Part shown: positions 1-64,000 of the stretch, piece after piece
How positions within the stretch are numbered: position 1 is the first letter of the stretch
Layout: each line of letters starts with the position of its first letter
Assembly (NCBI GenBank): GCA_963718895.1
Contig: CAVRAG010000008.1
Span: forward strand, 1,536,001 to 1,600,000
From: an uncultured Nitrososphaerota archaeon
GTDB taxonomy: Archaea; Thermoproteota; Nitrososphaeria; Nitrososphaerales; Gagatemarchaeaceae
Reading direction: 5' to 3'
Length of the DNA stretch: 64,000 nucleotides
Program-made: the position numbers and the translations under genes
Notes under the pieces: generated by a model
The model's input: the letters and a program-made list of their open reading frames with translations, nothing else
Database searches by the model: none
Told to the model about the DNA's origin: nothing

Positions 1-626
1 GAGGTCGAGGCCGAGCCCACGGAGATGTCCTCCGAGACCGATGTGCTCTGGGGGCTCCCGGAAAGTACGGCTGATGCGTTCGTCGACCACCGCACCGTAA
101 TCACGGCCTGGATTACGCCCGCTGAAGATATCTCGTAGTTGTCGGAGTCGACACAGTCGGTGGTCTCCGCGCTTGCGACCGCGCCCGGAGCCAGAGCGAC
201 AGTGGAGATGGTCCGCATGCAGTCGGTATCCGTCGCCGTCGACTGCGGTGAAACCGCTGATGATGAGGTGATGGAGGCAGAGACCGGTGAAGTGCGCCCA
301 TCGTAAGTGGCGTAGTAGACCGTGGAGTTGCCCACATTCTTGAACGTAGCGTCGAAGACCACGTGAGAGCCGACGGACGTGCTTACCAGGTCGGCCGAGA
401 CAATCCCTACGGGGGTTCCCGGATTCTGGCTGCTGTTGTCGGGACCTACGGGGCCGGTTGAGGTCACGGTGACAGTCGTCGTCACGATAGACGTCGAGAC
501 CTCCGGGAGAGTCTTGGTTATCGTGGTGATGCCGGGGGTGCTCAATGCAATGGCCGCTGCCACGACGACCGCGGCCATAACGATGGCCAATGCGATCCGG
601 GTGTAGGTCCGCGGCTGACCGCTCAA
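1..626 (-). CDS. Secreted or membrane-anchored Ser/Thr-rich protein, truncated at the window edge
   Basis: Read by hand: TTG at 624-626, open to position 1 (MSGQPRTYTRIALAIVMAAVVVAAAIALSTPG...). It has an N-terminal hydrophobic helix and a Thr-rich linker, and is missing from the ORF track because no stop lies in the window. Confidence 0.7.
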   Translation of the reverse strand, partial: MSGQPRTYTRIALAIVMAAVVVAAAIALSTPGITTITKTLPEVSTSIVTTTVTVTSTGPVGPDNSSQNPGTPVGIVSADLVSTSVGSHVVFDATFKNVGNSTVYYATYDGRTSPVSASITSSSAVSPQSTATDTDCMRTISTVALAPGAVASAETTDCVDSDNYEISSAGVIQAVITVRWSTNASAVLSGSPQSTSVSEDISVGSAST

Positions 627-740
627 TTAGAAGGACTAGTGTGAAAGAGAGTGATTTTTGTGATTAATACTTATGTCCGATAGAATCGGGATTCAGAGCA
701 TTGTTACATTCCGCAGTCAGGGAAGGAAATCTACGCGTGC

Positions 741-776
741 GTAGGGTTCGTTGCGCCTTCGGAGATTCTCATCCGC
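741..776 (-). repeat. 23S-trailer/BHB repeat copy 1 (degenerate)
   Basis: gtagggttcgttgcgccttcgg...tcatcc versus native gtagggttcattgcgcctccg...tcatcc at 31970-32006. Confidence 0.75.
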
Positions 777-827
777 GCCTTGGTTTGGCTTAAATCGAGT
801 CATAGCGATGGCTGAGCGACGATCCGC

Positions 828-1271
828 TTGAAAGACGCGGACAGAGATAGGATTCTGTTAGTCTTGGTCATTGTGAGCTTTGCCACCCTCGTACTCAGCC
901 AGATAGTCGAGGCGCTCACCTCGTCCACCATCGTCGTATCGTTGTGGTTCTTCGCGTTCGCGCTCTTCTTCACTAGCATTGGACTCTTGACTCTGAACCC
1001 AAGGCATCGAAGAATCAGGCTCACTTGGGGAATCGCTACTGTTCCCCGCGTTCTGATGCTCGCCGGACCCGTCCTGGTTGATCTCAGTTGCGTGCCCTTC
1101 TTGTTGAATTTCTCTTTAGGATCAGCGTTCTCGCTCACAGCTCTTGTGTTGTTAACGATAGGAGGCGTTCTTTCGACCGTAGATGCTCTTGTGTTGGTCT
1201 TGGCTTGGCGCATGTTGAAGGATGTCGATTTGGAGCTTCAAGCGCAAGCTGAGGCTTCGCCGCTGGGATAG
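828..1271 (+). CDS. Small multi-pass membrane protein
   Basis: 147 aa with about 4 hydrophobic segments, lying between repeat copies 1 and 2. Confidence 0.55.
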   Translation: MKDADRDRILLVLVIVSFATLVLSQIVEALTSSTIVVSLWFFAFALFFTSIGLLTLNPRHRRIRLTWGIATVPRVLMLAGPVLVDLSCVPFLLNFSLGSAFSLTALVLLTIGGVLSTVDALVLVLAWRMLKDVDLELQAQAEASPLG

Positions 1272-1310
1272 ACCGCAGCCTCTAGCCGTTTCTAACTAAG
1301 GTGATGTTTC

Positions 1311-1344
1311 GCCATGTATAAGGTTCATTGCGCCTCCGCCGGGC
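1311..1344 (-). repeat. 23S-trailer/BHB repeat copy 2
   Basis: gccatgtataaggttcattgcgcctccgccgggc, directly abutting the stop codon at 1345. Confidence 0.95.
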
Positions 1345-2580
1345 TCACGACCCGACTTCGATGACCAGCCATACGGCCTGCTCGTAGTGGAACTGGCACC
1401 CGTGAGACGTCAGGAGCGCGGTCATGTTCACATTGCCCGGAAACTCCGTCACGCTGCACGGTTGGTTGACCACGATTGACGGGCCATACCCTATGTAGTA
1501 GCCGAACTGGTTGTAGCTCGGGTTCGTAAGGACGGACCAGTGACCGGGAGCGGATTGCTGCAGGAAGCTCGCGTACGCGAAGGGCGCATCGGTTCCTGGC
1601 CAGAAAGTGGTCTCCCCGATCTGAAGCGTGGAGCCCGGAAACGACCTGGAGTAGTCCTGCTGGAACCCGTAGTTGGAGACGTTGTAGTTGGCGACCTGCG
1701 TCTGGAACCTGACCTTGGCGAACGCGTCGAGGGTCGAGTTCTCCGAGAGTTTCGGGCCCGTCCTATTGGCGTTCACCTGCTGGATGAAGTAGCTCACCCA
1801 GCTCGGCGTCGCCGCCTTCGTCGGCCACACACCCTGGAACCATCGGTCGTAGAGGACACCCAAGTCGCCCAGGGCTCCGGTCACCTGTATCGAGTAATCG
1901 AACGTCTGGCCGGGGCTCAGCGTCTCGCTTATGGCTTGGAAGGAGGCGGTGCACTCGGCTCCGGGCGCCATGGAATCGGGGCAGGAGACGCTGGAAAGGC
2001 TGCCCCCAAAGCTCGGGTTGGCAATCCAGTTCACGCCCTTGTAGGTCTGGTTGTCTCCGTTCCCGGGGACCTGGAAGGTCAGGTCGGCGAGGCTGAGGGC
2101 CTTCGAGCCTATGTTCTCGACAGTCGCCGTGAAGTTGACGATGCCGAGAGGCCCGCGGGCGAACGAGACGTTGCTCACGGCGACTACGCCTGAGGGGTCG
2201 ACCTCGACTGAGGGATAGGGCAGGTACTCCGCTCCCGTGACGTCCGTGCCCTTCAGGAAGAACACGTCTGTGCCGTGGCCTCCCGAAGTGCTCCAGTTTC
2301 CTTCCGCCATGCTGTAGGAACCAGCAAACGGCGGACCGCCCACGCTGAAGAGAGCATACGAGAGAGAGGCGCGTCCCGTCAGTGTTGTGGGGTCCGGGTA
2401 GAACTGCGATAGATCATCGCATGTAGCCTGGGGCTGGGAAGGAATGCAGTGCGACTGCAGCAGATTGACGGCTAGCGGGTACAGCGGGATGCTGTAGGTG
2501 AGTATCGGAGCGACCATCAGGACGATCAGAAGCACGCCGGCTAGGGCCGGAATCGCCCCGGTTTTGGTGCTCCTCCTCAA
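1345..2580 (-). CDS. Secreted protein with a C-terminal CAP/SCP-like domain
   Basis: N-terminal TM/signal, Ig-like middle, and a C-terminus (FIQQVNANR...LDAFAKVR...SAPGHWSVLTNPSYNQFGYYIG) that follows the CAP-domain pattern. Confidence 0.7.
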   Translation of the reverse strand: MRRSTKTGAIPALAGVLLIVLMVAPILTYSIPLYPLAVNLLQSHCIPSQPQATCDDLSQFYPDPTTLTGRASLSYALFSVGGPPFAGSYSMAEGNWSTSGGHGTDVFFLKGTDVTGAEYLPYPSVEVDPSGVVAVSNVSFARGPLGIVNFTATVENIGSKALSLADLTFQVPGNGDNQTYKGVNWIANPSFGGSLSSVSCPDSMAPGAECTASFQAISETLSPGQTFDYSIQVTGALGDLGVLYDRWFQGVWPTKAATPSWVSYFIQQVNANRTGPKLSENSTLDAFAKVRFQTQVANYNVSNYGFQQDYSRSFPGSTLQIGETTFWPGTDAPFAYASFLQQSAPGHWSVLTNPSYNQFGYYIGYGPSIVVNQPCSVTEFPGNVNMTALLTSHGCQFHYEQAVWLVIEVGS

Positions 2581-2701
2581 AGTGGGGGTTGGGCCTCGGT
2601 CGTTTTATTTCAGTCTTCAGAGAAGTTCTGAAGCCCAGAAGGCCGGGGCTGGTCGCCCGGTACCAGAGCCGGGGGAGGTTAATGTACGGGCGATTGAATG
2701 C

Positions 2702-2776
2702 AAGCTCCAGCCGATTGTTGATCTGGGATGCCGTAAAGAAAGGCATGCCATGCATAAGGGTTCATTGCGCCTCCGC
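2702..2776 (-). repeat. 23S-trailer/BHB repeat copy 3 (long distal arm)
   Basis: aagctccagccgattgttgatctgggatgccgtaaagaaaggcatgccatgcataagggttcattgcgcctccgc aligns over about 75 nt with native 31917-31991. Confidence 0.95.
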
Positions 2777-2865
2777 TGCATCGACTCGCCGGATATGCGA
2801 GTGGTACCATACTTTAAACACATCAGTGGTACCATATTAGATAAACCACACGCATAATAATCACT

Positions 2866-3300
2866 TTGTGGAGTTTCCCCAGCGCAGTGAATCTTCAGAA
2901 GCAGAAGGCGTACAAGCTGGTCGACGACGGCTACCAGTACAAGTACGTCGTCACCCTGCCTGAGTCTCTCGTTGAGGAACTGGGATGGAAGGAGGGCAGC
3001 GAGCTGGGCGCTGCAATCAGAGAAAGGTCGCTGGTCATAGACTTCGTCTCCGCTCCAATCAAGAAGGAAAGGCGCGTGGTCGTCACGAAGATGACCTATG
3101 ACGACTTCCGAGATAAGATTAGACAGGTCTTGGAGTACAACGACAAGGGGATGACCTGGACCGAGATCCGCAACTACCTCCGGCTCGACCAGGTGGTCCC
3201 CAACAACAAGTGGGTCAGGCTGCTTGAGAAGGACATCGGTCTCGTACGGACGAAGCGTTCGGATGGGGTCATCATCTGGCGAGTGGCACATGTCAGATGA
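2866..3300 (+). CDS. AbrB/MazE-like DNA-binding domain plus C-terminal wHTH regulator
   Basis: YVVTLPESLVEELGWKEGSEL is an AbrB-type motif; GMTWTEIRNYL...WVRLLEKDIGLVR is wHTH-like. Confidence 0.7.
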   Translation: MWSFPSAVNLQKQKAYKLVDDGYQYKYVVTLPESLVEELGWKEGSELGAAIRERSLVIDFVSAPIKKERRVVVTKMTYDDFRDKIRQVLEYNDKGMTWTEIRNYLRLDQVVPNNKWVRLLEKDIGLVRTKRSDGVIIWRVAHVR

Positions 3301-4036
3301 GAAGATTGTAGTCGACGACCTGACAATCCTTGGAAATGCCTGCCCGGACGAGATAAGCGGGCAAAGAATCGGCGTCTGCGTCGCAGGCTACTCTCCAACC
3401 CGAGGACTGATCCGCATATACCCCGTCCCACCGAATGTCAAGGTCGGTCGGTGGGATACGATAGAGGTCCCTCTCGAGCGCAACCCGAAGGACGTGCGAC
3501 CGGAAAGCTGGAAGATCCAGGGTTCGAAGAACGAGTGGGACAGGCTCCATCGCAAGATCACGATCAAAGGGAAGCTTCAGGAGAGAGCCGACCGCATGGA
3601 GTTTGTCGAGATGATGCGACTGAGGCATGGGGTCGGTTGCATCGAGGACCTGAACGAAGCGAAGGTGAGCCTGGGGATGATCAAGCCGAAGGTCATCAAG
3701 TGGGAACTCGTCGACCGGGAGGAACTTGACGAGACGCACCAGCTCACGCTGACGAGTGCAGAGGCGCTCTGGACCAAGAAGAACTATCCCCTGAAACCCA
3801 TGGTCACATATCGGTGCCAGAACTGCAGGACGACCGGCCCACACCACCAGCAGATCGTCGAATGGGGCCTCTACGAGTTCATGAGGAACAACAAGGGGAA
3901 CGAGGACAGGGTGTGGAAGAATCTGCACCTTGGGGAACCGGGCTACGACTTCGACTTCCTGGTCGGAAACATGGCTCTGCACCCGACTTCTTTCATGGTC
4001 ATCAGCGTCTTCAGGTTTAAGGCGCCTTTGAGATGA
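3290..4036 (+). CDS. Conserved hypothetical protein, possibly of the dual-OB-fold type found beside DUF488 genes
   Basis: ATG at 3290 overlaps the upstream stop. Motifs VCVAG...RIYPV, DVRPESW and CxxC...HH. Family assignment is from motif memory only. Confidence 0.6.
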   Translation: MSDEKIVVDDLTILGNACPDEISGQRIGVCVAGYSPTRGLIRIYPVPPNVKVGRWDTIEVPLERNPKDVRPESWKIQGSKNEWDRLHRKITIKGKLQERADRMEFVEMMRLRHGVGCIEDLNEAKVSLGMIKPKVIKWELVDREELDETHQLTLTSAEALWTKKNYPLKPMVTYRCQNCRTTGPHHQQIVEWGLYEFMRNNKGNEDRVWKNLHLGEPGYDFDFLVGNMALHPTSFMVISVFRFKAPLR

Positions 4037-4388
4037 GGCTCGGTGTCTCTACGATGTCCCTTACGAGATGCCGATGGCAAGGGTTGCCTGACCTCTCGTA
4101 GCACAACAGCGTGACGTTCTCAGTCTTGCTCGCCTCGTTCAGTGCCTGAATCGCTTCGAGACTGTCGACGTTATCGCTCAGTTCGGTGATGAACGACATC
4201 CTGAACCCCTCCCAGTCCTTCTTGCCGTCTCTGTAGGAGAAGAGCAGCTCCGGGCTTGGCGACAGGACCTGCACCCACTCGTCAAAGCGGTCTTTCTTCA
4301 CTCCACGGGGATAAAATCGCGTAATTAGGACCCTAAGCCCATCTTCCTCTTCCACCGGCTCATAGATTGACTTTGTACGGAGAGCCAA
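4017..4388 (-). CDS. DUF488 (YeaO-like) family protein
   Basis: DGLRVLITRFYPRGVKK, LSPSPELL and VTLLCYE...CHR motifs. Confidence 0.85.
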   Translation of the reverse strand: MALRTKSIYEPVEEEDGLRVLITRFYPRGVKKDRFDEWVQVLSPSPELLFSYRDGKKDWEGFRMSFITELSDNVDSLEAIQALNEASKTENVTLLCYERSGNPCHRHLVRDIVETPSLISKAP

Positions 4389-4540
4389 CTTCCTAGTTCC
4401 CAGCCTGTCCAGACCGGAGATAAGCGTGTTGCTAATACAGGTTGCTAGAACCGCGTCGCCCTCTTGACTAAGGAGACGGCTGAAACTAATCCGCCAAGAA
4501 TAGGCTTGGTGCCAAGTTGTCTATCCCGCTAAGCCTGATG

Positions 4541-4562
4541 TAAGGGTTCATTGCGCCTCTGC
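4541..4562 (-). repeat. 23S-trailer/BHB repeat copy 4
   Basis: taagggttcattgcgcctctgc, 21 nt from the stop of 4584..4850. Confidence 0.9.
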
Positions 4563-4583
4563 AGAATATCGATAGGTTGGCGA

Positions 4584-4850
4584 TCATGGAATACCGTGTG
4601 AGACGACTACAGTTGATGCTGCCGCCACATGCGCGAAGACGATGATCGCGAGCAAGACGAGGACCATGCAGATGGCGATCGCGTTACCATGGCTTGGGTT
4701 GCGCCTCGCCAGTATGAAGGACAGACCTGCCAGCAGGAGAAGCCCGACGTAAATCAGCTCCCAGGGGAAGACCAATGGAATTGCGGCAAACACGACGAGG
4801 AAGCCGGACCCGACCGTCAGCACGTCGCCGGCGACGTTAAGCGAATTCAT
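4584..4850 (-). CDS. Small 3-TM membrane protein
   Basis: 88 aa, almost entirely hydrophobic helices. Confidence 0.55.
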   Translation of the reverse strand: MNSLNVAGDVLTVGSGFLVVFAAIPLVFPWELIYVGLLLLAGLSFILARRNPSHGNAIAICMVLVLLAIIVFAHVAAASTVVVSHGIP

Positions 4851-5304
4851 GCCGGTAATCCTTGACCATCCGCAGGAGGTAACCGAAGGCGAATACGACG
4901 GCGATTGGGACCAGGTTCAGCACGGCCCAGTTCGGCGGCGCATGCGTGGTCGACAGGTTGGCCACACCTATCAGGAAGACGTAGCCATAGGCCACGAACT
5001 CCACGGCGAGTCCTTGAAGCCAGTCCCGTCGAACATGTTTCTGCCCACGCCGTAGGCCCGCATGGCCTGAGAGGTGTGGCCCTGCCGATCCAGACAGATT
5101 GCCGTGAGGGAGGCTATGTTAGCATAGTTCTGTTCTGACAGGTTCCCGGTGCCGTTGTTCAGGGTCACCTTGATTTGGACTCTGGCTCCCCATGAGTTTG
5201 TCCTACTATCTCTTATGTCTACCTTGTATATCCTCAAAATTCGAAGGTGACGACATTAATCAAGAGAATTTCTTCTTGAGCTTCTAGGGCAAAACAAAAA
5301 AGCA

Positions 5305-8300
5305 TCAGTCGCCCTTCGCCCATCGCCTATACGCACGAAGTTCCATGAACGCGGCAAGCCCGCAAAGGACGAGTACCATGACAGCAAGAATCGTCGAACT
5401 CATCGAAGCATAGGCCGTACCTCGAAGTGCCACCGTGGTCAGACTATCGAATAGGTTGACCACTGCGGCGAAAACATTCGGGGACGAACGCATCCAAACC
5501 ACCGAGTTCGATTCTCCTCTGAATTGCACCCCTTGAAGGGTGTAGGTAATTTCCGCGGGCTGGGAGACATATTCGCCGTAGCCATTCAATGTGACCTCGT
5601 AGGAGTAATGGACCGATTGTCCCGGTAGAAGCGTGAATTCGGAATTGTTGTCGGGATTGCCCGAGACCAGCGCTGCCCCGCTCTTGTACGATGTGAGGAA
5701 TGCCGCATCGTTCATTGAACTCACAGATATTTGAGACGAGTCGAGATTTTTGACCACGACTTTCACCACCACGTCGCCGTTGCTAGACTGAATGAAGGAC
5801 TTCGATAGTTGCAGCTCAGCCGGGTAGATACCCGTGAACGTCACCTGGAGAGTTGAAGGAGAGAGCGTCTTCCCTGCAGGCACCTGACTGAAGCCGACCA
5901 CGTCTCCCGGCAGTAGAGCGAATTGTCCCTCGGAGGTCGTGCTCGTGACAACGGTGAGTCTATCGTTGGGTATGACGTCGTCGTTCGCAGAAGGAGTAGA
6001 TGAAGAACCGTTGAGTGGCGCCCCGACTCCAAGCTCCGAGAAATATGCGCCACTCGCGAACGTTAGGGAACCGTCGTAACCGAGCAGCTGTTCGAGGTTG
6101 ACGGTGTGCACGTCCGAGGACGAGTGAACGACGCCCATCTTCACGGTCAGTGCACCCGCGAACGCGAACACGCCGGAAGCAGTCGCGATCTGGTTCTGGT
6201 TAAGCCCGAATAGATCCGATACGAAAGTGCCGAAGAATGTGTCGTTAGCGTAACCAGCGACCAGCATTGTGGCGTTCACGCGCCCAGCATTCGCCCCAGG
6301 AATCAGGACGCCAGAGTCAAGCCCGTTCTCGAGAGACTCGATCAGTCCCGAGCGGTGTATTAGCGGAAGCACGTTGTCCGCTATGGCCGGTCCCACAGTA
6401 TTGAGAGGGGCGTCTGATTGGTAGACACGTAGACAGACTTGATTCGAGGAGCTCGTAGTGTCGGGGAACATCGGAACTGCGGCGAGCAACGCGAGGTCTG
6501 AGAGACCAAGGGATGATGTGACCGATGTCACCACCGGGCCCGCGTCAGCTTGAGACTGAGGGCAAGAGCCTGAGTCTCCCATGAACAAAAGAGTGGGAGG
6601 GATGAGATTCGCATACCGCGATACGATGTTAGCGTCGACTGATGGTAACAGTGTCAGTCCACCGCTTTCGCTGAATACGACCAGAAAATCGACGCCGGAC
6701 GCCTGGGAGGACCCGAAGAGCGCAGGAGACTGCATCGATGCGGAGTTGTTAAGGAAGAGGTAGAGATTGGTCGCACTCCCGTCGGAATCGACCTCACCTA
6801 GGACTGCCTCAAGATACCCAGCAGGGAGAGTTATGGCCAGATAGGTGAACGTTATCGACCCACTCACCGGGATCTCGACGGTTCCGATCTCCACAGCCAC
6901 GGTTACCGAGCCCGTTCCCTGCGGGGTTAGTGCGGTCATGCTCGTCGAAGAGGTGACCGTGACCTCATCCGAGGCGGTGCTGCCGAACCACACGCTCATT
7001 GGGCTTGTAAAGCCGCTTCCGGTGAATGTGACCAAGGTCCCTCCCGACTCGGGACCTGAGACTGGCGAGACGCTCGTGACCGAATCGTACGTGAACTGGT
7101 ACCCTGGAGTGAATAGGTCCCCTAGAGTGGTACTACTGGTCCCGGCCGGCGTTGTAACCGTTACGTCGACGGTTCCAGAACCGTCGGGCGTCGAGAGGGT
7201 TATTTCGGCACCGCTTGCGGTGAGACCGGAAGCCGGATTGTCTTGGCCGAAGTTTACCGCTGTCGCTCCACTTAGGTCTGTGCCGTAGATGGTCGCGCTA
7301 GTCCCGCCATAACCGGTTCCCGAATCAGGGCTGATGCAAGAAACAGATGGCTGACCAGGAGGAGCTGGCACGAACCCCACACCCAGGGAAGGGGCCGATG
7401 AGCTGTAGCTTATCATTCCCGAGTTCACTCCTGAACAAGCCCAGCTGAGACCGGAGGACCCTTCTTCGGGCTGATTGGCGTAGGTGAGAGATTGATCGAT
7501 TGAATCAGACCACGACCGTTCTACCAGCTTTACGGAGGCTGTCTCAGACATTGCCGAACCTTGACCGAATGCCGTGTCTCCACTCGGACCACCGCTGACT
7601 GTCGGAGGTCCGACGAAGTCGAGTTCCGGATAGCCCGCAGGACCGAGATACATGTAGGAGCCGGGCGGGACTTCCAAACAGCTGGTGAGACAGGCGAGAG
7701 TTCCCGGATACGTGTACGTGTTTAGAGACTGGCTTCCAACCTTTGTAATCAAGGTCATGCCTCCATCTTGAATAACGGATGTCACGTTGAACGTGGCGGG
7801 AAGAGAGACCTGAGTGAAGGAATACGAGAAGTTACAGTCGGACGAAAGCATGCTTATCCCACCGCTGCAGGCAAGGAGCTCGTTGGAAGTAAATATCGAG
7901 TATAGGCTACCGGCCCAGTAATCCCCCTTACTGTCAACTCCGAGAATGAGGACGTTTTGGACCCAATCTGAGGGAACCGGGCCGATGTTATCGTGAGGCA
8001 CCACATAGAAGTTCTGCTGGACCGTGAAGCATGAACTGAGACTCACGACGAGCAGCTCTGATGGACAGGCAGTCGAGTTGGAGATGTTGATGCCCGACAC
8101 GGTAATCGTGTTCTCGACTCCCACGACCTGGTCTGATGGATATGCGGCGCTCTGTCCCGGGCACGTTGGTGCCGTGCCACCAACGTTTAAAGAATCGTCC
8201 AACAGATAGCAGTAACTGGACAGGGTCCAACTGTAAGACGCGGAGGCTTGAGAACCACAGTGCACTCCGATTAGAGATTCCAAAGGACCTGCGATGGGGC

Positions 8301-10068
8301 AGAATTCTGAGCCCAGATCTATCTGGTCTACATAATAACCGTCTACTGTCGACGAAGACCAAGAATCGGCGTAGTTCGAGGACAAGACTTGTGAGACTTC
8401 GTCGAACATCTGCTCTAGGTCGACGCCGACTGTTCCGGAACTCACAGGATCATGAAGGACAATGTAAACAGAGGTATGGCAGGTGTCTGGCTGGTTGACA
8501 CAATCATTGTTCAAATCGCCATTGTTCACATAAACGCTCCAGGCCCTTTCCTCAACTATGCCATCGACCACGGTAGGAATGTTTGCAGACTTGATGAAAG
8601 CACCATTTCCGTATTCCGCCTTCAAAGTTTGATTGTCAAGCCATATCATGAGTTCGATCGAGCTCTGCGTGAAAGCCAGATTCGAAGCGGATTCATCACA
8701 ATCTGCAGGAGTGGCCCAGATGTCATATGCGAAATCATACGGAGTGCGTGCAATAGCCGATTGGCTCTGTTCGACCGAATAACTGCTCATGGAGACAACC
8801 TCAGGGAAATTGCCTATTGTAGCAGGCGTCGAGCCGCTGCACGGGAGCTGGAGGCTCGGGCTCTGATTCTGGACGCCTAAACCGTAGCTAACATTGGGGT
8901 ACCCGATGACACCATTTCCATTTTTCAACGTGGCTTGAGTAAAGCTAACATCGGTGGTCAGTTGTCCGCTCTCATTCAGGCCCATTGTGACTCCTTCGTT
9001 AGCGCATGAGCCAGATTGCGAACATGAGTCTTCAAGATTGAATAGATTGGCCGTATAGAGCAGGTCACCAGCCTCGTAAACCGAACTCATGCCTTCCGGG
9101 GTCTGTTGGTTGTCAACATTGAATGTCAGGGAACAGGGAAGAACGTTGCACGGTGCAGGCGAATCGGCAGGGGCAGGGATCAGAGTTATTGCGTTCGACG
9201 ATGATGAAGTATCATCCACGCTGTCTTCCGTCTCCATAGCTCCAGAAGAAGTAGGGAGTGTTCCTCGAAGGTCGGACGTGTCGAGTCCGAACGAGGGTTT
9301 CGATGCACCGTCTACCGCTTGAGGCGACGAGGGAACGGGGATGTGAGGCCCGAAGGGGACGGTGGCAATCGGCGAAATGAAGACGATCAAAATGAGCACT
9401 TTCAGGACATTCCGGCCAAGCTTGCGTCCGGTTGAGCCGCCCTTGAAGAATCCTCCTGACCTTGATGGCCTTATGGTCTCAAGGAACTTCTGGGCGCCCA
9501 GGCCCGCCACCAAGGCAGCAATCAGAAAAATAACGAAGTTCTCGACACCAGCAAGGAGATAGGAGGAACCCCCCGAAATCGCCGCTCCTCCTGGATTCGC
9601 TTCAGAAGTCAAAGAGACTAGTAAGGATGGGAAGGTCTTCAGGAGAGGCTCATTCAGGAGAGTTGCACCATTGACACCGGGAGGGGGAGGGGGGAACGAG
9701 AAGGAAGAAAGGCTGGGCGAACTGTCGAATGCGCTCGTGGGGGCCAGTCGCGATATTGTCAGCAGTCCCGTCAAGACGAACAGGACGAAGGTCAGACAGT
9801 AGACCATGGCAGCCGCTCCAAATGACCCACGCCATCTTCTTACGAGAAGTCCGACGACGATCCCGATTACAGCCCACGTGATGGCTACCGTGATGTAGAC
9901 CGCGGGCGCTCCGAAGAGCAACAGGGCAAGCCCTAGGCAGAAGCTGAGCGAGGGACCCGAATTGGGTCCGAGCCAATTTATGATTGAACCGAAGCTTGGT
10001 GATAGGAAGGCGTATGCGGCGACCAGCGTGCACAGTGTACCGACAAGAACAGCAGTCAGCCTGGCCAT
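5305..10068 (-). CDS. Large membrane-anchored surface protein: TM bundle, GH12-like domain, thermopsin-like domain, 2 IPT/TIG domains, C-terminal TM
   Basis: GYPNVSYG, DFAYDIW, IELMIWL and LGSEF match GH12. TVQQNF...WVQNV...ELDFVGP is thermopsin-like. ISPDSG..GGT...I.G and VSPVSGPESGGTLVTFTGSGF match IPT/TIG. Confidence 0.8.
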   Translation of the reverse strand: MARLTAVLVGTLCTLVAAYAFLSPSFGSIINWLGPNSGPSLSFCLGLALLLFGAPAVYITVAITWAVIGIVVGLLVRRWRGSFGAAAMVYCLTFVLFVLTGLLTISRLAPTSAFDSSPSLSSFSFPPPPPGVNGATLLNEPLLKTFPSLLVSLTSEANPGGAAISGGSSYLLAGVENFVIFLIAALVAGLGAQKFLETIRPSRSGGFFKGGSTGRKLGRNVLKVLILIVFISPIATVPFGPHIPVPSSPQAVDGASKPSFGLDTSDLRGTLPTSSGAMETEDSVDDTSSSSNAITLIPAPADSPAPCNVLPCSLTFNVDNQQTPEGMSSVYEAGDLLYTANLFNLEDSCSQSGSCANEGVTMGLNESGQLTTDVSFTQATLKNGNGVIGYPNVSYGLGVQNQSPSLQLPCSGSTPATIGNFPEVVSMSSYSVEQSQSAIARTPYDFAYDIWATPADCDESASNLAFTQSSIELMIWLDNQTLKAEYGNGAFIKSANIPTVVDGIVEERAWSVYVNNGDLNNDCVNQPDTCHTSVYIVLHDPVSSGTVGVDLEQMFDEVSQVLSSNYADSWSSSTVDGYYVDQIDLGSEFCPIAGPLESLIGVHCGSQASASYSWTLSSYCYLLDDSLNVGGTAPTCPGQSAAYPSDQVVGVENTITVSGINISNSTACPSELLVVSLSSCFTVQQNFYVVPHDNIGPVPSDWVQNVLILGVDSKGDYWAGSLYSIFTSNELLACSGGISMLSSDCNFSYSFTQVSLPATFNVTSVIQDGGMTLITKVGSQSLNTYTYPGTLACLTSCLEVPPGSYMYLGPAGYPELDFVGPPTVSGGPSGDTAFGQGSAMSETASVKLVERSWSDSIDQSLTYANQPEEGSSGLSWACSGVNSGMISYSSSAPSLGVGFVPAPPGQPSVSCISPDSGTGYGGTSATIYGTDLSGATAVNFGQDNPASGLTASGAEITLSTPDGSGTVDVTVTTPAGTSSTTLGDLFTPGYQFTYDSVTSVSPVSGPESGGTLVTFTGSGFTSPMSVWFGSTASDEVTVTSSTSMTALTPQGTGSVTVAVEIGTVEIPVSGSITFTYLAITLPAGYLEAVLGEVDSDGSATNLYLFLNNSASMQSPALFGSSQASGVDFLVVFSESGGLTLLPSVDANIVSRYANLIPPTLLFMGDSGSCPQSQADAGPVVTSVTSSLGLSDLALLAAVPMFPDTTSSSNQVCLRVYQSDAPLNTVGPAIADNVLPLIHRSGLIESLENGLDSGVLIPGANAGRVNATMLVAGYANDTFFGTFVSDLFGLNQNQIATASGVFAFAGALTVKMGVVHSSSDVHTVNLEQLLGYDGSLTFASGAYFSELGVGAPLNGSSSTPSANDDVIPNDRLTVVTSTTSEGQFALLPGDVVGFSQVPAGKTLSPSTLQVTFTGIYPAELQLSKSFIQSSNGDVVVKVVVKNLDSSQISVSSMNDAAFLTSYKSGAALVSGNPDNNSEFTLLPGQSVHYSYEVTLNGYGEYVSQPAEITYTLQGVQFRGESNSVVWMRSSPNVFAAVVNLFDSLTTVALRGTAYASMSSTILAVMVLVLCGLAAFMELRAYRRWAKGD

Positions 10069-10862
10069 CTCTACCAGCGCCCTCCAAGGGCGGACTGCAA
10101 GCTGCGACCCGTGTCGAGTGACGTAATCCTAGACCTAAACGCTCGAGTTACAGCTTGGACGCTAGCTTCTCTAGCGGAAATGAAGATAGGTGGCTCGGCT
10201 GCAGACAGAATGGTCCTAACTTCCTCTGTGCGCGAGACATTCCACCACTATTGGTATGGAACCACCGCCTTATAGACATCGGTCTCGTTCAATGATGGGT
10301 TAGGGGTGTCGCGGACGGTGTATCATTGGTATGGCCTGGATATCTCTCTTCCAGAATGAGTTGTAGGTCTCGGAGTCGGCGTATCTTGTCAGGAGTATCC
10401 GGAACATGTTCTCCAGAGTCCCTGGGTGCTCCAGCAGGCCAACTTGTGCTTACAGCCTTGGCCACCTCCCATGAGCCTCTCTATCGTGTTGGACGTATAG
10501 AGGATCTTCAGCTTTCTGTTGCTTCAGATATCAAGAACAAGGCAATTCCAAGTCTGCTAATGGACAAACCGACAAGATCCAGCACAAGGAGGGAGAAGGC
10601 TACAAGAATCAGAGCGATGACCTGCGCTCTCAGTCCATGTGCGCCTCGGCCCTGCATCAGGTGGGTCCTTGCCTATAGCATGCCGACGCTTGCCTAGATG
10701 CCGTCTAGCACCACCAACCAGCTATCGAGCTCTGGACGGTTCACTGCTATGATAATCGCTGGTTGTGTGAGAGCCGGAACTCGTTTAACATGTCCGAGGT
10801 GCTATCGCCATTAGACTTGAATCATTAAATAATCTGTCGGGATCACATCCTGCGTCTAATCC

Positions 10863-11813
10863 ATGCCTTTTTGCTCCGAGTGCGGTGCTCCAGTACTCGA
10901 ATCGCAGGCCTTTTGCACTATTTGCGGAGCGCGGCTGGAAGTTGCGCAAGGTCTACCTCAGCAAGGCCCTGAGCTGGAGCAGGGGGAGAAGGTCCTCTTC
11001 CGGTGTACACAGCCTGAACTTTGGGTCAAGGAGAAGTACTCCAGTATGGCCAGTAGGTATGGAAGCTCCTCCTCGGCGACTATGGGTCTCGGCTTTAGAT
11101 ATCAAAGTGAAATGTCCAACATGTCGCAGCAGCAATTCAATGCTGAGCAAGCGAAGATAAGCCAGCGGTACGCAGCGCCCAAATTCCCAAGGTATAAGTC
11201 GGATATCCTCATGATCTCCGACAAAAGATTATTCCTCGCCGACCTTAAGGGCACGGTTACCTACCAGATGCCCCTTGAGCCTGAGAAAGTACGCAGCGAC
11301 ATGGAGACGCTGCGCAAGGGTAACCAGGAAATCTTCGCAGCGGTGCGCGACGAGCGTAAGAGTGGGAAGGTGAGGAGGTTCAGCAGGCAACCCGGCGTTC
11401 GGGAGCGAGGCGCAGTCTTCGCATATGATGTGATTACTGGCGCAGAGGTCAAGAAGAGGGCGATGGGGAATGGGCAGGAGATAGAGCTCAAGGTATTGAC
11501 GTTGAACCCGAGCGCCAAGGATCCATCCTTCGATAGACTGACGGCTATGACTTACGGCAAGGGCAAGAAGGAGCTGGGGAGAGGATGGGGTTTGAAGTTC
11601 AGGGAAGAAGAGAAGGCATCCGAGATTGTCCAGTTCCTCGAGACAAGAAGTGGTCCACTCAAAGCGGTTGCGGCGCAATACGAACTAGATTTCGCCAGCG
11701 TCGAGATTCTTGAAGCAGAAGCCCAGCATATTTCCGCCGCGGTCTCGCATCAGAATGATGGAGAGGGGTCGTGCAAGTTCCTGGTGAGGTGTCTCAATGT
11801 GTACTTCTTCTGA
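10863..11813 (+). CDS. N-terminal zinc-ribbon protein
   Basis: MPFCSECG...AFCTICG double CxxC; first gene of a plus-strand four-gene run. Confidence 0.7.
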   Translation: MPFCSECGAPVLESQAFCTICGARLEVAQGLPQQGPELEQGEKVLFRCTQPELWVKEKYSSMASRYGSSSSATMGLGFRYQSEMSNMSQQQFNAEQAKISQRYAAPKFPRYKSDILMISDKRLFLADLKGTVTYQMPLEPEKVRSDMETLRKGNQEIFAAVRDERKSGKVRRFSRQPGVRERGAVFAYDVITGAEVKKRAMGNGQEIELKVLTLNPSAKDPSFDRLTAMTYGKGKKELGRGWGLKFREEEKASEIVQFLETRSGPLKAVAAQYELDFASVEILEAEAQHISAAVSHQNDGEGSCKFLVRCLNVYFF

Positions 11814-11881
11814 CGAACACTGAATTTGTCAGATTCTAATGGAAAAAGGAGAAATAAGCGAACACTTCCCACTAACTGCGC

Positions 11882-12811
11882 TTGGCCGCAAATTTGAGCT
11901 CCATTCCAGAAAAGGATTTGCGCAAATACGACCTCAAAGAGTTTCTCAGGCTCCAAAAGATTGATACTCAAGAAAAGGGAGTCGCCTTCCTTGGACCGGC
12001 CGGAGTGGGAAAGACAACACTTCTCAGCTTAATCGATCTGTATCTTCAGCAAGAAGAAAACAAGATGAGCGAAAAGGCGACGAGTCAGATCATGGAAGGA
12101 GATCGGTTCTTCGAAGTAACCGAGGAAAACCTGAGCGAGGGGCGGTTTCCAGCCCGAACGGAGGAAAATACGACAGAGCGTCTCAAACTCCAGATTACCG
12201 TCCAAGGGTCGCGCTCTCCGGTCATGCTGTATGCAACTGACTACAGTGGCGAAATCCTAGAGTCATCAATGGAGAAGTCAACACTTGTTAAAGCGCCAGA
12301 CCCCGCATACTTTCTACTTACGAAGGTCAAGGGTCAGCTTGCCTACTTTCTGAGTGCCACCGCTCTCGCGTTTGTCATCGATCCGACTCACACCGGGCTC
12401 CAGGATCTTCCTGGAGGTGCCAAGCCGCAAAACAGTTTCATCAAAGCCGATTTCACGTACAAAGTACTTCTCCAGAAGTTGACTCAGGCGCGCACGGGGA
12501 ATGATCGCGGAACCTTGAACACCCCAGTGGCAATAGTGCTTACGAAAGTCGACACTTTCACTAGCAGAGGAGAGTCAGAAATCCTGAAGAATGGAGGACG
12601 AGATTGGGTGGAACATAACCTTCCAAAATTCAGCGGTGCTCTAACGAGCTATGTCTCGGGCAAGGTAACGTACCTTACCTCAGGATTCGAAACTGAAAGG
12701 GACCCCCAAAACCCCAATTCGCTGCTCATAAAGAGACGCGCCGGATACCCGATAGCAGTTGGCAACGGAACGGGAGGTCTTGTCTCTTGGCTGAAGGGAT
12801 TGGCGAAATGA
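11882..12811 (+). CDS. TRAFAC-class P-loop GTPase (double-GTPase/conflict-system type)
   Basis: G1 GPAGVGKTT, G3 DYSGE, G4 TKVD. Confidence 0.8.
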   Translation: MAANLSSIPEKDLRKYDLKEFLRLQKIDTQEKGVAFLGPAGVGKTTLLSLIDLYLQQEENKMSEKATSQIMEGDRFFEVTEENLSEGRFPARTEENTTERLKLQITVQGSRSPVMLYATDYSGEILESSMEKSTLVKAPDPAYFLLTKVKGQLAYFLSATALAFVIDPTHTGLQDLPGGAKPQNSFIKADFTYKVLLQKLTQARTGNDRGTLNTPVAIVLTKVDTFTSRGESEILKNGGRDWVEHNLPKFSGALTSYVSGKVTYLTSGFETERDPQNPNSLLIKRRAGYPIAVGNGTGGLVSWLKGLAK

Positions 12812-14623
12812 GTGTCCGGGTTGCCTAGTCCAGAGTCACTAACGTGTGAAGCGCTTGTCTATACTGCGGCTGATGTGAAAGGCGTTAGGGGCTATCAGGT
12901 GGTAGCGTCTACATCCGGCATTGGCGACATACACTTGAAGATGATGAATGACTATTTCCTGCCCGCATCGCTGACCCAAGGGACGCGATTCGTTTGGAGT
13001 AGGCAGATGCTCGTGGGAGAAGAGATAGTCGCTCACAGTTTCATCAAGAACGTAGGCTACGGTCCGGATGGAAGGAACGGAACTTTATACAATCATACAA
13101 TCTTCATGGTGAAGGATGACTTTGCTTCTCTGGGGGCCGACCCGCGTTACTTGGACCGGAGTGGCATATTCATGACCGATCTGAGCGCGCTGTCCCTTGG
13201 GAAGCTTAGTGAATCAGGAAAAATCGAGAGAGCGGTCATCCCTCTCTCTCCTCGAATCGCAGGGTTAGAATACCTGAAAACGATTTTGACGGTAGATCAA
13301 CTTTCGGCAACTATTCAGGCTCGACTGGCTGCCATCGTGGATGGCAAGAGGTTTGCTATCGGGGTTGATGGTTCTGTCAACCCCGAAGCGTTCTTGGGTG
13401 ACCTATTTTCGTGCCTTCCGTTGTCAATCCGAGCGAGGTCGTACTCGACATTTTCGCGTGATCCAGTTCTTCAAAGCCGGTTCGAAGTCTTCATTGTGGA
13501 GGATGAACCACCTCAATTGGTGCTTTCCTCCCCAGCCTTTCTCTACCATGACGTGACTAAGACAGGACGTGGGAGCGGGAAACTTGGCGCGCTCGCAGAA
13601 GGGCTAGCTCTTGAGTCTTGGGCGGGAACACGACAGTTGCAGGCTGAGGTTGAGCAGCTCTTTGAGAGCAATCACAGTCAGCTGCGACAGGCGCTGCGAT
13701 ACGAAGAGTGCAAGATGGCTGTTGGGAAAAACAATGATCCCTCCTCAGTGACTGACTTGCAACTCGCTTGCGCGAGAGCCGGTCTGCCCCTTTCGCTGCA
13801 GCTCTCTACGAAGCACTTGGAAGAGGCTAGACGGGCCAGCCTCCTATCGGCAAACAGCGCCAAGATTAGCGAAGCGTACCTAGCGAGTCTGAAGACGTAC
13901 GAATCCGCGCAGGACTCAGATTCCTGCGACGTGTTCTCGACTTGGCTCTCGGAGGCTGTCGCGAAGTTCAGGGCCGCCGACCGGAACGCGGATGGCTTTG
14001 TGCTGGATTTCTTGACCGCCGCACCCGAGAGATGTCGTCCGTCGATCGCAGGCACCCTTCTTTCGACACTTGGAAATGGACTCCCTCAAGCTTACACGCC
14101 TGAAACCTTCTCAAGGTTGATTGAGAGGGAACCACTTCTTCATAACTGTCTGGCATTTCTCCGCGAGATAGAAAACGAATCGACTTTGGTATCAGTCGTG
14201 ATGGAACTTTCGAGGATTGGGAAAGAAGACTTGGCCTACGAGATTTTCGAATCAGTCGTAACTCCGTCGCAACAAGGTCGAATCAAGAGCGAAACTGTTC
14301 TCGCTCTTGTGAGAGATGAGAAGGCTCGGAAGCTTCCCACTGTTATGAAGGAACTGATTGCCGAATCCTCGCTAAAGATAGCGGAAGAGACATTGAATGA
14401 GATACGTCGCGATGCCGGGTTGGGGTTTGCAACTCGATTCTTCAGAAGAGGGTCAAGAGACCTTCGAGGAGCAAGTGAGCGTCTTCACCAATTCGACGTA
14501 GAATTTCGCACCCCCGTCCTAGAGTACCTCTCTTCAGACAAGACAGATTCTAAAGTGCTGAGGCACGCCATAGAGGAACTGAAGGCGAAGGTTGTCGACC
14601 TGAATTCCGAGCTCGGTAGGTGA
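12812..14623 (+). CDS. GAP1-N2-like GTPase-associated protein
   Basis: N-terminal LVYT...GVRGYQVVASTSG and GPDGRNGTLYNH resemble the GAP1-N2 domain; starts immediately after the GTPase stop. Confidence 0.6.
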   Translation: MSGLPSPESLTCEALVYTAADVKGVRGYQVVASTSGIGDIHLKMMNDYFLPASLTQGTRFVWSRQMLVGEEIVAHSFIKNVGYGPDGRNGTLYNHTIFMVKDDFASLGADPRYLDRSGIFMTDLSALSLGKLSESGKIERAVIPLSPRIAGLEYLKTILTVDQLSATIQARLAAIVDGKRFAIGVDGSVNPEAFLGDLFSCLPLSIRARSYSTFSRDPVLQSRFEVFIVEDEPPQLVLSSPAFLYHDVTKTGRGSGKLGALAEGLALESWAGTRQLQAEVEQLFESNHSQLRQALRYEECKMAVGKNNDPSSVTDLQLACARAGLPLSLQLSTKHLEEARRASLLSANSAKISEAYLASLKTYESAQDSDSCDVFSTWLSEAVAKFRAADRNADGFVLDFLTAAPERCRPSIAGTLLSTLGNGLPQAYTPETFSRLIEREPLLHNCLAFLREIENESTLVSVVMELSRIGKEDLAYEIFESVVTPSQQGRIKSETVLALVRDEKARKLPTVMKELIAESSLKIAEETLNEIRRDAGLGFATRFFRRGSRDLRGASERLHQFDVEFRTPVLEYLSSDKTDSKVLRHAIEELKAKVVDLNSELGR

Positions 14624-17106
14624 AAGTCTTGGGAAAAGAGAGTCAATACCCCCTTGAGAATGAATTGAAGGAGGTGCTTAGGTTATCCCCGAGTGAGAGG
14701 AAGGATCGACTGAAGGTTCATATCGAGAAATATGAGAACGTCATGCGAAGTCAAGCACCTCAAGACAATGAACGTAGGATGAAGCTGGCGCCAGCGCACG
14801 AGCTTGAGGCGATCCTAATCTACCTGTCTGACGTTCTTAGCATACCCGTGGAGCTCAAGAACGTAGTTTGGGAGGAGAGCCTTAGACTCTTCAAAGAGGG
14901 CGGTGACGACATAAGTTGCGCTAGGCTCCAACTGAACAAGCGAGGACTAATCGGACCCAATCTTCCCTTCACCAGGGACCCATTCCAGAGATACGTCGAG
15001 GAGTTCTGGACTGAAGACTCCCTCAACGAAATCGCTTTCGGGACGCGCCTCGAGAATTATACTCGAGACGCGCTTGAGGAGATGGATCGACTTTCCGGCG
15101 ATTCGCATGACAAATCCACGGACATCTTCCTCGCCTACGAGGTGTATTGCAAGGCTCGCCTCCTGGCCACAGTCCTCCCATTCATTGTGCAATGTCGCCA
15201 GCGAGGGATGATAGAATCAAAGACTGAACTCTCTTTTGTGAGAGAGAGATTCGATGAGATCCTCAACCGTGCATTAGTTCAAGAAACGGCGAGGGATACT
15301 GGCCACATGAGGAAAGACGCCGAAGCGGCCGCGGCGGAACTGGCCCTAGATTTCAAGGACATAGAGAATGATCTTGAGACTCTCGGAAGAATTCGTGGCG
15401 TGCTCAAGAGAGCGGAGTCGATTCGGGTCACAGTGGGAATTGCGGCTAGTTTGCCCTCGATTGATGTAGACCCCCCTCATCTAAAGGCCCTTTTCGGTAA
15501 ACTGGCGAAAGCTGAGCCCAATTCCTGGAGCATTGGAAGAAGAAAGTTCCTTTGTGACGATTTTGGAATCACTGTTATTGAGCCTCGAGCGAACAGGACC
15601 GCCACGAGAGTCTATGATAACATTGCGAGCTGTTCACTCAACGCCACGCTCGAAGAAATCGCCGAGGTGCTCGCAGACATTGGTTGCACTGACACTCTCA
15701 GGAAGGAGGAGAATCAACCGTCGCTTCTGGCCCTACTGCGTGGCTGCCAAGACCTGAGTGACCATGTCCTTCAAGAACTCAAGAAGACCATGACGCTCAC
15801 GGACTTTGCCCTTGCGTCCGCTGGGCTCTGCGAGCTGCTCAAGAGCAGACATCTTTCGAACGAGAACCGTGAATTGTGTGATGAGCTACTCCTTTGGTTC
15901 CTGCACGTCCCTGCGGTGGTTGTTGAGCTGACAAGACTTGCATGCCTGGGAAAGGATTGGAATATTGACAATGAGACTATCTTGACCGTCGCGCAACTCC
16001 TGCCAAGCTCCTCAGATCACGGCAACAAACTGGTCGCTGAAGTGTTGGACTCATTGCAAGAAATGGGAGGCCGCCGGTCGTCTCTCGATAATGGGGAAAT
16101 TCATGAAGGAGATCCCTCGAACTACTCAGTGCTGACAGGATACGCTCCAGCCGTCACGGACTTGAATGTAAGAGTGACACGCGCCGTCGAAACGGATCTT
16201 GGTCATGGCAAGCTCATTGACGACAAATCGCACAAGCGCATTCAGAGTCTTGTGCGACTAATGGGGATTGAAAGCGAACTCGTGGCTAGGATAAAAACGG
16301 AGACTCGGGTGAAGGGAGACGCCCTTACCGCCAGCTCCATGATGGGTTTCTTTCTACTCAATGTGGCTACACCCCAGAATGCTGGCAGGCTAGGCGCAAT
16401 CGGGCTCTTGGTCCTCCTGCCCCTCGTCGCGAAAGTGGCTCAGTGGCGGAAGATTACATGGCTCAATTACGACATTCAGGGTAAGAAGCTCGTGCTGGGA
16501 GAGTCGGTCGCGGTATTCATCACGACAGCTCTCCTATTGACGGGTACCAGTCTCCTATCCTCTTCGACACTTCCTCAGGGAATCAGCTCGATAACAACCC
16601 TTGTGGTCCTCGGAAACAGCGTCGCACTCGCCTCGGCCATATACTTCGGAATAGACTTCGTGTATCGATTCCTGACGATTGATGTCTTCCTCAGGACCGA
16701 AGAAAGCCTCTCAACTACAGCCAACATTGTATCCTACTTCCAAGGTGTAATCCCTTCAATCGCGCAGGCGGCGTTTCTGTATTCGGCATTATTCTTTACA
16801 AACCCGGTGTCATATGTGACACTGGCATTCTTAACATTGTTTGTGGTGGTGATTTATTCATTACGGAACAGGCTACCAGTTGAAATTGAGAAGAAGGAAG
16901 AGCGCTGGTCTGCCAAACAACTCTTCGAGTCCGATGTTAGATACATAGTTAGATACGTCATGAACCATTCCGCGAATGGCTCAATTCCCTCGAGGACCGA
17001 AGTACTCCGCGTGATAAGTAGATCGACGACAAACGAAAATCCCCTCAAAGTAATCAAGGAGGCTTCGTATCGCCTGAAGAAACTGGGCTTCGCGCCGGTT
17101 AATTGA
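14620..17106 (+). CDS. Large helical protein with C-terminal multi-TM region
   Basis: 828 aa, GTGA overlap with the upstream gene, about 6 TM helices near the C-terminus. Confidence 0.7.
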   Translation: MKVLGKESQYPLENELKEVLRLSPSERKDRLKVHIEKYENVMRSQAPQDNERRMKLAPAHELEAILIYLSDVLSIPVELKNVVWEESLRLFKEGGDDISCARLQLNKRGLIGPNLPFTRDPFQRYVEEFWTEDSLNEIAFGTRLENYTRDALEEMDRLSGDSHDKSTDIFLAYEVYCKARLLATVLPFIVQCRQRGMIESKTELSFVRERFDEILNRALVQETARDTGHMRKDAEAAAAELALDFKDIENDLETLGRIRGVLKRAESIRVTVGIAASLPSIDVDPPHLKALFGKLAKAEPNSWSIGRRKFLCDDFGITVIEPRANRTATRVYDNIASCSLNATLEEIAEVLADIGCTDTLRKEENQPSLLALLRGCQDLSDHVLQELKKTMTLTDFALASAGLCELLKSRHLSNENRELCDELLLWFLHVPAVVVELTRLACLGKDWNIDNETILTVAQLLPSSSDHGNKLVAEVLDSLQEMGGRRSSLDNGEIHEGDPSNYSVLTGYAPAVTDLNVRVTRAVETDLGHGKLIDDKSHKRIQSLVRLMGIESELVARIKTETRVKGDALTASSMMGFFLLNVATPQNAGRLGAIGLLVLLPLVAKVAQWRKITWLNYDIQGKKLVLGESVAVFITTALLLTGTSLLSSSTLPQGISSITTLVVLGNSVALASAIYFGIDFVYRFLTIDVFLRTEESLSTTANIVSYFQGVIPSIAQAAFLYSALFFTNPVSYVTLAFLTLFVVVIYSLRNRLPVEIEKKEERWSAKQLFESDVRYIVRYVMNHSANGSIPSRTEVLRVISRSTTNENPLKVIKEASYRLKKLGFAPVN

Positions 17107-17196
17107 GGCCTTGCGGACCGTCATCGAACTCCGACCTTGACGAAAGGCTACTCAGCGAGGTCGTAGCGCCACCCGTCTTGCGACTGTCGGGCGGCA

Positions 17197-17772
17197 CTAA
17201 TTGTGTGCACCGATGCTTCTCCCACGCTCGGATTCCAGTAGACTGACCCAATCCCCTTCTTTGAACTTGGGGCGTGGACCACCTGACGTCTGGCGTCCTG
17301 TGGTCTGATGCAAGACAAAACCGAATCCCGCTGTCACTCCGGCAAGGACAAGCCACTCCGCCAAGTAAAGGGGAGTCGAAGGACTTGCCAAACCACTCGC
17401 CGAATAGCCCGCCAACAGGATCAAATCAGCACCAAGGAACGCAATGAGGGCCGACCCGAGCAGGCCGAGCAGGAGGCCCCTGGTCGATGAAGTCGCCACT
17501 AGTTTACCGGGGAGGTAGCCAAACGCCGTTGTCGCCAAGGGGCTCGCTATCGTGAAAGTCTGTGCAACCAAGGTTGTCAGGTCGGACGATTGCGCACCGT
17601 TCGCTGTGGCGGCACCCAGATTGGCAATCAGAGGGACTATTGCTCCGAGCCCGAATAGCGCACCCCCCTCGTAGCCGTATAGGAGTCCAACGGAAAGAGG
17701 TGTCAACATGTTGAGAGGAAGTATTAGAAACGATACCTTAGGAATCAGAAGGATCATGACGTCCGTGGCCAA
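17197..17772 (-). CDS. Membrane protein
   Basis: 191 aa hydrophobic protein, downstream of the Ig-repeat surface protein. Confidence 0.55.
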   Translation of the reverse strand: MATDVMILLIPKVSFLILPLNMLTPLSVGLLYGYEGGALFGLGAIVPLIANLGAATANGAQSSDLTTLVAQTFTIASPLATTAFGYLPGKLVATSSTRGLLLGLLGSALIAFLGADLILLAGYSASGLASPSTPLYLAEWLVLAGVTAGFGFVLHQTTGRQTSGGPRPKFKEGDWVSLLESERGRSIGAHN

Positions 17773-17810
17773 GTAGAACAGGCTGCCGAGTACGAGGAGC
17801 CTCCGCGTTC

Positions 17811-20159
17811 CTACGATGCTCCACTACCCCCCAATTCAGATCTCCGAGGCTGGGAGGACTGATTAGGTCCACGCGCGATGATTAGAATCGGGACAAGAAT
17901 CACGATTGTGATCAGAACCCACGCATACCAGAAGCTTGTCTTCAGGACAAGAGGAAGCGAAGTACCCTGTGAGCCCGAAGAGCTCGTAGTCGAGGTCGAG
18001 TTTCCGTTCGTGCTCGACGTGTTGGGACCGAGGCTGGATGTTGTTTCCGTGGATGAGCTAGAGGTGGTCATTGTACTGGAGGTCACGGTTCCAGGAAGGC
18101 TAGAGGTAGTCGAAGAGCTACTAAACGTGTTCGTGCTCTGTGTGCTGGTCACAGTCGTCACTTTTGGTGAAACCACTAGGTAGATGGTCGAGTTACTTCC
18201 AGAGTAACCATTCTCGGATGCGCTGATGGTAACGAAATCATATAGAGTGTTCTCAACATTTCCGACAGTGAAGTTGATTGCAAAGTGTCCATTCTTGTCC
18301 GTCACAGTGGTCTGTGTGTAGAAGCTGGAGCCTATGGTGTCGGACACAGTAACCGCGGCTCCGCCTACGCCGCTGTAGCAGCAGAGGTAGACGTAGCCGG
18401 TGATTGCATCTTGGACCCCTGGGTTCGGGCTGTTGTTTGACACTGTCCCGCTTAGGTCCAGTTGCGTGCTACTGCAGGCGATGTAGATTGTATTTGACGC
18501 GATTCCTGTACGACCTGCCACAGACGCCGACGCTGTGACGACGTCGATTCCACACTTCGCTGCTATCTGTACCTCGGTCAAAGCGACGCCGCTGGAGTTG
18601 GTCTTGACCGTGGCAGGCGCGAAGGTTGAGCTAAACCCATCGGTGAAACCAACGGACGCTCCTGAGACAGGTTGGCCCCCAGAGGTGACAGTCGCCTCAA
18701 CGATGAGTTGGTCGTTTACCGCTGAAGTAACGTATGGACGATTCTCAAATGTGGAGAGCGTGCTGGGCAGAAACCGGTTCTCTACCACCGTGAGATAGTT
18801 TGAACCTGATGGATTCACTGTCATGTATATTGTAGAGCTGCTGTCCGAATACCCGCTCTTGGAAGCTGTAACGGTGATGAGGTCGTACTTGGAGCTGTCT
18901 ACATTTCCGAGTGTGAAGTTAATTGAGTAGAATCCGTTACTGCTTGTCTGAACGGACTCCGTGTAGAAGCTGGAGCCTATGGTGTCGGACACAGTAACCG
19001 CGGCTCCGCCTACGCCGCTGTAGCAGCAGAGGTAGACGTAGCCGGAGATGATATTGGTGCTCCCGCTGACTGCCGGATTGTTCTGAACCGAAGCATCAAC
19101 GTCCAGTTGCGTGCTACTGCAGGCGATGTAGATTGTATTTGACGCGATTCCTGTACGACCTGCCACAGACGCCGACGCTGTGACGACGTCGATTCCACAC
19201 TTCGCTGCTATCTGTACCTCGGTCAAAGCGACGCCGCTGGAGTTGGTCTTGACCGTGGCAGGCGCGAAGGTTGAGCTAAACCCATCGGTGAAACCAACGG
19301 ACGCTCCTGAGACAGGTTGGCCTCCTGCAGTAACCGTCGTCTCGACGACTACCTGGTCGTTTACCGCTGAAGTAACGTATGGACGATTCTCAAATGTGGA
19401 GAGCGTGCTGGGCAGAAACCGGTTCTCTACCACCGTGAGATAGTTTGAACCTGATGGATTCACTGTCATGTAGATCGTGGAACTGCTCCCCGAATAACCG
19501 CTTTCCAAGGTTGTCACTGTGATGAAGTCGTACTTGGAACTACCTACTGCTCCGAGTGTGAAGTTAGTCGAATAGTATCCATTGCTACTGGTCTGCACAG
19601 TCTGTGTGTAGAAGCTGGAGCCTATGGTGTCGGACACAGTAACCGCGGCTCCGCCTACGCCGCTGTAGCAGCAGAGGTAGACGTAGCCGGAGATGATATT
19701 GGTGCTCCCGCTGACTGCCGGATTGTTCTGAACCGAAGCATCAACGTCCAGTTGCGTGCTACTGCACGCCACTGAAATGGAAGTAGACTGGGTGCTTGTA
19801 GAACCAGCTATGCTCACGCTCGCATTTATCATGTCGGTTCCACAGCGTTGTGCTATCTGTAGTTCGCTCACAGCGACACCGGTAGAGTTGGTAGCGGCGG
19901 TGGAGGGAGCGAAGGTTGACTTGAAGGAATCGATAAAACTGACCGACGCTCCTGAGGCCGGCTGGCCCCCAGAGGTGACAGTCGCCTCGACGACCAACTG
20001 GTCATTGACCGCGAATGCCTGGCCCTTCATTACGGAGACCCCCACCGACAATCCTGGGGCTCCAGAGGCTGTTGTAAATCGGAAGCCGGGTGAAGCGTAA
20101 CCAACGAGCAGAACCATTAGCATGAGTGCAGACCACGCTCGAAGGTGTACCAACTGCAT
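17811..20159 (-). CDS. Cell-surface protein with tandem Ig-like (invasin/Big-1-like) repeats, S/T linker and C-terminal anchor
   Basis: Signal peptide; ATVTSGGQPVSGASV..F...TNSSGVA repeats; S/T-rich stalk; C-terminal TM. Confidence 0.85.
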   Translation of the reverse strand: MQLVHLRAWSALMLMVLLVGYASPGFRFTTASGAPGLSVGVSVMKGQAFAVNDQLVVEATVTSGGQPASGASVSFIDSFKSTFAPSTAATNSTGVAVSELQIAQRCGTDMINASVSIAGSTSTQSTSISVACSSTQLDVDASVQNNPAVSGSTNIISGYVYLCCYSGVGGAAVTVSDTIGSSFYTQTVQTSSNGYYSTNFTLGAVGSSKYDFITVTTLESGYSGSSSTIYMTVNPSGSNYLTVVENRFLPSTLSTFENRPYVTSAVNDQVVVETTVTAGGQPVSGASVGFTDGFSSTFAPATVKTNSSGVALTEVQIAAKCGIDVVTASASVAGRTGIASNTIYIACSSTQLDVDASVQNNPAVSGSTNIISGYVYLCCYSGVGGAAVTVSDTIGSSFYTESVQTSSNGFYSINFTLGNVDSSKYDLITVTASKSGYSDSSSTIYMTVNPSGSNYLTVVENRFLPSTLSTFENRPYVTSAVNDQLIVEATVTSGGQPVSGASVGFTDGFSSTFAPATVKTNSSGVALTEVQIAAKCGIDVVTASASVAGRTGIASNTIYIACSSTQLDLSGTVSNNSPNPGVQDAITGYVYLCCYSGVGGAAVTVSDTIGSSFYTQTTVTDKNGHFAINFTVGNVENTLYDFVTISASENGYSGSNSTIYLVVSPKVTTVTSTQSTNTFSSSSTTSSLPGTVTSSTMTTSSSSTETTSSLGPNTSSTNGNSTSTTSSSGSQGTSLPLVLKTSFWYAWVLITIVILVPILIIARGPNQSSQPRRSELGGSGAS
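18170..20010. repeat. Intragenic tandem repeat, 645-bp period, about 3 units
   Basis: gtgtagaagctggagcctatggtgtcggac recurs at 18316, 18961 and 19606, with long identical stretches between units. Confidence 0.9.
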
Positions 20160-20458
20160 GATACGACTGAGTTCACTCCTTAATACTTTTTCAAGGAACA
20201 GAAGGGCTCTGGATAGGAATGAGTTTGGGGGTGACTCGCCTCACCAGGCATGCTGAGACTGCCGAGAGTAGTGACAAGAATGCTGGATGCAGTCAGCGAT
20301 AATCTCCTCACACGTTCACAGTCAGGTAGTCCGCTTATTCAGTTTTGGACCTACAGTTTAGAACTCAAGACGTGTCTCGAACTTCTCACTTGTTTTCGTT
20401 CAGGTCGGAGTGGGCAGTCTATGGCGTCCCTTCACTCGTGAAATCGCATTCTGGAACC

Positions 20459-20598
20459 CTACGCAACCTGCGCCACCTTCACCATCCCAACCGCCGTCGT
20501 CTTCAGGCCCGGGTCGATGTACCTCTTGAAGATGGCAAGGTCCTCCGGGAGTCTCGAGCGCGATAGGGTACTCCATCTCGTACTCCTTCTGTGAGACC
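20459..20598 (-). pseudogene. Relic C-terminus of a paralogue of the HerA-like ATPase at 26006-27200
   Basis: YPIAL(+1)RLPEDLAIFKRYIDPGLKTTAVGMVKVAQVA* aligns with DPIALRLPEYIAIFRRYVNPDVPEAGTGFVMVPRVA. Confidence 0.75.
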
Positions 20599-20706
20599 AA
20601 GTTTCGCTATTCTCTTGGCTCTGAGCACGTATGAGTTTGGCCTGTCGGATTCCGACACTGGCAACATACGTACGTGAGGCGACAGCACCGTTGACTGTCC
20701 ATCTCT

Positions 20707-21135
20707 TCATTGGGTCTTCTCAACTGGCTTCCAATTCTTTGTATAGCGCTGAATCGGCTTCTCAAGGAACTTGGGATCTAACCCGATGGCATCTTTTAGG
20801 ATAAGACCAAGATGTCTAATAAGATAGTCGCCAATTTCAAGCTGGAATTGTGGCTTGAATGGGGAGTCGAGATGAAGCTCCGATTCCATCAGTGCCCCGA
20901 GTTCTGCCCCTTCTTCCGTTGTTAGAAAGTCGTCTATCTTAGCGAATACTTCGCCGATCTCCAAGTTAGAGGCTGGATACAACAGATAGGTTCTCCACAT
21001 GAGGTGACTGGAGTCACCCTCCTTGACTTCACTTGCAGGAGCGGACCCAGCGAAAAGACTCTCGGTCGAGCTAAGAGGTCCTATTAGTTTCGAGCGCAAA
21101 ACCAGTCGCCTAACTGCTACTGACTCTATCTTCAT
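20707..21135 (-). CDS. Hypothetical protein
   Basis: 142-aa ORF overlapping the end of the upstream gene. Confidence 0.55.
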   Translation of the reverse strand: MKIESVAVRRLVLRSKLIGPLSSTESLFAGSAPASEVKEGDSSHLMWRTYLLYPASNLEIGEVFAKIDDFLTTEEGAELGALMESELHLDSPFKPQFQLEIGDYLIRHLGLILKDAIGLDPKFLEKPIQRYTKNWKPVEKTQ

Positions 21136-22609
21136 TGATTCTCACCATTATTTCAACTCCGACAGAAGTGTTGGGTAGTCGCTTTGGGAACACGAACATG
21201 ACCTGATGCTCACTGCTCCAGTTTGGTTCTGGGTCAGACTTGATAAAGGTGCACCACTCTGGGAGAAGCAATTCGAATACTTCGTCTGTTGATGCGTATG
21301 ATGTGTTTATCAGATAACCAAGTCTAATCTTGTGTTCTTTGCCAATCTTTTCCATCTTCATGACTTGGTCGTACTCAAACAGAAGACTGGCAGATTCTTC
21401 GTCCGCAGAGGGCCGTCTCGACTTGATCTCCAGAAGCGGCCCACTTGGGGTATTCCTAATCGAATAGGGCAATCTATAGAAGTAGTCCTGCACTATGACT
21501 TGTTTTGGCATCGAATACAGACCAACAGTCAAAGTTTGGTCATAGTGCGCTTGTGCTTGGTGCCTCGCATTTGAGTAGACTTTGAACTCGAAATATCCAT
21601 CCTCATTGGAGTTAGATATGAGACGTACTGTTGTCTTCGAGTAACCTTTGTACTGTGTCTTCTCCCACTGGCTCAGGATATGTTCTATCTTGTCATGCCT
21701 TTCCTTACTTTGGTCCCGTAATGATCTGGGAAACGGAATTCGAACGCTCATCAAGATTACCTTGTCAGAAATGACCCGAATCCACATCAGTTGTCGGAAG
21801 AATGATGCCGTGAAAGCATAACCATAGATGTATTTCTCGAGTTCAAAATCTCGTTCTATGCCATACGAATCTTCCATGCCTGACTTTTGAATCGCATCTT
21901 GCAACTGCTCAGGTGTCTGGAACATGTTGAAAACGGTTATCTTAACCCAGCGGATTGATATTGGAAAGAATAGGAGGGAAATCAGGGCAAGAATGAAGCC
22001 GTACGCACCATACACTAGCCCACTCGTCCCTAATTTCAGGCGATAAATCATAGGATAAGACCTACCTTTCGGCCTACGTGGCGTCGCTGGCTGACCCAAC
22101 GCCAGAATTGCTCCGAGAATCAAGAGGAGATCAATAGAGACTCGCGTTACAAAACCACCGAGGACTTGGACGATGACACCTGGAATCTCCGCCTCAAGGT
22201 GTCGTTGGACCGGCTCGCCAATCCACAGCACCACACCTTGGCCCAGTCGCACGATTGCCGCAAGACACACAAGAATCAACACCCACCCTAACATGCTGTG
22301 CATCAGCCTAGACCGAGAAGACATTTCTCGTGACCCGGCTATACCGTAGAAACCAATCGATACTAACGGGAGAACAATTGCCAAAGCTAGAGCTTCCAAA
22401 ACAGTAAGGAATTCAATCCGAAGTCCGGCGGCCGAAAGAAGATCAGCCACAGCGTAGAGTGCAAACGCGATGGCAGAAAGACGGAGAAAGAAATCTCTCA
22501 ACATTACCAAGCGAGTACCTTTCTTTCCCCTTGTCACTTCGTCGACGACCGTTTCAAGAGGAAGCCTCATTAGACCGCCAGATTCATCTCCTGGAACCCA
22601 TTCGCTCAT
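21110..22609 (-). CDS. Membrane protein with N-terminal TMs and a soluble C-terminal domain
   Basis: 499 aa, about 5 TM helices, visibly lower GC than the housekeeping region. Confidence 0.7.
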   Translation of the reverse strand: MSEWVPGDESGGLMRLPLETVVDEVTRGKKGTRLVMLRDFFLRLSAIAFALYAVADLLSAAGLRIEFLTVLEALALAIVLPLVSIGFYGIAGSREMSSRSRLMHSMLGWVLILVCLAAIVRLGQGVVLWIGEPVQRHLEAEIPGVIVQVLGGFVTRVSIDLLLILGAILALGQPATPRRPKGRSYPMIYRLKLGTSGLVYGAYGFILALISLLFFPISIRWVKITVFNMFQTPEQLQDAIQKSGMEDSYGIERDFELEKYIYGYAFTASFFRQLMWIRVISDKVILMSVRIPFPRSLRDQSKERHDKIEHILSQWEKTQYKGYSKTTVRLISNSNEDGYFEFKVYSNARHQAQAHYDQTLTVGLYSMPKQVIVQDYFYRLPYSIRNTPSGPLLEIKSRRPSADEESASLLFEYDQVMKMEKIGKEHKIRLGYLINTSYASTDEVFELLLPEWCTFIKSDPEPNWSSEHQVMFVFPKRLPNTSVGVEIMVRINEDRVSSS

Positions 22610-22710
22610 TGTCTCTTTACTCGATCTAGATGCACTTGAGTCATCTCTTTCTGCCTAATGTTATTAGGAAGGCCTAGTTATCGCCCGCGAGACCATAACC
22701 GCCCACTCGA

Positions 22711-22742
22711 GCCAAGCATAAAGGTTCATTGCATCCGGCTGG
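22711..22742 (-). repeat. 23S-trailer/BHB repeat copy 5 (degenerate)
   Basis: gccaagcataaaggttcattgcatccggctgg, 10 nt from the stop at 22753. Confidence 0.8.
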
Positions 22743-22752
22743 TTTGCACCCT

Positions 22753-23055
22753 TCAAATCTGGGAAATGGTCGCGCGACATACAATGCCTTTGTTATAATC
22801 CACTGATAATGAACCATCAGGATTCTTCCAGATTTCACATTGTGTTTCTTGAGTCGCTTTCTCTATCGCATCGAACACAGACCTTGCTTCTACTATGTAT
22901 GGGTCCTTTCCTCCAACCATTCTGATTGCAAACCTCTTAGGAATGTTGGCAGTCTCTTCTTTCGACACATGGCTTGGGGGTTCCGTGTTATCCTTGTTGT
23001 ACATCCACAGGTTAACCCACTTCCAGAAATCAGGCACCCGTTCCATGTCTCTCAC
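22753..23055 (-). CDS. Hypothetical protein, possibly 5'-degenerate
   Basis: 100-aa ORF, the only gene between repeat copies 5 and 6. Confidence 0.5.
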   Translation of the reverse strand: MRDMERVPDFWKWVNLWMYNKDNTEPPSHVSKEETANIPKRFAIRMVGGKDPYIVEARSVFDAIEKATQETQCEIWKNPDGSLSVDYNKGIVCRATISQI

Positions 23056-23317
23056 CGATTATGGCATTCGGTACCAGGAACTTTCCCAAACAACTCTTTC
23101 CACAACTCTCTTTCTTTCTCTTCCGCCCTCTTATTGCAGCATGGTTTCCACTGCGTTTGTATTCTATTCATCGCAAAGCCTTCGCTAAGCCGCGGACGTC
23201 GTCGTCCCATCTCGTCCGATCTCAGCAACGATTCTGATTACTTGTTACGTATATAAGCGTTACAGCTATCAAGAGATTATCTTGAATTCTAGAAGAAAGT
23301 GCTCCGGAAATCCACAT

Positions 23318-23339
23318 GGTTCATTGCGCCTCCGCCTGG
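23318..23339 (-). repeat. 23S-trailer/BHB repeat copy 6
   Basis: ggttcattgcgcctccgcctgg (19-nt exact core), 9 nt from the stop at 23349. Confidence 0.95.
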
Positions 23340-23348
23340 AGAGTATTC

Positions 23349-24332
23349 TCAGAATTGGGGTAGGTCAGTCCGGGAGGCTCTCCGCCAAACGACATGTATG
23401 AGTCTCGCACTCTCGATGACTCCGAAGAAGTACAGTGCAATCGTCAGTAACGAACTTACGCGATTCGATAGTATCTGTGAAATCGAAGAGATGGGTTGAA
23501 TGCTAAGGTGAAAGTTGGTGTATGTCTGCTCCATGTCGAAGGAACTTCCATTGAACATCGTCACTACGAGTAATGGTGAGTAATCGCCCCCCGAAGGAAA
23601 GGCAATGTAGGAGCAGCAATATGACCATTCACCTGCGGATTTGTGGTCGAGAGAGATGAACTGTTCTGCAGTATTGGCATCCAGCGAGGAATTGGATAGG
23701 ACTTGGCTTTGAAATGCAAAATCCATATGGTCAATGCTCGAGGCGGTAGTCACGTTATACACAGAGGCGGTCACACTAACATTGATTGATAATCCAGCTA
23801 CGAATTCGAGTTCGTCGGTTAGGGTGTTGTGTAGGAATACGACGATGGCGACGTCTTGGGATAAGGGTGATTTGTTGGAGAAGCTGAAATCCATTGGGGC
23901 GTTAATAGCGTAGCCACCTGCCTCACTTCCAAGGGCCTGCGTTGTTATGATAGTTCCTCCAATAAATGCCCCGAGTAACAGATCAACAAAAATCACGACA
24001 ACCACTAGAAGATACCACACCCAGCGAAATCTTAGAAAGCTTCTCCTAGTGCCTCTTGTAAGCTCTTCTAGAAGTCTACCCACTTTGGGTATTCTTGTGA
24101 TAACCGAGTTGGGATTCAATGATGCTGAATCATTGACTGATTCAGGCGTGAAACCGTAGACGACTGCTAGCGTCCCAAAGAAGACCAAGGCGACATACAA
24201 TTCAGTTAGATTACCTGCTTCCGGAGTACTAAGCACCTGAGAAGCTATTGATCCTTCTAGTGTGAAAATTGTCAGAAACCAAATACTCATGACAATGAAT
24301 GATAGACCAATTAAGATGGCATATTTTCTCAA
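23349..24332 (-). CDS. Membrane protein with extracellular domain
   Basis: 327 aa, 3 N-terminal TMs and 1 C-terminal TM; TATA-like gataaata upstream on the minus strand. Confidence 0.7.
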   Translation of the reverse strand: MRKYAILIGLSFIVMSIWFLTIFTLEGSIASQVLSTPEAGNLTELYVALVFFGTLAVVYGFTPESVNDSASLNPNSVITRIPKVGRLLEELTRGTRRSFLRFRWVWYLLVVVVIFVDLLLGAFIGGTIITTQALGSEAGGYAINAPMDFSFSNKSPLSQDVAIVVFLHNTLTDELEFVAGLSINVSVTASVYNVTTASSIDHMDFAFQSQVLSNSSLDANTAEQFISLDHKSAGEWSYCCSYIAFPSGGDYSPLLVVTMFNGSSFDMEQTYTNFHLSIQPISSISQILSNRVSSLLTIALYFFGVIESARLIHVVWRRASRTDLPQF

Positions 24333-24387
24333 ATCTGGGAAATAGACTCACGTATCGCTATTTATCAATAATGTGTAACAATGACTC

Positions 24388-24457
24388 TTGTGCCTCCGCC
24401 GGGGCATTTCATCCACACGTTGGGCTATCGCAAGTCGACCGGCTGAACGCGCCGCCC
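24388..24457 (-). repeat. 23S-trailer/BHB repeat copy 7, extending into a degenerate 23S 3' end
   Basis: ttgtgcctccgccggggcatttcatccacacgttgggctatcgcaagtcgaccggctgaacgcgccgccc versus native 31980-32049. Confidence 0.95.
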
Positions 24458-24474
24458 TCGGCAGGGTCCGACCT

Positions 24475-25128
24475 TCATCGTCCAAACGCCCACGCCACCA
24501 TGAGCGGTAACTCTTCTCGCCAGAATGCGTCGCCGTGCGATCCGACCCGCTCGATCATGACGACGTCTGCACCCGCATCGCGCAGCGCGGTCGCCCACCG
24601 CCTCGCGTTCTCGAGGAAGAACGGCTCCAGGGTGCCGGCGACGAGATACGCGCGCTGCACCGATCGCGGCATAGCTTCAGGAGGGCGGTAACCCCCGCCT
24701 GGCGAGGCGCAGAAGATCGCACCGTAGATGTCCGGATGGCGAAGCCCAATGGCGAGCGCGAGCTCTCCACTCGCCGAGACACCGAACACCGCGGTGCGCT
24801 CGGCGGGCAGCGCCACTTCGAAACGCGACCTCGCCCATCGGCGGAGGTCCTCGACAAAGAACTTCTCGTGCGCCGCGAACCGCACCGGGTCAAACGCCGG
24901 TGAGTACTCATGGAGCCGCAGCGTCTCATCGTCCAGCCGGTGTGCACCGACGATCATCGTGGGCGGTACGTCGGCCGCCTCGAGGGCTCCTCCCCATTGC
25001 GCGATCAACTGGCCGTCACCGGCGAACACGACCGCCTCGGGCGGATCAGGTGGGACATACACCGTGACCTGACGACCACCATCGTACTCGAACGTCTCGG
25101 TGACGAGCTCTCCCTTGATGGACGACAT
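24475..25128 (-). CDS. Putative esterase (alpha/beta hydrolase, Fes/esterase family)
   Basis: RQVTVYVPP, nucleophile elbow GVSASG, C-terminal GSHGDAFW; markedly GC-rich. Confidence 0.85.
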   Translation of the reverse strand: MSSIKGELVTETFEYDGGRQVTVYVPPDPPEAVVFAGDGQLIAQWGGALEAADVPPTMIVGAHRLDDETLRLHEYSPAFDPVRFAAHEKFFVEDLRRWARSRFEVALPAERTAVFGVSASGELALAIGLRHPDIYGAIFCASPGGGYRPPEAMPRSVQRAYLVAGTLEPFFLENARRWATALRDAGADVVMIERVGSHGDAFWREELPLMVAWAFGR

Positions 25129-25166
25129 CGTCGCTGGTGAGATTGCCTGTGATATTGGTATTCTCG

Positions 25167-25198
25167 ATTGCGCCTCCGCCTCGGCATTTCATCCACAC
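25167..25198 (-). repeat. 23S-trailer/BHB repeat copy 8
   Basis: attgcgcctccgcctcggcatttcatccacac, 20 nt from the stop at 25219. Confidence 0.95.
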
Positions 25199-25218
25199 AT
25201 AGCACTGGACCTGAATCT

Positions 25219-25611
25219 TCAACCCTTGAGGACGTTCTCGTCAACTTTCACGAGCAACCAAGAGTAGAGGTTGGTTCGAAGCTTCCTGTTCCTCGGGTTT
25301 CCACATACTACAAAATCTTCACCCTGCTTCAAGTGGATGTGTATCCGAGGACTGGGTAGGTAAGGAGTCAGGCCTTCTTGCAGCGACATGGTACCTATAT
25401 CTGAGTAGTTGACATCTCGACGAAGACTTCTTCCGACGAGTTGGAATAGATTTTCGTAGAATCTGGCCGCTCGAACGGGTTGAATCCAGTTTCGAATGAC
25501 TCCAGGGACGCAGAGTGCTGAGCCAAAAAGGAGCCCGATCGACCCAGCGAATGCGGCAGGAGAGTAGAACAACAGGCGAACCCCAAAGTACAGGCTAGCA
25601 ACTGTGAGCAC
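25219..25611 (-). CDS. Small membrane protein (2 TMs plus a soluble C-terminus)
   Basis: 130-aa ORF, the only gene between repeat copies 8 and 9. Confidence 0.55.
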   Translation of the reverse strand: MLTVASLYFGVRLLFYSPAAFAGSIGLLFGSALCVPGVIRNWIQPVRAARFYENLFQLVGRSLRRDVNYSDIGTMSLQEGLTPYLPSPRIHIHLKQGEDFVVCGNPRNRKLRTNLYSWLLVKVDENVLKG

Positions 25612-25807
25612 GGAATAGCTGGCAAGAGCGGGAGTCAGTGAACAAATGAATAGCGTAGGTTCTAGCTGCTTTCAAAGTATCCCTTCCAATCGCAAGACGA
25701 GCGAACCAGGCGTGACGAGAAACCACGCATCAATCAGCCTATCAGCGATTTGAGCCGCGGCAACGACACTTAACTTTTGTCAAATGCGGTTACTGAGATT
25801 CGTAGTG

Positions 25808-25919
25808 TCTAGGCTTCCTTTGATCTTAGGATGCCGTAAAATGGGCAAGTGCCATGTATAGGGTTCATTGCGCCTCCGCCGGGGCATTTCATCCACACGT
25901 TGGGCTATAGTAAGTCGAC
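25808..25919 (-). repeat. 23S-trailer/BHB repeat copy 9 (most complete copy)
   Basis: gccatgtatagggttcattgcgcctccgccggggcatttcatccacacgttgggctatag...agtcgac is nearly identical to native 31963-32031, plus a partial distal arm. Confidence 0.97.
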
Positions 25920-26005
25920 CTTTCTTGTGTGGGTTCCAGATTACCTTTCGCTCTTCGAAATCCTTGGCCCCAAAGGACCAATCTTCACAGACGCTGAAGG
26001 CCCAA

Positions 26006-27200
26006 TCAGTTTCGAGCGGCGACCCTGGGTACCATCACGAACCCCGTGCCCGCCTCGGGCACGTCAGGGTTTACGTATCTCCTGAAGATCGCAATGTACT
26101 CGGGAAGTCGCAGCGCAATAGGGTCGCCGCAGCGCGTCGTTCTCGCCGGGAAACGGGTCCCCGCCCAGGGCCTTCTTCACGACATCGTAGCTGTCGAGGT
26201 TGGTGAGCCGGTGGGCTATCACGGTCCCGCAGTTGTCCCAGACGTACCTGGAGAGCAAGGTCGGCATCTGGTCGACGATGATGAACCCCCAGCCGTATCT
26301 TCTGGCCTCAGCTATCGCGAGCTCGAGCAAGGTCCTGTCTCCCCTCTGCTGCGGGGGCCTCTCCTCGCTGAGATACCTGTGGGCCTCCTCGACCACGATC
26401 AGCCGCGTGAGCTGCTCAGGGGGCAACTCCCGGTTGAAGGCCCGGGTCTTGTCGTGCTGCCAGAGCTGCGCCAGCATCATCTCGGCCAAGAACCGCTGGT
26501 CCCTCAGCGAATCGACCTGCCCTATCTCGTAGACTGTGACCCTCTCTTCCATCCCCGCGAAGTCAAGGGCCAGCTCCGAGTTGAGCGAGGACCCGACCGC
26601 GCCCATGTTTATGATGTGCAGCCTCGACTCGAGAGCGCGCTGGCTGTTCTGCTCCTTGCTGCTTCCCGCCCTGAACTGCGCTACGGCGCCCTCGAGCTCG
26701 CGGAGGGTGGGGCTCGTCCTCAACTCTCCCCGGAGCGAGCAGAGGCAGTCCAGCAAGATGCGCCTCGATGGCTCGGACAACCCGTACGCCCTCGTGAAGA
26801 CGTCTGTGAAGGCCCTGTCCCACGGGTCGGCCATAGAACCCGGGGGAGGGATCAGCGGATTGAACCTGATGGTGGGCTCGTCCCCCACCGCGAGGATCTG
26901 GACGTCCTCGTCCAGCAGGCCCTTCAGCTCCCTGTACTCGCGCTTCACGTCCACGATGAGGCAGGCCTTCTTCCGGTTCCTCAGCGACTGCTCTATCGCG
27001 TGGAAGGTGTGGTTCGTCTTGCCGGAGCCCGTGGCTCCCACGATGAGCGCGTGCCTCAGCAGGAGCCGGTCGGTGAAACCGAAGCGGGTGTGCCTGGCCT
27101 CGCCGAGCACGGCGAAGATCTTCTTGTGTCCGGAGTTCCGGCTCCTGACCCGCGACTTCATCAGGTCCTCGAAACCCGGTTCAGATGGGTCATCGAACAT
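26006..27200 (-). CDS. HerA/DUF87-like P-loop ATPase with a frameshift near the C-terminus
   Basis: RHALIVGATGSGKT, LIVDVKREY, IVVEEAHRY and EARRYG..IIVDQ.P motifs. The true C-terminus appears to continue in a shifted frame to a stop at 26006. Confidence 0.85.
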
Positions 27201-27663
27201 CCAGGTGAGCCTCCAGCTCCTTGAGCATCCTGCAGAGTCTCGTGTACTCCGCCTGGTCGACCTTTCCCCTCTCGTAGGACATCCTCGCTCCGTCGGACGC
27301 GAGGCGGAGAGCCTCTGTCCATCCCGGGCTCTGAAGCTGCGGGGCCCTTCCAGTGAGGACGCTCTGGAAGGTGACTGAGATCGCCTCGATGAGCTTCTCG
27401 GAATACTGCGAAGCCCTGTAGGCCTGCCCCCTCTTCTCGAGCATCCCGAGGTCGACGAGCCTTGAGAGACGGAACCACGCGCCGGCCCTTCCCACCCTGA
27501 AGACGGACCTCGCGTCGGTGTTGTTCACCGGCTTGATGGTCGCGATGCTCAGCAGGTCGATGACCTTCTCGTCGGAGAGGGCGTACAGGTGTTCCCTGAA
27601 GTGCCTAATCAGCGCCAGATCCTGGGTCACCGACTTTACCCCCGTCGAGCTCAACATCTCCAC
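27190..27663 (-). CDS. Winged-HTH DNA-binding protein
   Basis: RAGAWFRLSRLVDLGMLEKRGQAYR recognition helix and wing; overlaps the ATPase start. Confidence 0.7.
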   Translation of the reverse strand: MEMLSSTGVKSVTQDLALIRHFREHLYALSDEKVIDLLSIATIKPVNNTDARSVFRVGRAGAWFRLSRLVDLGMLEKRGQAYRASQYSEKLIEAISVTFQSVLTGRAPQLQSPGWTEALRLASDGARMSYERGKVDQAEYTRLCRMLKELEAHLDVR

Positions 27664-27975
27664 CCTGCCTCCGGAAAGGAACTCTGCTTCAACTCGAATC
27701 GGCGCGGCTCCCGTCTTAAAGGAGATTCCTTACAACGCGTAAGTACAACTTGTAAGGAAAGGTTTTCTTCTCTAGCTTCAGGGGCGCCCTCACCTGCGTC
27801 TTCTGTGGTCAACCTTCCGTGGGGACGCGACCCGCTTATAGACGGTTCCGCACCTTATTGACGTACCTAAGATACGTTTCCGGGCCTACCGAGTCGGACT
27901 TTCTGAGCGGGTCAGCGGTGCTTCGAGGTATTGCAATGTTCAGGTACTGATATGAGTGTTTTTGCAATCTCGTCC

Positions 27976-28075
27976 CGTCAAAGTGGCGCGTACGACATCG
28001 TCCTCGCGACGTCAAAACGAGATTCGACGCGATGAGATGGTATGACGTCAAACCGGGATTTGACACACGTCAAAT
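27976..28075. repeat. Cluster of CGTCAAA direct repeats and an ATTTGAC-N4-GTCAAAT palindrome
   Basis: CGTCAAA at 27976, 28010, 28046 and 28068; inverted repeat at 28058-28075; located in a long divergent intergenic region. Confidence 0.6.
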
Positions 28076-28355
28076 AGCATCTCGACATGCTCGGTTCTAA
28101 ATAGCGATCCAGACGAACCATCCACGCTCATATCGTCCCGACGTTCAAACCCCGTGTTTTTGTCTTCCTACTCTCGAATCTAACTGTCCAACTACTTGCC
28201 TTTCATCCCTCGCTTCCCCTGATCTTCTGATCTTACTGCCTGTCCTCCAACCTCGCTAATGCTCAGGCCACGTACTCCGTTTCTCCTACCAGCTCCGAAT
28301 CCATGACCTCCCAGTGCGCTCGCTACCGACGACTGAAGCTCTGATGTGATGCCCA

Positions 28356-29657
28356 ATGTACGAAGAAGATCTGCATCCATATGAAGTACCCAAACCGGGA
28401 ATTGGTACCTCATCTGACGAACGAAGGCCGCCTGGCTCTGGACCCGTCGCTTTCTTTGTCCGCAGTAGCCAGCATGGTTCCCGCACCAATGAGAGAGAAG
28501 AAGATGTACCAAGGCTTGTTGGAGGCAATAGGCCGTTTCCCCGTCTCGGAAGTCTGCCTACGAGCACCCCATATATCACGTGCCTGCGGGCTGCGAAATA
28601 CTTCGATGGCCTCGCCCTGATTGTGCCGAAGAGAGCGCTGCCAGAGCACTCCAAGAGCGACATACTCGAGATTAAGGTCGCCAGATGCGCCGAACCCGAG
28701 AAGGAGCTGTCGCTGTACGGGAGACATCAACCAGGATACAAGTGCGCGAGGCTCGATCTGAACCAGATTGAGGTAGCTTACGGCGAAGAGTTCTGGGTTA
28801 GATCGGTAGGGAAGTATCTGCCTCAGAAGTTAGCATCTGAGTACAACCTCATGAAACCGATAGGCCTAGAGAATACAGAGCTGATTCTGGACGGAAGGCC
28901 TTGCCTGAGAGTGGACGGGACTGAGGTCAGACTGGCGGTGAAGAGGTTCAGGACCTTCGAGAGCAAGGCGATATTGGACGTGGAATTTGGTAGTGGTGGA
29001 CTGATTAGGGTGATAAGAGGGTTGGAGGGTTTCAACGTAAAGACCAGGAATCACTCTCAGGTCTACTCCATGATGACAGATGGAAGGCAGGTACTGATTA
29101 CCTACAAGATGCCAGGCGAATCGATGCACACACGAGTAGTGGACTCGAGCACGGCTAGCTATAGCACAGTCAATTCAGTGCCGGAGATTGGTAGTCGCGC
29201 AGATCTACTTGCCATACCTGATTCGTTTGAAGGAAGATATGTCATAAGGTTGAATTCACGGTTCATGGTACACATGATAGCAAAGTTGGTTAGACATGGT
29301 GCGTGCAGATATGAGAAGGTGAGAGGGGACATCGGGGAAGAAATCATAGATTCCATCCTGTCACAGATTGGCGTCCCGCAACTGATAGGTCATCCCCTGG
29401 ATCCCGGGAGGGACTACGATTCAAGTCGTAAAGGACCAGATAGCTTGAGGAAGGTCCCGATTGTCCAGCTTGGCTACTTCGAATTCAAGTGGTGGAAGGA
29501 AGCCGAGAAAGCGTCCTACGAGGCACAAGTACAAGCCAGCAGGTTCCCGCGAGGGAAGAGATTCAGGGGGCAGAGAATCGGGGGCGCTTATATTGCAAAT
29601 CTCGATTGGGATATGTCAAGCCCAATGTGCTCGTTGACCGTATCGAGAGTGTGGTGA
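28356..29657 (+). CDS. Hypothetical protein with a C-terminal PD-(D/E)XK nuclease-like motif
   Basis: GDIGEEI...KGPDSL...GYFEFKWW pattern; start codon uncertain. Confidence 0.55.
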   Translation: MYEEDLHPYEVPKPGIGTSSDERRPPGSGPVAFFVRSSQHGSRTNEREEDVPRLVGGNRPFPRLGSLPTSTPYITCLRAAKYFDGLALIVPKRALPEHSKSDILEIKVARCAEPEKELSLYGRHQPGYKCARLDLNQIEVAYGEEFWVRSVGKYLPQKLASEYNLMKPIGLENTELILDGRPCLRVDGTEVRLAVKRFRTFESKAILDVEFGSGGLIRVIRGLEGFNVKTRNHSQVYSMMTDGRQVLITYKMPGESMHTRVVDSSTASYSTVNSVPEIGSRADLLAIPDSFEGRYVIRLNSRFMVHMIAKLVRHGACRYEKVRGDIGEEIIDSILSQIGVPQLIGHPLDPGRDYDSSRKGPDSLRKVPIVQLGYFEFKWWKEAEKASYEAQVQASRFPRGKRFRGQRIGGAYIANLDWDMSSPMCSLTVSRVW

Positions 29658-30302
29658 ATGTCGAGTCAAGCTGATGAGGCAGAAGCGGTTCGAGAAGTAG
29701 TGTCCGGACTCACCAACGCCGAATTTGAAATCATGGACATCAAGGACCAGCATCCGGATAGCAAGATATCTCCGATTTGGTTCATGAGTTGCCGCGAAAT
29801 CACTCAGGCGAACAAGATTCCCCACGTCCAAGCCATCTGGAGAGGGAAGGGAGAAATCCGAATAGAGTCTCTGACAATAGGCAACACTTCTGATTGGATT
29901 GAGGAGAGCGGAGGGGAGGAGGCCGTCTATCCCGTCCTGGAAATGGACCTGACGAACTTCTGGGACCCCGGGTTTCGCAAGAGGTTCCTGAGGGGGTTTC
30001 CTGACCTTAAGATAAGACTTGGATGGTGTGAGGCGATTCTTGCCGATGTCTCGAAGAAACGCGGTGTCAAGCTTGAAATCCGATTCGACGGAGGAAAGGG
30101 GCTTGCGGTATTCTACATTGACGCGAAGGTGAAGGCCACCCCGGAGAAGATTGGACTGGAAATCAAGCGCGTCGAGAACGCGTTGAAGGCGCTGAAGGAA
30201 GCTTACTCGGAGGTCGCGGGAGAGGTTCGCGACGCCGAAATGGAATCCAGAGAGTTCCGCAAATGGAAGCTAAGGGCCAGAGCGGAAGCATCAAAATCCT
30301 AG
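29658..30302 (+). CDS. Hypothetical protein
   Basis: 214 aa, starts immediately after the upstream stop. Confidence 0.65.
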   Translation: MSSQADEAEAVREVVSGLTNAEFEIMDIKDQHPDSKISPIWFMSCREITQANKIPHVQAIWRGKGEIRIESLTIGNTSDWIEESGGEEAVYPVLEMDLTNFWDPGFRKRFLRGFPDLKIRLGWCEAILADVSKKRGVKLEIRFDGGKGLAVFYIDAKVKATPEKIGLEIKRVENALKALKEAYSEVAGEVRDAEMESREFRKWKLRARAEASKS

Positions 30303-30310
30303 GACATATT

Positions 30311-30337
30311 GTGTATGGTGTTTATCGCACCTCCGCC
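30311..30337 (-). repeat. 23S-trailer/BHB repeat copy 10 (highly degenerate)
   Basis: gtgtatggtgtttatcgcacctccgcc versus gtgtagggttcattgcgcctccgcc. Confidence 0.65.
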
Positions 30338-30438
30338 CGAGATAAGGGCACCTACGCTGTGGAGCGTTGGATGATTCTAGATTTCCTCAATCGAGCATCG
30401 ATCCAACTGACTTGATTCAAGTGGGCTTGCACGGCTAC

Positions 30439-31218
30439 TCACTCCCGTAGCACGCCTTGACCACGCTCTGTTAGTTCATAGTGTTTCTTAAGCAGGCCTG
30501 TTTTCTTCAGATACCCCTTCCTTACCAAGGACTCGAAGTGGGACATGTAAGGATAAACCGGCTCCTTGCGAGTCCTCCCTACGATGGCGAGAGCATCGTA
30601 TTCGTTCTCGCTTAGGTCCGAGCGTAATTTCGGCCTAGTTCCATATTGCGGTTTGGAGACACTGTCCTTGTTTTCTGATTCCATGCTGGGCTTCAGTCGC
30701 TCGGGATGGAAGCGCCCATCGGACGAATCATAGGTACGCCTAATGGCGTCCTGCGCCTCACGAGGATATCTTTCCACTTCTCGGAGTGATATCCCTCTGT
30801 TAGGAGGTCTCTCAAAACGATACTCCTCCCGGCTTGACCTTGGTGACTTGCTTGGGGGCTTGGGTATCAAGTGGGTCTCTTTGATTTTGACGACTAGCGC
30901 TTTGAAGATTTCTTCTTCGTTTTCTTCAGAATGACCCTCCCACAGAAGTACGTTCAAGTGAGAAGCGAACGTTTCAGGCATAGTGATTGGATAACTTCCC
31001 AGTTTGAGTTTGACAGCTTCGCCAAGGATTTCGCCAAGATTGCTTGTTGGTACAGCGCACTTGGCTATTATCCAATAACCCTGACCGCTTCTGTCGAAGT
31101 AATCTCTCAGACCACCTGAGACAAAATCTCTTCCGAAAACTCTAGATTCGGTCTTCCGTTCCACCGAAATTCTTACTGTCAAACCGTTGAGAGATTGAGA
31201 TTCGGATGTTACTGGCAT
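30439..31218 (-). CDS. Hypothetical protein with a C-terminal wHTH-like segment
   Basis: 259 aa; FESLVRKGYLKK...YELTERG. Confidence 0.6.
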   Translation of the reverse strand: MPVTSESQSLNGLTVRISVERKTESRVFGRDFVSGGLRDYFDRSGQGYWIIAKCAVPTSNLGEILGEAVKLKLGSYPITMPETFASHLNVLLWEGHSEENEEEIFKALVVKIKETHLIPKPPSKSPRSSREEYRFERPPNRGISLREVERYPREAQDAIRRTYDSSDGRFHPERLKPSMESENKDSVSKPQYGTRPKLRSDLSENEYDALAIVGRTRKEPVYPYMSHFESLVRKGYLKKTGLLKKHYELTERGQGVLRE

Positions 31219-31814
31219 TTGCTAAATCCCAAAATTCTACCGTATGTCAGCCGTGGTTTCGCGCTTTCGTAGGTTAGAATCTCCTGAATGAGTTTCAGTT
31301 CGTGACATAATATAGAACGCAGGGCCATTATAGACCCGAGGGCTGTATAATCGTGCAAGTTATGAATGCTTCCTTGGCAGTGACCAGAACTTCGACTTAA
31401 GTAAGAAAGACCATGTCTATGCATAGGTTCATTGCGCCTATGCTGGCGGCATTTCCCATCAGGAGGCAATCTTCTGACAAATGATTCCAAAGCCATTAGA
31501 CAGACGCGATATTTCACTTGATGGCCACGGTTCTCTCTTTCGTGCCGTTGAGCGGGTTCCACTGACTCGAATGATGCTTGGCACGTATAGCAAATGTAAT
31601 GGGCCATGTAACCTGCTCTCTTTACCAACCTACTAGGAGGTAGCGAATTCGACTCGTAGAGGCCGCTTGGGCTGTTCATGATCTCCTTCGAAACACAGGT
31701 GTGTCGCTCCGGCAGCCTATGTTCCCCGCAGAGTGCTTTCCCACAATACTTGCACTTGAAAGGGAATGCTTCCTCGGCTCCACATTGCTGACATGAAGTC
31801 ATGTAATCAGCCAT
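31209..31814 (-). CDS. AN1-type zinc finger protein with an additional C2H2-like finger
   Basis: CQQC..PFKCKYCGKALCGEHRLPERHTC (AN1) and CYTC...H...H. The 3' part reads through repeat copy 11 and is probably spurious. Confidence 0.7.
   Translation of the reverse strand: MADYMTSCQQCGAEEAFPFKCKYCGKALCGEHRLPERHTCVSKEIMNSPSGLYESNSLPPSRLVKRAGYMAHYICYTCQASFESVEPAQRHERENRGHQVKYRVCLMALESFVRRLPPDGKCRQHRRNEPMHRHGLSYLSRSSGHCQGSIHNLHDYTALGSIMALRSILCHELKLIQEILTYESAKPRLTYGRILGFSKCQ
31401..31455 (-). repeat. 23S-trailer/BHB repeat copy 11
   Basis: gtaagaaagaccatgtctatgcataggttcattgcgcctatgctggcggcatttc versus native 31949-32002. Confidence 0.9.
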
Positions 31815-31960
31815 AGCATATGACGGCGGCTAGTACATATCGATGTCCTGACAGCTCTTTCCCCTCCACATGAGTCGCACAATCGAGTTACCGTAAGCGC
31901 TCATTGGAAGGTTCAGAAGCTCTAGCCCTTTGTCATTCTCGAGATACCGTAAGAAAAGGC

Positions 31961-32010
31961 ATGCCATGTGTAGGGTTCATTGCGCCTCCGCCGGGGCATT
32001 TCATCCACAC
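31961..32010 (-). other. 3' strand of the 23S pre-rRNA processing stem with BHB (native copy of the repeat)
   Basis: Pairs with 35993-36047: GGGUUC/GAACCC, AAU bulge, GCGC/GCGC 4-bp helix, AAG bulge, UCCGCCGGGG/CCCCGGCGGA. Confidence 0.92.
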
Positions 32011-32328
32011 GTTGGGCTATAGGTAGTCGACGGGCTGAACACGTCGCCCGAGGGCTTCGTGCGTACACCCCCACTCCTTCAACGCGAGTCTTCTATCGCC
32101 GCCCTTCTCAGCGTGCCTCTTCGGCCTTGCGGCCGGAAAGGTGTAGCTGATAGAAGACTCTTCTTGGGAGTGGCTTCCTGCTTAGATGCTTTCAGCAGTT
32201 ATCCACAATAGCTTAGCTGCCCAGCTATGCCCTTTCGGACAACTGGTACGCCAGAGGCTACGCGCCGCTGTTCCTCTCGTACTGGGCAGCGCTTCCTCGC
32301 AGTTTCTTCCGCTTCCATCAGGTAGAGG

Positions 32329-32382
<54 letters not shown>

Positions 32383-32436
32383 GCAGCCCCACCCTTGGCC
32401 CCTGCTGCAGGACCAGGATGGGAAGAGCCGACATCG

Positions 32437-33053
32437 CAATCTTATCCGAAATTTCTTTCAGGATTAGACTATGTCTTCACCCCCCGCACTTCCGTTCGAT
32501 AGGGGGGTTGGCGTATGATGGCTCGGAGCCTTTCGGAGGCCTCCCGAGTTGTATTGTCGCGACACGTCGGACGTGCCGCGTCGGGAGACAGCCCCAAGCC
32601 ATCTCATTGCGCCGCAATATTCTGCGCGCTCAGTCGTTACGGGGTCATATGGGAAGATCGTTTCTACCTGTGATGGACAAACCACAACCGCATCGTCACC
32701 GGCCCGCCCTATGGCAGGACGGCACCTAGCCGCAGGCTGCGCCCGCTTTGCAAGCATCCGCCCGAAGATAGCATACACCACTTCCGGAGCGGATACCGCT
32801 GCCGGAAGATGATTAATCACTCTGTCTGTCCTTCCATCTGATAGAAGTGCCCTTTGGAGCGAACTCTTGGCTGTTTTTTCCTTCTGCAGTTGCCCGCTAA
32901 GGCAACCAATGCTCGCTTACTTTACCCGTAGACTTCCCACGGCGTTGTCCTCTCCCGTTTCCTCAGTGTTCTCACAGGAGGAGGAGTTCGCCGTTATAAG
33001 CCAATACTACAAATCGCATTACTGCGATTCTGCCCCGAGCGCCGATAGCGCCA
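32437..33053 (-). ncRNA. Group I intron (IA-like) at the site equivalent to E. coli L2500, 617 nt, no endonuclease ORF
   Basis: Exons GGUACCU|CGAUGUC; 5' exon ends in U and the intron ends in G. P AACGGCGAA, Q AACGCCGUGGGAAG, R CCGUAACGACUGA, S GAAGACAUAGUCU. Confidence 0.9.
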
Positions 33054-33626
33054 AGGTACCAAACCGCGGGGTCGATTGGAGCTCTCGCCCGCGACGAGCC
33101 TGTTACCCCTGGGGTAACTTTTCTGTCACATCCAGCCCCCAACAGTGGGGACTTGAATGATCGCTAGGCCACACTTTCGTGGCAGAAAACTCTGCGTTTA
33201 AGTTTCCTGTCAGGCTGGCTTTTGGCCTTGCCCTCAACACTGGAGTTCTGACCCAGTCTGAGCCAACCTTTGGGCCCCCTCGATATCTTTTCAAGGGGGT
33301 GCCGCCCCAGCCGAACTGCCCACCTGCCGGTGTCCTCCCGTAGGAGTTAGCGATACAGTCTCAAGGGAGGGGTGTTACATTGTTGCCTCCATCGTCACCC
33401 GAAGGCGACGACTTCGACGGCTCCCCGTTACACTCTGCAATCGCAACCGAATCGCAGCAACAAGCTGCAGTAAAGCTCCACAGGGACTTCTCTCCCCGAT
33501 GGAAGTTGCTGGACTGTTCGTCCAGCTTACGTAGGTTCGCCGGGTCGTAGATAGGGACAGCGGGGCCCTCGTTGGTCCATTCATGCACGTCGGAACTCAC
33601 CCGACAAGGCATTTGGCTACCTTAAG

Positions 33627-33929
33627 CAATCTGTTGCTTCCTTGGACCTCGACCACGGGATCGAGGCGGGCTCTCCTTCCTTCACCTGAGCCTCACTGCA
33701 TCGCTGCAGTGTTCGGACTGTAACATGGTCGCAGCGAATGCGGCTTCTGGCGTTCAGTCTCTGAGGATTCCGGACGAAGCCCTGCGGCTCGCCCGGCCTT
33801 TCCTGCTGATTGTCTGCAGCCATGGCGTTGTCAGTCCCCAGTTGGGGACTAGCCTGGCATACTCAGATGTTCCAGCATACGGCCAGATTTAGCGACTCCC
33901 TTATTTTTTCCTCGAACTGTTTTTACCTG
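33627..33929 (-). ncRNA. Group I intron (IB-like) at the site equivalent to E. coli L1923, 303 nt, ORF-less
   Basis: Exons GACUCU|CUUAAGGUAGC; IGS GGGAGUC pairs with GACUCU. P AUGCUGGAA, Q AAUCAGCAGG, R UCAGAGACUGA, S AUGUUACAGUCC; terminal G. Confidence 0.93.
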
Positions 33930-35992
33930 AGAGTCAGAGTTACTCCCGGCGTTAACAGGCCCTTAGCCCAGTTGAACCCAGGTTTTAGGTACCTGCACTG
34001 GCCAGGATTCATAAACTGTACACATCCTTTCGGACTTGCAGTTTACTGTGTTTTTATTAAACAGTCGGGACCCCCTCGTTATTGCAACCTGCGATCCCAA
34101 TTTCTACATTAAGAAAGCAGGCACCACTTTTCGCTAACTTACGTGGCTAATTTGCCGAGTTCCCTTACCTACAGTTCCCCGACACGCCTTAGGCTTCTCA
34201 CCTAGGATCACCAGTGTCGGTTCTAGGTACGATCTCAATATCCCTCTCCTCCTCTGTTTTCACTGTCTCCAGGAATCAGCTAAACGACCCCAACGGGCCG
34301 CTATTCTCCTCTCGGAAGAGTTCTCGTCATTACGACACTCCCTCCCCCTTCGATGATTAAACAGAGCGAAAAACTCTGTAAGGCTGGTCTCGAAGCATCA
34401 GAGGCGATGTTTTCCTTGCGGGACATCGGAATACCAAAGGCTGCGGAATATTAACCGCATTCCCTCATTCGAACGAATACTGTTGAGTTTCGTTCTTAGG
34501 ATCGGCTAACTCCTGGCTGATGACGCATTGCCAGGAAAACCGTGTCCTTTCGGCGGTCAGGATTCTCACCCGACTACGCTGCTACTACTACCGGGATCTG
34601 CACTGGAAATCGGTCCACTGGACCTCACGACCCAGCTTCTATCCCAATCACCACGCCCATCTACCACATACGTCCCACAAGGACGCAGTCCAGAGTATCG
34701 GTACTTGGCTTTAGCCCCGTCCATTTTCGGGGCCCTCAACCTCGGCAGGTGAGCTGTTACGCTTTCTTTGAAGGGTAGCTGCTTCTAAGCCTACCTCCCT
34801 GCTGTTTTAGGTCAAAGACTCCCTTTTGCTTGACACTTAGCCAAAATTTGGGGACCTTAACTCTAGTCTGGGTTAACCCCCTCTCGGTTATGAGGCTTAC
34901 CCCACATAAACCCGCCTCCCCACGTCTACTGCGTTGACACATTCGGAGTTCAAGAAGAAAGTGGACCCTTTCGAATCCTTGTCTTCTCGTTGGTGCTCTA
35001 CAGCGTCAACAACATCGGTGGAGACAGGACTGGGATCCGCTTCGATGGGAACTAGCAATCACCAAGCTAGATAGGCTTTTGGCCCCTTGTCCAGAATCAG
35101 GGGACTAAATTGCACGTTAAGACCCTTGCAGTCCTCCACCAGGCTTTCGCCCGGCTTCATCTTGTTCTGGACACGATCGTTTGGTTTCTAGTCTAAACCG
35201 CCATGACTCTAAGGCCCTTTCAGACCTCCTCCCACGCCCTTGCGGCGTTACGGAGAATCGGTTTCCCTTCGCCTCCGGGCTTTGAACCCTTAGGCTCGCC
35301 ATGACAGTTAACTCCCCGGCCCGTGTTTCTAGACGGAACGCAGCACACTGAGGCACTTAACCCCCCTTGACGTCCCTTGCGGTGCCATCGCGTTGGATTC
35401 ATACCTCTTTCATGCCCTGAACGTCTGTAGCTGGATGGTTTCAGGCTCTTTGCACACCCCTTTCGGGGTACTTTTCAGCTTTCCCTCGCGGTACTGTTTC
35501 TCTATCGGTCTTGGGTAGTGTTTAGTCTTGGAGGCTGCTTTCCCCCGTCTTCGCTAGCCACTGCCAAAGCCAGCTACTCTGCCTTTCAGCACAACCTCGT
35601 CTTCCAACTAGCCTACAGGACTATCACCTTCTGTTGTGTGCCATTTCCAGGCAAGTTCAGCTCACTGATCGCAGGGTTGCATATGCTGAGGCGAACCCCA
35701 CATCTCCCTGCCCTTTCGGGCAGGGATTCGGTTTGGACTCTCCCGCGTTTCGCTCGCCGCTACTAACGGGATCTCAATTGATTTCTCTTCCTCCTGGTAC
35801 TCAGATGTTTCCTTCCCCAGGGTTTGCGTTCCTTACGGAACACAGGAGATGCCTTGCGGCAGTCTCCTTAGATTAGACTCCATTCGGGAATCTCCGGATC
35901 GAAGGATGCTTGCGCCTCCCCGGAGCTTATCGCAGCTTACCACGCCCTTCTTCGCCATCCCAAGCCAAGCCATCCACCATACAGCGTCAGTT

Positions 35993-36047
35993 GTGTCGGA
36001 TGATTAACATCCCCGGCGGATGCTTGCGCGAACCCTATGCATGGCAT
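35993..36047 (-). other. 5' strand of the 23S processing stem (BHB)
   Basis: RNA AUGCCAUGCAUAGGGUUC-GCGC-AAG-CAUCCGCCGGGG is complementary to the trailer at 31961-31996. Confidence 0.9.
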
Positions 36048-36132
36048 CATCACAGGGGCGCCCGCGAAGGCCCTTCCGTACCCTGCTAGCCCTTCCTATG
36101 CCACTCGCATGGCACAGTGCATCTTCATTACG

Positions 36133-36170
36133 TCTGATACTGGCTTTGCCTTTCACTCCATTGCAGTGCG
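36133..36170 (-). other. 3' strand of the 16S processing stem (BHB), partner at 37723-37759
   Basis: ctcc-att-gcag-tgcg versus ctcc-gcag-taa-tgcg: two 3-nt bulges around a 4-bp helix. Confidence 0.85.
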
Positions 36171-36202
36171 AGCAAATCCTTACTCCCAATCGGTATATAC
36201 TA

Positions 36203-37702
<1,500 letters not shown>

Positions 37703-37891
37703 CGATTATCGGGAGTTGGATACGCATTACTGCGGAGTTAAAGCAAAGCCAATGTCAGATCAAACTCTCGTTTGATCTCCACTTTTTGTGCGCGCATCTG
37801 GAGGCCGTGCATATCACCGACCGGGCTCTGCCCAAAACTCAACGCAGGCGCCGCCAAGCTATGCGCAAACCCACCGGAGGATTCAGGTCTG

Positions 37892-37907
37892 GATATAAAC
37901 GTTCCCG
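37892..37907 (-). promoter_or_regulatory. Likely rRNA operon promoter (BRE plus TATA)
   Basis: Minus-strand cgggaacgTTTATATC upstream of the 16S leader stem. Confidence 0.55.
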
Positions 37908-37969
37908 AAAAAACGGGCCGAAATCAGCCCCGATTTTCAGAGATGCAAACCTTGGGGCAGGCGGGTTTT

Positions 37970-38539
37970 CTAGCTCTTTCGCCTTCTGTGCGACCACACG
38001 CCAGCCGCGGCGACCACGATGCCGGCGATGATCACGACTGCGCCGAGGAGGAGCATCCCCGCTGCGAACGGGAGGGCGGAGAGGCCCGCAACCACAAGTC
38101 CCAGGTAGGCCAGCCGCTCGCCGCGCTCGAGGGAGACCACGTCGTACTCGAGCTCTTTCCTGTAGCGGGTCAGGAGTATGCCGAGCACCCCCGCCGAGAC
38201 GACTATCACGAAGAAGTAGAGGGTGAGTACCGAGTCATAGTTCCCGAAGGTGAGCAGCAGGCCGACCTCGTCCCCCACGAGCCCCCCTCCCAGCCCGAAG
38301 ACCACCGCGTACAGCCTCCTGAACCGGGGGTCGTTGTGGACTATCCCGAGCCCGCCTGCGACGACTATCATGATGAGCCCGTACCAGAAGTGGTGGAAGT
38401 GGATCCCTCCCGTAACGACCACCGTCGTCGGGTTCAGGGTGGCGAAGACCCGCGCGATGAGGAAGCTGGCGATGAACGAGAGGAACATGAGGAACAGCAG
38501 CCCGTGGGTCGTGCTCCGGCGGACGAGCTCTCCAGTCAT
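37970..38539 (-). CDS. Conserved membrane protein
   Basis: GIHFHHFWYG...GLVGDE motif with multiple TMs. Confidence 0.75.
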   Translation of the reverse strand: MTGELVRRSTTHGLLFLMFLSFIASFLIARVFATLNPTTVVVTGGIHFHHFWYGLIMIVVAGGLGIVHNDPRFRRLYAVVFGLGGGLVGDEVGLLLTFGNYDSVLTLYFFVIVVSAGVLGILLTRYRKELEYDVVSLERGERLAYLGLVVAGLSALPFAAGMLLLGAVVIIAGIVVAAAGVWSHRRRKS

Positions 38540-38608
38540 GTGGTGTCCGATTAGGTATCCGGTTGGGTATCTAAGGTTGAGCCCGCTGTGAGCCAGCGCC
38601 CGGCGGAC

Positions 38609-39184
38609 CTAGAACCCGTAGGCCTTCCTGTTCAGCCACGGGATGAGCGCCATGCTGACGCACTGCTCGGTCATCTGGAGCCGGGAGACCCTCCCCTTCG
38701 AGACGTGGTAGACTATGCCCTCCTCCTCTGTTATCCTCTCGGCGCCGGTAAGCTCGTGAGAGTACCTGTCGAGCTCCATGCCCTCCTTCCGCATCTTCTC
38801 GATGAACCGGTCGGGGATCAGGAACCCGCACGAGAAGCCGGTCCCCGAGCGGCCATCCTTGTCGACGATGACGGCGACCTGCAGGTTGATGTGCTCGCGC
38901 GGGGTGATTGAGAGTATCCCGGCCTCGACCCCCACGCCGAAGTCGCCCGACGACTTGGAAAGAGCGAACTTCGCCCTCTTCGAGGCTCCCGAGAGGACCT
39001 GCTCCATCCCGACCGGCTGGGCCCTGACGACGGACGAGGTGTCGACCTCCACGAAGGTGCAACCGGGGAAGAACTCCGGAAAGACGCTCCTCACGCCCTT
39101 GGTCTTGGCAGGGTTCCTGGAGCCTATGGCGACGAGCAGCCGCGGAGGGAGGTCCCCGTCTTCGGGCATGCGCTGGACGCTCAA
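38609..39184 (-). CDS. yjjX: Inosine/xanthosine triphosphatase (non-canonical purine NTPase)
   Basis: GSRNPAK, AQP.G, GVGVEAG and VSR motifs. Confidence 0.85.
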   Translation of the reverse strand: MSVQRMPEDGDLPPRLLVAIGSRNPAKTKGVRSVFPEFFPGCTFVEVDTSSVVRAQPVGMEQVLSGASKRAKFALSKSSGDFGVGVEAGILSITPREHINLQVAVIVDKDGRSGTGFSCGFLIPDRFIEKMRKEGMELDRYSHELTGAERITEEEGIVYHVSKGRVSRLQMTEQCVSMALIPWLNRKAYGF

Positions 39185-39236
39185 ACCGGCGTTTTATAGC
39201 TCTGAGACCGCCGTTAGAAGGCTGCGGCCGGTCCGG

Positions 39237-42152
<2,916 letters not shown>

Positions 42153-42230
42153 AAACGGTCGTAATTTCGGCATGTGTGTTAACATGTAATAAGAATACTG
42201 TTCATATAGTCCTTACATACCTTACGGATT

Positions 42231-43262
42231 ATGAACGAAGTGAGGAAGGTCCAGAGGGCGGGAGAGAAGACCCTCCTGGTATCCATACCGTCGGAGTACG
42301 CCAAGCATCTGAAGATCCACGAGGGAGACAACATCACGGTCAAGGAGGAGGAGGATGGCACATTGAGGCTCATCCCAACAGTCAGGAAGCCGAAGACGGT
42401 GAAGGCCTCGATAAGGGTCGATGTCATAGACAGCGAGGAGCTTCTCCCGAGGGTCGTGGTGGGCTGCTATATGCTGGGGTACGACGCGATAGAGCTAATC
42501 TCGAAGAATGGGATGAGCCCAGCCTATCTCGCGGAAGCCAACAAGACCCTGAGGAGCCTGCGCGGGGTGGAGATAGTCGAGTCCTCGAAGAGCAGGCTCC
42601 TTGCCCAGAGCTTCATGGACCCCGCGAAGTTCCCGGTCGACTCACTGATCAAGAGACTCCAGTTGCTGGTGTCCAGGAGCCTCGAGCAATCCATCGAAGC
42701 GCTGAGGAGCGGGAGTCCCTCGGTGCTCAATGAGATCAGGAAGATACAGGGAGAGATAGACGAGCTCTACTGGCTGATAGTGAGGCAGCTCCTGGTCGCC
42801 CTCAGCGACAGGGAGATTTCGGCCAAGATAGGCCTCGAGAGTCCGCTGCACACTTCAGGAGACAGGGTGTCTGCCAAGACCATCGAGGAGATAGGTAGGA
42901 TAATCCTTGAGCTGACGGAAGAGACGGTCAATTCGAGGGAAGCCGGGATAATGATCGAGGAGAGGACCATGAAGAGAATAGAGGACCTGGCCAGGAGCGC
43001 GAACGATTCCTTCGACGTGACCATAGAGAGCCTGCTCGCTCCAGAGATAGGCATCATAGACAAGGCTCTGGAGAGGATAGAGGCGACCCTGAGTCTTGAA
43101 AGGGAGGTCACCCTGGAACTCTCGGAGTCGGAGCAGCCGCACATGAGGACCATCATCTCCCACTTCGGGCAGCTGGCGCGGTACTGCAACATCATCATCG
43201 AGATCGCGCTCAACAGGCTCCTGCGAAAGACGAGCAAGGTCTGCGCGATTCAGGAGCAGTGA
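42231..43262 (+). CDS. AbrB-PhoU phosphate uptake regulator
   Basis: RKVQ..G..TLLVSIP N-terminus plus PhoU helical repeats. Confidence 0.85.
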   Translation: MNEVRKVQRAGEKTLLVSIPSEYAKHLKIHEGDNITVKEEEDGTLRLIPTVRKPKTVKASIRVDVIDSEELLPRVVVGCYMLGYDAIELISKNGMSPAYLAEANKTLRSLRGVEIVESSKSRLLAQSFMDPAKFPVDSLIKRLQLLVSRSLEQSIEALRSGSPSVLNEIRKIQGEIDELYWLIVRQLLVALSDREISAKIGLESPLHTSGDRVSAKTIEEIGRIILELTEETVNSREAGIMIEERTMKRIEDLARSANDSFDVTIESLLAPEIGIIDKALERIEATLSLEREVTLELSESEQPHMRTIISHFGQLARYCNIIIEIALNRLLRKTSKVCAIQEQ

Positions 43263-43322
43263 GGAGATGAGGCGGGCGTCAGAAACACTTTTGAAAGCTG
43301 TGCGATTGGTCGGGGTAAGAGC

Positions 43323-43445
43323 GCCGGGGTAACGAAGCCTGGCCAACCGTGCGGGACACGGACCAGCCCGACTCAAGATCTGGCCACGCCGCCATGGGAC
43401 ATCCCGTCCCTTAGGGGTTCGTGGGTTCAAATCCCACCCCCGGCA
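43323..43445 (+). tRNA. tRNA-Leu(CAA) with two introns (about 43355-43369 and 43378-43400)
   Basis: Acceptor GCCGGGG/CCCCGGC, spliced anticodon arm CGGGA-CTCAAGA-TCCCG, long variable arm, GGTTCAAATCC. Confidence 0.85.
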
Positions 43446-43487
43446 CTCTTACTCTGGCTAGGCTCAGGTTCGCCTAGTACGTTTGAA

Positions 43488-43766
43488 CTAGTCTTCCTTG
43501 TGTTCTTCGATGTGCTTCTCGGACCATTCGTGGCCGCAGTGCTTGCACTTGTACATGTACTGAAACTCTTCGATATCGACCGTTATGGGTATGCCTTCTT
43601 CGACTATCAGCGTCATAGGGTTGTTCGGGGTTCGCGCGTACATACCCCGGCCGCTAATCTCCTCCTGCTCCCTCTCCATCTGGACGAGCCGCTTGTTCTC
43701 AAGCGTGATATGGAACCTGCGACCGCACGACGGGCAGTGTCGAAAGAAGGTCTTGACCTCAGACAT
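43488..43766 (-). CDS. Small zinc-ribbon protein
   Basis: CPSCG and CKHCG. Confidence 0.7.
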   Translation of the reverse strand: MSEVKTFFRHCPSCGRRFHITLENKRLVQMEREQEEISGRGMYARTPNNPMTLIVEEGIPITVDIEEFQYMYKCKHCGHEWSEKHIEEHKED

Positions 43767-43878
43767 TGTTGATCATGCTCCCGGATGTGTGATTTAAGTT
43801 GTTCACCCTGCGCACGCGGGAATTGGCTCTCGCCCCGACTGGAAGCTATATCACGGGCGATTCTTCTCGAGTGGTGCT

Positions 43879-44817
43879 TTGAGCCCCGGTCGCACGAGCG
43901 CAGACAGAGCGGCAGCTTCGAGAAAGCGAAGGGGAACGAAGACCAGTGCCTTCGGCTCGCCGGGAAGGATCAGCCATGAGTCGGCGGCCTTCTACGGGGG
44001 CAGGCTCTACGAGGGCCTCCAAAGAGAGGAAATTGTGGAATACAGGGAGAGGCCGATCAGCGAGAAGTTCCTGGACAAAATCATCTGCAGGTCGAGTGAG
44101 AGGATGGAGGAGATCCCGGAGAGCAGCGTCCACCTGGTGGTCACCTCGCCTCCGTACAACGTCGGGAAGGAATATGACAGGAATCTGACTCTCAAGGAAT
44201 ACCTCGGCTTCCTGGAGAGGGTCTGGCTGGAGGTCAAGAGGGTGCTCGTACCGGGAGGGAGGTGCTGCATCAACGTGGCCAACCTCGGACGGAGGCCGTA
44301 CATCCCGCTCCACTCGTTCATAATCGAAGACATGACGACGCTGGGCTTCTTGATGAGGGGAGAGGTGATATGGGCCAAGGACTCGAGCAGCAGCCCTTCG
44401 ACGGCGTGGGGAAGCTGGCTCTCCGCGACCAATCCCACGCTGCGTGACACCCACGAGTACATCCTCGTCTTCTCCAAGTCTCGCTTCGCGAGGGAGGGTC
44501 AAGGCAAGAAGAGCACCATCACCAGGGACGAGTTCCTCGAGTTCACCAAGAGCGTTTGGAGGTTCGACGCGGAGCGCGCCCGCAAGGTAGGGCATCCTGC
44601 TCCCTTCCCGGTAGAGCTGCCGTACCGGTGCATACAGCTGTACACCTTTGAGGGGGATGTGGTGCTCGACCCATTCATGGGATCAGGTCAGACGGCCATA
44701 GCAGCCCTGAAGACCGGCCGGCACTACGTCGGATATGAGGTGGACCGGGACTACGCCCGCCTCAGCGAGCAGAGAATCAGCGATTTCGCTGGGCGTGCGG
44801 CAGATGGGACGGCCTAG
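43879..44817 (+). CDS. N4-cytosine/N6-adenine DNA methyltransferase (beta class)
   Basis: TSPPY precedes HPAPFP and VLDPFMGSG. Confidence 0.9.
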   Translation: MSPGRTSADRAAASRKRRGTKTSAFGSPGRISHESAAFYGGRLYEGLQREEIVEYRERPISEKFLDKIICRSSERMEEIPESSVHLVVTSPPYNVGKEYDRNLTLKEYLGFLERVWLEVKRVLVPGGRCCINVANLGRRPYIPLHSFIIEDMTTLGFLMRGEVIWAKDSSSSPSTAWGSWLSATNPTLRDTHEYILVFSKSRFAREGQGKKSTITRDEFLEFTKSVWRFDAERARKVGHPAPFPVELPYRCIQLYTFEGDVVLDPFMGSGQTAIAALKTGRHYVGYEVDRDYARLSEQRISDFAGRAADGTA

Positions 44818-45128
44818 TACTCGGATGCCACGACGGGCTTGGCGACGACCTCGGCAAGGAACTTCTCCAGGTCCTGCAGAGTTTCGAACTCCTTGGCGAG
44901 GAGCCGCTTGTCTGGAATGCTCTCCTTGCCGGCGCGCTTCATGCTGCAGAGGACGGATGTGAACCCCTTCGCAGACCTTGTGACGAAGACGTAGCACTTC
45001 CTTGCCTTGTACTTTCCGACGGCCCGGATGCCGGCGTCCAGGTCGATGGTGTCCAGCTCGTCCATCAGCTGGGAGAACGAACTGATCTTCTTCTCGTATA
45101 ACAACGACCTCACCATAGATTGACTCAC
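44814..45128 (-). CDS. Hypothetical protein
   Basis: 104-aa ORF with native-like codon usage. Confidence 0.55.
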   Translation of the reverse strand: MSQSMVRSLLYEKKISSFSQLMDELDTIDLDAGIRAVGKYKARKCYVFVTRSAKGFTSVLCSMKRAGKESIPDKRLLAKEFETLQDLEKFLAEVVAKPVVASEY

Positions 45129-45169
45129 ATTTATACTTCCAAAAACTAAGATACAGTAAGGAAGAACCC

Positions 45170-46382
<1,213 letters not shown>

Positions 46383-46399
<17 letters not shown>

Positions 46400-47153
46400 G
46401 ACGGCGTACGAGCTCAACGAGGTATCTTGGTGGTCCAACTGGACCAAGGCGCGATGGCTGAGCCGGAACGCCTATGTCTTGTTCTCGCAAGAATTCGATG
46501 AGTATTTCTTCAACCGCGGAGGGTTCCTGAAGATCACTCCCGACTCGAACAAGTCCATCGAGCCCATGGAGAAGGAGTTCGAGGCTCGGAAGCGAAGGCC
46601 GCACCTCCTCCTCCAGAGCGACCAGCTAGATTCGAAGCTGCTGTCCGCTCTCGCGAAGAGAGGGTACAGGATTGCAGACCAGATGGCGGTCATGGAGATG
46701 GACGAGCCGTCCTTCAAGGTGAATCCGGACTTGAAGATAGAGGAGGAGGTCGAAGGGGGGAAACTGGAGAGTTGGGCCAGCATCTACCTCGACTCGTTCT
46801 ACGGAGAGACGAGCCAAATGAAGGCCGTCACTGCCATCCTCCAGAGGCTCTCGGGAGCCAACGAAGCGAGCCTCTTGATTGGGACAATCAAGGGCGAACC
46901 CGCTGGAGTGACAGCGCTCTTCAAGACGGGGAAGGTGTGTGGTGCCTATTGCGTCGCGACGCAACACGAGTGGAGGGGCAGGCACGTGGCCAGTACGATG
47001 CTCGATTTCTCCTACAGGGTGGCGGTCGAGGAAGGGAGGAAGCTCATCCTCCAGACGATTCTCTCCGACTCCCTGGAGGTGCTGTACACGAAGCTGGGGT
47101 TCAAGAGAGCCTACCTCAAAGACCTCTTCGTGAAAGACGCAGGAGGGTCCTGA
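46383..47153 (+). CDS. GNAT acetyltransferase
   Basis: VAT..EWRGRHVAS...LYTKLGF. Confidence 0.8.
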
Positions 47154-47154
47154 G

Positions 47155-47676
47155 ATGAAGGGCCAAAGAAGGAAGGAGGCCGCTTCTGGCCACAGCATCA
47201 ACAGGACGGCGACGACAGGGTCGCTCGCCTTCGTCGATGTCTTCGTGGGTTTCGAGACCGTTGAGGCCGTAAGGTCGATATTTCAGGACCGAACCGAGGA
47301 GGTCCTCACGGACCTGATGGTCGACATCCTCCCGCGAGCAGGATATCTGCGGGTCGACGATGAAACGGGCAACATCGTCGTGAGCTCTGAGTACTTGAGG
47401 ACGGGGGACGAGAGATACCTGTATCTCGATGTGATTCACGAGCTTGTCCACATCAGGCAGTTCATGGAGGGCAAGGAGCTCTTCGACAGGAGGTTCAGCT
47501 ACGTGGACCGGCCGACAGAGATAGAGGCGTACGCAGCCTCCGTAAAGGAGGCTATGAGAATCGGAATGAGAGAGGAGGAGATACTAGACTATCTCAAGGT
47601 TGAGTGGGTCACAGAGGAGGAGTTCCAGAGGCTCCTGCTCGCCGTGGGCTTCAAGACGAGTAAAGAGGGGCACTAG
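47155..47676 (+). CDS. HExxH metalloprotease-like protein
   Basis: IHELVHIRQ...EIEAY. Confidence 0.65.
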   Translation: MKGQRRKEAASGHSINRTATTGSLAFVDVFVGFETVEAVRSIFQDRTEEVLTDLMVDILPRAGYLRVDDETGNIVVSSEYLRTGDERYLYLDVIHELVHIRQFMEGKELFDRRFSYVDRPTEIEAYAASVKEAMRIGMREEEILDYLKVEWVTEEEFQRLLLAVGFKTSKEGH

Positions 47677-47744
47677 GCTCGACCCAGGACGAGGTCGACC
47701 ACCAAGATTTATACCGACGGGCCTCTCCCGAATCCAGGCTTCTG

Positions 47745-48065
47745 ATGACCAAGGTAAAGGCGATCTACGTCGTATACGCCAACTGGTGTCCTCATTGCGT
47801 CCCGACCACGGTCGAACCCATGAAGAAGATCGGGCAGGAGCTTGGCGTGCCCGTCCACCTGCTTGACATCGACACTGAAGACGAAAGCAGAGCTGATGAA
47901 CTGGTCAAGAGATACGGCGACTGGACTCCGGACTACCTCATTCCGCAGGTCTTCGTGGAGACGGGTCACGGAGAGGTGAAGCATGTCCTAACAGGCAACC
48001 CTCAGGGCGTGATGTACACTCGGAAAGCGGTCGAGAGCCTCTTGAAGAGTCTCTCCGACAACTAG
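47745..48065 (+). CDS. Thioredoxin-fold protein
   Basis: WCPHC and IPQ cis-proline loop. Confidence 0.8.
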   Translation: MTKVKAIYVVYANWCPHCVPTTVEPMKKIGQELGVPVHLLDIDTEDESRADELVKRYGDWTPDYLIPQVFVETGHGEVKHVLTGNPQGVMYTRKAVESLLKSLSDN

Positions 48066-48144
48066 TTCGCCACCTTACGAGGAGAATCTCAGGCGTCACG
48101 TTAATTATCTCGCTCCGGAGAAACCGAGACAAGAGCACCCATAG

Positions 48145-49515
48145 ATGTACATAAAGAACACCGCCGAACTGATCGAGAACGCCGAGAGCGAGGCCGAGAG
48201 GACGGCCAGACGCGTCTCTCTCGGTGCGGTCGAGGCTGCTCTTGCCACGGTCGAGCCCGGACGCTTGATCCGTTCCAAGCTCAAGATTCTAGGCGGCCAG
48301 CTGGTCGTCCAGGGAGCAAGGTTTGACCTACCAAGGTTCAGACGAATCTTGGTAATCGGGGGTGGTAAGGCTGGCGGTCCGATGGCGAGGGGTCTTGAGT
48401 CTGTGCTCGGAGGCAGAATCACAGCGGGCATCGTCAACCTACCAGATTCCCAGCCGCTCGATGGAGGCAGATCGAGGACGATCAAACTCCATCATGCTAC
48501 CCACCCACTTCCCAGCAAGGCCGGCACGGATGGGGTCGAACTGATGCTCGACCTCGTGGGGACGCCGACCGCTGACGATCTAGTAATCTGCCTGATATCT
48601 GGAGGGGGATCGTCGCTCCTCCCGATGCCAAGAGAGGGGGTATCGCTTGCCGACAAGGTCGAAGTCACCAGAACCCTGCTGCGAGCCGGGGCTACCATAC
48701 AGGAGCTCAACGTCGTCAGGAAGCACCTATCGGCACTGAAGGGAGGATGGCTCGCGGAGAGGCTCTATCCTTCAGTCGTTCTCTCACTAGTGATTTCTGA
48801 TGTGGTTGGAAATAGACTGGACTCGATAGCATCGGGTCCGCTCTACCCCGACTCCTCCACTTTTCTCGATGCTATCCACGTTTTGGAGAGGTACAACGTC
48901 TGGGAGGGAATCCCCCGCAGCGCGTCGACCCTGCTTAGGAAGGGTGTCGATGGCAAGATCCCTGAGACCCCGAAGCCGGGTTCGAGATTCTTCAGGAATG
49001 TCTCGAACCTCGTAATAGGCAGCAACGACGACGCCAGCAACGCGGCCGAGAGCTATCTGCGGTCGAGGGGTCAGAGACCGAGGTTGCTGACCACGAGCTT
49101 GGAGGGTGAGGCGAGATTCGCTGGGATGTTCCTGGGTTCCGTGCTCCTTTACGCGACCACCAAGCGGAGGCCCTCGAGCTACGTCGTTGGCGGAGAGACG
49201 ACTGTAACGGTCAGGGGGGATGGTAGGGGCGGGAGGAATCAGGAGTTTGCCCTGGGTGCCGCGATGAAAACCGATGGAAACCTTGGAGTTGCGATGGTCG
49301 CTCTCGGAACTGATGGTGTGGACGGTTCCACCGATGCAGCAGGAGCCGTCATAGATGGTTCCACGATTAGAAGGGCGGAATCCCTCGGGCTCTCTCCGGA
49401 AGAGATTCTGCGTCAAAACGACACGTTCAGGCTCTTCGAGGGTCTCGGCGACCTCGTGAAGACGGGACCTACAGGTACAAACGTCAACGATATTGCTGTT
49501 GCTGCTGTGGTCTAG
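48145..49515 (+). CDS. Glycerate 2-kinase (MOFRL family)
   Basis: GGGKA, LISGGGS, GGETTV, GGRNQE, TGTNVND. Confidence 0.92.
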   Translation: MYIKNTAELIENAESEAERTARRVSLGAVEAALATVEPGRLIRSKLKILGGQLVVQGARFDLPRFRRILVIGGGKAGGPMARGLESVLGGRITAGIVNLPDSQPLDGGRSRTIKLHHATHPLPSKAGTDGVELMLDLVGTPTADDLVICLISGGGSSLLPMPREGVSLADKVEVTRTLLRAGATIQELNVVRKHLSALKGGWLAERLYPSVVLSLVISDVVGNRLDSIASGPLYPDSSTFLDAIHVLERYNVWEGIPRSASTLLRKGVDGKIPETPKPGSRFFRNVSNLVIGSNDDASNAAESYLRSRGQRPRLLTTSLEGEARFAGMFLGSVLLYATTKRRPSSYVVGGETTVTVRGDGRGGRNQEFALGAAMKTDGNLGVAMVALGTDGVDGSTDAAGAVIDGSTIRRAESLGLSPEEILRQNDTFRLFEGLGDLVKTGPTGTNVNDIAVAAVV

Positions 49516-50192
49516 CCCACAGTGGTGCCTACGACATCTCCCTGAATCGCCGAGAACACGTTCTCCGGATTGTTTCCGTTCACGACTATGAGCTTTATCC
49601 TGTTGTTCGCTATCCTCTCGACTGCCACAGGGTCGATTATGCTGTGGATCCCGGGGGTGTGATTCCCCCCGAGTATCGCAACGAGCATGGGATAGGAGAC
49701 CTTTGGCAGCAATTGGGCCCTCTTGTGCACGTGTGGATCGGCCGTGTAGATTCCCTCCTGGTTGGAGGCTTTGACCATGAGGTCAGACCGCCAAGCCTCC
49801 GCGACGAGCGTCGCCACGGTATCAGTCGTAATCCCAGGCCTCAGACCTCCCATCACGACCACTCCGTCCCTGGTGACCCTCGAGAGCGCCGTGCCTATCG
49901 TTGTCGGCACTTCCGGGAACCCGAGCTTCATCCCGACAAGCCTGGCGTTCAGTCTTGAGGCCTGTATGGCGACCAAATCCTGTTCTCTGTGCCCCAGGCC
50001 CAACTTCTTGGCTGCTTCGATGTACTGCCTCGCAACCAATCCTCCCCCCACCACGATGGTGACCTTGTGCCCCCTCTTCAGGACCTTCTCGATTATCGTC
50101 GCGTAGCTCGCCATCACCTCTCCGTCAGGCGGTGAACCGAGTATCGAGCCACCTATCCTGAGTACTATCTTCAATCCGGCGCTACGAGCCAT
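49512..50192 (-). CDS. pyrH: Uridylate kinase
   Basis: IGGS, VVGGG, PGITTD, GIYTADP. Confidence 0.9.
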   Translation of the reverse strand: MARSAGLKIVLRIGGSILGSPPDGEVMASYATIIEKVLKRGHKVTIVVGGGLVARQYIEAAKKLGLGHREQDLVAIQASRLNARLVGMKLGFPEVPTTIGTALSRVTRDGVVVMGGLRPGITTDTVATLVAEAWRSDLMVKASNQEGIYTADPHVHKRAQLLPKVSYPMLVAILGGNHTPGIHSIIDPVAVERIANNRIKLIVVNGNNPENVFSAIQGDVVGTTVG

Positions 50193-50317
50193 ATCGTCGG
50201 TTATTCAACATAATCATAGATTTTATAAAGCACTGCTCGACCGAACTCTCGTCTGTGTTGTGCATCTGCACCGTCCCTGATGCTGATTCTCTGAGCTGAC
50301 GCTAGAGGTTATCATAT

Positions 50318-51565
50318 TTGCTTAGCAAAGCTGACTCAGTTAGACTTTACAAGATTAGAAAGGTCATCTCCGAGCTCTCGAGCAAGGAGGGTAGGGGGAC
50401 CGAGCTCGTCTCGCTGTACATACCTCCGAAGAAGCCTCTTCACGAGGTCATCGCGTACCTAAGGAACGAGTGGGGCACGGCCGGCAACATAAAGTCCGAC
50501 ACGACCAGGAACCATGTTCAGGATGCGCTGACGAAGACGATGCAGCGCCTCAAACTCTACAGGGAGACACCGGAGACAGGGCTGGTGATATTCTCAGGGG
50601 CTCTGCCGACGAACGGGCCAGGCAGCGAAGTGATACGTATGAACGAGGTGGTCCCACCGAAGCCTGTCAACACCTTCCTGTACACCTGCGATGATCACTT
50701 CCATGTAGAGTTCCTGAAGGACATGCTCAAGGCGGAGAAGGTCTACGGTATTCTCTCGCTCGACTCGAACGAAGTGGGCATAGGAATCCTGTCCGGTGAC
50801 AGGCTGGACGTTGAAGACCTGATGACCTCCGGCATATCAGGGAAGACGAGGAAAGGAGGCCAGAGCGCGCGGAGGTATGAGAGAGGTCGGGAGATGGAAC
50901 TCATTTACTTCTTCAATAGGGTCTCTGAGCACGTCACCAGGATCTTCATAACGGACCACAACGTCAATGGAGTGATAGTCGGGGGTCCGGGGCCCACCAA
51001 GGACAACTTCCTGAAGGGAGGATACCTTGACTACAGGCTCCAGAAGAACATTATAGACGTCATCGACACGTCCTACTCGGGGAGGGAAGGCATCCGCGAG
51101 ATTGCCGAGAAAGCCGCCGACAAGCTCCAGGACGTGCGGTTCATGGAGGAGAGGAAGCTCGTCCAAAAGTTCCTCGGAGAGATAAACAAGCCGAATGGGC
51201 TGACCGTCTACGGCCTCCCGAAAATCATCGATGCCCTAAACCGGGGGAACATGGAGACTATACTGATTTCCGACGACATCAACATCACCAAGATTCGGAT
51301 GACCTGCAAGAACTGTCAGACCGTGAAGGAGAAGGTCGTCGAGAACCAGAAGAAGATGCAGACGATGCAGGAGATGCTCAGCGAGCCCTGCACTAAGTGT
51401 GGTGCCATCGACTACGAGGTCGACGAGTCCGATGTCGTGGACATGCTTGAGGAGAAGGCAATCCAGATTGGTGCAAAGGTCGAGATGATATCTTCAGGAA
51501 CGGAGGAGGGGGCCATGCTGAAATCTTTCGGAGGGGCCGCAGGGTTCCTCAGGTACAGGCTATAG
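50318..51565 (+). CDS. prf1: Peptide chain release factor aRF1
   Basis: NIKS, YxCxxxF and GGQSARR. Confidence 0.96.
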   Translation: MLSKADSVRLYKIRKVISELSSKEGRGTELVSLYIPPKKPLHEVIAYLRNEWGTAGNIKSDTTRNHVQDALTKTMQRLKLYRETPETGLVIFSGALPTNGPGSEVIRMNEVVPPKPVNTFLYTCDDHFHVEFLKDMLKAEKVYGILSLDSNEVGIGILSGDRLDVEDLMTSGISGKTRKGGQSARRYERGREMELIYFFNRVSEHVTRIFITDHNVNGVIVGGPGPTKDNFLKGGYLDYRLQKNIIDVIDTSYSGREGIREIAEKAADKLQDVRFMEERKLVQKFLGEINKPNGLTVYGLPKIIDALNRGNMETILISDDINITKIRMTCKNCQTVKEKVVENQKKMQTMQEMLSEPCTKCGAIDYEVDESDVVDMLEEKAIQIGAKVEMISSGTEEGAMLKSFGGAAGFLRYRL

Positions 51566-51651
51566 CACTACCCCCATTAAGGGCCTAAATCGCATCGTAG
51601 CGAATACCCATCCTTCAACTATAAGTAGAACGATTTAGGAAATTCGAAGAT

Positions 51652-52869
51652 ATGCCGATCCGGATCGGAATCATCGGAAAGACCAATGCGGGTAAGACCA
51701 CCCTGTTCAACTCCATGACGCTTCAGGCCGCCGAGGTCTCCAACTACCCGTTCACGACCAAGTCCCCGAACACCGGGGTAGCCCAGGTGGTGACGCTGTG
51801 CGTCCACAAGGAGTTTGGTGTGCAGGACAATCCGAAGAACTCCAAGTGCGATGAGGGATGGAGATTCATCCCCATAGAGGTGACAGACCTCCCAGGCCTG
51901 ATCAAGGGGGCCTACCTTGGGAAGGGGCTTGGAAACCAGTTCCTTTCGGTGGCAGCCCAGTCTGACGCCCTTCTCCATGTAGTCGACGCGTCGGGAAGCG
52001 TCGACAAGGAAGGAAGGGTGACGGAGACGGGCGTCGGTGACCCCATCGCGGACTTCGCTGACGTCGAGCTGGAGCTCGTGCTCTGGTATACGAAGATGTT
52101 CTCGAGCAACATGGGGAAGATAGCCAAGGCTGCGAAGCTGCCTGGAGGAGACATCGGCACCGCGGTCGCCGACGTCATGCAGGGGATCGGCGTGAAGAAG
52201 GAGCACGTGAACTTCGCCCTCAAAGAAGCCCTCCTGGAAGGAAAGGACATTGAGAGCTGGACCGAGAAGGAGACCCAGAACTTCTGCTGGATACTCCGGG
52301 ATGTCTCGAAGCCGACCCTCATCATAGCGAACAAGATGGACCTGCCCAACGCTGCGGAGAACTTCAAGAAGCTGAGGGAGCACTACAAGGATTTCATAGT
52401 GGTGCCAACCAGCGGGGAGGCCGAGCTCTCTCTGAGAAGAGCGGAGTCGAAGGGTTACATCAAGTATGTGCCGGGAGAAGAGCGCTTCGACATCATAAAG
52501 CCACAGGAGCTGACCGTCACTCAGCAGACCGCTCTAGCCTACATCAGGAGAAAGGTCTTCGGAGAGTACTTGAGGACTGGGGTCCAGTTCGCCCTAAGCA
52601 TAGCAATATTCAAGCTGCTGAAGATGAATGCCATCTATCCGGTGGCAGACCCGGAGAAGCTGACCGACAAGAGCGGGCACGTCCTGCCCGACGTCTACCT
52701 GCTCCCGGCTGGGTCCACCCTCGACGACCTCGCGAGGACGGTCCACACCGACCTTCACAAGGGTCTCCTCTACGCGGTCGATGTCAGGACAGGAATCCAT
52801 CTTCCGACAGACTACGTCCTAAGGGATAGGGACGTGCTCTCGATCGTCTCGACGGCGAGAAGGGGCTAG
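51652..52869 (+). CDS. ychF: YchF/Obg-family GTPase with TGS domain
   Basis: GKTNAGKTT, YPFTT, DLPGL, NKMD, VHTDL. Confidence 0.9.
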   Translation: MPIRIGIIGKTNAGKTTLFNSMTLQAAEVSNYPFTTKSPNTGVAQVVTLCVHKEFGVQDNPKNSKCDEGWRFIPIEVTDLPGLIKGAYLGKGLGNQFLSVAAQSDALLHVVDASGSVDKEGRVTETGVGDPIADFADVELELVLWYTKMFSSNMGKIAKAAKLPGGDIGTAVADVMQGIGVKKEHVNFALKEALLEGKDIESWTEKETQNFCWILRDVSKPTLIIANKMDLPNAAENFKKLREHYKDFIVVPTSGEAELSLRRAESKGYIKYVPGEERFDIIKPQELTVTQQTALAYIRRKVFGEYLRTGVQFALSIAIFKLLKMNAIYPVADPEKLTDKSGHVLPDVYLLPAGSTLDDLARTVHTDLHKGLLYAVDVRTGIHLPTDYVLRDRDVLSIVSTARRG

Positions 52870-52952
52870 ACTGGAGGACGTCCTGCTCGGACTCGCCGCG
52901 TCCGGGCGAGGGCAGGAACTCTTATTAGCAAAAATCCCAGATTTCAGGTCGT

Positions 52953-53924
52953 TTGTCCCGGGAAGAGCCCTCCCTTTCGCAGCTCATGGTCAGGTACCCT
53001 TTTACTCCCTTCTCAAGGAGGTTCTTCGACAAGCTCTCGATAGAGGAGAGCTTCTCCAGCTCTGAGGTGCTGAGACAGGCCGAGAACCGTCTCCTGAGTT
53101 CCATTGGTCGGGTGAGGTACGAGCCGCACATGTCGGAGCTTATCGAGTTCTCGAGCTTCTTCGTCGCCGCGCTGGTCGCGAGTCAGGAGCTCTATCTGGG
53201 GCAGAACTTCGCCCGCACAGAGAGCGACTCTGCGAAGAGGCTATTCATCCGGGAGAAGCCCCTGGAGAAGCAGGTCATCCTGAACGACTGCTTCGACGTC
53301 AAGCTCACGCGCCTGGGTTCCGAGACCGCGGGATACGAATACAGTATGCGCGTGGAAGATTATCTGAGGGCGACCACACGCTTCGAACTGAAATCACAGT
53401 TCTGGAGACTGGTCAACCGTCCGCTGGCCAAGGGGGTAGTCTACCTTGCGGAGAATGGCGTCAATGACCTCTTTGGAGACCTGTCAGAGAAGATGATCTA
53501 TGGCGGCGTGAAGAACCTTCGAAAGGTCCCATTCCCGAAGCAGCTGTCTCAGGTACGCGAGGCGCTGCTCCCCTTCCTCCCGCCGCCCGCGGTCAAGTCG
53601 ACCCGCGGCTATCTGTACGTGGAAGACCTGCTGAGTCACCCCGTCTCCGACGGAAGACACAGGCTGACATGGTTGGTTCTGGCACCCTACCTCGTCAACG
53701 TCAAGAACCTCGAGGAAGAGCAGGCCGTGGAGAAGATTCGGGCCTTCGTGGCCGCCAAAGGAGAGACTAGCTCCATGAAGCGGTTCATCGAGTACAACGT
53801 GAAGAGGGCCAAGAGAAACGGATTGATGCCCCCGACCTTGGGCAAGCTCAAGGCCGAGCATCCGGACATCTACGCTCTCCTGCCGAAGGACATGACTCAG
53901 AGATACAGGTCCGGCGGCAGCTGA
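52953..53924 (+). CDS. priL: DNA primase large subunit N-domain with a PriX-like C-terminal domain
   Basis: RYPF and WRLVNRPLAKGVVYL match PriL; DGRHRLTWLVLAPYLVNVK...GLMPPTLGKLK is PriX-like; no Fe-S cysteine set. Confidence 0.75.
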   Translation: MSREEPSLSQLMVRYPFTPFSRRFFDKLSIEESFSSSEVLRQAENRLLSSIGRVRYEPHMSELIEFSSFFVAALVASQELYLGQNFARTESDSAKRLFIREKPLEKQVILNDCFDVKLTRLGSETAGYEYSMRVEDYLRATTRFELKSQFWRLVNRPLAKGVVYLAENGVNDLFGDLSEKMIYGGVKNLRKVPFPKQLSQVREALLPFLPPPAVKSTRGYLYVEDLLSHPVSDGRHRLTWLVLAPYLVNVKNLEEEQAVEKIRAFVAAKGETSSMKRFIEYNVKRAKRNGLMPPTLGKLKAEHPDIYALLPKDMTQRYRSGGS

Positions 53925-53985
53925 GAGGACCGTGAGCCGTTCAGGTTTATAATCACCCTGTAATCGAGACGTCTCTGGCGGGTGA

Positions 53986-54747
53986 GTGGGCCTCCGACCC
54001 GTTCCGCCAGAGCAAACCCCGGTGTTGGAGGAGAGAAAAACGCAAAGACAAGAGAACGAGCTACCGATAGCCGAGATATTCCTCAGTGTGCAGGGCGAAG
54101 GGATCAATGCAGGGACTCCCAGCGTCTTCCTTCGGACCTACTTCTGCAATCTCACGTGCACTTGGTGCGACACCAAGTACACCTGGCTCAACCAGGATGA
54201 ATCCAAGTCCGGCATCGACTACCAGTCGATGACTGTCGACGATGTAATCGAGAAGATCACGGGGTTTGGCTGCAAACACGTTGTCGTGACGGGTGGCGAG
54301 CCACTGCTACATCAGAGAGTCCTGCTCCTGGTCTTGTCCGCTCTCAAGAAGGCGGGCGTCTCGATAGAGGTCGAGACCAACGGTACGCTCGAGCCTAGCG
54401 CCGGGATGCTTGAGGTGGTCGACTGCTTCAATGTCTCTCCGAAGACCTCGAACAGCCTCGTCGATGCGAGACTAAGGGTTCGCCGTGGTCCACTCCAGGT
54501 ATTCGCTGGCTCTCAGAAGGCCTGGTTCAAGTTCGTAACCGCCGACTCTCACGATGTCGATGAAGTAGAAGAATTGATATCCGCATGTGGATTGCCGCGC
54601 GACAGGGTAATGCTGATGCCAGAAGGGGTAGATGCTGACGCTCTTCTCGTCAAGAGCAGATGGCTGGTCGATGTGTGCAAGGAGAGGGGATTCCGTTTCA
54701 CCCCCAGGCTCCAGATACTTCTCTATGGGAACAGGAGGGGCACCTGA
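53986..54747 (+). CDS. queE: 7-carboxy-7-deazaguanine synthase (radical SAM)
   Basis: EIFLSVQGEG, CNLTCTWCDT, TGGEP, ETNG, SPK. Confidence 0.92.
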   Translation: MGLRPVPPEQTPVLEERKTQRQENELPIAEIFLSVQGEGINAGTPSVFLRTYFCNLTCTWCDTKYTWLNQDESKSGIDYQSMTVDDVIEKITGFGCKHVVVTGGEPLLHQRVLLLVLSALKKAGVSIEVETNGTLEPSAGMLEVVDCFNVSPKTSNSLVDARLRVRRGPLQVFAGSQKAWFKFVTADSHDVDEVEELISACGLPRDRVMLMPEGVDADALLVKSRWLVDVCKERGFRFTPRLQILLYGNRRGT

Positions 54748-55583
54748 TGCAGGACCCTGTTCAACCTAGACCGGCAGTTCTCCTGACATCGGGGGGAGTC
54801 GATTCCGTCACCACTGCCTACTACGTCAAGTTCATGCTCAAGGCGCCCAAGATGATTCTTGTCTTCGCCGACTACAAGCAGCGCACCCACGACTATGAGG
54901 AGTTCTGCATCAAGGCGATAGGGAAGGAGCTCGGAGCGCCTGTCAAGTTGATAGATCTGCGCTGGCTGGGCGACCTGAGCACGAGCGTCCTGACCAAGCC
55001 GGGGACGCCCATCGCCGAGACGAAAGAGGAGGATCTCTGGAACGCAAAGAAGGCGGAGGAGCGTATTTTGAAATGGTGGGATGTGGTCCGTAATCTGGAG
55101 CTGGTCACGGTCGGCCTTGCGCACGCCGAGTCCATGGACCTCAGCCAGTACCTATTGACAGGTCAGCGCGAAATCTGGGACGTCTACATCGGGATCAGGA
55201 GGGAGACGCCGGTGGCGATGAAGGACAACACTCCGGAGTTCCTTGAGCTCATGGACAGAGTGGCCCAGCAGTCCACGCACTTCGGTGGCTACCACGTGAT
55301 GGCCCCGCTCATAACGTACGACAAGGACATGGTTGTGAAGCTGGGAGCGGAACTCGGCGTCCCGTGGGAGTACACCTACAGCTGCTATGCAGGCTATGGG
55401 TTCAAGTCGGCTGATGGGGTGGAACTGCCAGTTCATTGTGGAGTATGTTCCAATGACAAGAGGAGGGCCTTGGCGTTTAAGGTGGCGCGTATATACGATC
55501 CCAGCCTCTATGCGAGACCCCCCATTGCCGACGTCCAGTACGAGCAGAAGGAAGGAATCTGGATCCAGAAGCGAAAGGACTAG
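54747..55583 (+). CDS. queC: 7-cyano-7-deazaguanine synthase
   Basis: SGGVDS and TYSCY...HCGVC; ATG at 54747 overlaps the queE stop. Confidence 0.85.
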   Translation: MQDPVQPRPAVLLTSGGVDSVTTAYYVKFMLKAPKMILVFADYKQRTHDYEEFCIKAIGKELGAPVKLIDLRWLGDLSTSVLTKPGTPIAETKEEDLWNAKKAEERILKWWDVVRNLELVTVGLAHAESMDLSQYLLTGQREIWDVYIGIRRETPVAMKDNTPEFLELMDRVAQQSTHFGGYHVMAPLITYDKDMVVKLGAELGVPWEYTYSCYAGYGFKSADGVELPVHCGVCSNDKRRALAFKVARIYDPSLYARPPIADVQYEQKEGIWIQKRKD

Positions 55584-55694
55584 GAAGAGCTGGCAGAACC
55601 CAAGCAGAAGAGCCAAGCAGACTGCGGCTCTCAAAAGATGTTGGCAAAGAGAGGGTCACAGGACCCGTGTCTCTGCATACGCGAAGGCCTGAGG

Positions 55695-56216
55695 CTAATC
55701 CTCGGTTTCCCTGGAATCCTTCGTCAGCCTGAAGCTTCCACCCAGAATAGACCTCTGGCTGACCATCCCTATCGGCCGGCCTGCATCGGTGACCAAGAGT
55801 CTCCTTATGTGGTGCTTTGCCATCAGCTTAAGCGCCTCTTTTATCGGTGTGCCTGAGTCGGTCGAGACAATCGTCTGGGACATCACGTCCTTGAGGGAAA
55901 CGCTTGACGCCGGTAGATCCTCGGCCGCTATCTTGTACAGGACGTCCCGCTCCGTCACTATTCCCACATGCTCACCGTTCACCGTGACCAGCACGCTGCC
56001 TGCGTCGTTCTGCCTCATGAGCCTGGCCGCGTCCAGTATTGTGCTACTTGCATCCAGCTTGAGAAGGCTGGTCCTCATGAAGTCCTTCACGGTCAGCTGT
56101 CTCTCTTCTACTCTCTCAATCCAGAACGTTACTGAGTAATGGCAATTGGGGCATTCTTCTGGGGGATTCTCGCCCTCGCTTATGTAAGAACATCTGTAAC
56201 ACTCCCACTTGCCCAT
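55695..56216 (-). CDS. Rubredoxin-like zinc finger plus CBS-pair protein
   Basis: WECYRC...CPNC followed by GIVTERD CBS domains. Confidence 0.85.
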   Translation of the reverse strand: MGKWECYRCSYISEGENPPEECPNCHYSVTFWIERVEERQLTVKDFMRTSLLKLDASSTILDAARLMRQNDAGSVLVTVNGEHVGIVTERDVLYKIAAEDLPASSVSLKDVMSQTIVSTDSGTPIKEALKLMAKHHIRRLLVTDAGRPIGMVSQRSILGGSFRLTKDSRETED

Positions 56217-56317
56217 TATCTTACTTCAGTGAGAGCGATTCGTCTTTCTATATATGTTACTGCCGAGTTTCGCGACTGGAGACCTACTCAACCGCTAAAT
56301 ACCCCGCTTTTCGGGTT

Positions 56318-58666
56318 TTGAAGACGTTGGAAACTCCACCCGTTCCCAAGCTTGAGGCCACAAGCTGGAACCCGGGTCTGGAGGAAGCAACGAGGGTCCT
56401 GTGGGAATCAGAAGAAAGTTTTGAGTTCAAGCCAGGGAACGAGAAGAAACGCAATTTTGTCATAGACACCCCGCCTCCATACCCATCGGGGAAGCCGTGG
56501 CACCCGGGCGCGCTCACCCAATATTCCCAGATAGACATGATAGCTCGTTCGGCCCGGATGAGGAACTACAACGTCCTCTACCCCGTGGGGATAGACAGGA
56601 ACGGGTTGCCGGTCGAGATAGCGACCGAGAGGAAGTACAGAATCCAGCTCAGGAAGACGCCGCGTGATGAGTTCATCGACCTCTGCAAGCATGCGCTCGA
56701 TGATATCGAGGCATACATGATCGAACTCCTGAAGCGGCTCGGAATCTCGGGGGATTTCAAGAACAAGTACAGGACGGACTCCGAGGATTACAGGAAAATC
56801 ACCCAGTGGTCGTTCATAGAGCTATGGAACAAGGGGCTGGTCCACATAGCAAACAGGCCCAACAACTACTGCACTGACTGCGGGACCACAATTGCAGATG
56901 CGGAGATAGAGTATGAGGAGCTCCCGACCTACCTTGTGACGAACCGGTTCAGGGTGAAGGGGGGCGATGAGGAGATACTGGTAGCGACCACAAGGCCAGA
57001 GCTGCTGGAGGCATGTCAGCTCATCGTTGTACATCCAGATGACGACAGATACAGGGGGCTGGTAGGCAAGACTGCGATAACACCGATTTTCGGGAACGAG
57101 GTCACGATAACGACCCACAAGAGCGTCGACATGGCCTTCGGTACGGGCGTCGTGATGATATGCAGCTACGGCGACTATCATGATGTCCAGCTAATCAGGG
57201 AATTCAAACTGAAGGAGGTAGTCGCCATAGACATAGACGGCAAGATGACTTCGGCAGCAGGGAAGTACGCCGGCATGTCAATCAAAGACGCCAGGTCGCA
57301 GATCATCCAGGACCTGCAGGAGAGCAAGCTGGCGACGAGGGTCGAACAGATACAGCACAGGACTCCGTTGTGTGAGAGGAGCCACACCCCCATCGAGATT
57401 ATACCGATGCAGGAGTTCTATCTCAAACAGCTCGACTTCATCCCGAAACTCAAGAAACTCGCAAAGGAGATGAACTTCCACCCAGACATGCACAGACAGA
57501 TACTTCTCAACTGGATGAACTCGCTGACCACAGACTATCCAATCTCCAGGAGACGGTACTATGCGACCGAGATTCCGATATGGTACTGCAGTAAGTGCAA
57601 CGAGCCGCACCTCCCACGGCCCGGGAAGTACTACAGACCGTGGAAGGACCCTGCGCCGTTCAGGAAGTGCAAGAAATGCGGTAACACGAGGTTCATCGGC
57701 GAGACCAAGACGTTCGATACCTGGATGGACTCGAGTATCTCGGCGCTCTTCATAACGAAGTGGATGAGGAACCAGCGTTTCCACCGGGCCACCTATCCGA
57801 CGACGATTCGGACCCAGGGCAAGGATATCGTGAGGACATGGCTCTACTATTCGCTCCTGAGGTGCTATCTTCTCACGGGCAAGGCGCCATTCAAGGACGC
57901 GTGGGTGGGCGGGCTCGGGCAGGATGCCCAGGGACGCGCCATGAGAAAGAGTTTAGGCAACTTCGTGGACCCGGAGCCGCTCCTGCAAAAGTACGGCAGT
58001 GATACGTTCAGGTTCTGGGGCGCGGGTGAAGCTAACCAAGGCTATGACTTCAGGTTGAGCGAGGACAGAGTGGCCGGTGCTGGTAAGTTCCTGACCAAGC
58101 TCTGGAACACCGCGCGCTACATAGGCTCATTCCCGGAACCTGAGTCCGCCACTCTCACAGATTCGGACAGGTGGATCCTCGCCGAGCTGGACAAGCTCAT
58201 CGACGAATGCGGCAAGGGATACGAGGAGTTCAACATGTTCGTTCCCGCTACGAAAATCAAGGAGTTCCTGTGGAACGTGTTCACCTCTCACTATCTTGAG
58301 ATGACGAAGGGTAGAGCCTACGGTGACTCTGGCAACCAGAAGGACCGAGAAGCGGCATGCTACACGCTTCACCGGGTCATGAGGAGCCTGCTGCTCCTGC
58401 TCGCACCCATAATCCCGCACATCACGGACCACGTTTGGAGGAGACTGTACGGCATGGGGTCGATTCACAGGGAGCTCTTCCCAAAGCCCGGCGATCACCA
58501 TGTCCCTGCTGGAGTGACCGAGGCTCTCGTCGAGTTCAACGTCCAAGTCTGGAAGTCAAAGAGGGACAAGGGCATGGCCTTGAAGGAGCCCATCGCGGTG
58601 GAGGTCCCGAAGAAGCTTCACCCCTATCTCTCCGACCTGACCAGGATGCATCACATCACAGGCTAG
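56318..58666 (+). CDS. valS: Valine--tRNA ligase
   Basis: DTPPPYPSG..HPG, ATTRPE, FDTWMDS, QGKDIVRTW, MRKSLGN. Confidence 0.93.
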   Translation: MKTLETPPVPKLEATSWNPGLEEATRVLWESEESFEFKPGNEKKRNFVIDTPPPYPSGKPWHPGALTQYSQIDMIARSARMRNYNVLYPVGIDRNGLPVEIATERKYRIQLRKTPRDEFIDLCKHALDDIEAYMIELLKRLGISGDFKNKYRTDSEDYRKITQWSFIELWNKGLVHIANRPNNYCTDCGTTIADAEIEYEELPTYLVTNRFRVKGGDEEILVATTRPELLEACQLIVVHPDDDRYRGLVGKTAITPIFGNEVTITTHKSVDMAFGTGVVMICSYGDYHDVQLIREFKLKEVVAIDIDGKMTSAAGKYAGMSIKDARSQIIQDLQESKLATRVEQIQHRTPLCERSHTPIEIIPMQEFYLKQLDFIPKLKKLAKEMNFHPDMHRQILLNWMNSLTTDYPISRRRYYATEIPIWYCSKCNEPHLPRPGKYYRPWKDPAPFRKCKKCGNTRFIGETKTFDTWMDSSISALFITKWMRNQRFHRATYPTTIRTQGKDIVRTWLYYSLLRCYLLTGKAPFKDAWVGGLGQDAQGRAMRKSLGNFVDPEPLLQKYGSDTFRFWGAGEANQGYDFRLSEDRVAGAGKFLTKLWNTARYIGSFPEPESATLTDSDRWILAELDKLIDECGKGYEEFNMFVPATKIKEFLWNVFTSHYLEMTKGRAYGDSGNQKDREAACYTLHRVMRSLLLLLAPIIPHITDHVWRRLYGMGSIHRELFPKPGDHHVPAGVTEALVEFNVQVWKSKRDKGMALKEPIAVEVPKKLHPYLSDLTRMHHITG

Positions 58667-59476
58667 TCACTCGAACTTCTTGGACAGCGCCTGGTAGTCC
58701 GTCCGAGAGATCCTCACGTCAATCGAACGGGCGTTCTCCTCGACGTGCGACACCCTCCCTGCTTTGGGTATCGCCACCACGGGGTCCATGTAGGTCACCC
58801 AGTTCAGCATCAGCTGCGCCGGTGTCATCTCGTACTTCGCGAGCATGTCCTTGGGTATCCTGCCGATTGGGATGTCGCCTGTGTCGAGCGGGCTATACGC
58901 TATCACAGTAACCCTCTCCTTCTCGCAGAAGGGGAGCAGGTCGGTCTCTATGGAACGGGAGGTGATGCTGTACCTCACCTGATTCGAGACCAGTTCACTC
59001 CTGGGTAGGGATTCCTGCGCCTGGATTGTCTGCTCGACCGAGAAGTTGCTCAATCCGATGTATCTTGTCTTCCCGGTGGCGACCAGTTCTTCCATCGCTC
59101 TCATGGTCTCTTGGATTGGGATGCGCGGGTTCGGCCAGTGCAGCTGGTAGAGGTCGACGAACTTCACACCTAGCCTCTGTATGCTGGTCTCGCACGACCT
59201 TATAATATCGTCATGGGCGAAGTTCTCCGGAGCGACCTTGGTGGCCAAGAAGACCTCGTCCCTGTAATCCCTTATCGCGTCGCCGACTAGACTCTCCGAC
59301 CTCCCGTGCCCGTAGACCTCGGCCGTGTCGATGAATTTCATCCCGAGCTCTATTCCTTTCTGGAGAGCCTTGATCTCCTCCCTCCGCTGCTCCCCGCTCG
59401 AGTTTCCGAGGGCCCAGGTGCCCATCCCGACTACGGGGATCCTCTCTCCAGTCTTTCCGAGCTCCCTGGATTCCAT
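58667..59476 (-). CDS. Aldo/keto reductase
   Basis: GMGTW, IDTAEVYG, DLYQLHWP, GLSNF, AYSPL. Confidence 0.93.
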   Translation of the reverse strand: MESRELGKTGERIPVVGMGTWALGNSSGEQRREEIKALQKGIELGMKFIDTAEVYGHGRSESLVGDAIRDYRDEVFLATKVAPENFAHDDIIRSCETSIQRLGVKFVDLYQLHWPNPRIPIQETMRAMEELVATGKTRYIGLSNFSVEQTIQAQESLPRSELVSNQVRYSITSRSIETDLLPFCEKERVTVIAYSPLDTGDIPIGRIPKDMLAKYEMTPAQLMLNWVTYMDPVVAIPKAGRVSHVEENARSIDVRISRTDYQALSKKFE

Positions 59477-59583
59477 CCAGTGACTGGATGCATTCCTCTT
59501 GTTTTAGTCTATCTGATGCGAAGACATTGACATGGTTGTGTCGGGAAAGGTTAAAAGAAAAAGGAATAGCTGAGGGCGGGAAG

Positions 59584-60402
59584 ATGCCCATCCTGGAAAG
59601 CCCTACGGATGAAGCGAAGAGGATTATCGAGGTTGCGCGGGAGAAGAAGATAATCCTGAGGCTCTTCGGTGGCGTATCATTCTATTTTCGCTGCCCCTCG
59701 GCGACGCACAGGAGCCTCCAGAGGAACTATGTCGACATAGACTTCCTCGGACACGCAAAGCAATCCAAGGATATCAAGAAGCTCTTCGAGGAACTTGGCT
59801 ACGTGCCTAGGGACAGGTTCAACGCCATGCAGGGATACAGGAGGCTGATCTTCAACGACATCGAGCACCAGAGGCGCGTCGACATATTCTTGGACGTCTT
59901 CGAGATGTGTCACAAGTTCAACTTCAAGGACAGGCTCGAAATCGACGAGTATACCATTTCCCTCGCTGACATGCTTGCGACGAAGCTCCAGATCGTGGAG
60001 ATAAACCAGAAAGACCTCAAGGACGTCGTCAGTATGTTCCTGGATCATGATGTGGGCGGCGGCGACTCCTCCGAGGTGATCAACGGAGCATATCTGGCGA
60101 AGCTCTGTTCCGAAGACTGGGGCATCTACAAGACCTTCGTCACGAACATCGACCACGTCCTGGGCATGATGAACGACTTTGACTTGAATGATGCGGAGAA
60201 GAGTTCTGTTACAGACAGGGTGACGCGGTTGAGGAAGATGATCGAGGACGCCCCGAAGAGCTTCAAGTGGAAGATGAGGGCACGGGTAGGCGAGAAGGTC
60301 CAATGGTACGAGCTTCCTGAAGCCGACAAAGAAGTCGTCGACTCGCGCATCGGCTCTGGAACGGATCCGACCACCACCGGGACCGACTCGGCCACCGCGT
60401 GA
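59584..60402 (+). CDS. Nucleotidyltransferase-like protein
   Basis: LFGG...DID motif; ATG at 59584; upstream of a phosphoesterase. Confidence 0.65.
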   Translation: MPILESPTDEAKRIIEVAREKKIILRLFGGVSFYFRCPSATHRSLQRNYVDIDFLGHAKQSKDIKKLFEELGYVPRDRFNAMQGYRRLIFNDIEHQRRVDIFLDVFEMCHKFNFKDRLEIDEYTISLADMLATKLQIVEINQKDLKDVVSMFLDHDVGGGDSSEVINGAYLAKLCSEDWGIYKTFVTNIDHVLGMMNDFDLNDAEKSSVTDRVTRLRKMIEDAPKSFKWKMRARVGEKVQWYELPEADKEVVDSRIGSGTDPTTTGTDSATA

Positions 60403-60423
60403 GGTTTAAAACCGCCACGAAGG

Positions 60424-61389
60424 ATGTGCCGGACATTGGCAAAGACAAGGCTCTTCTTTGTTACGGATGTCCACGGCTCGGATAGGTGCTTCCGCAAGTT
60501 CATCAATGCCGGCAAGTTCTACAACGCGGGAGTGCTAGTACTCGGGGGGGACATCACGGGGAAGATGATCGTCCCAATCGTCAAGCAGCCAAATGGGAGC
60601 TACAAGTGCGAGTTTGGAGGTACGCAATACGAGTTAAAGTCCCAGGATCAGTTGAACGAGACGGTCAAGAGCATCAAGGACTCGGGGTTCTATCCACACA
60701 TTACAGAACCCAAGGAGGTAGAGGAGCTCTCGGCGAAGCCCGAGCTCGTCCACGAGCTGTTCAAGAAGCTCATGAAGGAGAGCATCGAAGGTTGGATGAA
60801 ACTCGCCGAGGAGAGGTTGAAGGGCACCGGCATCAAGTGCTACGTCTCTCCCGGGAACGACGACTACTTCGAGATCGATAAGGCACTCGATGCGGCGACC
60901 TATGTGATAAATCCAGAGGAGAAGACCGTCTACATAGACGACGAGCACGAGATGATCACCTTGGGGTACGCGAACCATACCCCATGGAACAGCCCGAGAG
61001 AGGTCGACGAGGACGTTCTTCAGCAGAAGATTGACAGGATGATAGCGCAGGTCAAGAACATGAAGACGACCCTCTTCAATCTGCACGTCCCTCCGATAAA
61101 CACGGTGATCGACCAGGCGCCGAAGCTCGATGAGAACTTGAAGCCCGTGATTTCGGGCGGCAATATCGTGATGACCTCCGCGGGGAGCACGGCCGTAAGG
61201 GCGAGCATCGAGAAGCATCAGCCTCTCGCAGGGATACATGGCCACATCCACGAGTCGAGAGGGATGGTCAAGATCGGGCAGACGATGTGCTTCAACCCGG
61301 GCAGCGAGTACAACTCCGGCATCCTGAAGGGGCTGCTCTGTGACGTCGAGAAGGACAAAGTCAAGTCGTACATGCTCACGTCGGGGTAA
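60424..61389 (+). CDS. Metallophosphoesterase (Icc-like)
   Basis: DVHG, GGD, PGNDD, HVPP, HGHIHE. Confidence 0.9.
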   Translation: MCRTLAKTRLFFVTDVHGSDRCFRKFINAGKFYNAGVLVLGGDITGKMIVPIVKQPNGSYKCEFGGTQYELKSQDQLNETVKSIKDSGFYPHITEPKEVEELSAKPELVHELFKKLMKESIEGWMKLAEERLKGTGIKCYVSPGNDDYFEIDKALDAATYVINPEEKTVYIDDEHEMITLGYANHTPWNSPREVDEDVLQQKIDRMIAQVKNMKTTLFNLHVPPINTVIDQAPKLDENLKPVISGGNIVMTSAGSTAVRASIEKHQPLAGIHGHIHESRGMVKIGQTMCFNPGSEYNSGILKGLLCDVEKDKVKSYMLTSG

Positions 61390-61526
61390 GGAGCCTATGC
61401 AAGTGCGCGATGCACAGCAGGCTATGTGACTAGATTTCAAGTTAGACTCCTGGTTTAGTTTCTCAGCCTCGAGACTCCTTTTCTCGCAAATGTCTATATC
61501 TTGAAGCGGCATGATGGAAATCCAAG

Positions 61527-61943
61527 TTGTCAGATTGGATCAAGGATTTGGATGAGTTCATGATTAAGAAGGAGGTCGAGAGGAAACGGGAGGCAGAATT
61601 GTGGGCGGAGACGAGAAAGAGGAACACTACCCTGATTGCTGAGAAGCTTGTTCCAGCTCTAGAGGAAATCGAGGTCGAATTGAAGAAGCATGGCAGAGAG
61701 GTTGTTGTCGGTAGCGGAGTTGACTACGCAAGTATAAGCGTCAGTTTCAAAGGTGCACGTGAGCTTGACCTCGCTATCGACTCTTCGCTCATGGTCGATG
61801 AGATCATCATTGACAGAAAGGGGGGCGGAGCCGTCAATGCCAAGGGCCCACTAATCATGGAGGACCCAAACAAGAATCTTGAGACCGTTACAAAAGAGGA
61901 TGTCATCACGGCTGTAGTTTCAAGGTACAAAGATAGAATCTGA
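61527..61943 (+). CDS. Hypothetical protein
   Basis: 138-aa ORF next to the tRNA-Thr 3' end. Confidence 0.55.
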   Translation: MSDWIKDLDEFMIKKEVERKREAELWAETRKRNTTLIAEKLVPALEEIEVELKKHGREVVVGSGVDYASISVSFKGARELDLAIDSSLMVDEIIIDRKGGGAVNAKGPLIMEDPNKNLETVTKEDVITAVVSRYKDRI

Positions 61944-61948
61944 GAGGG

Positions 61949-62255
61949 ATGTCAACGCGCGTATTGTGGCGTTCGTCTAAAGGATGAAGATGTGGCCACG
62001 CTGAACCAACGCCTCAAGCAGCTTGGGTACAGCTCTCTAGGCGAGCTAGTGGGCGGGATTGCAGCAGGTGTTGTCACGAGCAGGCAGGTCGTCGAGGAGC
62101 TTGCCGACGTGATAGCGGGCAAGGTTGTTAACAATTTGTTAACCTTGCAGCCCCGGCTTGGAGAGTTGCCCGTGGAATCGAGCGTAGGAAGGAGCCTCGG
62201 GCGGGATTTGATCCCACGACCTACTGCTTACAAGGCAGTTGCTCTACCAGGCTGA
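61949..62255 (+). pseudogene. Possible SSV-type integrase N-terminal fragment (intN) overlapping tRNA-Thr
   Basis: RAYCGVRLKDEDVATLNQRLKQLGY... reads in frame into the antisense tRNA (SLGRDLIPRPTAYKAVAL); the ATG at 61949 is out of frame; no intC seen. Confidence 0.5.
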
Positions 62256-62266
62256 GCTACCGAGGC
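62193..62266 (-). tRNA. tRNA-Thr(UGU)
   Basis: GCCTCGG acceptor and ACTGC-CT-TGT-AA-GCAGT anticodon arm; T-loop reads ATCAAAT. Confidence 0.9.
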
Positions 62267-62694
62267 GCGCTGGCAGACGGCTTCTGATTGTCCTTATCTT
62301 CTTTGTCCCTCGAATAGGCAATCATGTCGGATGCGAGAAGCCTCAGGAATCCCCCGAACTCCTCGTCGTGCATCTCGACGTTATCGAACCTCTGGGCCTG
62401 TTTGGCCATCTCGTACGCCAGCAGATGATAACAGGTCAGGTCTCTGCCTCCCAAGACCCTGAAGAAGAAGTGCCGGCAGGAGCAGAACGGCTTCTCGGGG
62501 TCTATGAACTCGTCGCCACTCCGGCCTACCACTGTGAACAAGACCCTGCCGCTCGGATTGAAGACGTGTCTCTTCACACACCCATCGAGGACCGCTTCTG
62601 CGGCCTTCTTGAGATGACCGGGATGATTTGAGCTATGAGCGAGACTGGAGATTAGATCTTCTCTGCTCGGTCCCTGGTCGGTCGTGTCCATCAT
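62257..62694 (-). CDS. SWIM zinc finger protein
   Basis: FCSCRHF...TCYHLLA. Confidence 0.8.
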   Translation of the reverse strand: MMDTTDQGPSREDLISSLAHSSNHPGHLKKAAEAVLDGCVKRHVFNPSGRVLFTVVGRSGDEFIDPEKPFCSCRHFFFRVLGGRDLTCYHLLAYEMAKQAQRFDNVEMHDEEFGGFLRLLASDMIAYSRDKEDKDNQKPSASAPR

Positions 62695-63779
62695 CCCAGG
62701 AACTCTGAGAGTGAACTCTGCTCCTTGGATTCCTCGAAGTCCGCCACTCTAACCCCCACGCGCCTCAGTTCCCCAAGCTCGCTGATAAGGGAGTTCAGAA
62801 GTTCTGACGCAGCCCGGTTCAGTGTTGAAGGGTCGCTGGTCGGCGCTTCTAGTGTCTTGGTGCGGGTTCTCGTGGACAGGTCACTCAGGATGCCGATGAC
62901 TGAGATTGACCTGAAGAACAGGCTTTGCCCGACCACCCTCTTTTGGACGTCGGCCAGAGCAGGGCTGAGTTGTGATAGAATCTCTTCTAAGTTTCGCGAG
63001 TCCCTCTTTAGCGTGATGATTCTGCTTATCTGCGTCGCCTGGCCTCTCTCCTGCACAGGTTCCTCGTCTTCGCCTCTTGCGGAGTTGTGAAGGTAGACAG
63101 CCAGTTTCTGTCCGAAAAGGTCTTCGAGCTGTGATACGTCCTTTCTCGCGAGGTCCCCGATGGTGACGACGCCTATCTCCTGCAACGCCTTTGCAGTCTT
63201 GTCGCCAATCCCATAGAGTCTCTCTACGGGCATTGGTTCCATGAAACTTGTTAACTCCGAGGGTCGGACGACGGTCAGCCCGTCAGGCTTCTTGAAATCA
63301 GAGGCCAACTTCGCAGATATCTTGCTGGGTGCGACGCCCACAGAGCATGTCAGCTTCTCGCGCTGGCGTATCTGCAGCTTTATGCTGGAAGCAATCTCGG
63401 TGCCGACCTCGAAGTTACTCCCGGACCGCCTTGTGATGTCGAAGAAGGCCTCGTCTATCCCCGTCTGCTCCATGACGTCCACACTATCCCTCAGGATCTC
63501 CATCACCCGCTCAGAATATCTCTCGTACTTCTCTCTGTCCATCCGGATGAATGCCGCTTCCTTGCCGGCAAGATGCTTCTTGGCAAAGGCTATGGGGATG
63601 CCCGACCTTACTCCCAGTTCCCTGGCTCTGTAGTTGGCGGTGCTGACCACTCCGCTGTCCTCTGTGCGACCAGAGTAGACACAGACCAGGACGGGAAGGT
63701 CTCTCAGGGAAGGGTTCTCAAGCTCCTCGACCTGCGCGTAGAAGTAATCCAGGTCGAGATGGCCCACCACTCGGGTCAA
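62691..63779 (-). CDS. dinB: Y-family DNA polymerase IV (Dpo4/DinB)
   Basis: HLDLDYFYAQVE, STANYRAR, GIDEAF, SAKLASDFKKPDG. Confidence 0.95.
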   Translation of the reverse strand: MTRVVGHLDLDYFYAQVEELENPSLRDLPVLVCVYSGRTEDSGVVSTANYRARELGVRSGIPIAFAKKHLAGKEAAFIRMDREKYERYSERVMEILRDSVDVMEQTGIDEAFFDITRRSGSNFEVGTEIASSIKLQIRQREKLTCSVGVAPSKISAKLASDFKKPDGLTVVRPSELTSFMEPMPVERLYGIGDKTAKALQEIGVVTIGDLARKDVSQLEDLFGQKLAVYLHNSARGEDEEPVQERGQATQISRIITLKRDSRNLEEILSQLSPALADVQKRVVGQSLFFRSISVIGILSDLSTRTRTKTLEAPTSDPSTLNRAASELLNSLISELGELRRVGVRVADFEESKEQSSLSEFLG

Positions 63780-63825
63780 ACGTTCGGGAAGCGACTCTCC
63801 GCTCGATTTAAGGGTATAAGATTGA

Positions 63826-63985
63826 TGGGGTCGGCCGGATTTGAACCGGCGCTCTCAAGCGTTCTCGAGACAGATTGCTTGCAATCTGTCTCTTCCCGAG
63901 GCATCTTCCGATTGTGTTTGAAGCCTGGACCAGACTAGCCTCGTTGAAAGGGTGTCACCCTACCAACAATCTAGCCGACGACCCC
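63826..63985 (-). tRNA. tRNA-Pro(CGG) with three introns (about 63935-63970, 63903-63917, 63862-63894)
   Basis: Spliced sequence GGGGTCGTCGGCTAGTCTGGTCCAGGCTTCAAGC-CTCGGGC-GCTTGAGAGCGCCGGTTCAAATCCGGCCGACCCCA; the 37/38 intron forms a CTCG/CGAG BHB. Confidence 0.85.
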
Positions 63986-64000
63986 TGAGGCTAGCTCCCC

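Follow-up and report, generated by a model that had tools for sequence, protein, structure and literature searches.

The question raised by the locus described here is whether the genes lying downstream of an archaeal rRNA operon have been gathered there by a gene-capture process, and by which one. The window, that is, the whole 64,000-nucleotide stretch of DNA that was analysed, carries on its minus strand the sole rRNA operon of a soil thaumarchaeon (genome G000, a bin of 80.5% completeness and 5.4% contamination). An earlier note on this DNA had described at least 11 copies of the sequence following the 23S rRNA gene, all in one orientation, and had read them as a serial, integron-like gene-capture array. 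The repeat itself is confirmed, and the array is larger than first stated (Table 1). When positions 31850-32100 were used as a BLAST query against their own window, copies were recovered at 738/741, 1311, 2702, 4543, 23318, 24388, 25167, 25830 and 31401, all oriented as the native site, as had been claimed. The whole-genome nhmmer scan (E<0.01) gave nine matches in the window, namely eight copies and the native site. A core 15-mer with at most two mismatches was found eight times, always on the plus strand and within 1-32 kb, against an expectation of 0.17 in 100 shuffles, none of which reached eight. With regard to the 11 copies, eight are strong by nhmmer and the one at 31401 is moderate (78.6% identity over 56 nt by BLAST), whereas those at 22711 and 30311 are weak and not significant. 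Stop codons abutting the repeat, listed earlier for six ORFs, were verified at the ORF ends 1345, 4584, 23349, 24475 and 25219, and the composition shifts noticed at the boundaries agree with a unit GC of 45%-65% against a genome mean of 59.7%.

Table 1. Features of the window, with their strand and the evidence on which each is based.
Feature	Position	Strand	Basis and remarks
Degenerate copy	738..783	+	core 751-759, 1 mismatch; BLAST, nhmmer
Copy	1311..1343	+	core 1328-1336; abuts stop of ORF 1345-2580; BLAST, nhmmer
Single-ORF cassette, 411 aa	1345..2580	-	paralogous cassettes at C8:1493850 and on contig C10
Copy, long left arm and core only	2702..2778	+	core 2765-2773; 81.6% identity over 76 nt; nhmmer
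Copy, left arm and core only	4538..4562	+	core 4551-4559; BLAST, nhmmer
Single 18.8-kb unit between two copies	4551..23324	.	ORF list, domain searches, nhmmer
Weak degenerate copy, alone not significant	22711..22745	+	by eye; no nhmmer match
Short copy	23313..23339	+	core 23324-23332; BLAST, nhmmer
Three single-ORF cassettes (327 aa; 217-aa esterase-like; 130 aa), copy after each	23349..25611	-	
Right-arm-only copy	24388..24457	+	core 24388-24396; 90% identity over 70 nt; nhmmer; reaches ~50 nt into 23S-like sequence
Right-arm-only copy	25167..25206	+	core 25168-25176; BLAST, nhmmer
Best-conserved copy	25808..25919	+	core 25868-25876; 90% identity over 91 nt; nhmmer 73.5 bits; long left arm, full right arm; distal boundary of first 6.1-kb unit
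HerA/FtsK-like ATPase in 23S-proximal unit	26064..27200	-	Pfam DUF87 7.1e-10; PADLOC HerA models
A1 family protein, candidate nuclease	28356..29657	+	E..PD..ExK pattern near C-terminus
214-aa partner ORF	29658..30302	+	homologues after A1 in L063 and L065
Weak degenerate copy, alone not significant	30310..30337	+	BLAST E=6.5; by eye
Degenerate copy inside first unit	31401..31455	+	core 31432-31440, 1 mismatch; BLAST, 15-mer scan
Predicted 23S processing stem, trailer strand	31958..32010	-	RNAcofold with leader, -70.1 kcal/mol, pair list
Native site	31963..32022	+	nhmmer HMM positions 1-60, 70.6 bits
23S rRNA gene	32000..36001	-	Rfam LSU_rRNA_archaea, 2325.8 bits, model positions 1-2987
Predicted 23S processing stem, leader strand	35993..36062	-	RNAcofold; reverse-strand BLAST match to 36011-36047
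16S rRNA gene, same operon	36203..37702	-	Rfam SSU_rRNA_archaea, 1447 bits

Only the last quarter of the array is displayed in the window, about 95 kb more lying to its left. The genome-wide model scan, which had been proposed earlier, yielded 85 matches, 68 of them in C8:1441758-1568022 and all of these on the plus strand. By motif scan the array comprises 76 sites, and it spans about 126-133 kb from the 23S 3' end on one side to a conserved core flank on the other. Rather than being scattered behind ordinary genes, 81 of the 85 matches fall into three clusters, and the four single ones lie elsewhere on contig C4 (two) and on the short contigs C6 and C10 (one each). The strand bias extends to core-like 9-mers, 93 of which occur on the plus strand of the array versus 16 on the minus strand, and at least 6 nt of arm accompany 76 of the former versus none of the 16 latter. 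Units have a median size of 1055 bp, 60 of 75 measuring up to 2 kb and 34 up to 1 kb. In CRISPR arrays, short repeats are regularly spaced by short non-coding spacers; such an array is ruled out by a copy spacing of 285 to 18,775 bp and by intervals that hold ORFs. The longest ORF lies on the rRNA strand in 38 of the 59 units of up to 2 kb, so that the orientation bias is only moderate, and many copies are situated 0-90 nt downstream of a stop codon.

The fixed anchor of the array is the 3' end of the 23S rRNA gene. In the native site, the left arm corresponds to the trailer, the 9-nt core to positions 31980-31988 and the right arm to the last ~22 nt of the 23S gene. In the 23S processing stem predicted by RNAcofold, positions 31979-31987 form an irregular stretch resembling a bulge-helix-bulge, and the core coincides with it. 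The description of the repeated site as a trailer can be made more specific, since what is repeated is the stem's predicted 3' strand, with the irregular stretch at its centre. Identity of the copies to the 23S 3' end and its trailer reaches 90-93%, and they form direct repeats that flank the units.

This organization recurs well beyond a single genome. The repeat has matches in 19 of the 22 genomes from the same genus and in the one sister-genus genome, but neither in the one genome of the family's third genus nor in the 16 other families searched, and in three genomes of other families their own 23S end and trailer were not repeated. The same architecture is present in 20 of the 40 other genomes searched and in at least 120 metagenome contigs, with a uniform site orientation in 42 of 43 multi-site contigs. 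The 23S 3' end lies at one array end in all seven genomes in which it could be placed (G007, G009, G010, G018, G021, G012 and G017), and the array is thus a genus-level feature. Its size varies from ~18 kb in G010 to 62 kb in the single-contig genome G007 (42 sites), at least 74 kb in G021 and the 126-133 kb of G000. Core synteny is collinear on the operon's right side and again beyond the far end of the array, and absent inside it.

A comparison of gene content across genomes, also proposed earlier, revealed shared blocks bounded inside the repeat and a shuffled order. Five blocks shared by G000 and G007 (665-883 nt) are 89.0-94.8% identical, compared with 78.6% over 12,148 nt for the flanking core DNA. 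In either genome, the blocks begin between offsets -3 and +11 of the repeat and end between +24 and +33. Two cassettes, A and B, are adjacent in the order A-B in G007, 46 kb from the 23S gene, and in the order B-A in G010, less than 2.3 kb from it, while in G000 they are found on separate contigs. Within-genome duplicate units in G000 are also bounded by the repeat. As far as can be read from sequence comparison, these patterns show units behaving as mobile cassettes that were moved singly between species and positions. The serial gene capture proposed for the 23S 3' flank is supported by this unit-wise interspecies exchange, by the breakpoints inside the repeat and by the anchoring in seven of seven genomes.

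The locus probably consists of cassettes that are each mobile on their own, together with a few larger integrated elements, arrayed one after another on the chromosome downstream of the rRNA operon. The recombination site at the unit boundaries would be ~25 bp long, at times reaching ~130 bp, and would copy the DNA of the 23S processing-stem 3' strand, its left half-site coming from the trailer, its 9-nt core being invariant and its right half-site reaching into the 23S 3' end. One such site would be carried per cassette circle, and a conservative exchange in the core between the circle's site and the native site or any copy would insert or excise the unit. After insertion, the cassette's left arm would serve as the working 23S trailer, and new units would enter mostly at the 23S-proximal end.

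The form of the copies bears on how the exchange takes place. All copies have the 9-nt core in common, with short half-sites on either side, and the junction alignments of cassettes share only a 16-nt stretch of the site. Among the 76 sites of G000, 46 have both arms, 21 only the left and nine only the right, the arms stopping at the core edges. Since some copies keep one arm only, a conservative, site-specific exchange within the core is suggested, and single-arm copies are what recombination between a full and a secondary site should produce. However, the right arm, a copy of the 23S 3' end, extends for 50-80 nt in some G000 copies and up to about 105-165 nt in other genomes, and an exchange restricted to the core does not account for these 50-165 nt of copied 23S sequence. 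Ordinary homologous recombination, in which the repeats would act as 25-130 bp of portable homology for circles or transformed DNA and no dedicated recombinase would be needed, could explain such arms, which vary in length on both sides and carry 80-165 nt of 23S in some copies. It would also agree with the many copies sharing at least 60 nt at 85-95% identity and with the lack of a consistently linked recombinase. On the other hand, homologous exchange is not expected to place breakpoints recurrently at the same nucleotides, and the 16 nt shared at the junctions of interspecies cassettes, the 30 of 76 single-armed sites ending at the core edge and the uniform orientation in the metagenome contigs all speak against it, so that we regard this alternative as unlikely, though not far-fetched. 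Site-specific exchange would thus be preferred over homologous exchange.

Under site-specific exchange, the candidates for the recombinase are tyrosine integrases of mobile elements acting in trans or a module encoded beside the 23S gene. The claim that no recombinase is visible within 1-32 kb was borne out, the 30 ORFs scanned there showing no match to tyrosine or serine recombinase families. As for a position left of the window, which the earlier note had offered as one possibility, the recombinase does not lie just beyond that edge; the array continues there for 95 kb to a far flank of metabolic genes, among whose nine scanned ORFs no recombinase was found. G000 has four PF00589 matches, all away from 1-32 kb, and no resolvase-family match; G007 has a small resolvase match and a single PF00589 match, the latter adjoining a tRNA-Leu gene; and G010 (77% complete) has neither. 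Homologues of the four integrases tried were absent from the 80 metagenome contigs examined (168 sites), and no recombinase was consistently linked to the array in the genomes and contigs searched. Site-adjacent integrases do occur at secondary loci outside the main array: an L011-type module, with proteins 95-97% identical, lies ~0.55-0.65 kb from a site in constant geometry in four species; a second lineage (L001 type) is site-adjacent in G000 and G015 (two of six loci), and a third (L013) in G001. Such modules also adjoin tRNA genes, as judged partly by reading the sequence, and their integrases may therefore be tRNA-specific. On any integrase tested, the integron-integrase model scored at best 40.3 bits against a cut-off of 265, and the sole Xer-like genes found adjoin tRNA genes and reach 96 bits versus the archaeal XerA cut-off of 220. 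Most plausibly, mobile elements would provide the enzyme in trans in the form of a tyrosine integrase.

Alternatively, the array could possess new machinery of its own, in which the A1 protein, its 214-aa partner and the HerA-like ATPase would form a platform enzyme beside the 23S gene, with a role like that of the integron integrase beside attI. A1 homologues are restricted to the genus (12 of 22 same-genus genomes plus G000, none of 18 other genomes searched), lie less than 6 kb from the 23S 3' end in G000, G007, G021, L063 and L065, and keep a constant orientation relative to the sites in the six loci where both strands could be read. The E..PD..ExK pattern, of catalytic type, is invariant in 15 sequences, A1 and the 214-aa ORF occur together in G000, L063 and L065, and the ATPase is present in G000, L063 and L120, that of metagenome contig L063 being 61% identical and placed in the equivalent unit. 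However, A1 was not found in the array-bearing genomes G010, G012 and G017, is encoded at a distance from the array in G009 and G018, and has no match in Pfam, PHROG, PADLOC or PDB sequences. Moreover, a HerA protein with a nuclease is a known defence-system layout, the ATPase matching the PADLOC HerA models, and conservative exchange is not known to be performed by nucleases of this motif class. This possibility is accordingly rather improbable.

It could also be argued that the repeat acts chiefly at the RNA level, as a terminator or a processing signal placed behind many genes, and that the mobility of the units would be incidental. The position of the core in the bulge-helix-bulge-like part of the predicted stem, the small hairpin and T-run retained in long left arms, and the location of many copies shortly past stop codons would fit this proposal. 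Nevertheless, the matches are clustered as described above, and the leader-like partner strand is not repeated, so that a bulge-helix-bulge cannot form at the copies. In addition, the Rfam scan showed no family other than the rRNAs in the window, and the core-bounded homology blocks and the interspecies exchange would be left unexplained, which makes a mainly RNA-level function very unlikely. An assembly or binning artefact, the former of which the earlier note had mentioned and which the incomplete, partly contaminated and repeat-rich bin might favour, has a practically negligible chance, considering that the same layout is found in single-contig G007, in the 20 of 40 other genomes and in the metagenome contigs.

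The array of mobile cassettes favoured here can be set beside known systems; no published description of an array of this kind was found. Integrons are recognized by a tyrosine integrase at the array head and by attC sites, whose imperfectly palindromic sequence folds into a hairpin in single-stranded form, and sedentary chromosomal integrons, such as the Vibrio superintegron, form long one-directional arrays of mostly single-gene cassettes. As in these and in archaeal integrons, the sites of the array all point one way and one is repeated at each boundary; the units would be mostly single-gene cassettes, with the moderate ORF orientation bias given above. The paper on archaeal integrons (Ghaly et al. 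2022, PMC9668308) mentions neither "rRNA" nor "Nitrososphaer". Further likenesses are sites more alike within a genome than across life, cassettes shared and reshuffled between species, and a cargo rich in toxin-antitoxin-type and small-enzyme genes. In contrast to integrons, one strand of an rRNA processing stem is what the site copies, an rRNA gene serves as the anchor, and neither an integron integrase nor attI adjoins the array. An attC-type folded site is also lacking: when both strands of the native site and of the best copy were folded as DNA, no such hairpin was obtained, with z-scores of +0.50 to +1.40, no better than shuffled sequence. Given the absence of both an attC-like hairpin and an array-linked integrase, the array is analogous to an integron without being one, and the term integron-like holds for the layout only. 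Genes are captured here in an integron-like manner, but at a different site and without integron parts.

Additive islands and tycheposons are the bacterial counterparts of tandem tRNA-gene element arrays. As in the tRNA-gene arrays of integrative elements, the 3' part of a stable-RNA gene would be duplicated at each integration, units are stacked at one locus, many of them are devoid of an integrase, and the gene end would be restored by the copy that the element brings. The two reviews on archaeal tyrosine-integrase elements (Badel et al. 2021, PMC8371274; Krupovic et al. 2019, PMC6563490) do not mention "rRNA". Unlike in those arrays, the target is the 23S processing stem, and there are 40-76 units, with a median of ~1 kb in G000. 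Xer-dependent modules include the dif modules of Acinetobacter plasmids and the IMEX elements, the dif site being 28 bp long with two inverted 11-bp arms and a 6-bp spacer. Small cargo and short bounding sites are shared with them, as a recombinase encoded elsewhere would be, whereas the 11-6-11 inverted-arm layout is lacking by inspection and all sites here point one way. Inverted-repeat symmetry, as is usual in the core sites of tyrosine recombinases, is missing from the consensus, also by inspection, which counts against the favoured reading, and in the best register against dif about 4 of 11 arm positions are inverted-symmetric, as read by eye rather than scored by a tool. The SCC elements of staphylococci use serine recombinases, target the rlmH 3' end and comprise few large units. 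Serial insertion at a conserved gene 3'-end site and composite arrays split by direct repeats are common to both, while the target here is an rRNA rather than a protein gene and G000 lacks a resolvase-family match.

As for the units themselves, their cargo resembles that of chromosomal integrons. Among the 30 cassette ORFs scanned, nine matched PIN-family domains and eight matched nothing, further ones matching the GNAT, methyltransferase, PNPOx and SDR families, and the proteins encoded in the 18.8-kb unit include one of 1587 aa with a TIG domain, one that is DO-GTPase-like and one of 782 aa with MG2-like repeats.

The sequence formed by the 3′ end of the 23S rRNA gene and its trailer (about 31917-32049), which the earlier note had claimed to recur through the window, was indeed found at the places claimed for it, in one orientation throughout. 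A chance origin does not explain these copies, as the window contains a core 15-mer (up to two mismatches) at 8 places, compared with an expected number of 0.17. When a profile built from 48 copies was run against the 3.13-Mb assembly of the genome under study (G000) at E<0.01, 85 matches were obtained, of which 68 lie within C8:1441758-1568022, every one on the plus strand, with neighbours mostly 0.6-1.5 kb apart. Therefore, the array reported earlier is real, but its extent had been underestimated, since only the last quarter of a run of about 126 kb had been seen. On the scale of the genome, as the earlier note had proposed to verify, 81 of the 85 matches fall in three clusters, and the 4 isolated ones are distributed between contig C4 (two), C6 and C10 (one each, both short contigs). 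Whereas the main array is strictly one-directional, the cluster on C4 has 6 sites on the plus strand and 3 on the minus strand, and it includes a cassette sharing 93% identity with a unit that the arrays of the related genomes G007 and G010 contain. The rRNA operon beside the main array, in the window (C8:1536001-1600000), is the only one detected in the assembly.

Features located in the window, in other contigs of the genome under study (G000) and in related loci (L, loci or contigs from metagenomes or numbered genomes)
Feature	Location	Strand	Remarks
23S rRNA gene	window 32000-36001	-	Rfam
16S rRNA gene	window 36203-37702	-	same operon as 23S
Single 18.8-kb unit between two copies	window 4551-23324		
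HerA-like ATPase	window 26064-27200		23S-proximal 6.1-kb unit
A1, 433-aa ORF	window 28356-29657		same 6.1-kb unit, with 214-aa ORF
A1/HerA module occurrences	window 26064-30302; L063:945-4850; L065:5795-7250; L007:14617-15747		
Secondary site cluster, 4 matches	C8:1189526-1222554		profile search
Secondary site cluster, 9 matches	C4:263558-300188	mixed	profile search
412-aa tyrosine integrase, C-terminal zinc ribbon	G000:C8:1338882-1340211 = L003:2882-4211; G007 L009:5269-6601; G021 L015		PF00589 match C8:1338888-1340117
Module of site, DnaJ-domain ORF, integrase and tRNA-like sequence	L011:10256-12345 (G012); L016 (G020); L012 (G017); L026		2.1-2.5 kb

All aligned copies have in common a 9-nt core, whose native position is 31980-31988, flanked by a left half-site of 7-9 nt, lengthened in some copies to about 85 nt of trailer-like sequence, and by a right half-site of 6-9 nt, which in many copies continues through the final 22-50 nt of the 23S gene and in a few for at least 80 nt. 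Core-like 9-mers (up to one mismatch) number 93 on the plus strand and 16 on the minus strand of the G000 array, and at least 6 nt of arm accompanies 76 of the former versus none of the latter. Both arms were observed at 46 of these 76 sites, only the left at 21 and only the right at 9, the arms ending at the core edges; the corresponding numbers in G007 are 27, 11 and 2. When the 23S leader (36062-35985) was co-folded with the 3′ end of the gene plus its trailer (32030-31950), a long duplex of -70.1 kcal/mol was predicted, pairing 36062-35993 with 31958-32010; this is the usual archaeal processing stem. The sole irregular stretch of this duplex, in which trailer positions 31979-31987 face leader positions 36029-36020, may represent a relaxed bulge-helix-bulge, with a 4-bp central helix and a bulge 3′ of it on both strands, and it is exactly on this stretch that the core falls. 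The left arm corresponds to the leader-pairing segment of the predicted stem and, therefore, a cassette entering the native site would supply a new 23S trailer.

The finding is real and genus-wide. A 91-nt query spanning the site yielded multiple matches in 19 of 22 genomes of the same genus and in the single genome of a sister genus, with no match in the third genus of the family nor in 16 other families of the order. In all seven genomes in which it could be placed (G007, G009, G010, G018, G021, G012 and G017; the assemblies of G020 and G022 were left out as too fragmented), the match cluster is bordered on one side by the true 23S 3′ end. G007, assembled as a single contig, has 42 sites in 62 kb, in one orientation only, the corresponding figures being 53 in 74 kb for G021 and 14 in about 18 kb for G010. 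In three complete or near-complete control genomes of other families, their own 23S end and trailer were not repeated. An exact 19-nt site pattern was present in at least 120 metagenome contigs, and the 80 examined carry 168 sites, with a single orientation in 42 of the 43 multi-site contigs; according to the sequence records, the related loci belong to uncultured Thaumarchaeota/Nitrososphaerota from soil and peat-type samples. A search of viral contigs with a 21-nt site pattern returned no matches.

That the units are mobile was shown by comparing genomes at the repeat boundaries, as the earlier note had suggested; the units common to G000 and G007 proved to be bounded inside repeats, and two cassettes are rearranged among G000, G007 and G010. 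G000 and G007 are collinear on the right side of the operon, where their proteins share 60-90% identity and their DNA 78.6% over 12,148 nt; synteny is likewise seen at the far flank of the array, in G010 as well as in these two genomes. Between these conserved flanks, G000 and G007 show no synteny, yet individual units are shared. Five such blocks of 665-883 nt are 89.0-94.8% identical, starting at repeat offsets -3 to +11 and stopping at +24 to +33 of the next repeat in both genomes; since they are far more similar than the core DNA, their exchange postdates the species split. At the junctions, the neighbouring sequence differs and the shared part of the site comprises only 16 nt. Two cassettes that stand in the order A-B, 46 kb from the 23S gene, in G007 are found as B-A, less than 2.3 kb from it, in G010, and sit on separate contigs in G000. 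G000 also contains five internal duplicates of unit size (496-868 nt aligned, 79-97% identical), each beginning inside a repeat and four of them terminating in one as well. G021 and G000 retain a partly collinear unit backbone of 70-88% identity, which, together with the shuffling of single units, indicates that the array is vertically inherited while units are gained, lost and shuffled. The array may grow at its 23S-proximal end: the cassettes shared by G000 and G007 stand in nearly the same order at distances of at least 23.5 kb and 38 kb from the 23S gene, but two of them occur in G010 no more than 2.3 kb from it. Four public DNA runs cover 0.07-0.16 of a 3.4-kb stretch, no RNA run being listed, and their assembly, too thin to address circles, excision or expression, gave low-depth contigs of about 150-260 nt with no joints, whose loose ends at sites were mostly paralogous copies.

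The units of G000 have a median size of 1055 bp (34 of 75 up to 1 kb, 26 between 1 and 2 kb, and 15 larger), and their GC content ranges from 45% to 65%. On the left side of the window, 30 cassette ORFs were scanned, of which nine have PIN-family domains, those of VapC-type toxin-antitoxin partners, and eight have no family match, the others including a GNAT protein, two methyltransferases, two PNPOx proteins, an SDR, an FAD oxidoreductase, a RibD_C protein, a nucleotide cyclase and NHL-repeat proteins. Inside the window, where another 30 ORFs were scanned, the majority gave no match at all, those identified being a DUF488 protein, an esterase, a zf-AN1 protein, the HerA-like ATPase, a DO-GTPase-like protein and a 1587-aa TIG-domain protein. 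The last two belong to the 18.8-kb unit, together with a zinc-ribbon protein, a 782-aa protein with MG2-like repeats and two large ORFs without assignment; this unit resembles either a larger integrated element or an island of defence or surface-protein genes.

As a mechanism, these arrays are best explained by conservative exchange at the 9-nt core. Such exchange does not account for the internal 23S fragments without a core site that were observed in or near the arrays of three other genomes (G020:C101:11466-11623, G020:C7:11446-11567, G017:C7:536664-536742 and G018:C3:362896-363057).

Regarding the enzyme, tyrosine integrases acting in trans are plausible candidates. The earlier statement that no tyrosine or serine recombinase occurs in the first 32 kb of the window agrees with the lack of PF00589 and PF00239 matches there. 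Its suggestion of a recombinase to the left of the window found no support among the nine far-flank ORFs scanned, six of which belong to metabolic or transport families, one has only a zinc ribbon and two have no match. Serine recombinase matches were absent from G000, G009, G018 and G010, with one small match in G007. PF00589 has four matches in G000, all outside the first 32 kb of the window. The 412-aa integrase, 84% identical to the sole PF00589 match of G007, directly follows a tRNA-Leu with a varying anticodon (gag, cag, tag) in G000, G007 and G021, and is therefore most likely part of a tRNA-targeting element; in G000 a split AAA-type ATPase comes next to it, and in G007 the integrase lies at a synteny break. 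A relative about 50% identical to it, the integrase of the DnaJ-containing module, is found about 0.55-0.65 kb from a site with the same geometry in all four species, separated from it by the DnaJ-domain ORF (scanned in one of the four), with cassettes beyond the site and, on the other side, the tRNA-like sequence and then core genes. This integrase is 95-97% identical at the protein level across the four species, and the module DNA is 91-96% identical among G012, G020 and G017 compared with 81-85% for the adjoining core DNA, indicating recent interspecies transfer. Another G000 integrase (C8:1190965-1192347) is 1.4 kb from a site and adjoins an intron-containing tRNA; its family is present in 19 of the 22 same-genus genomes, not in G007 at E<=1e-10, and has a site within 1.5 kb at two of six loci. 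The 141-nt tRNA, L001:6303-6443 (C8:1192303-1192443), was found by Rfam and missed by ARAGORN, and sits between two divergently facing integrase genes, one with a degenerate low-complexity C-terminal half. No homologue of any of the four integrases tried was detected in the 80 metagenome contigs; statements of integrase absence are weak in general, because the Pfam model clearly overlooks divergent members.

Another candidate is the A1/HerA module, whose proteins are only 28-61% identical across lineages and which, in several of these, is situated close to the array's 23S end. A1 has 14 database homologues, none of them named, and no match in Pfam, PHROGs, PADLOC or PDB sequences (best PDB E=0.2); an E..PD..ExK pattern is invariant in its alignment and, judged from sequence, would be a nuclease motif. 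Among the genomes searched, its homologues are restricted to this genus (12 of 22 same-genus genomes, besides G000). A1 lies no more than 6 kb from the 23S 3′ end in G000, G007, G021 and the metagenome contigs L063 and L065, in constant orientation relative to the sites, and it co-occurs with the 214-aa ORF in G000, L063 and L065, and with the HerA-like ATPase in G000, L063 and L120. However, A1 was not found in G010, G012 and G017, although all three have arrays, and the ATPase matches defence-type HerA models; therefore, the module may serve in defence, or it may be a selfish element with a preference for the native site.

The position of the core on the bulge-helix-bulge-like part of the stem prompted consideration of an RNA-mediated route. 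RVT_1 matches are present in G000, in G007 (two, with equal scores) and in G010 (one), with none in G009 and G018. Those of G000 (C8:1204372-1205061 and C8:1208045-1208734) fall within open frames some 600 aa long, which may be group II introns, located 360 kb away inside a secondary island flanked by site copies at C8:1189526 and C8:1216195. Copying in the manner of a homing endonuclease was set aside, since it would leave the site unduplicated.

Integrons are the standard example of single-gene capture, storage and reshuffling, and are defined by one integrase family and folded attC sites. The integron-like character proposed in the earlier note holds for the layout and population behaviour of the array, which works similarly to an integron or a tRNA-anchored additive island. 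On the other hand, integron membership was rejected, since the integron integrase is absent and the site has no attC-like fold, DNA folding z-scores being +0.50 to +1.40 for the native site and the best copy on both strands. A Xer/dif reading was also rejected, the site being asymmetric and the one Xer-like gene kept in both G000 and G007 (84% identical), whose distribution in the genus is patchy and multi-copy (11 of 22 genomes), lying directly beside tRNA-Leu in these two genomes and in G021.

An rRNA processing stem is an unusual target. Full-text literature searches, whose coverage stops short of supplementary lists of integration sites, returned no rRNA-anchored cassette array, and as far as they show this array type, comprising 14 to 76 cassettes in this soil thaumarchaeal genus, was not previously described and would be the first case of an rRNA-gene processing stem used as a serial integration site. 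The need for insertions to keep rRNA maturation intact may explain why each cassette carries a trailer copy. If these arrays indeed behave like integrons while using another site and no integron components, cassette-array gene capture evolved more than once. In practice, up to about 4% of these genomes constitutes a fast-turnover accessory store, in arrays that standard integron finders would miss. A fuller version, which is regarded as rather improbable, would be a new archaeal gene-capture platform, parallel to integrons yet independent of them, in which the site would be a DNA image of the 23S bulge-helix-bulge, the rRNA operon would act as anchor and possibly as read-through promoter, and the enzyme, other than an integron integrase, could be A1 with the HerA-like ATPase or be coupled to rRNA processing. 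Due to its abundance in soil and peat metagenomes, the site could serve as a PCR or hybrid-capture handle for the cassette pool of this uncultured lineage.

The 23S gene of the window measures 4002 nt compared with 2987 positions in the Rfam model and thus contains insertions totalling about 1 kb, either introns or expansion segments, and its alignment between G000 and G007 is split into pieces of 93%, 84% and 83% identity.
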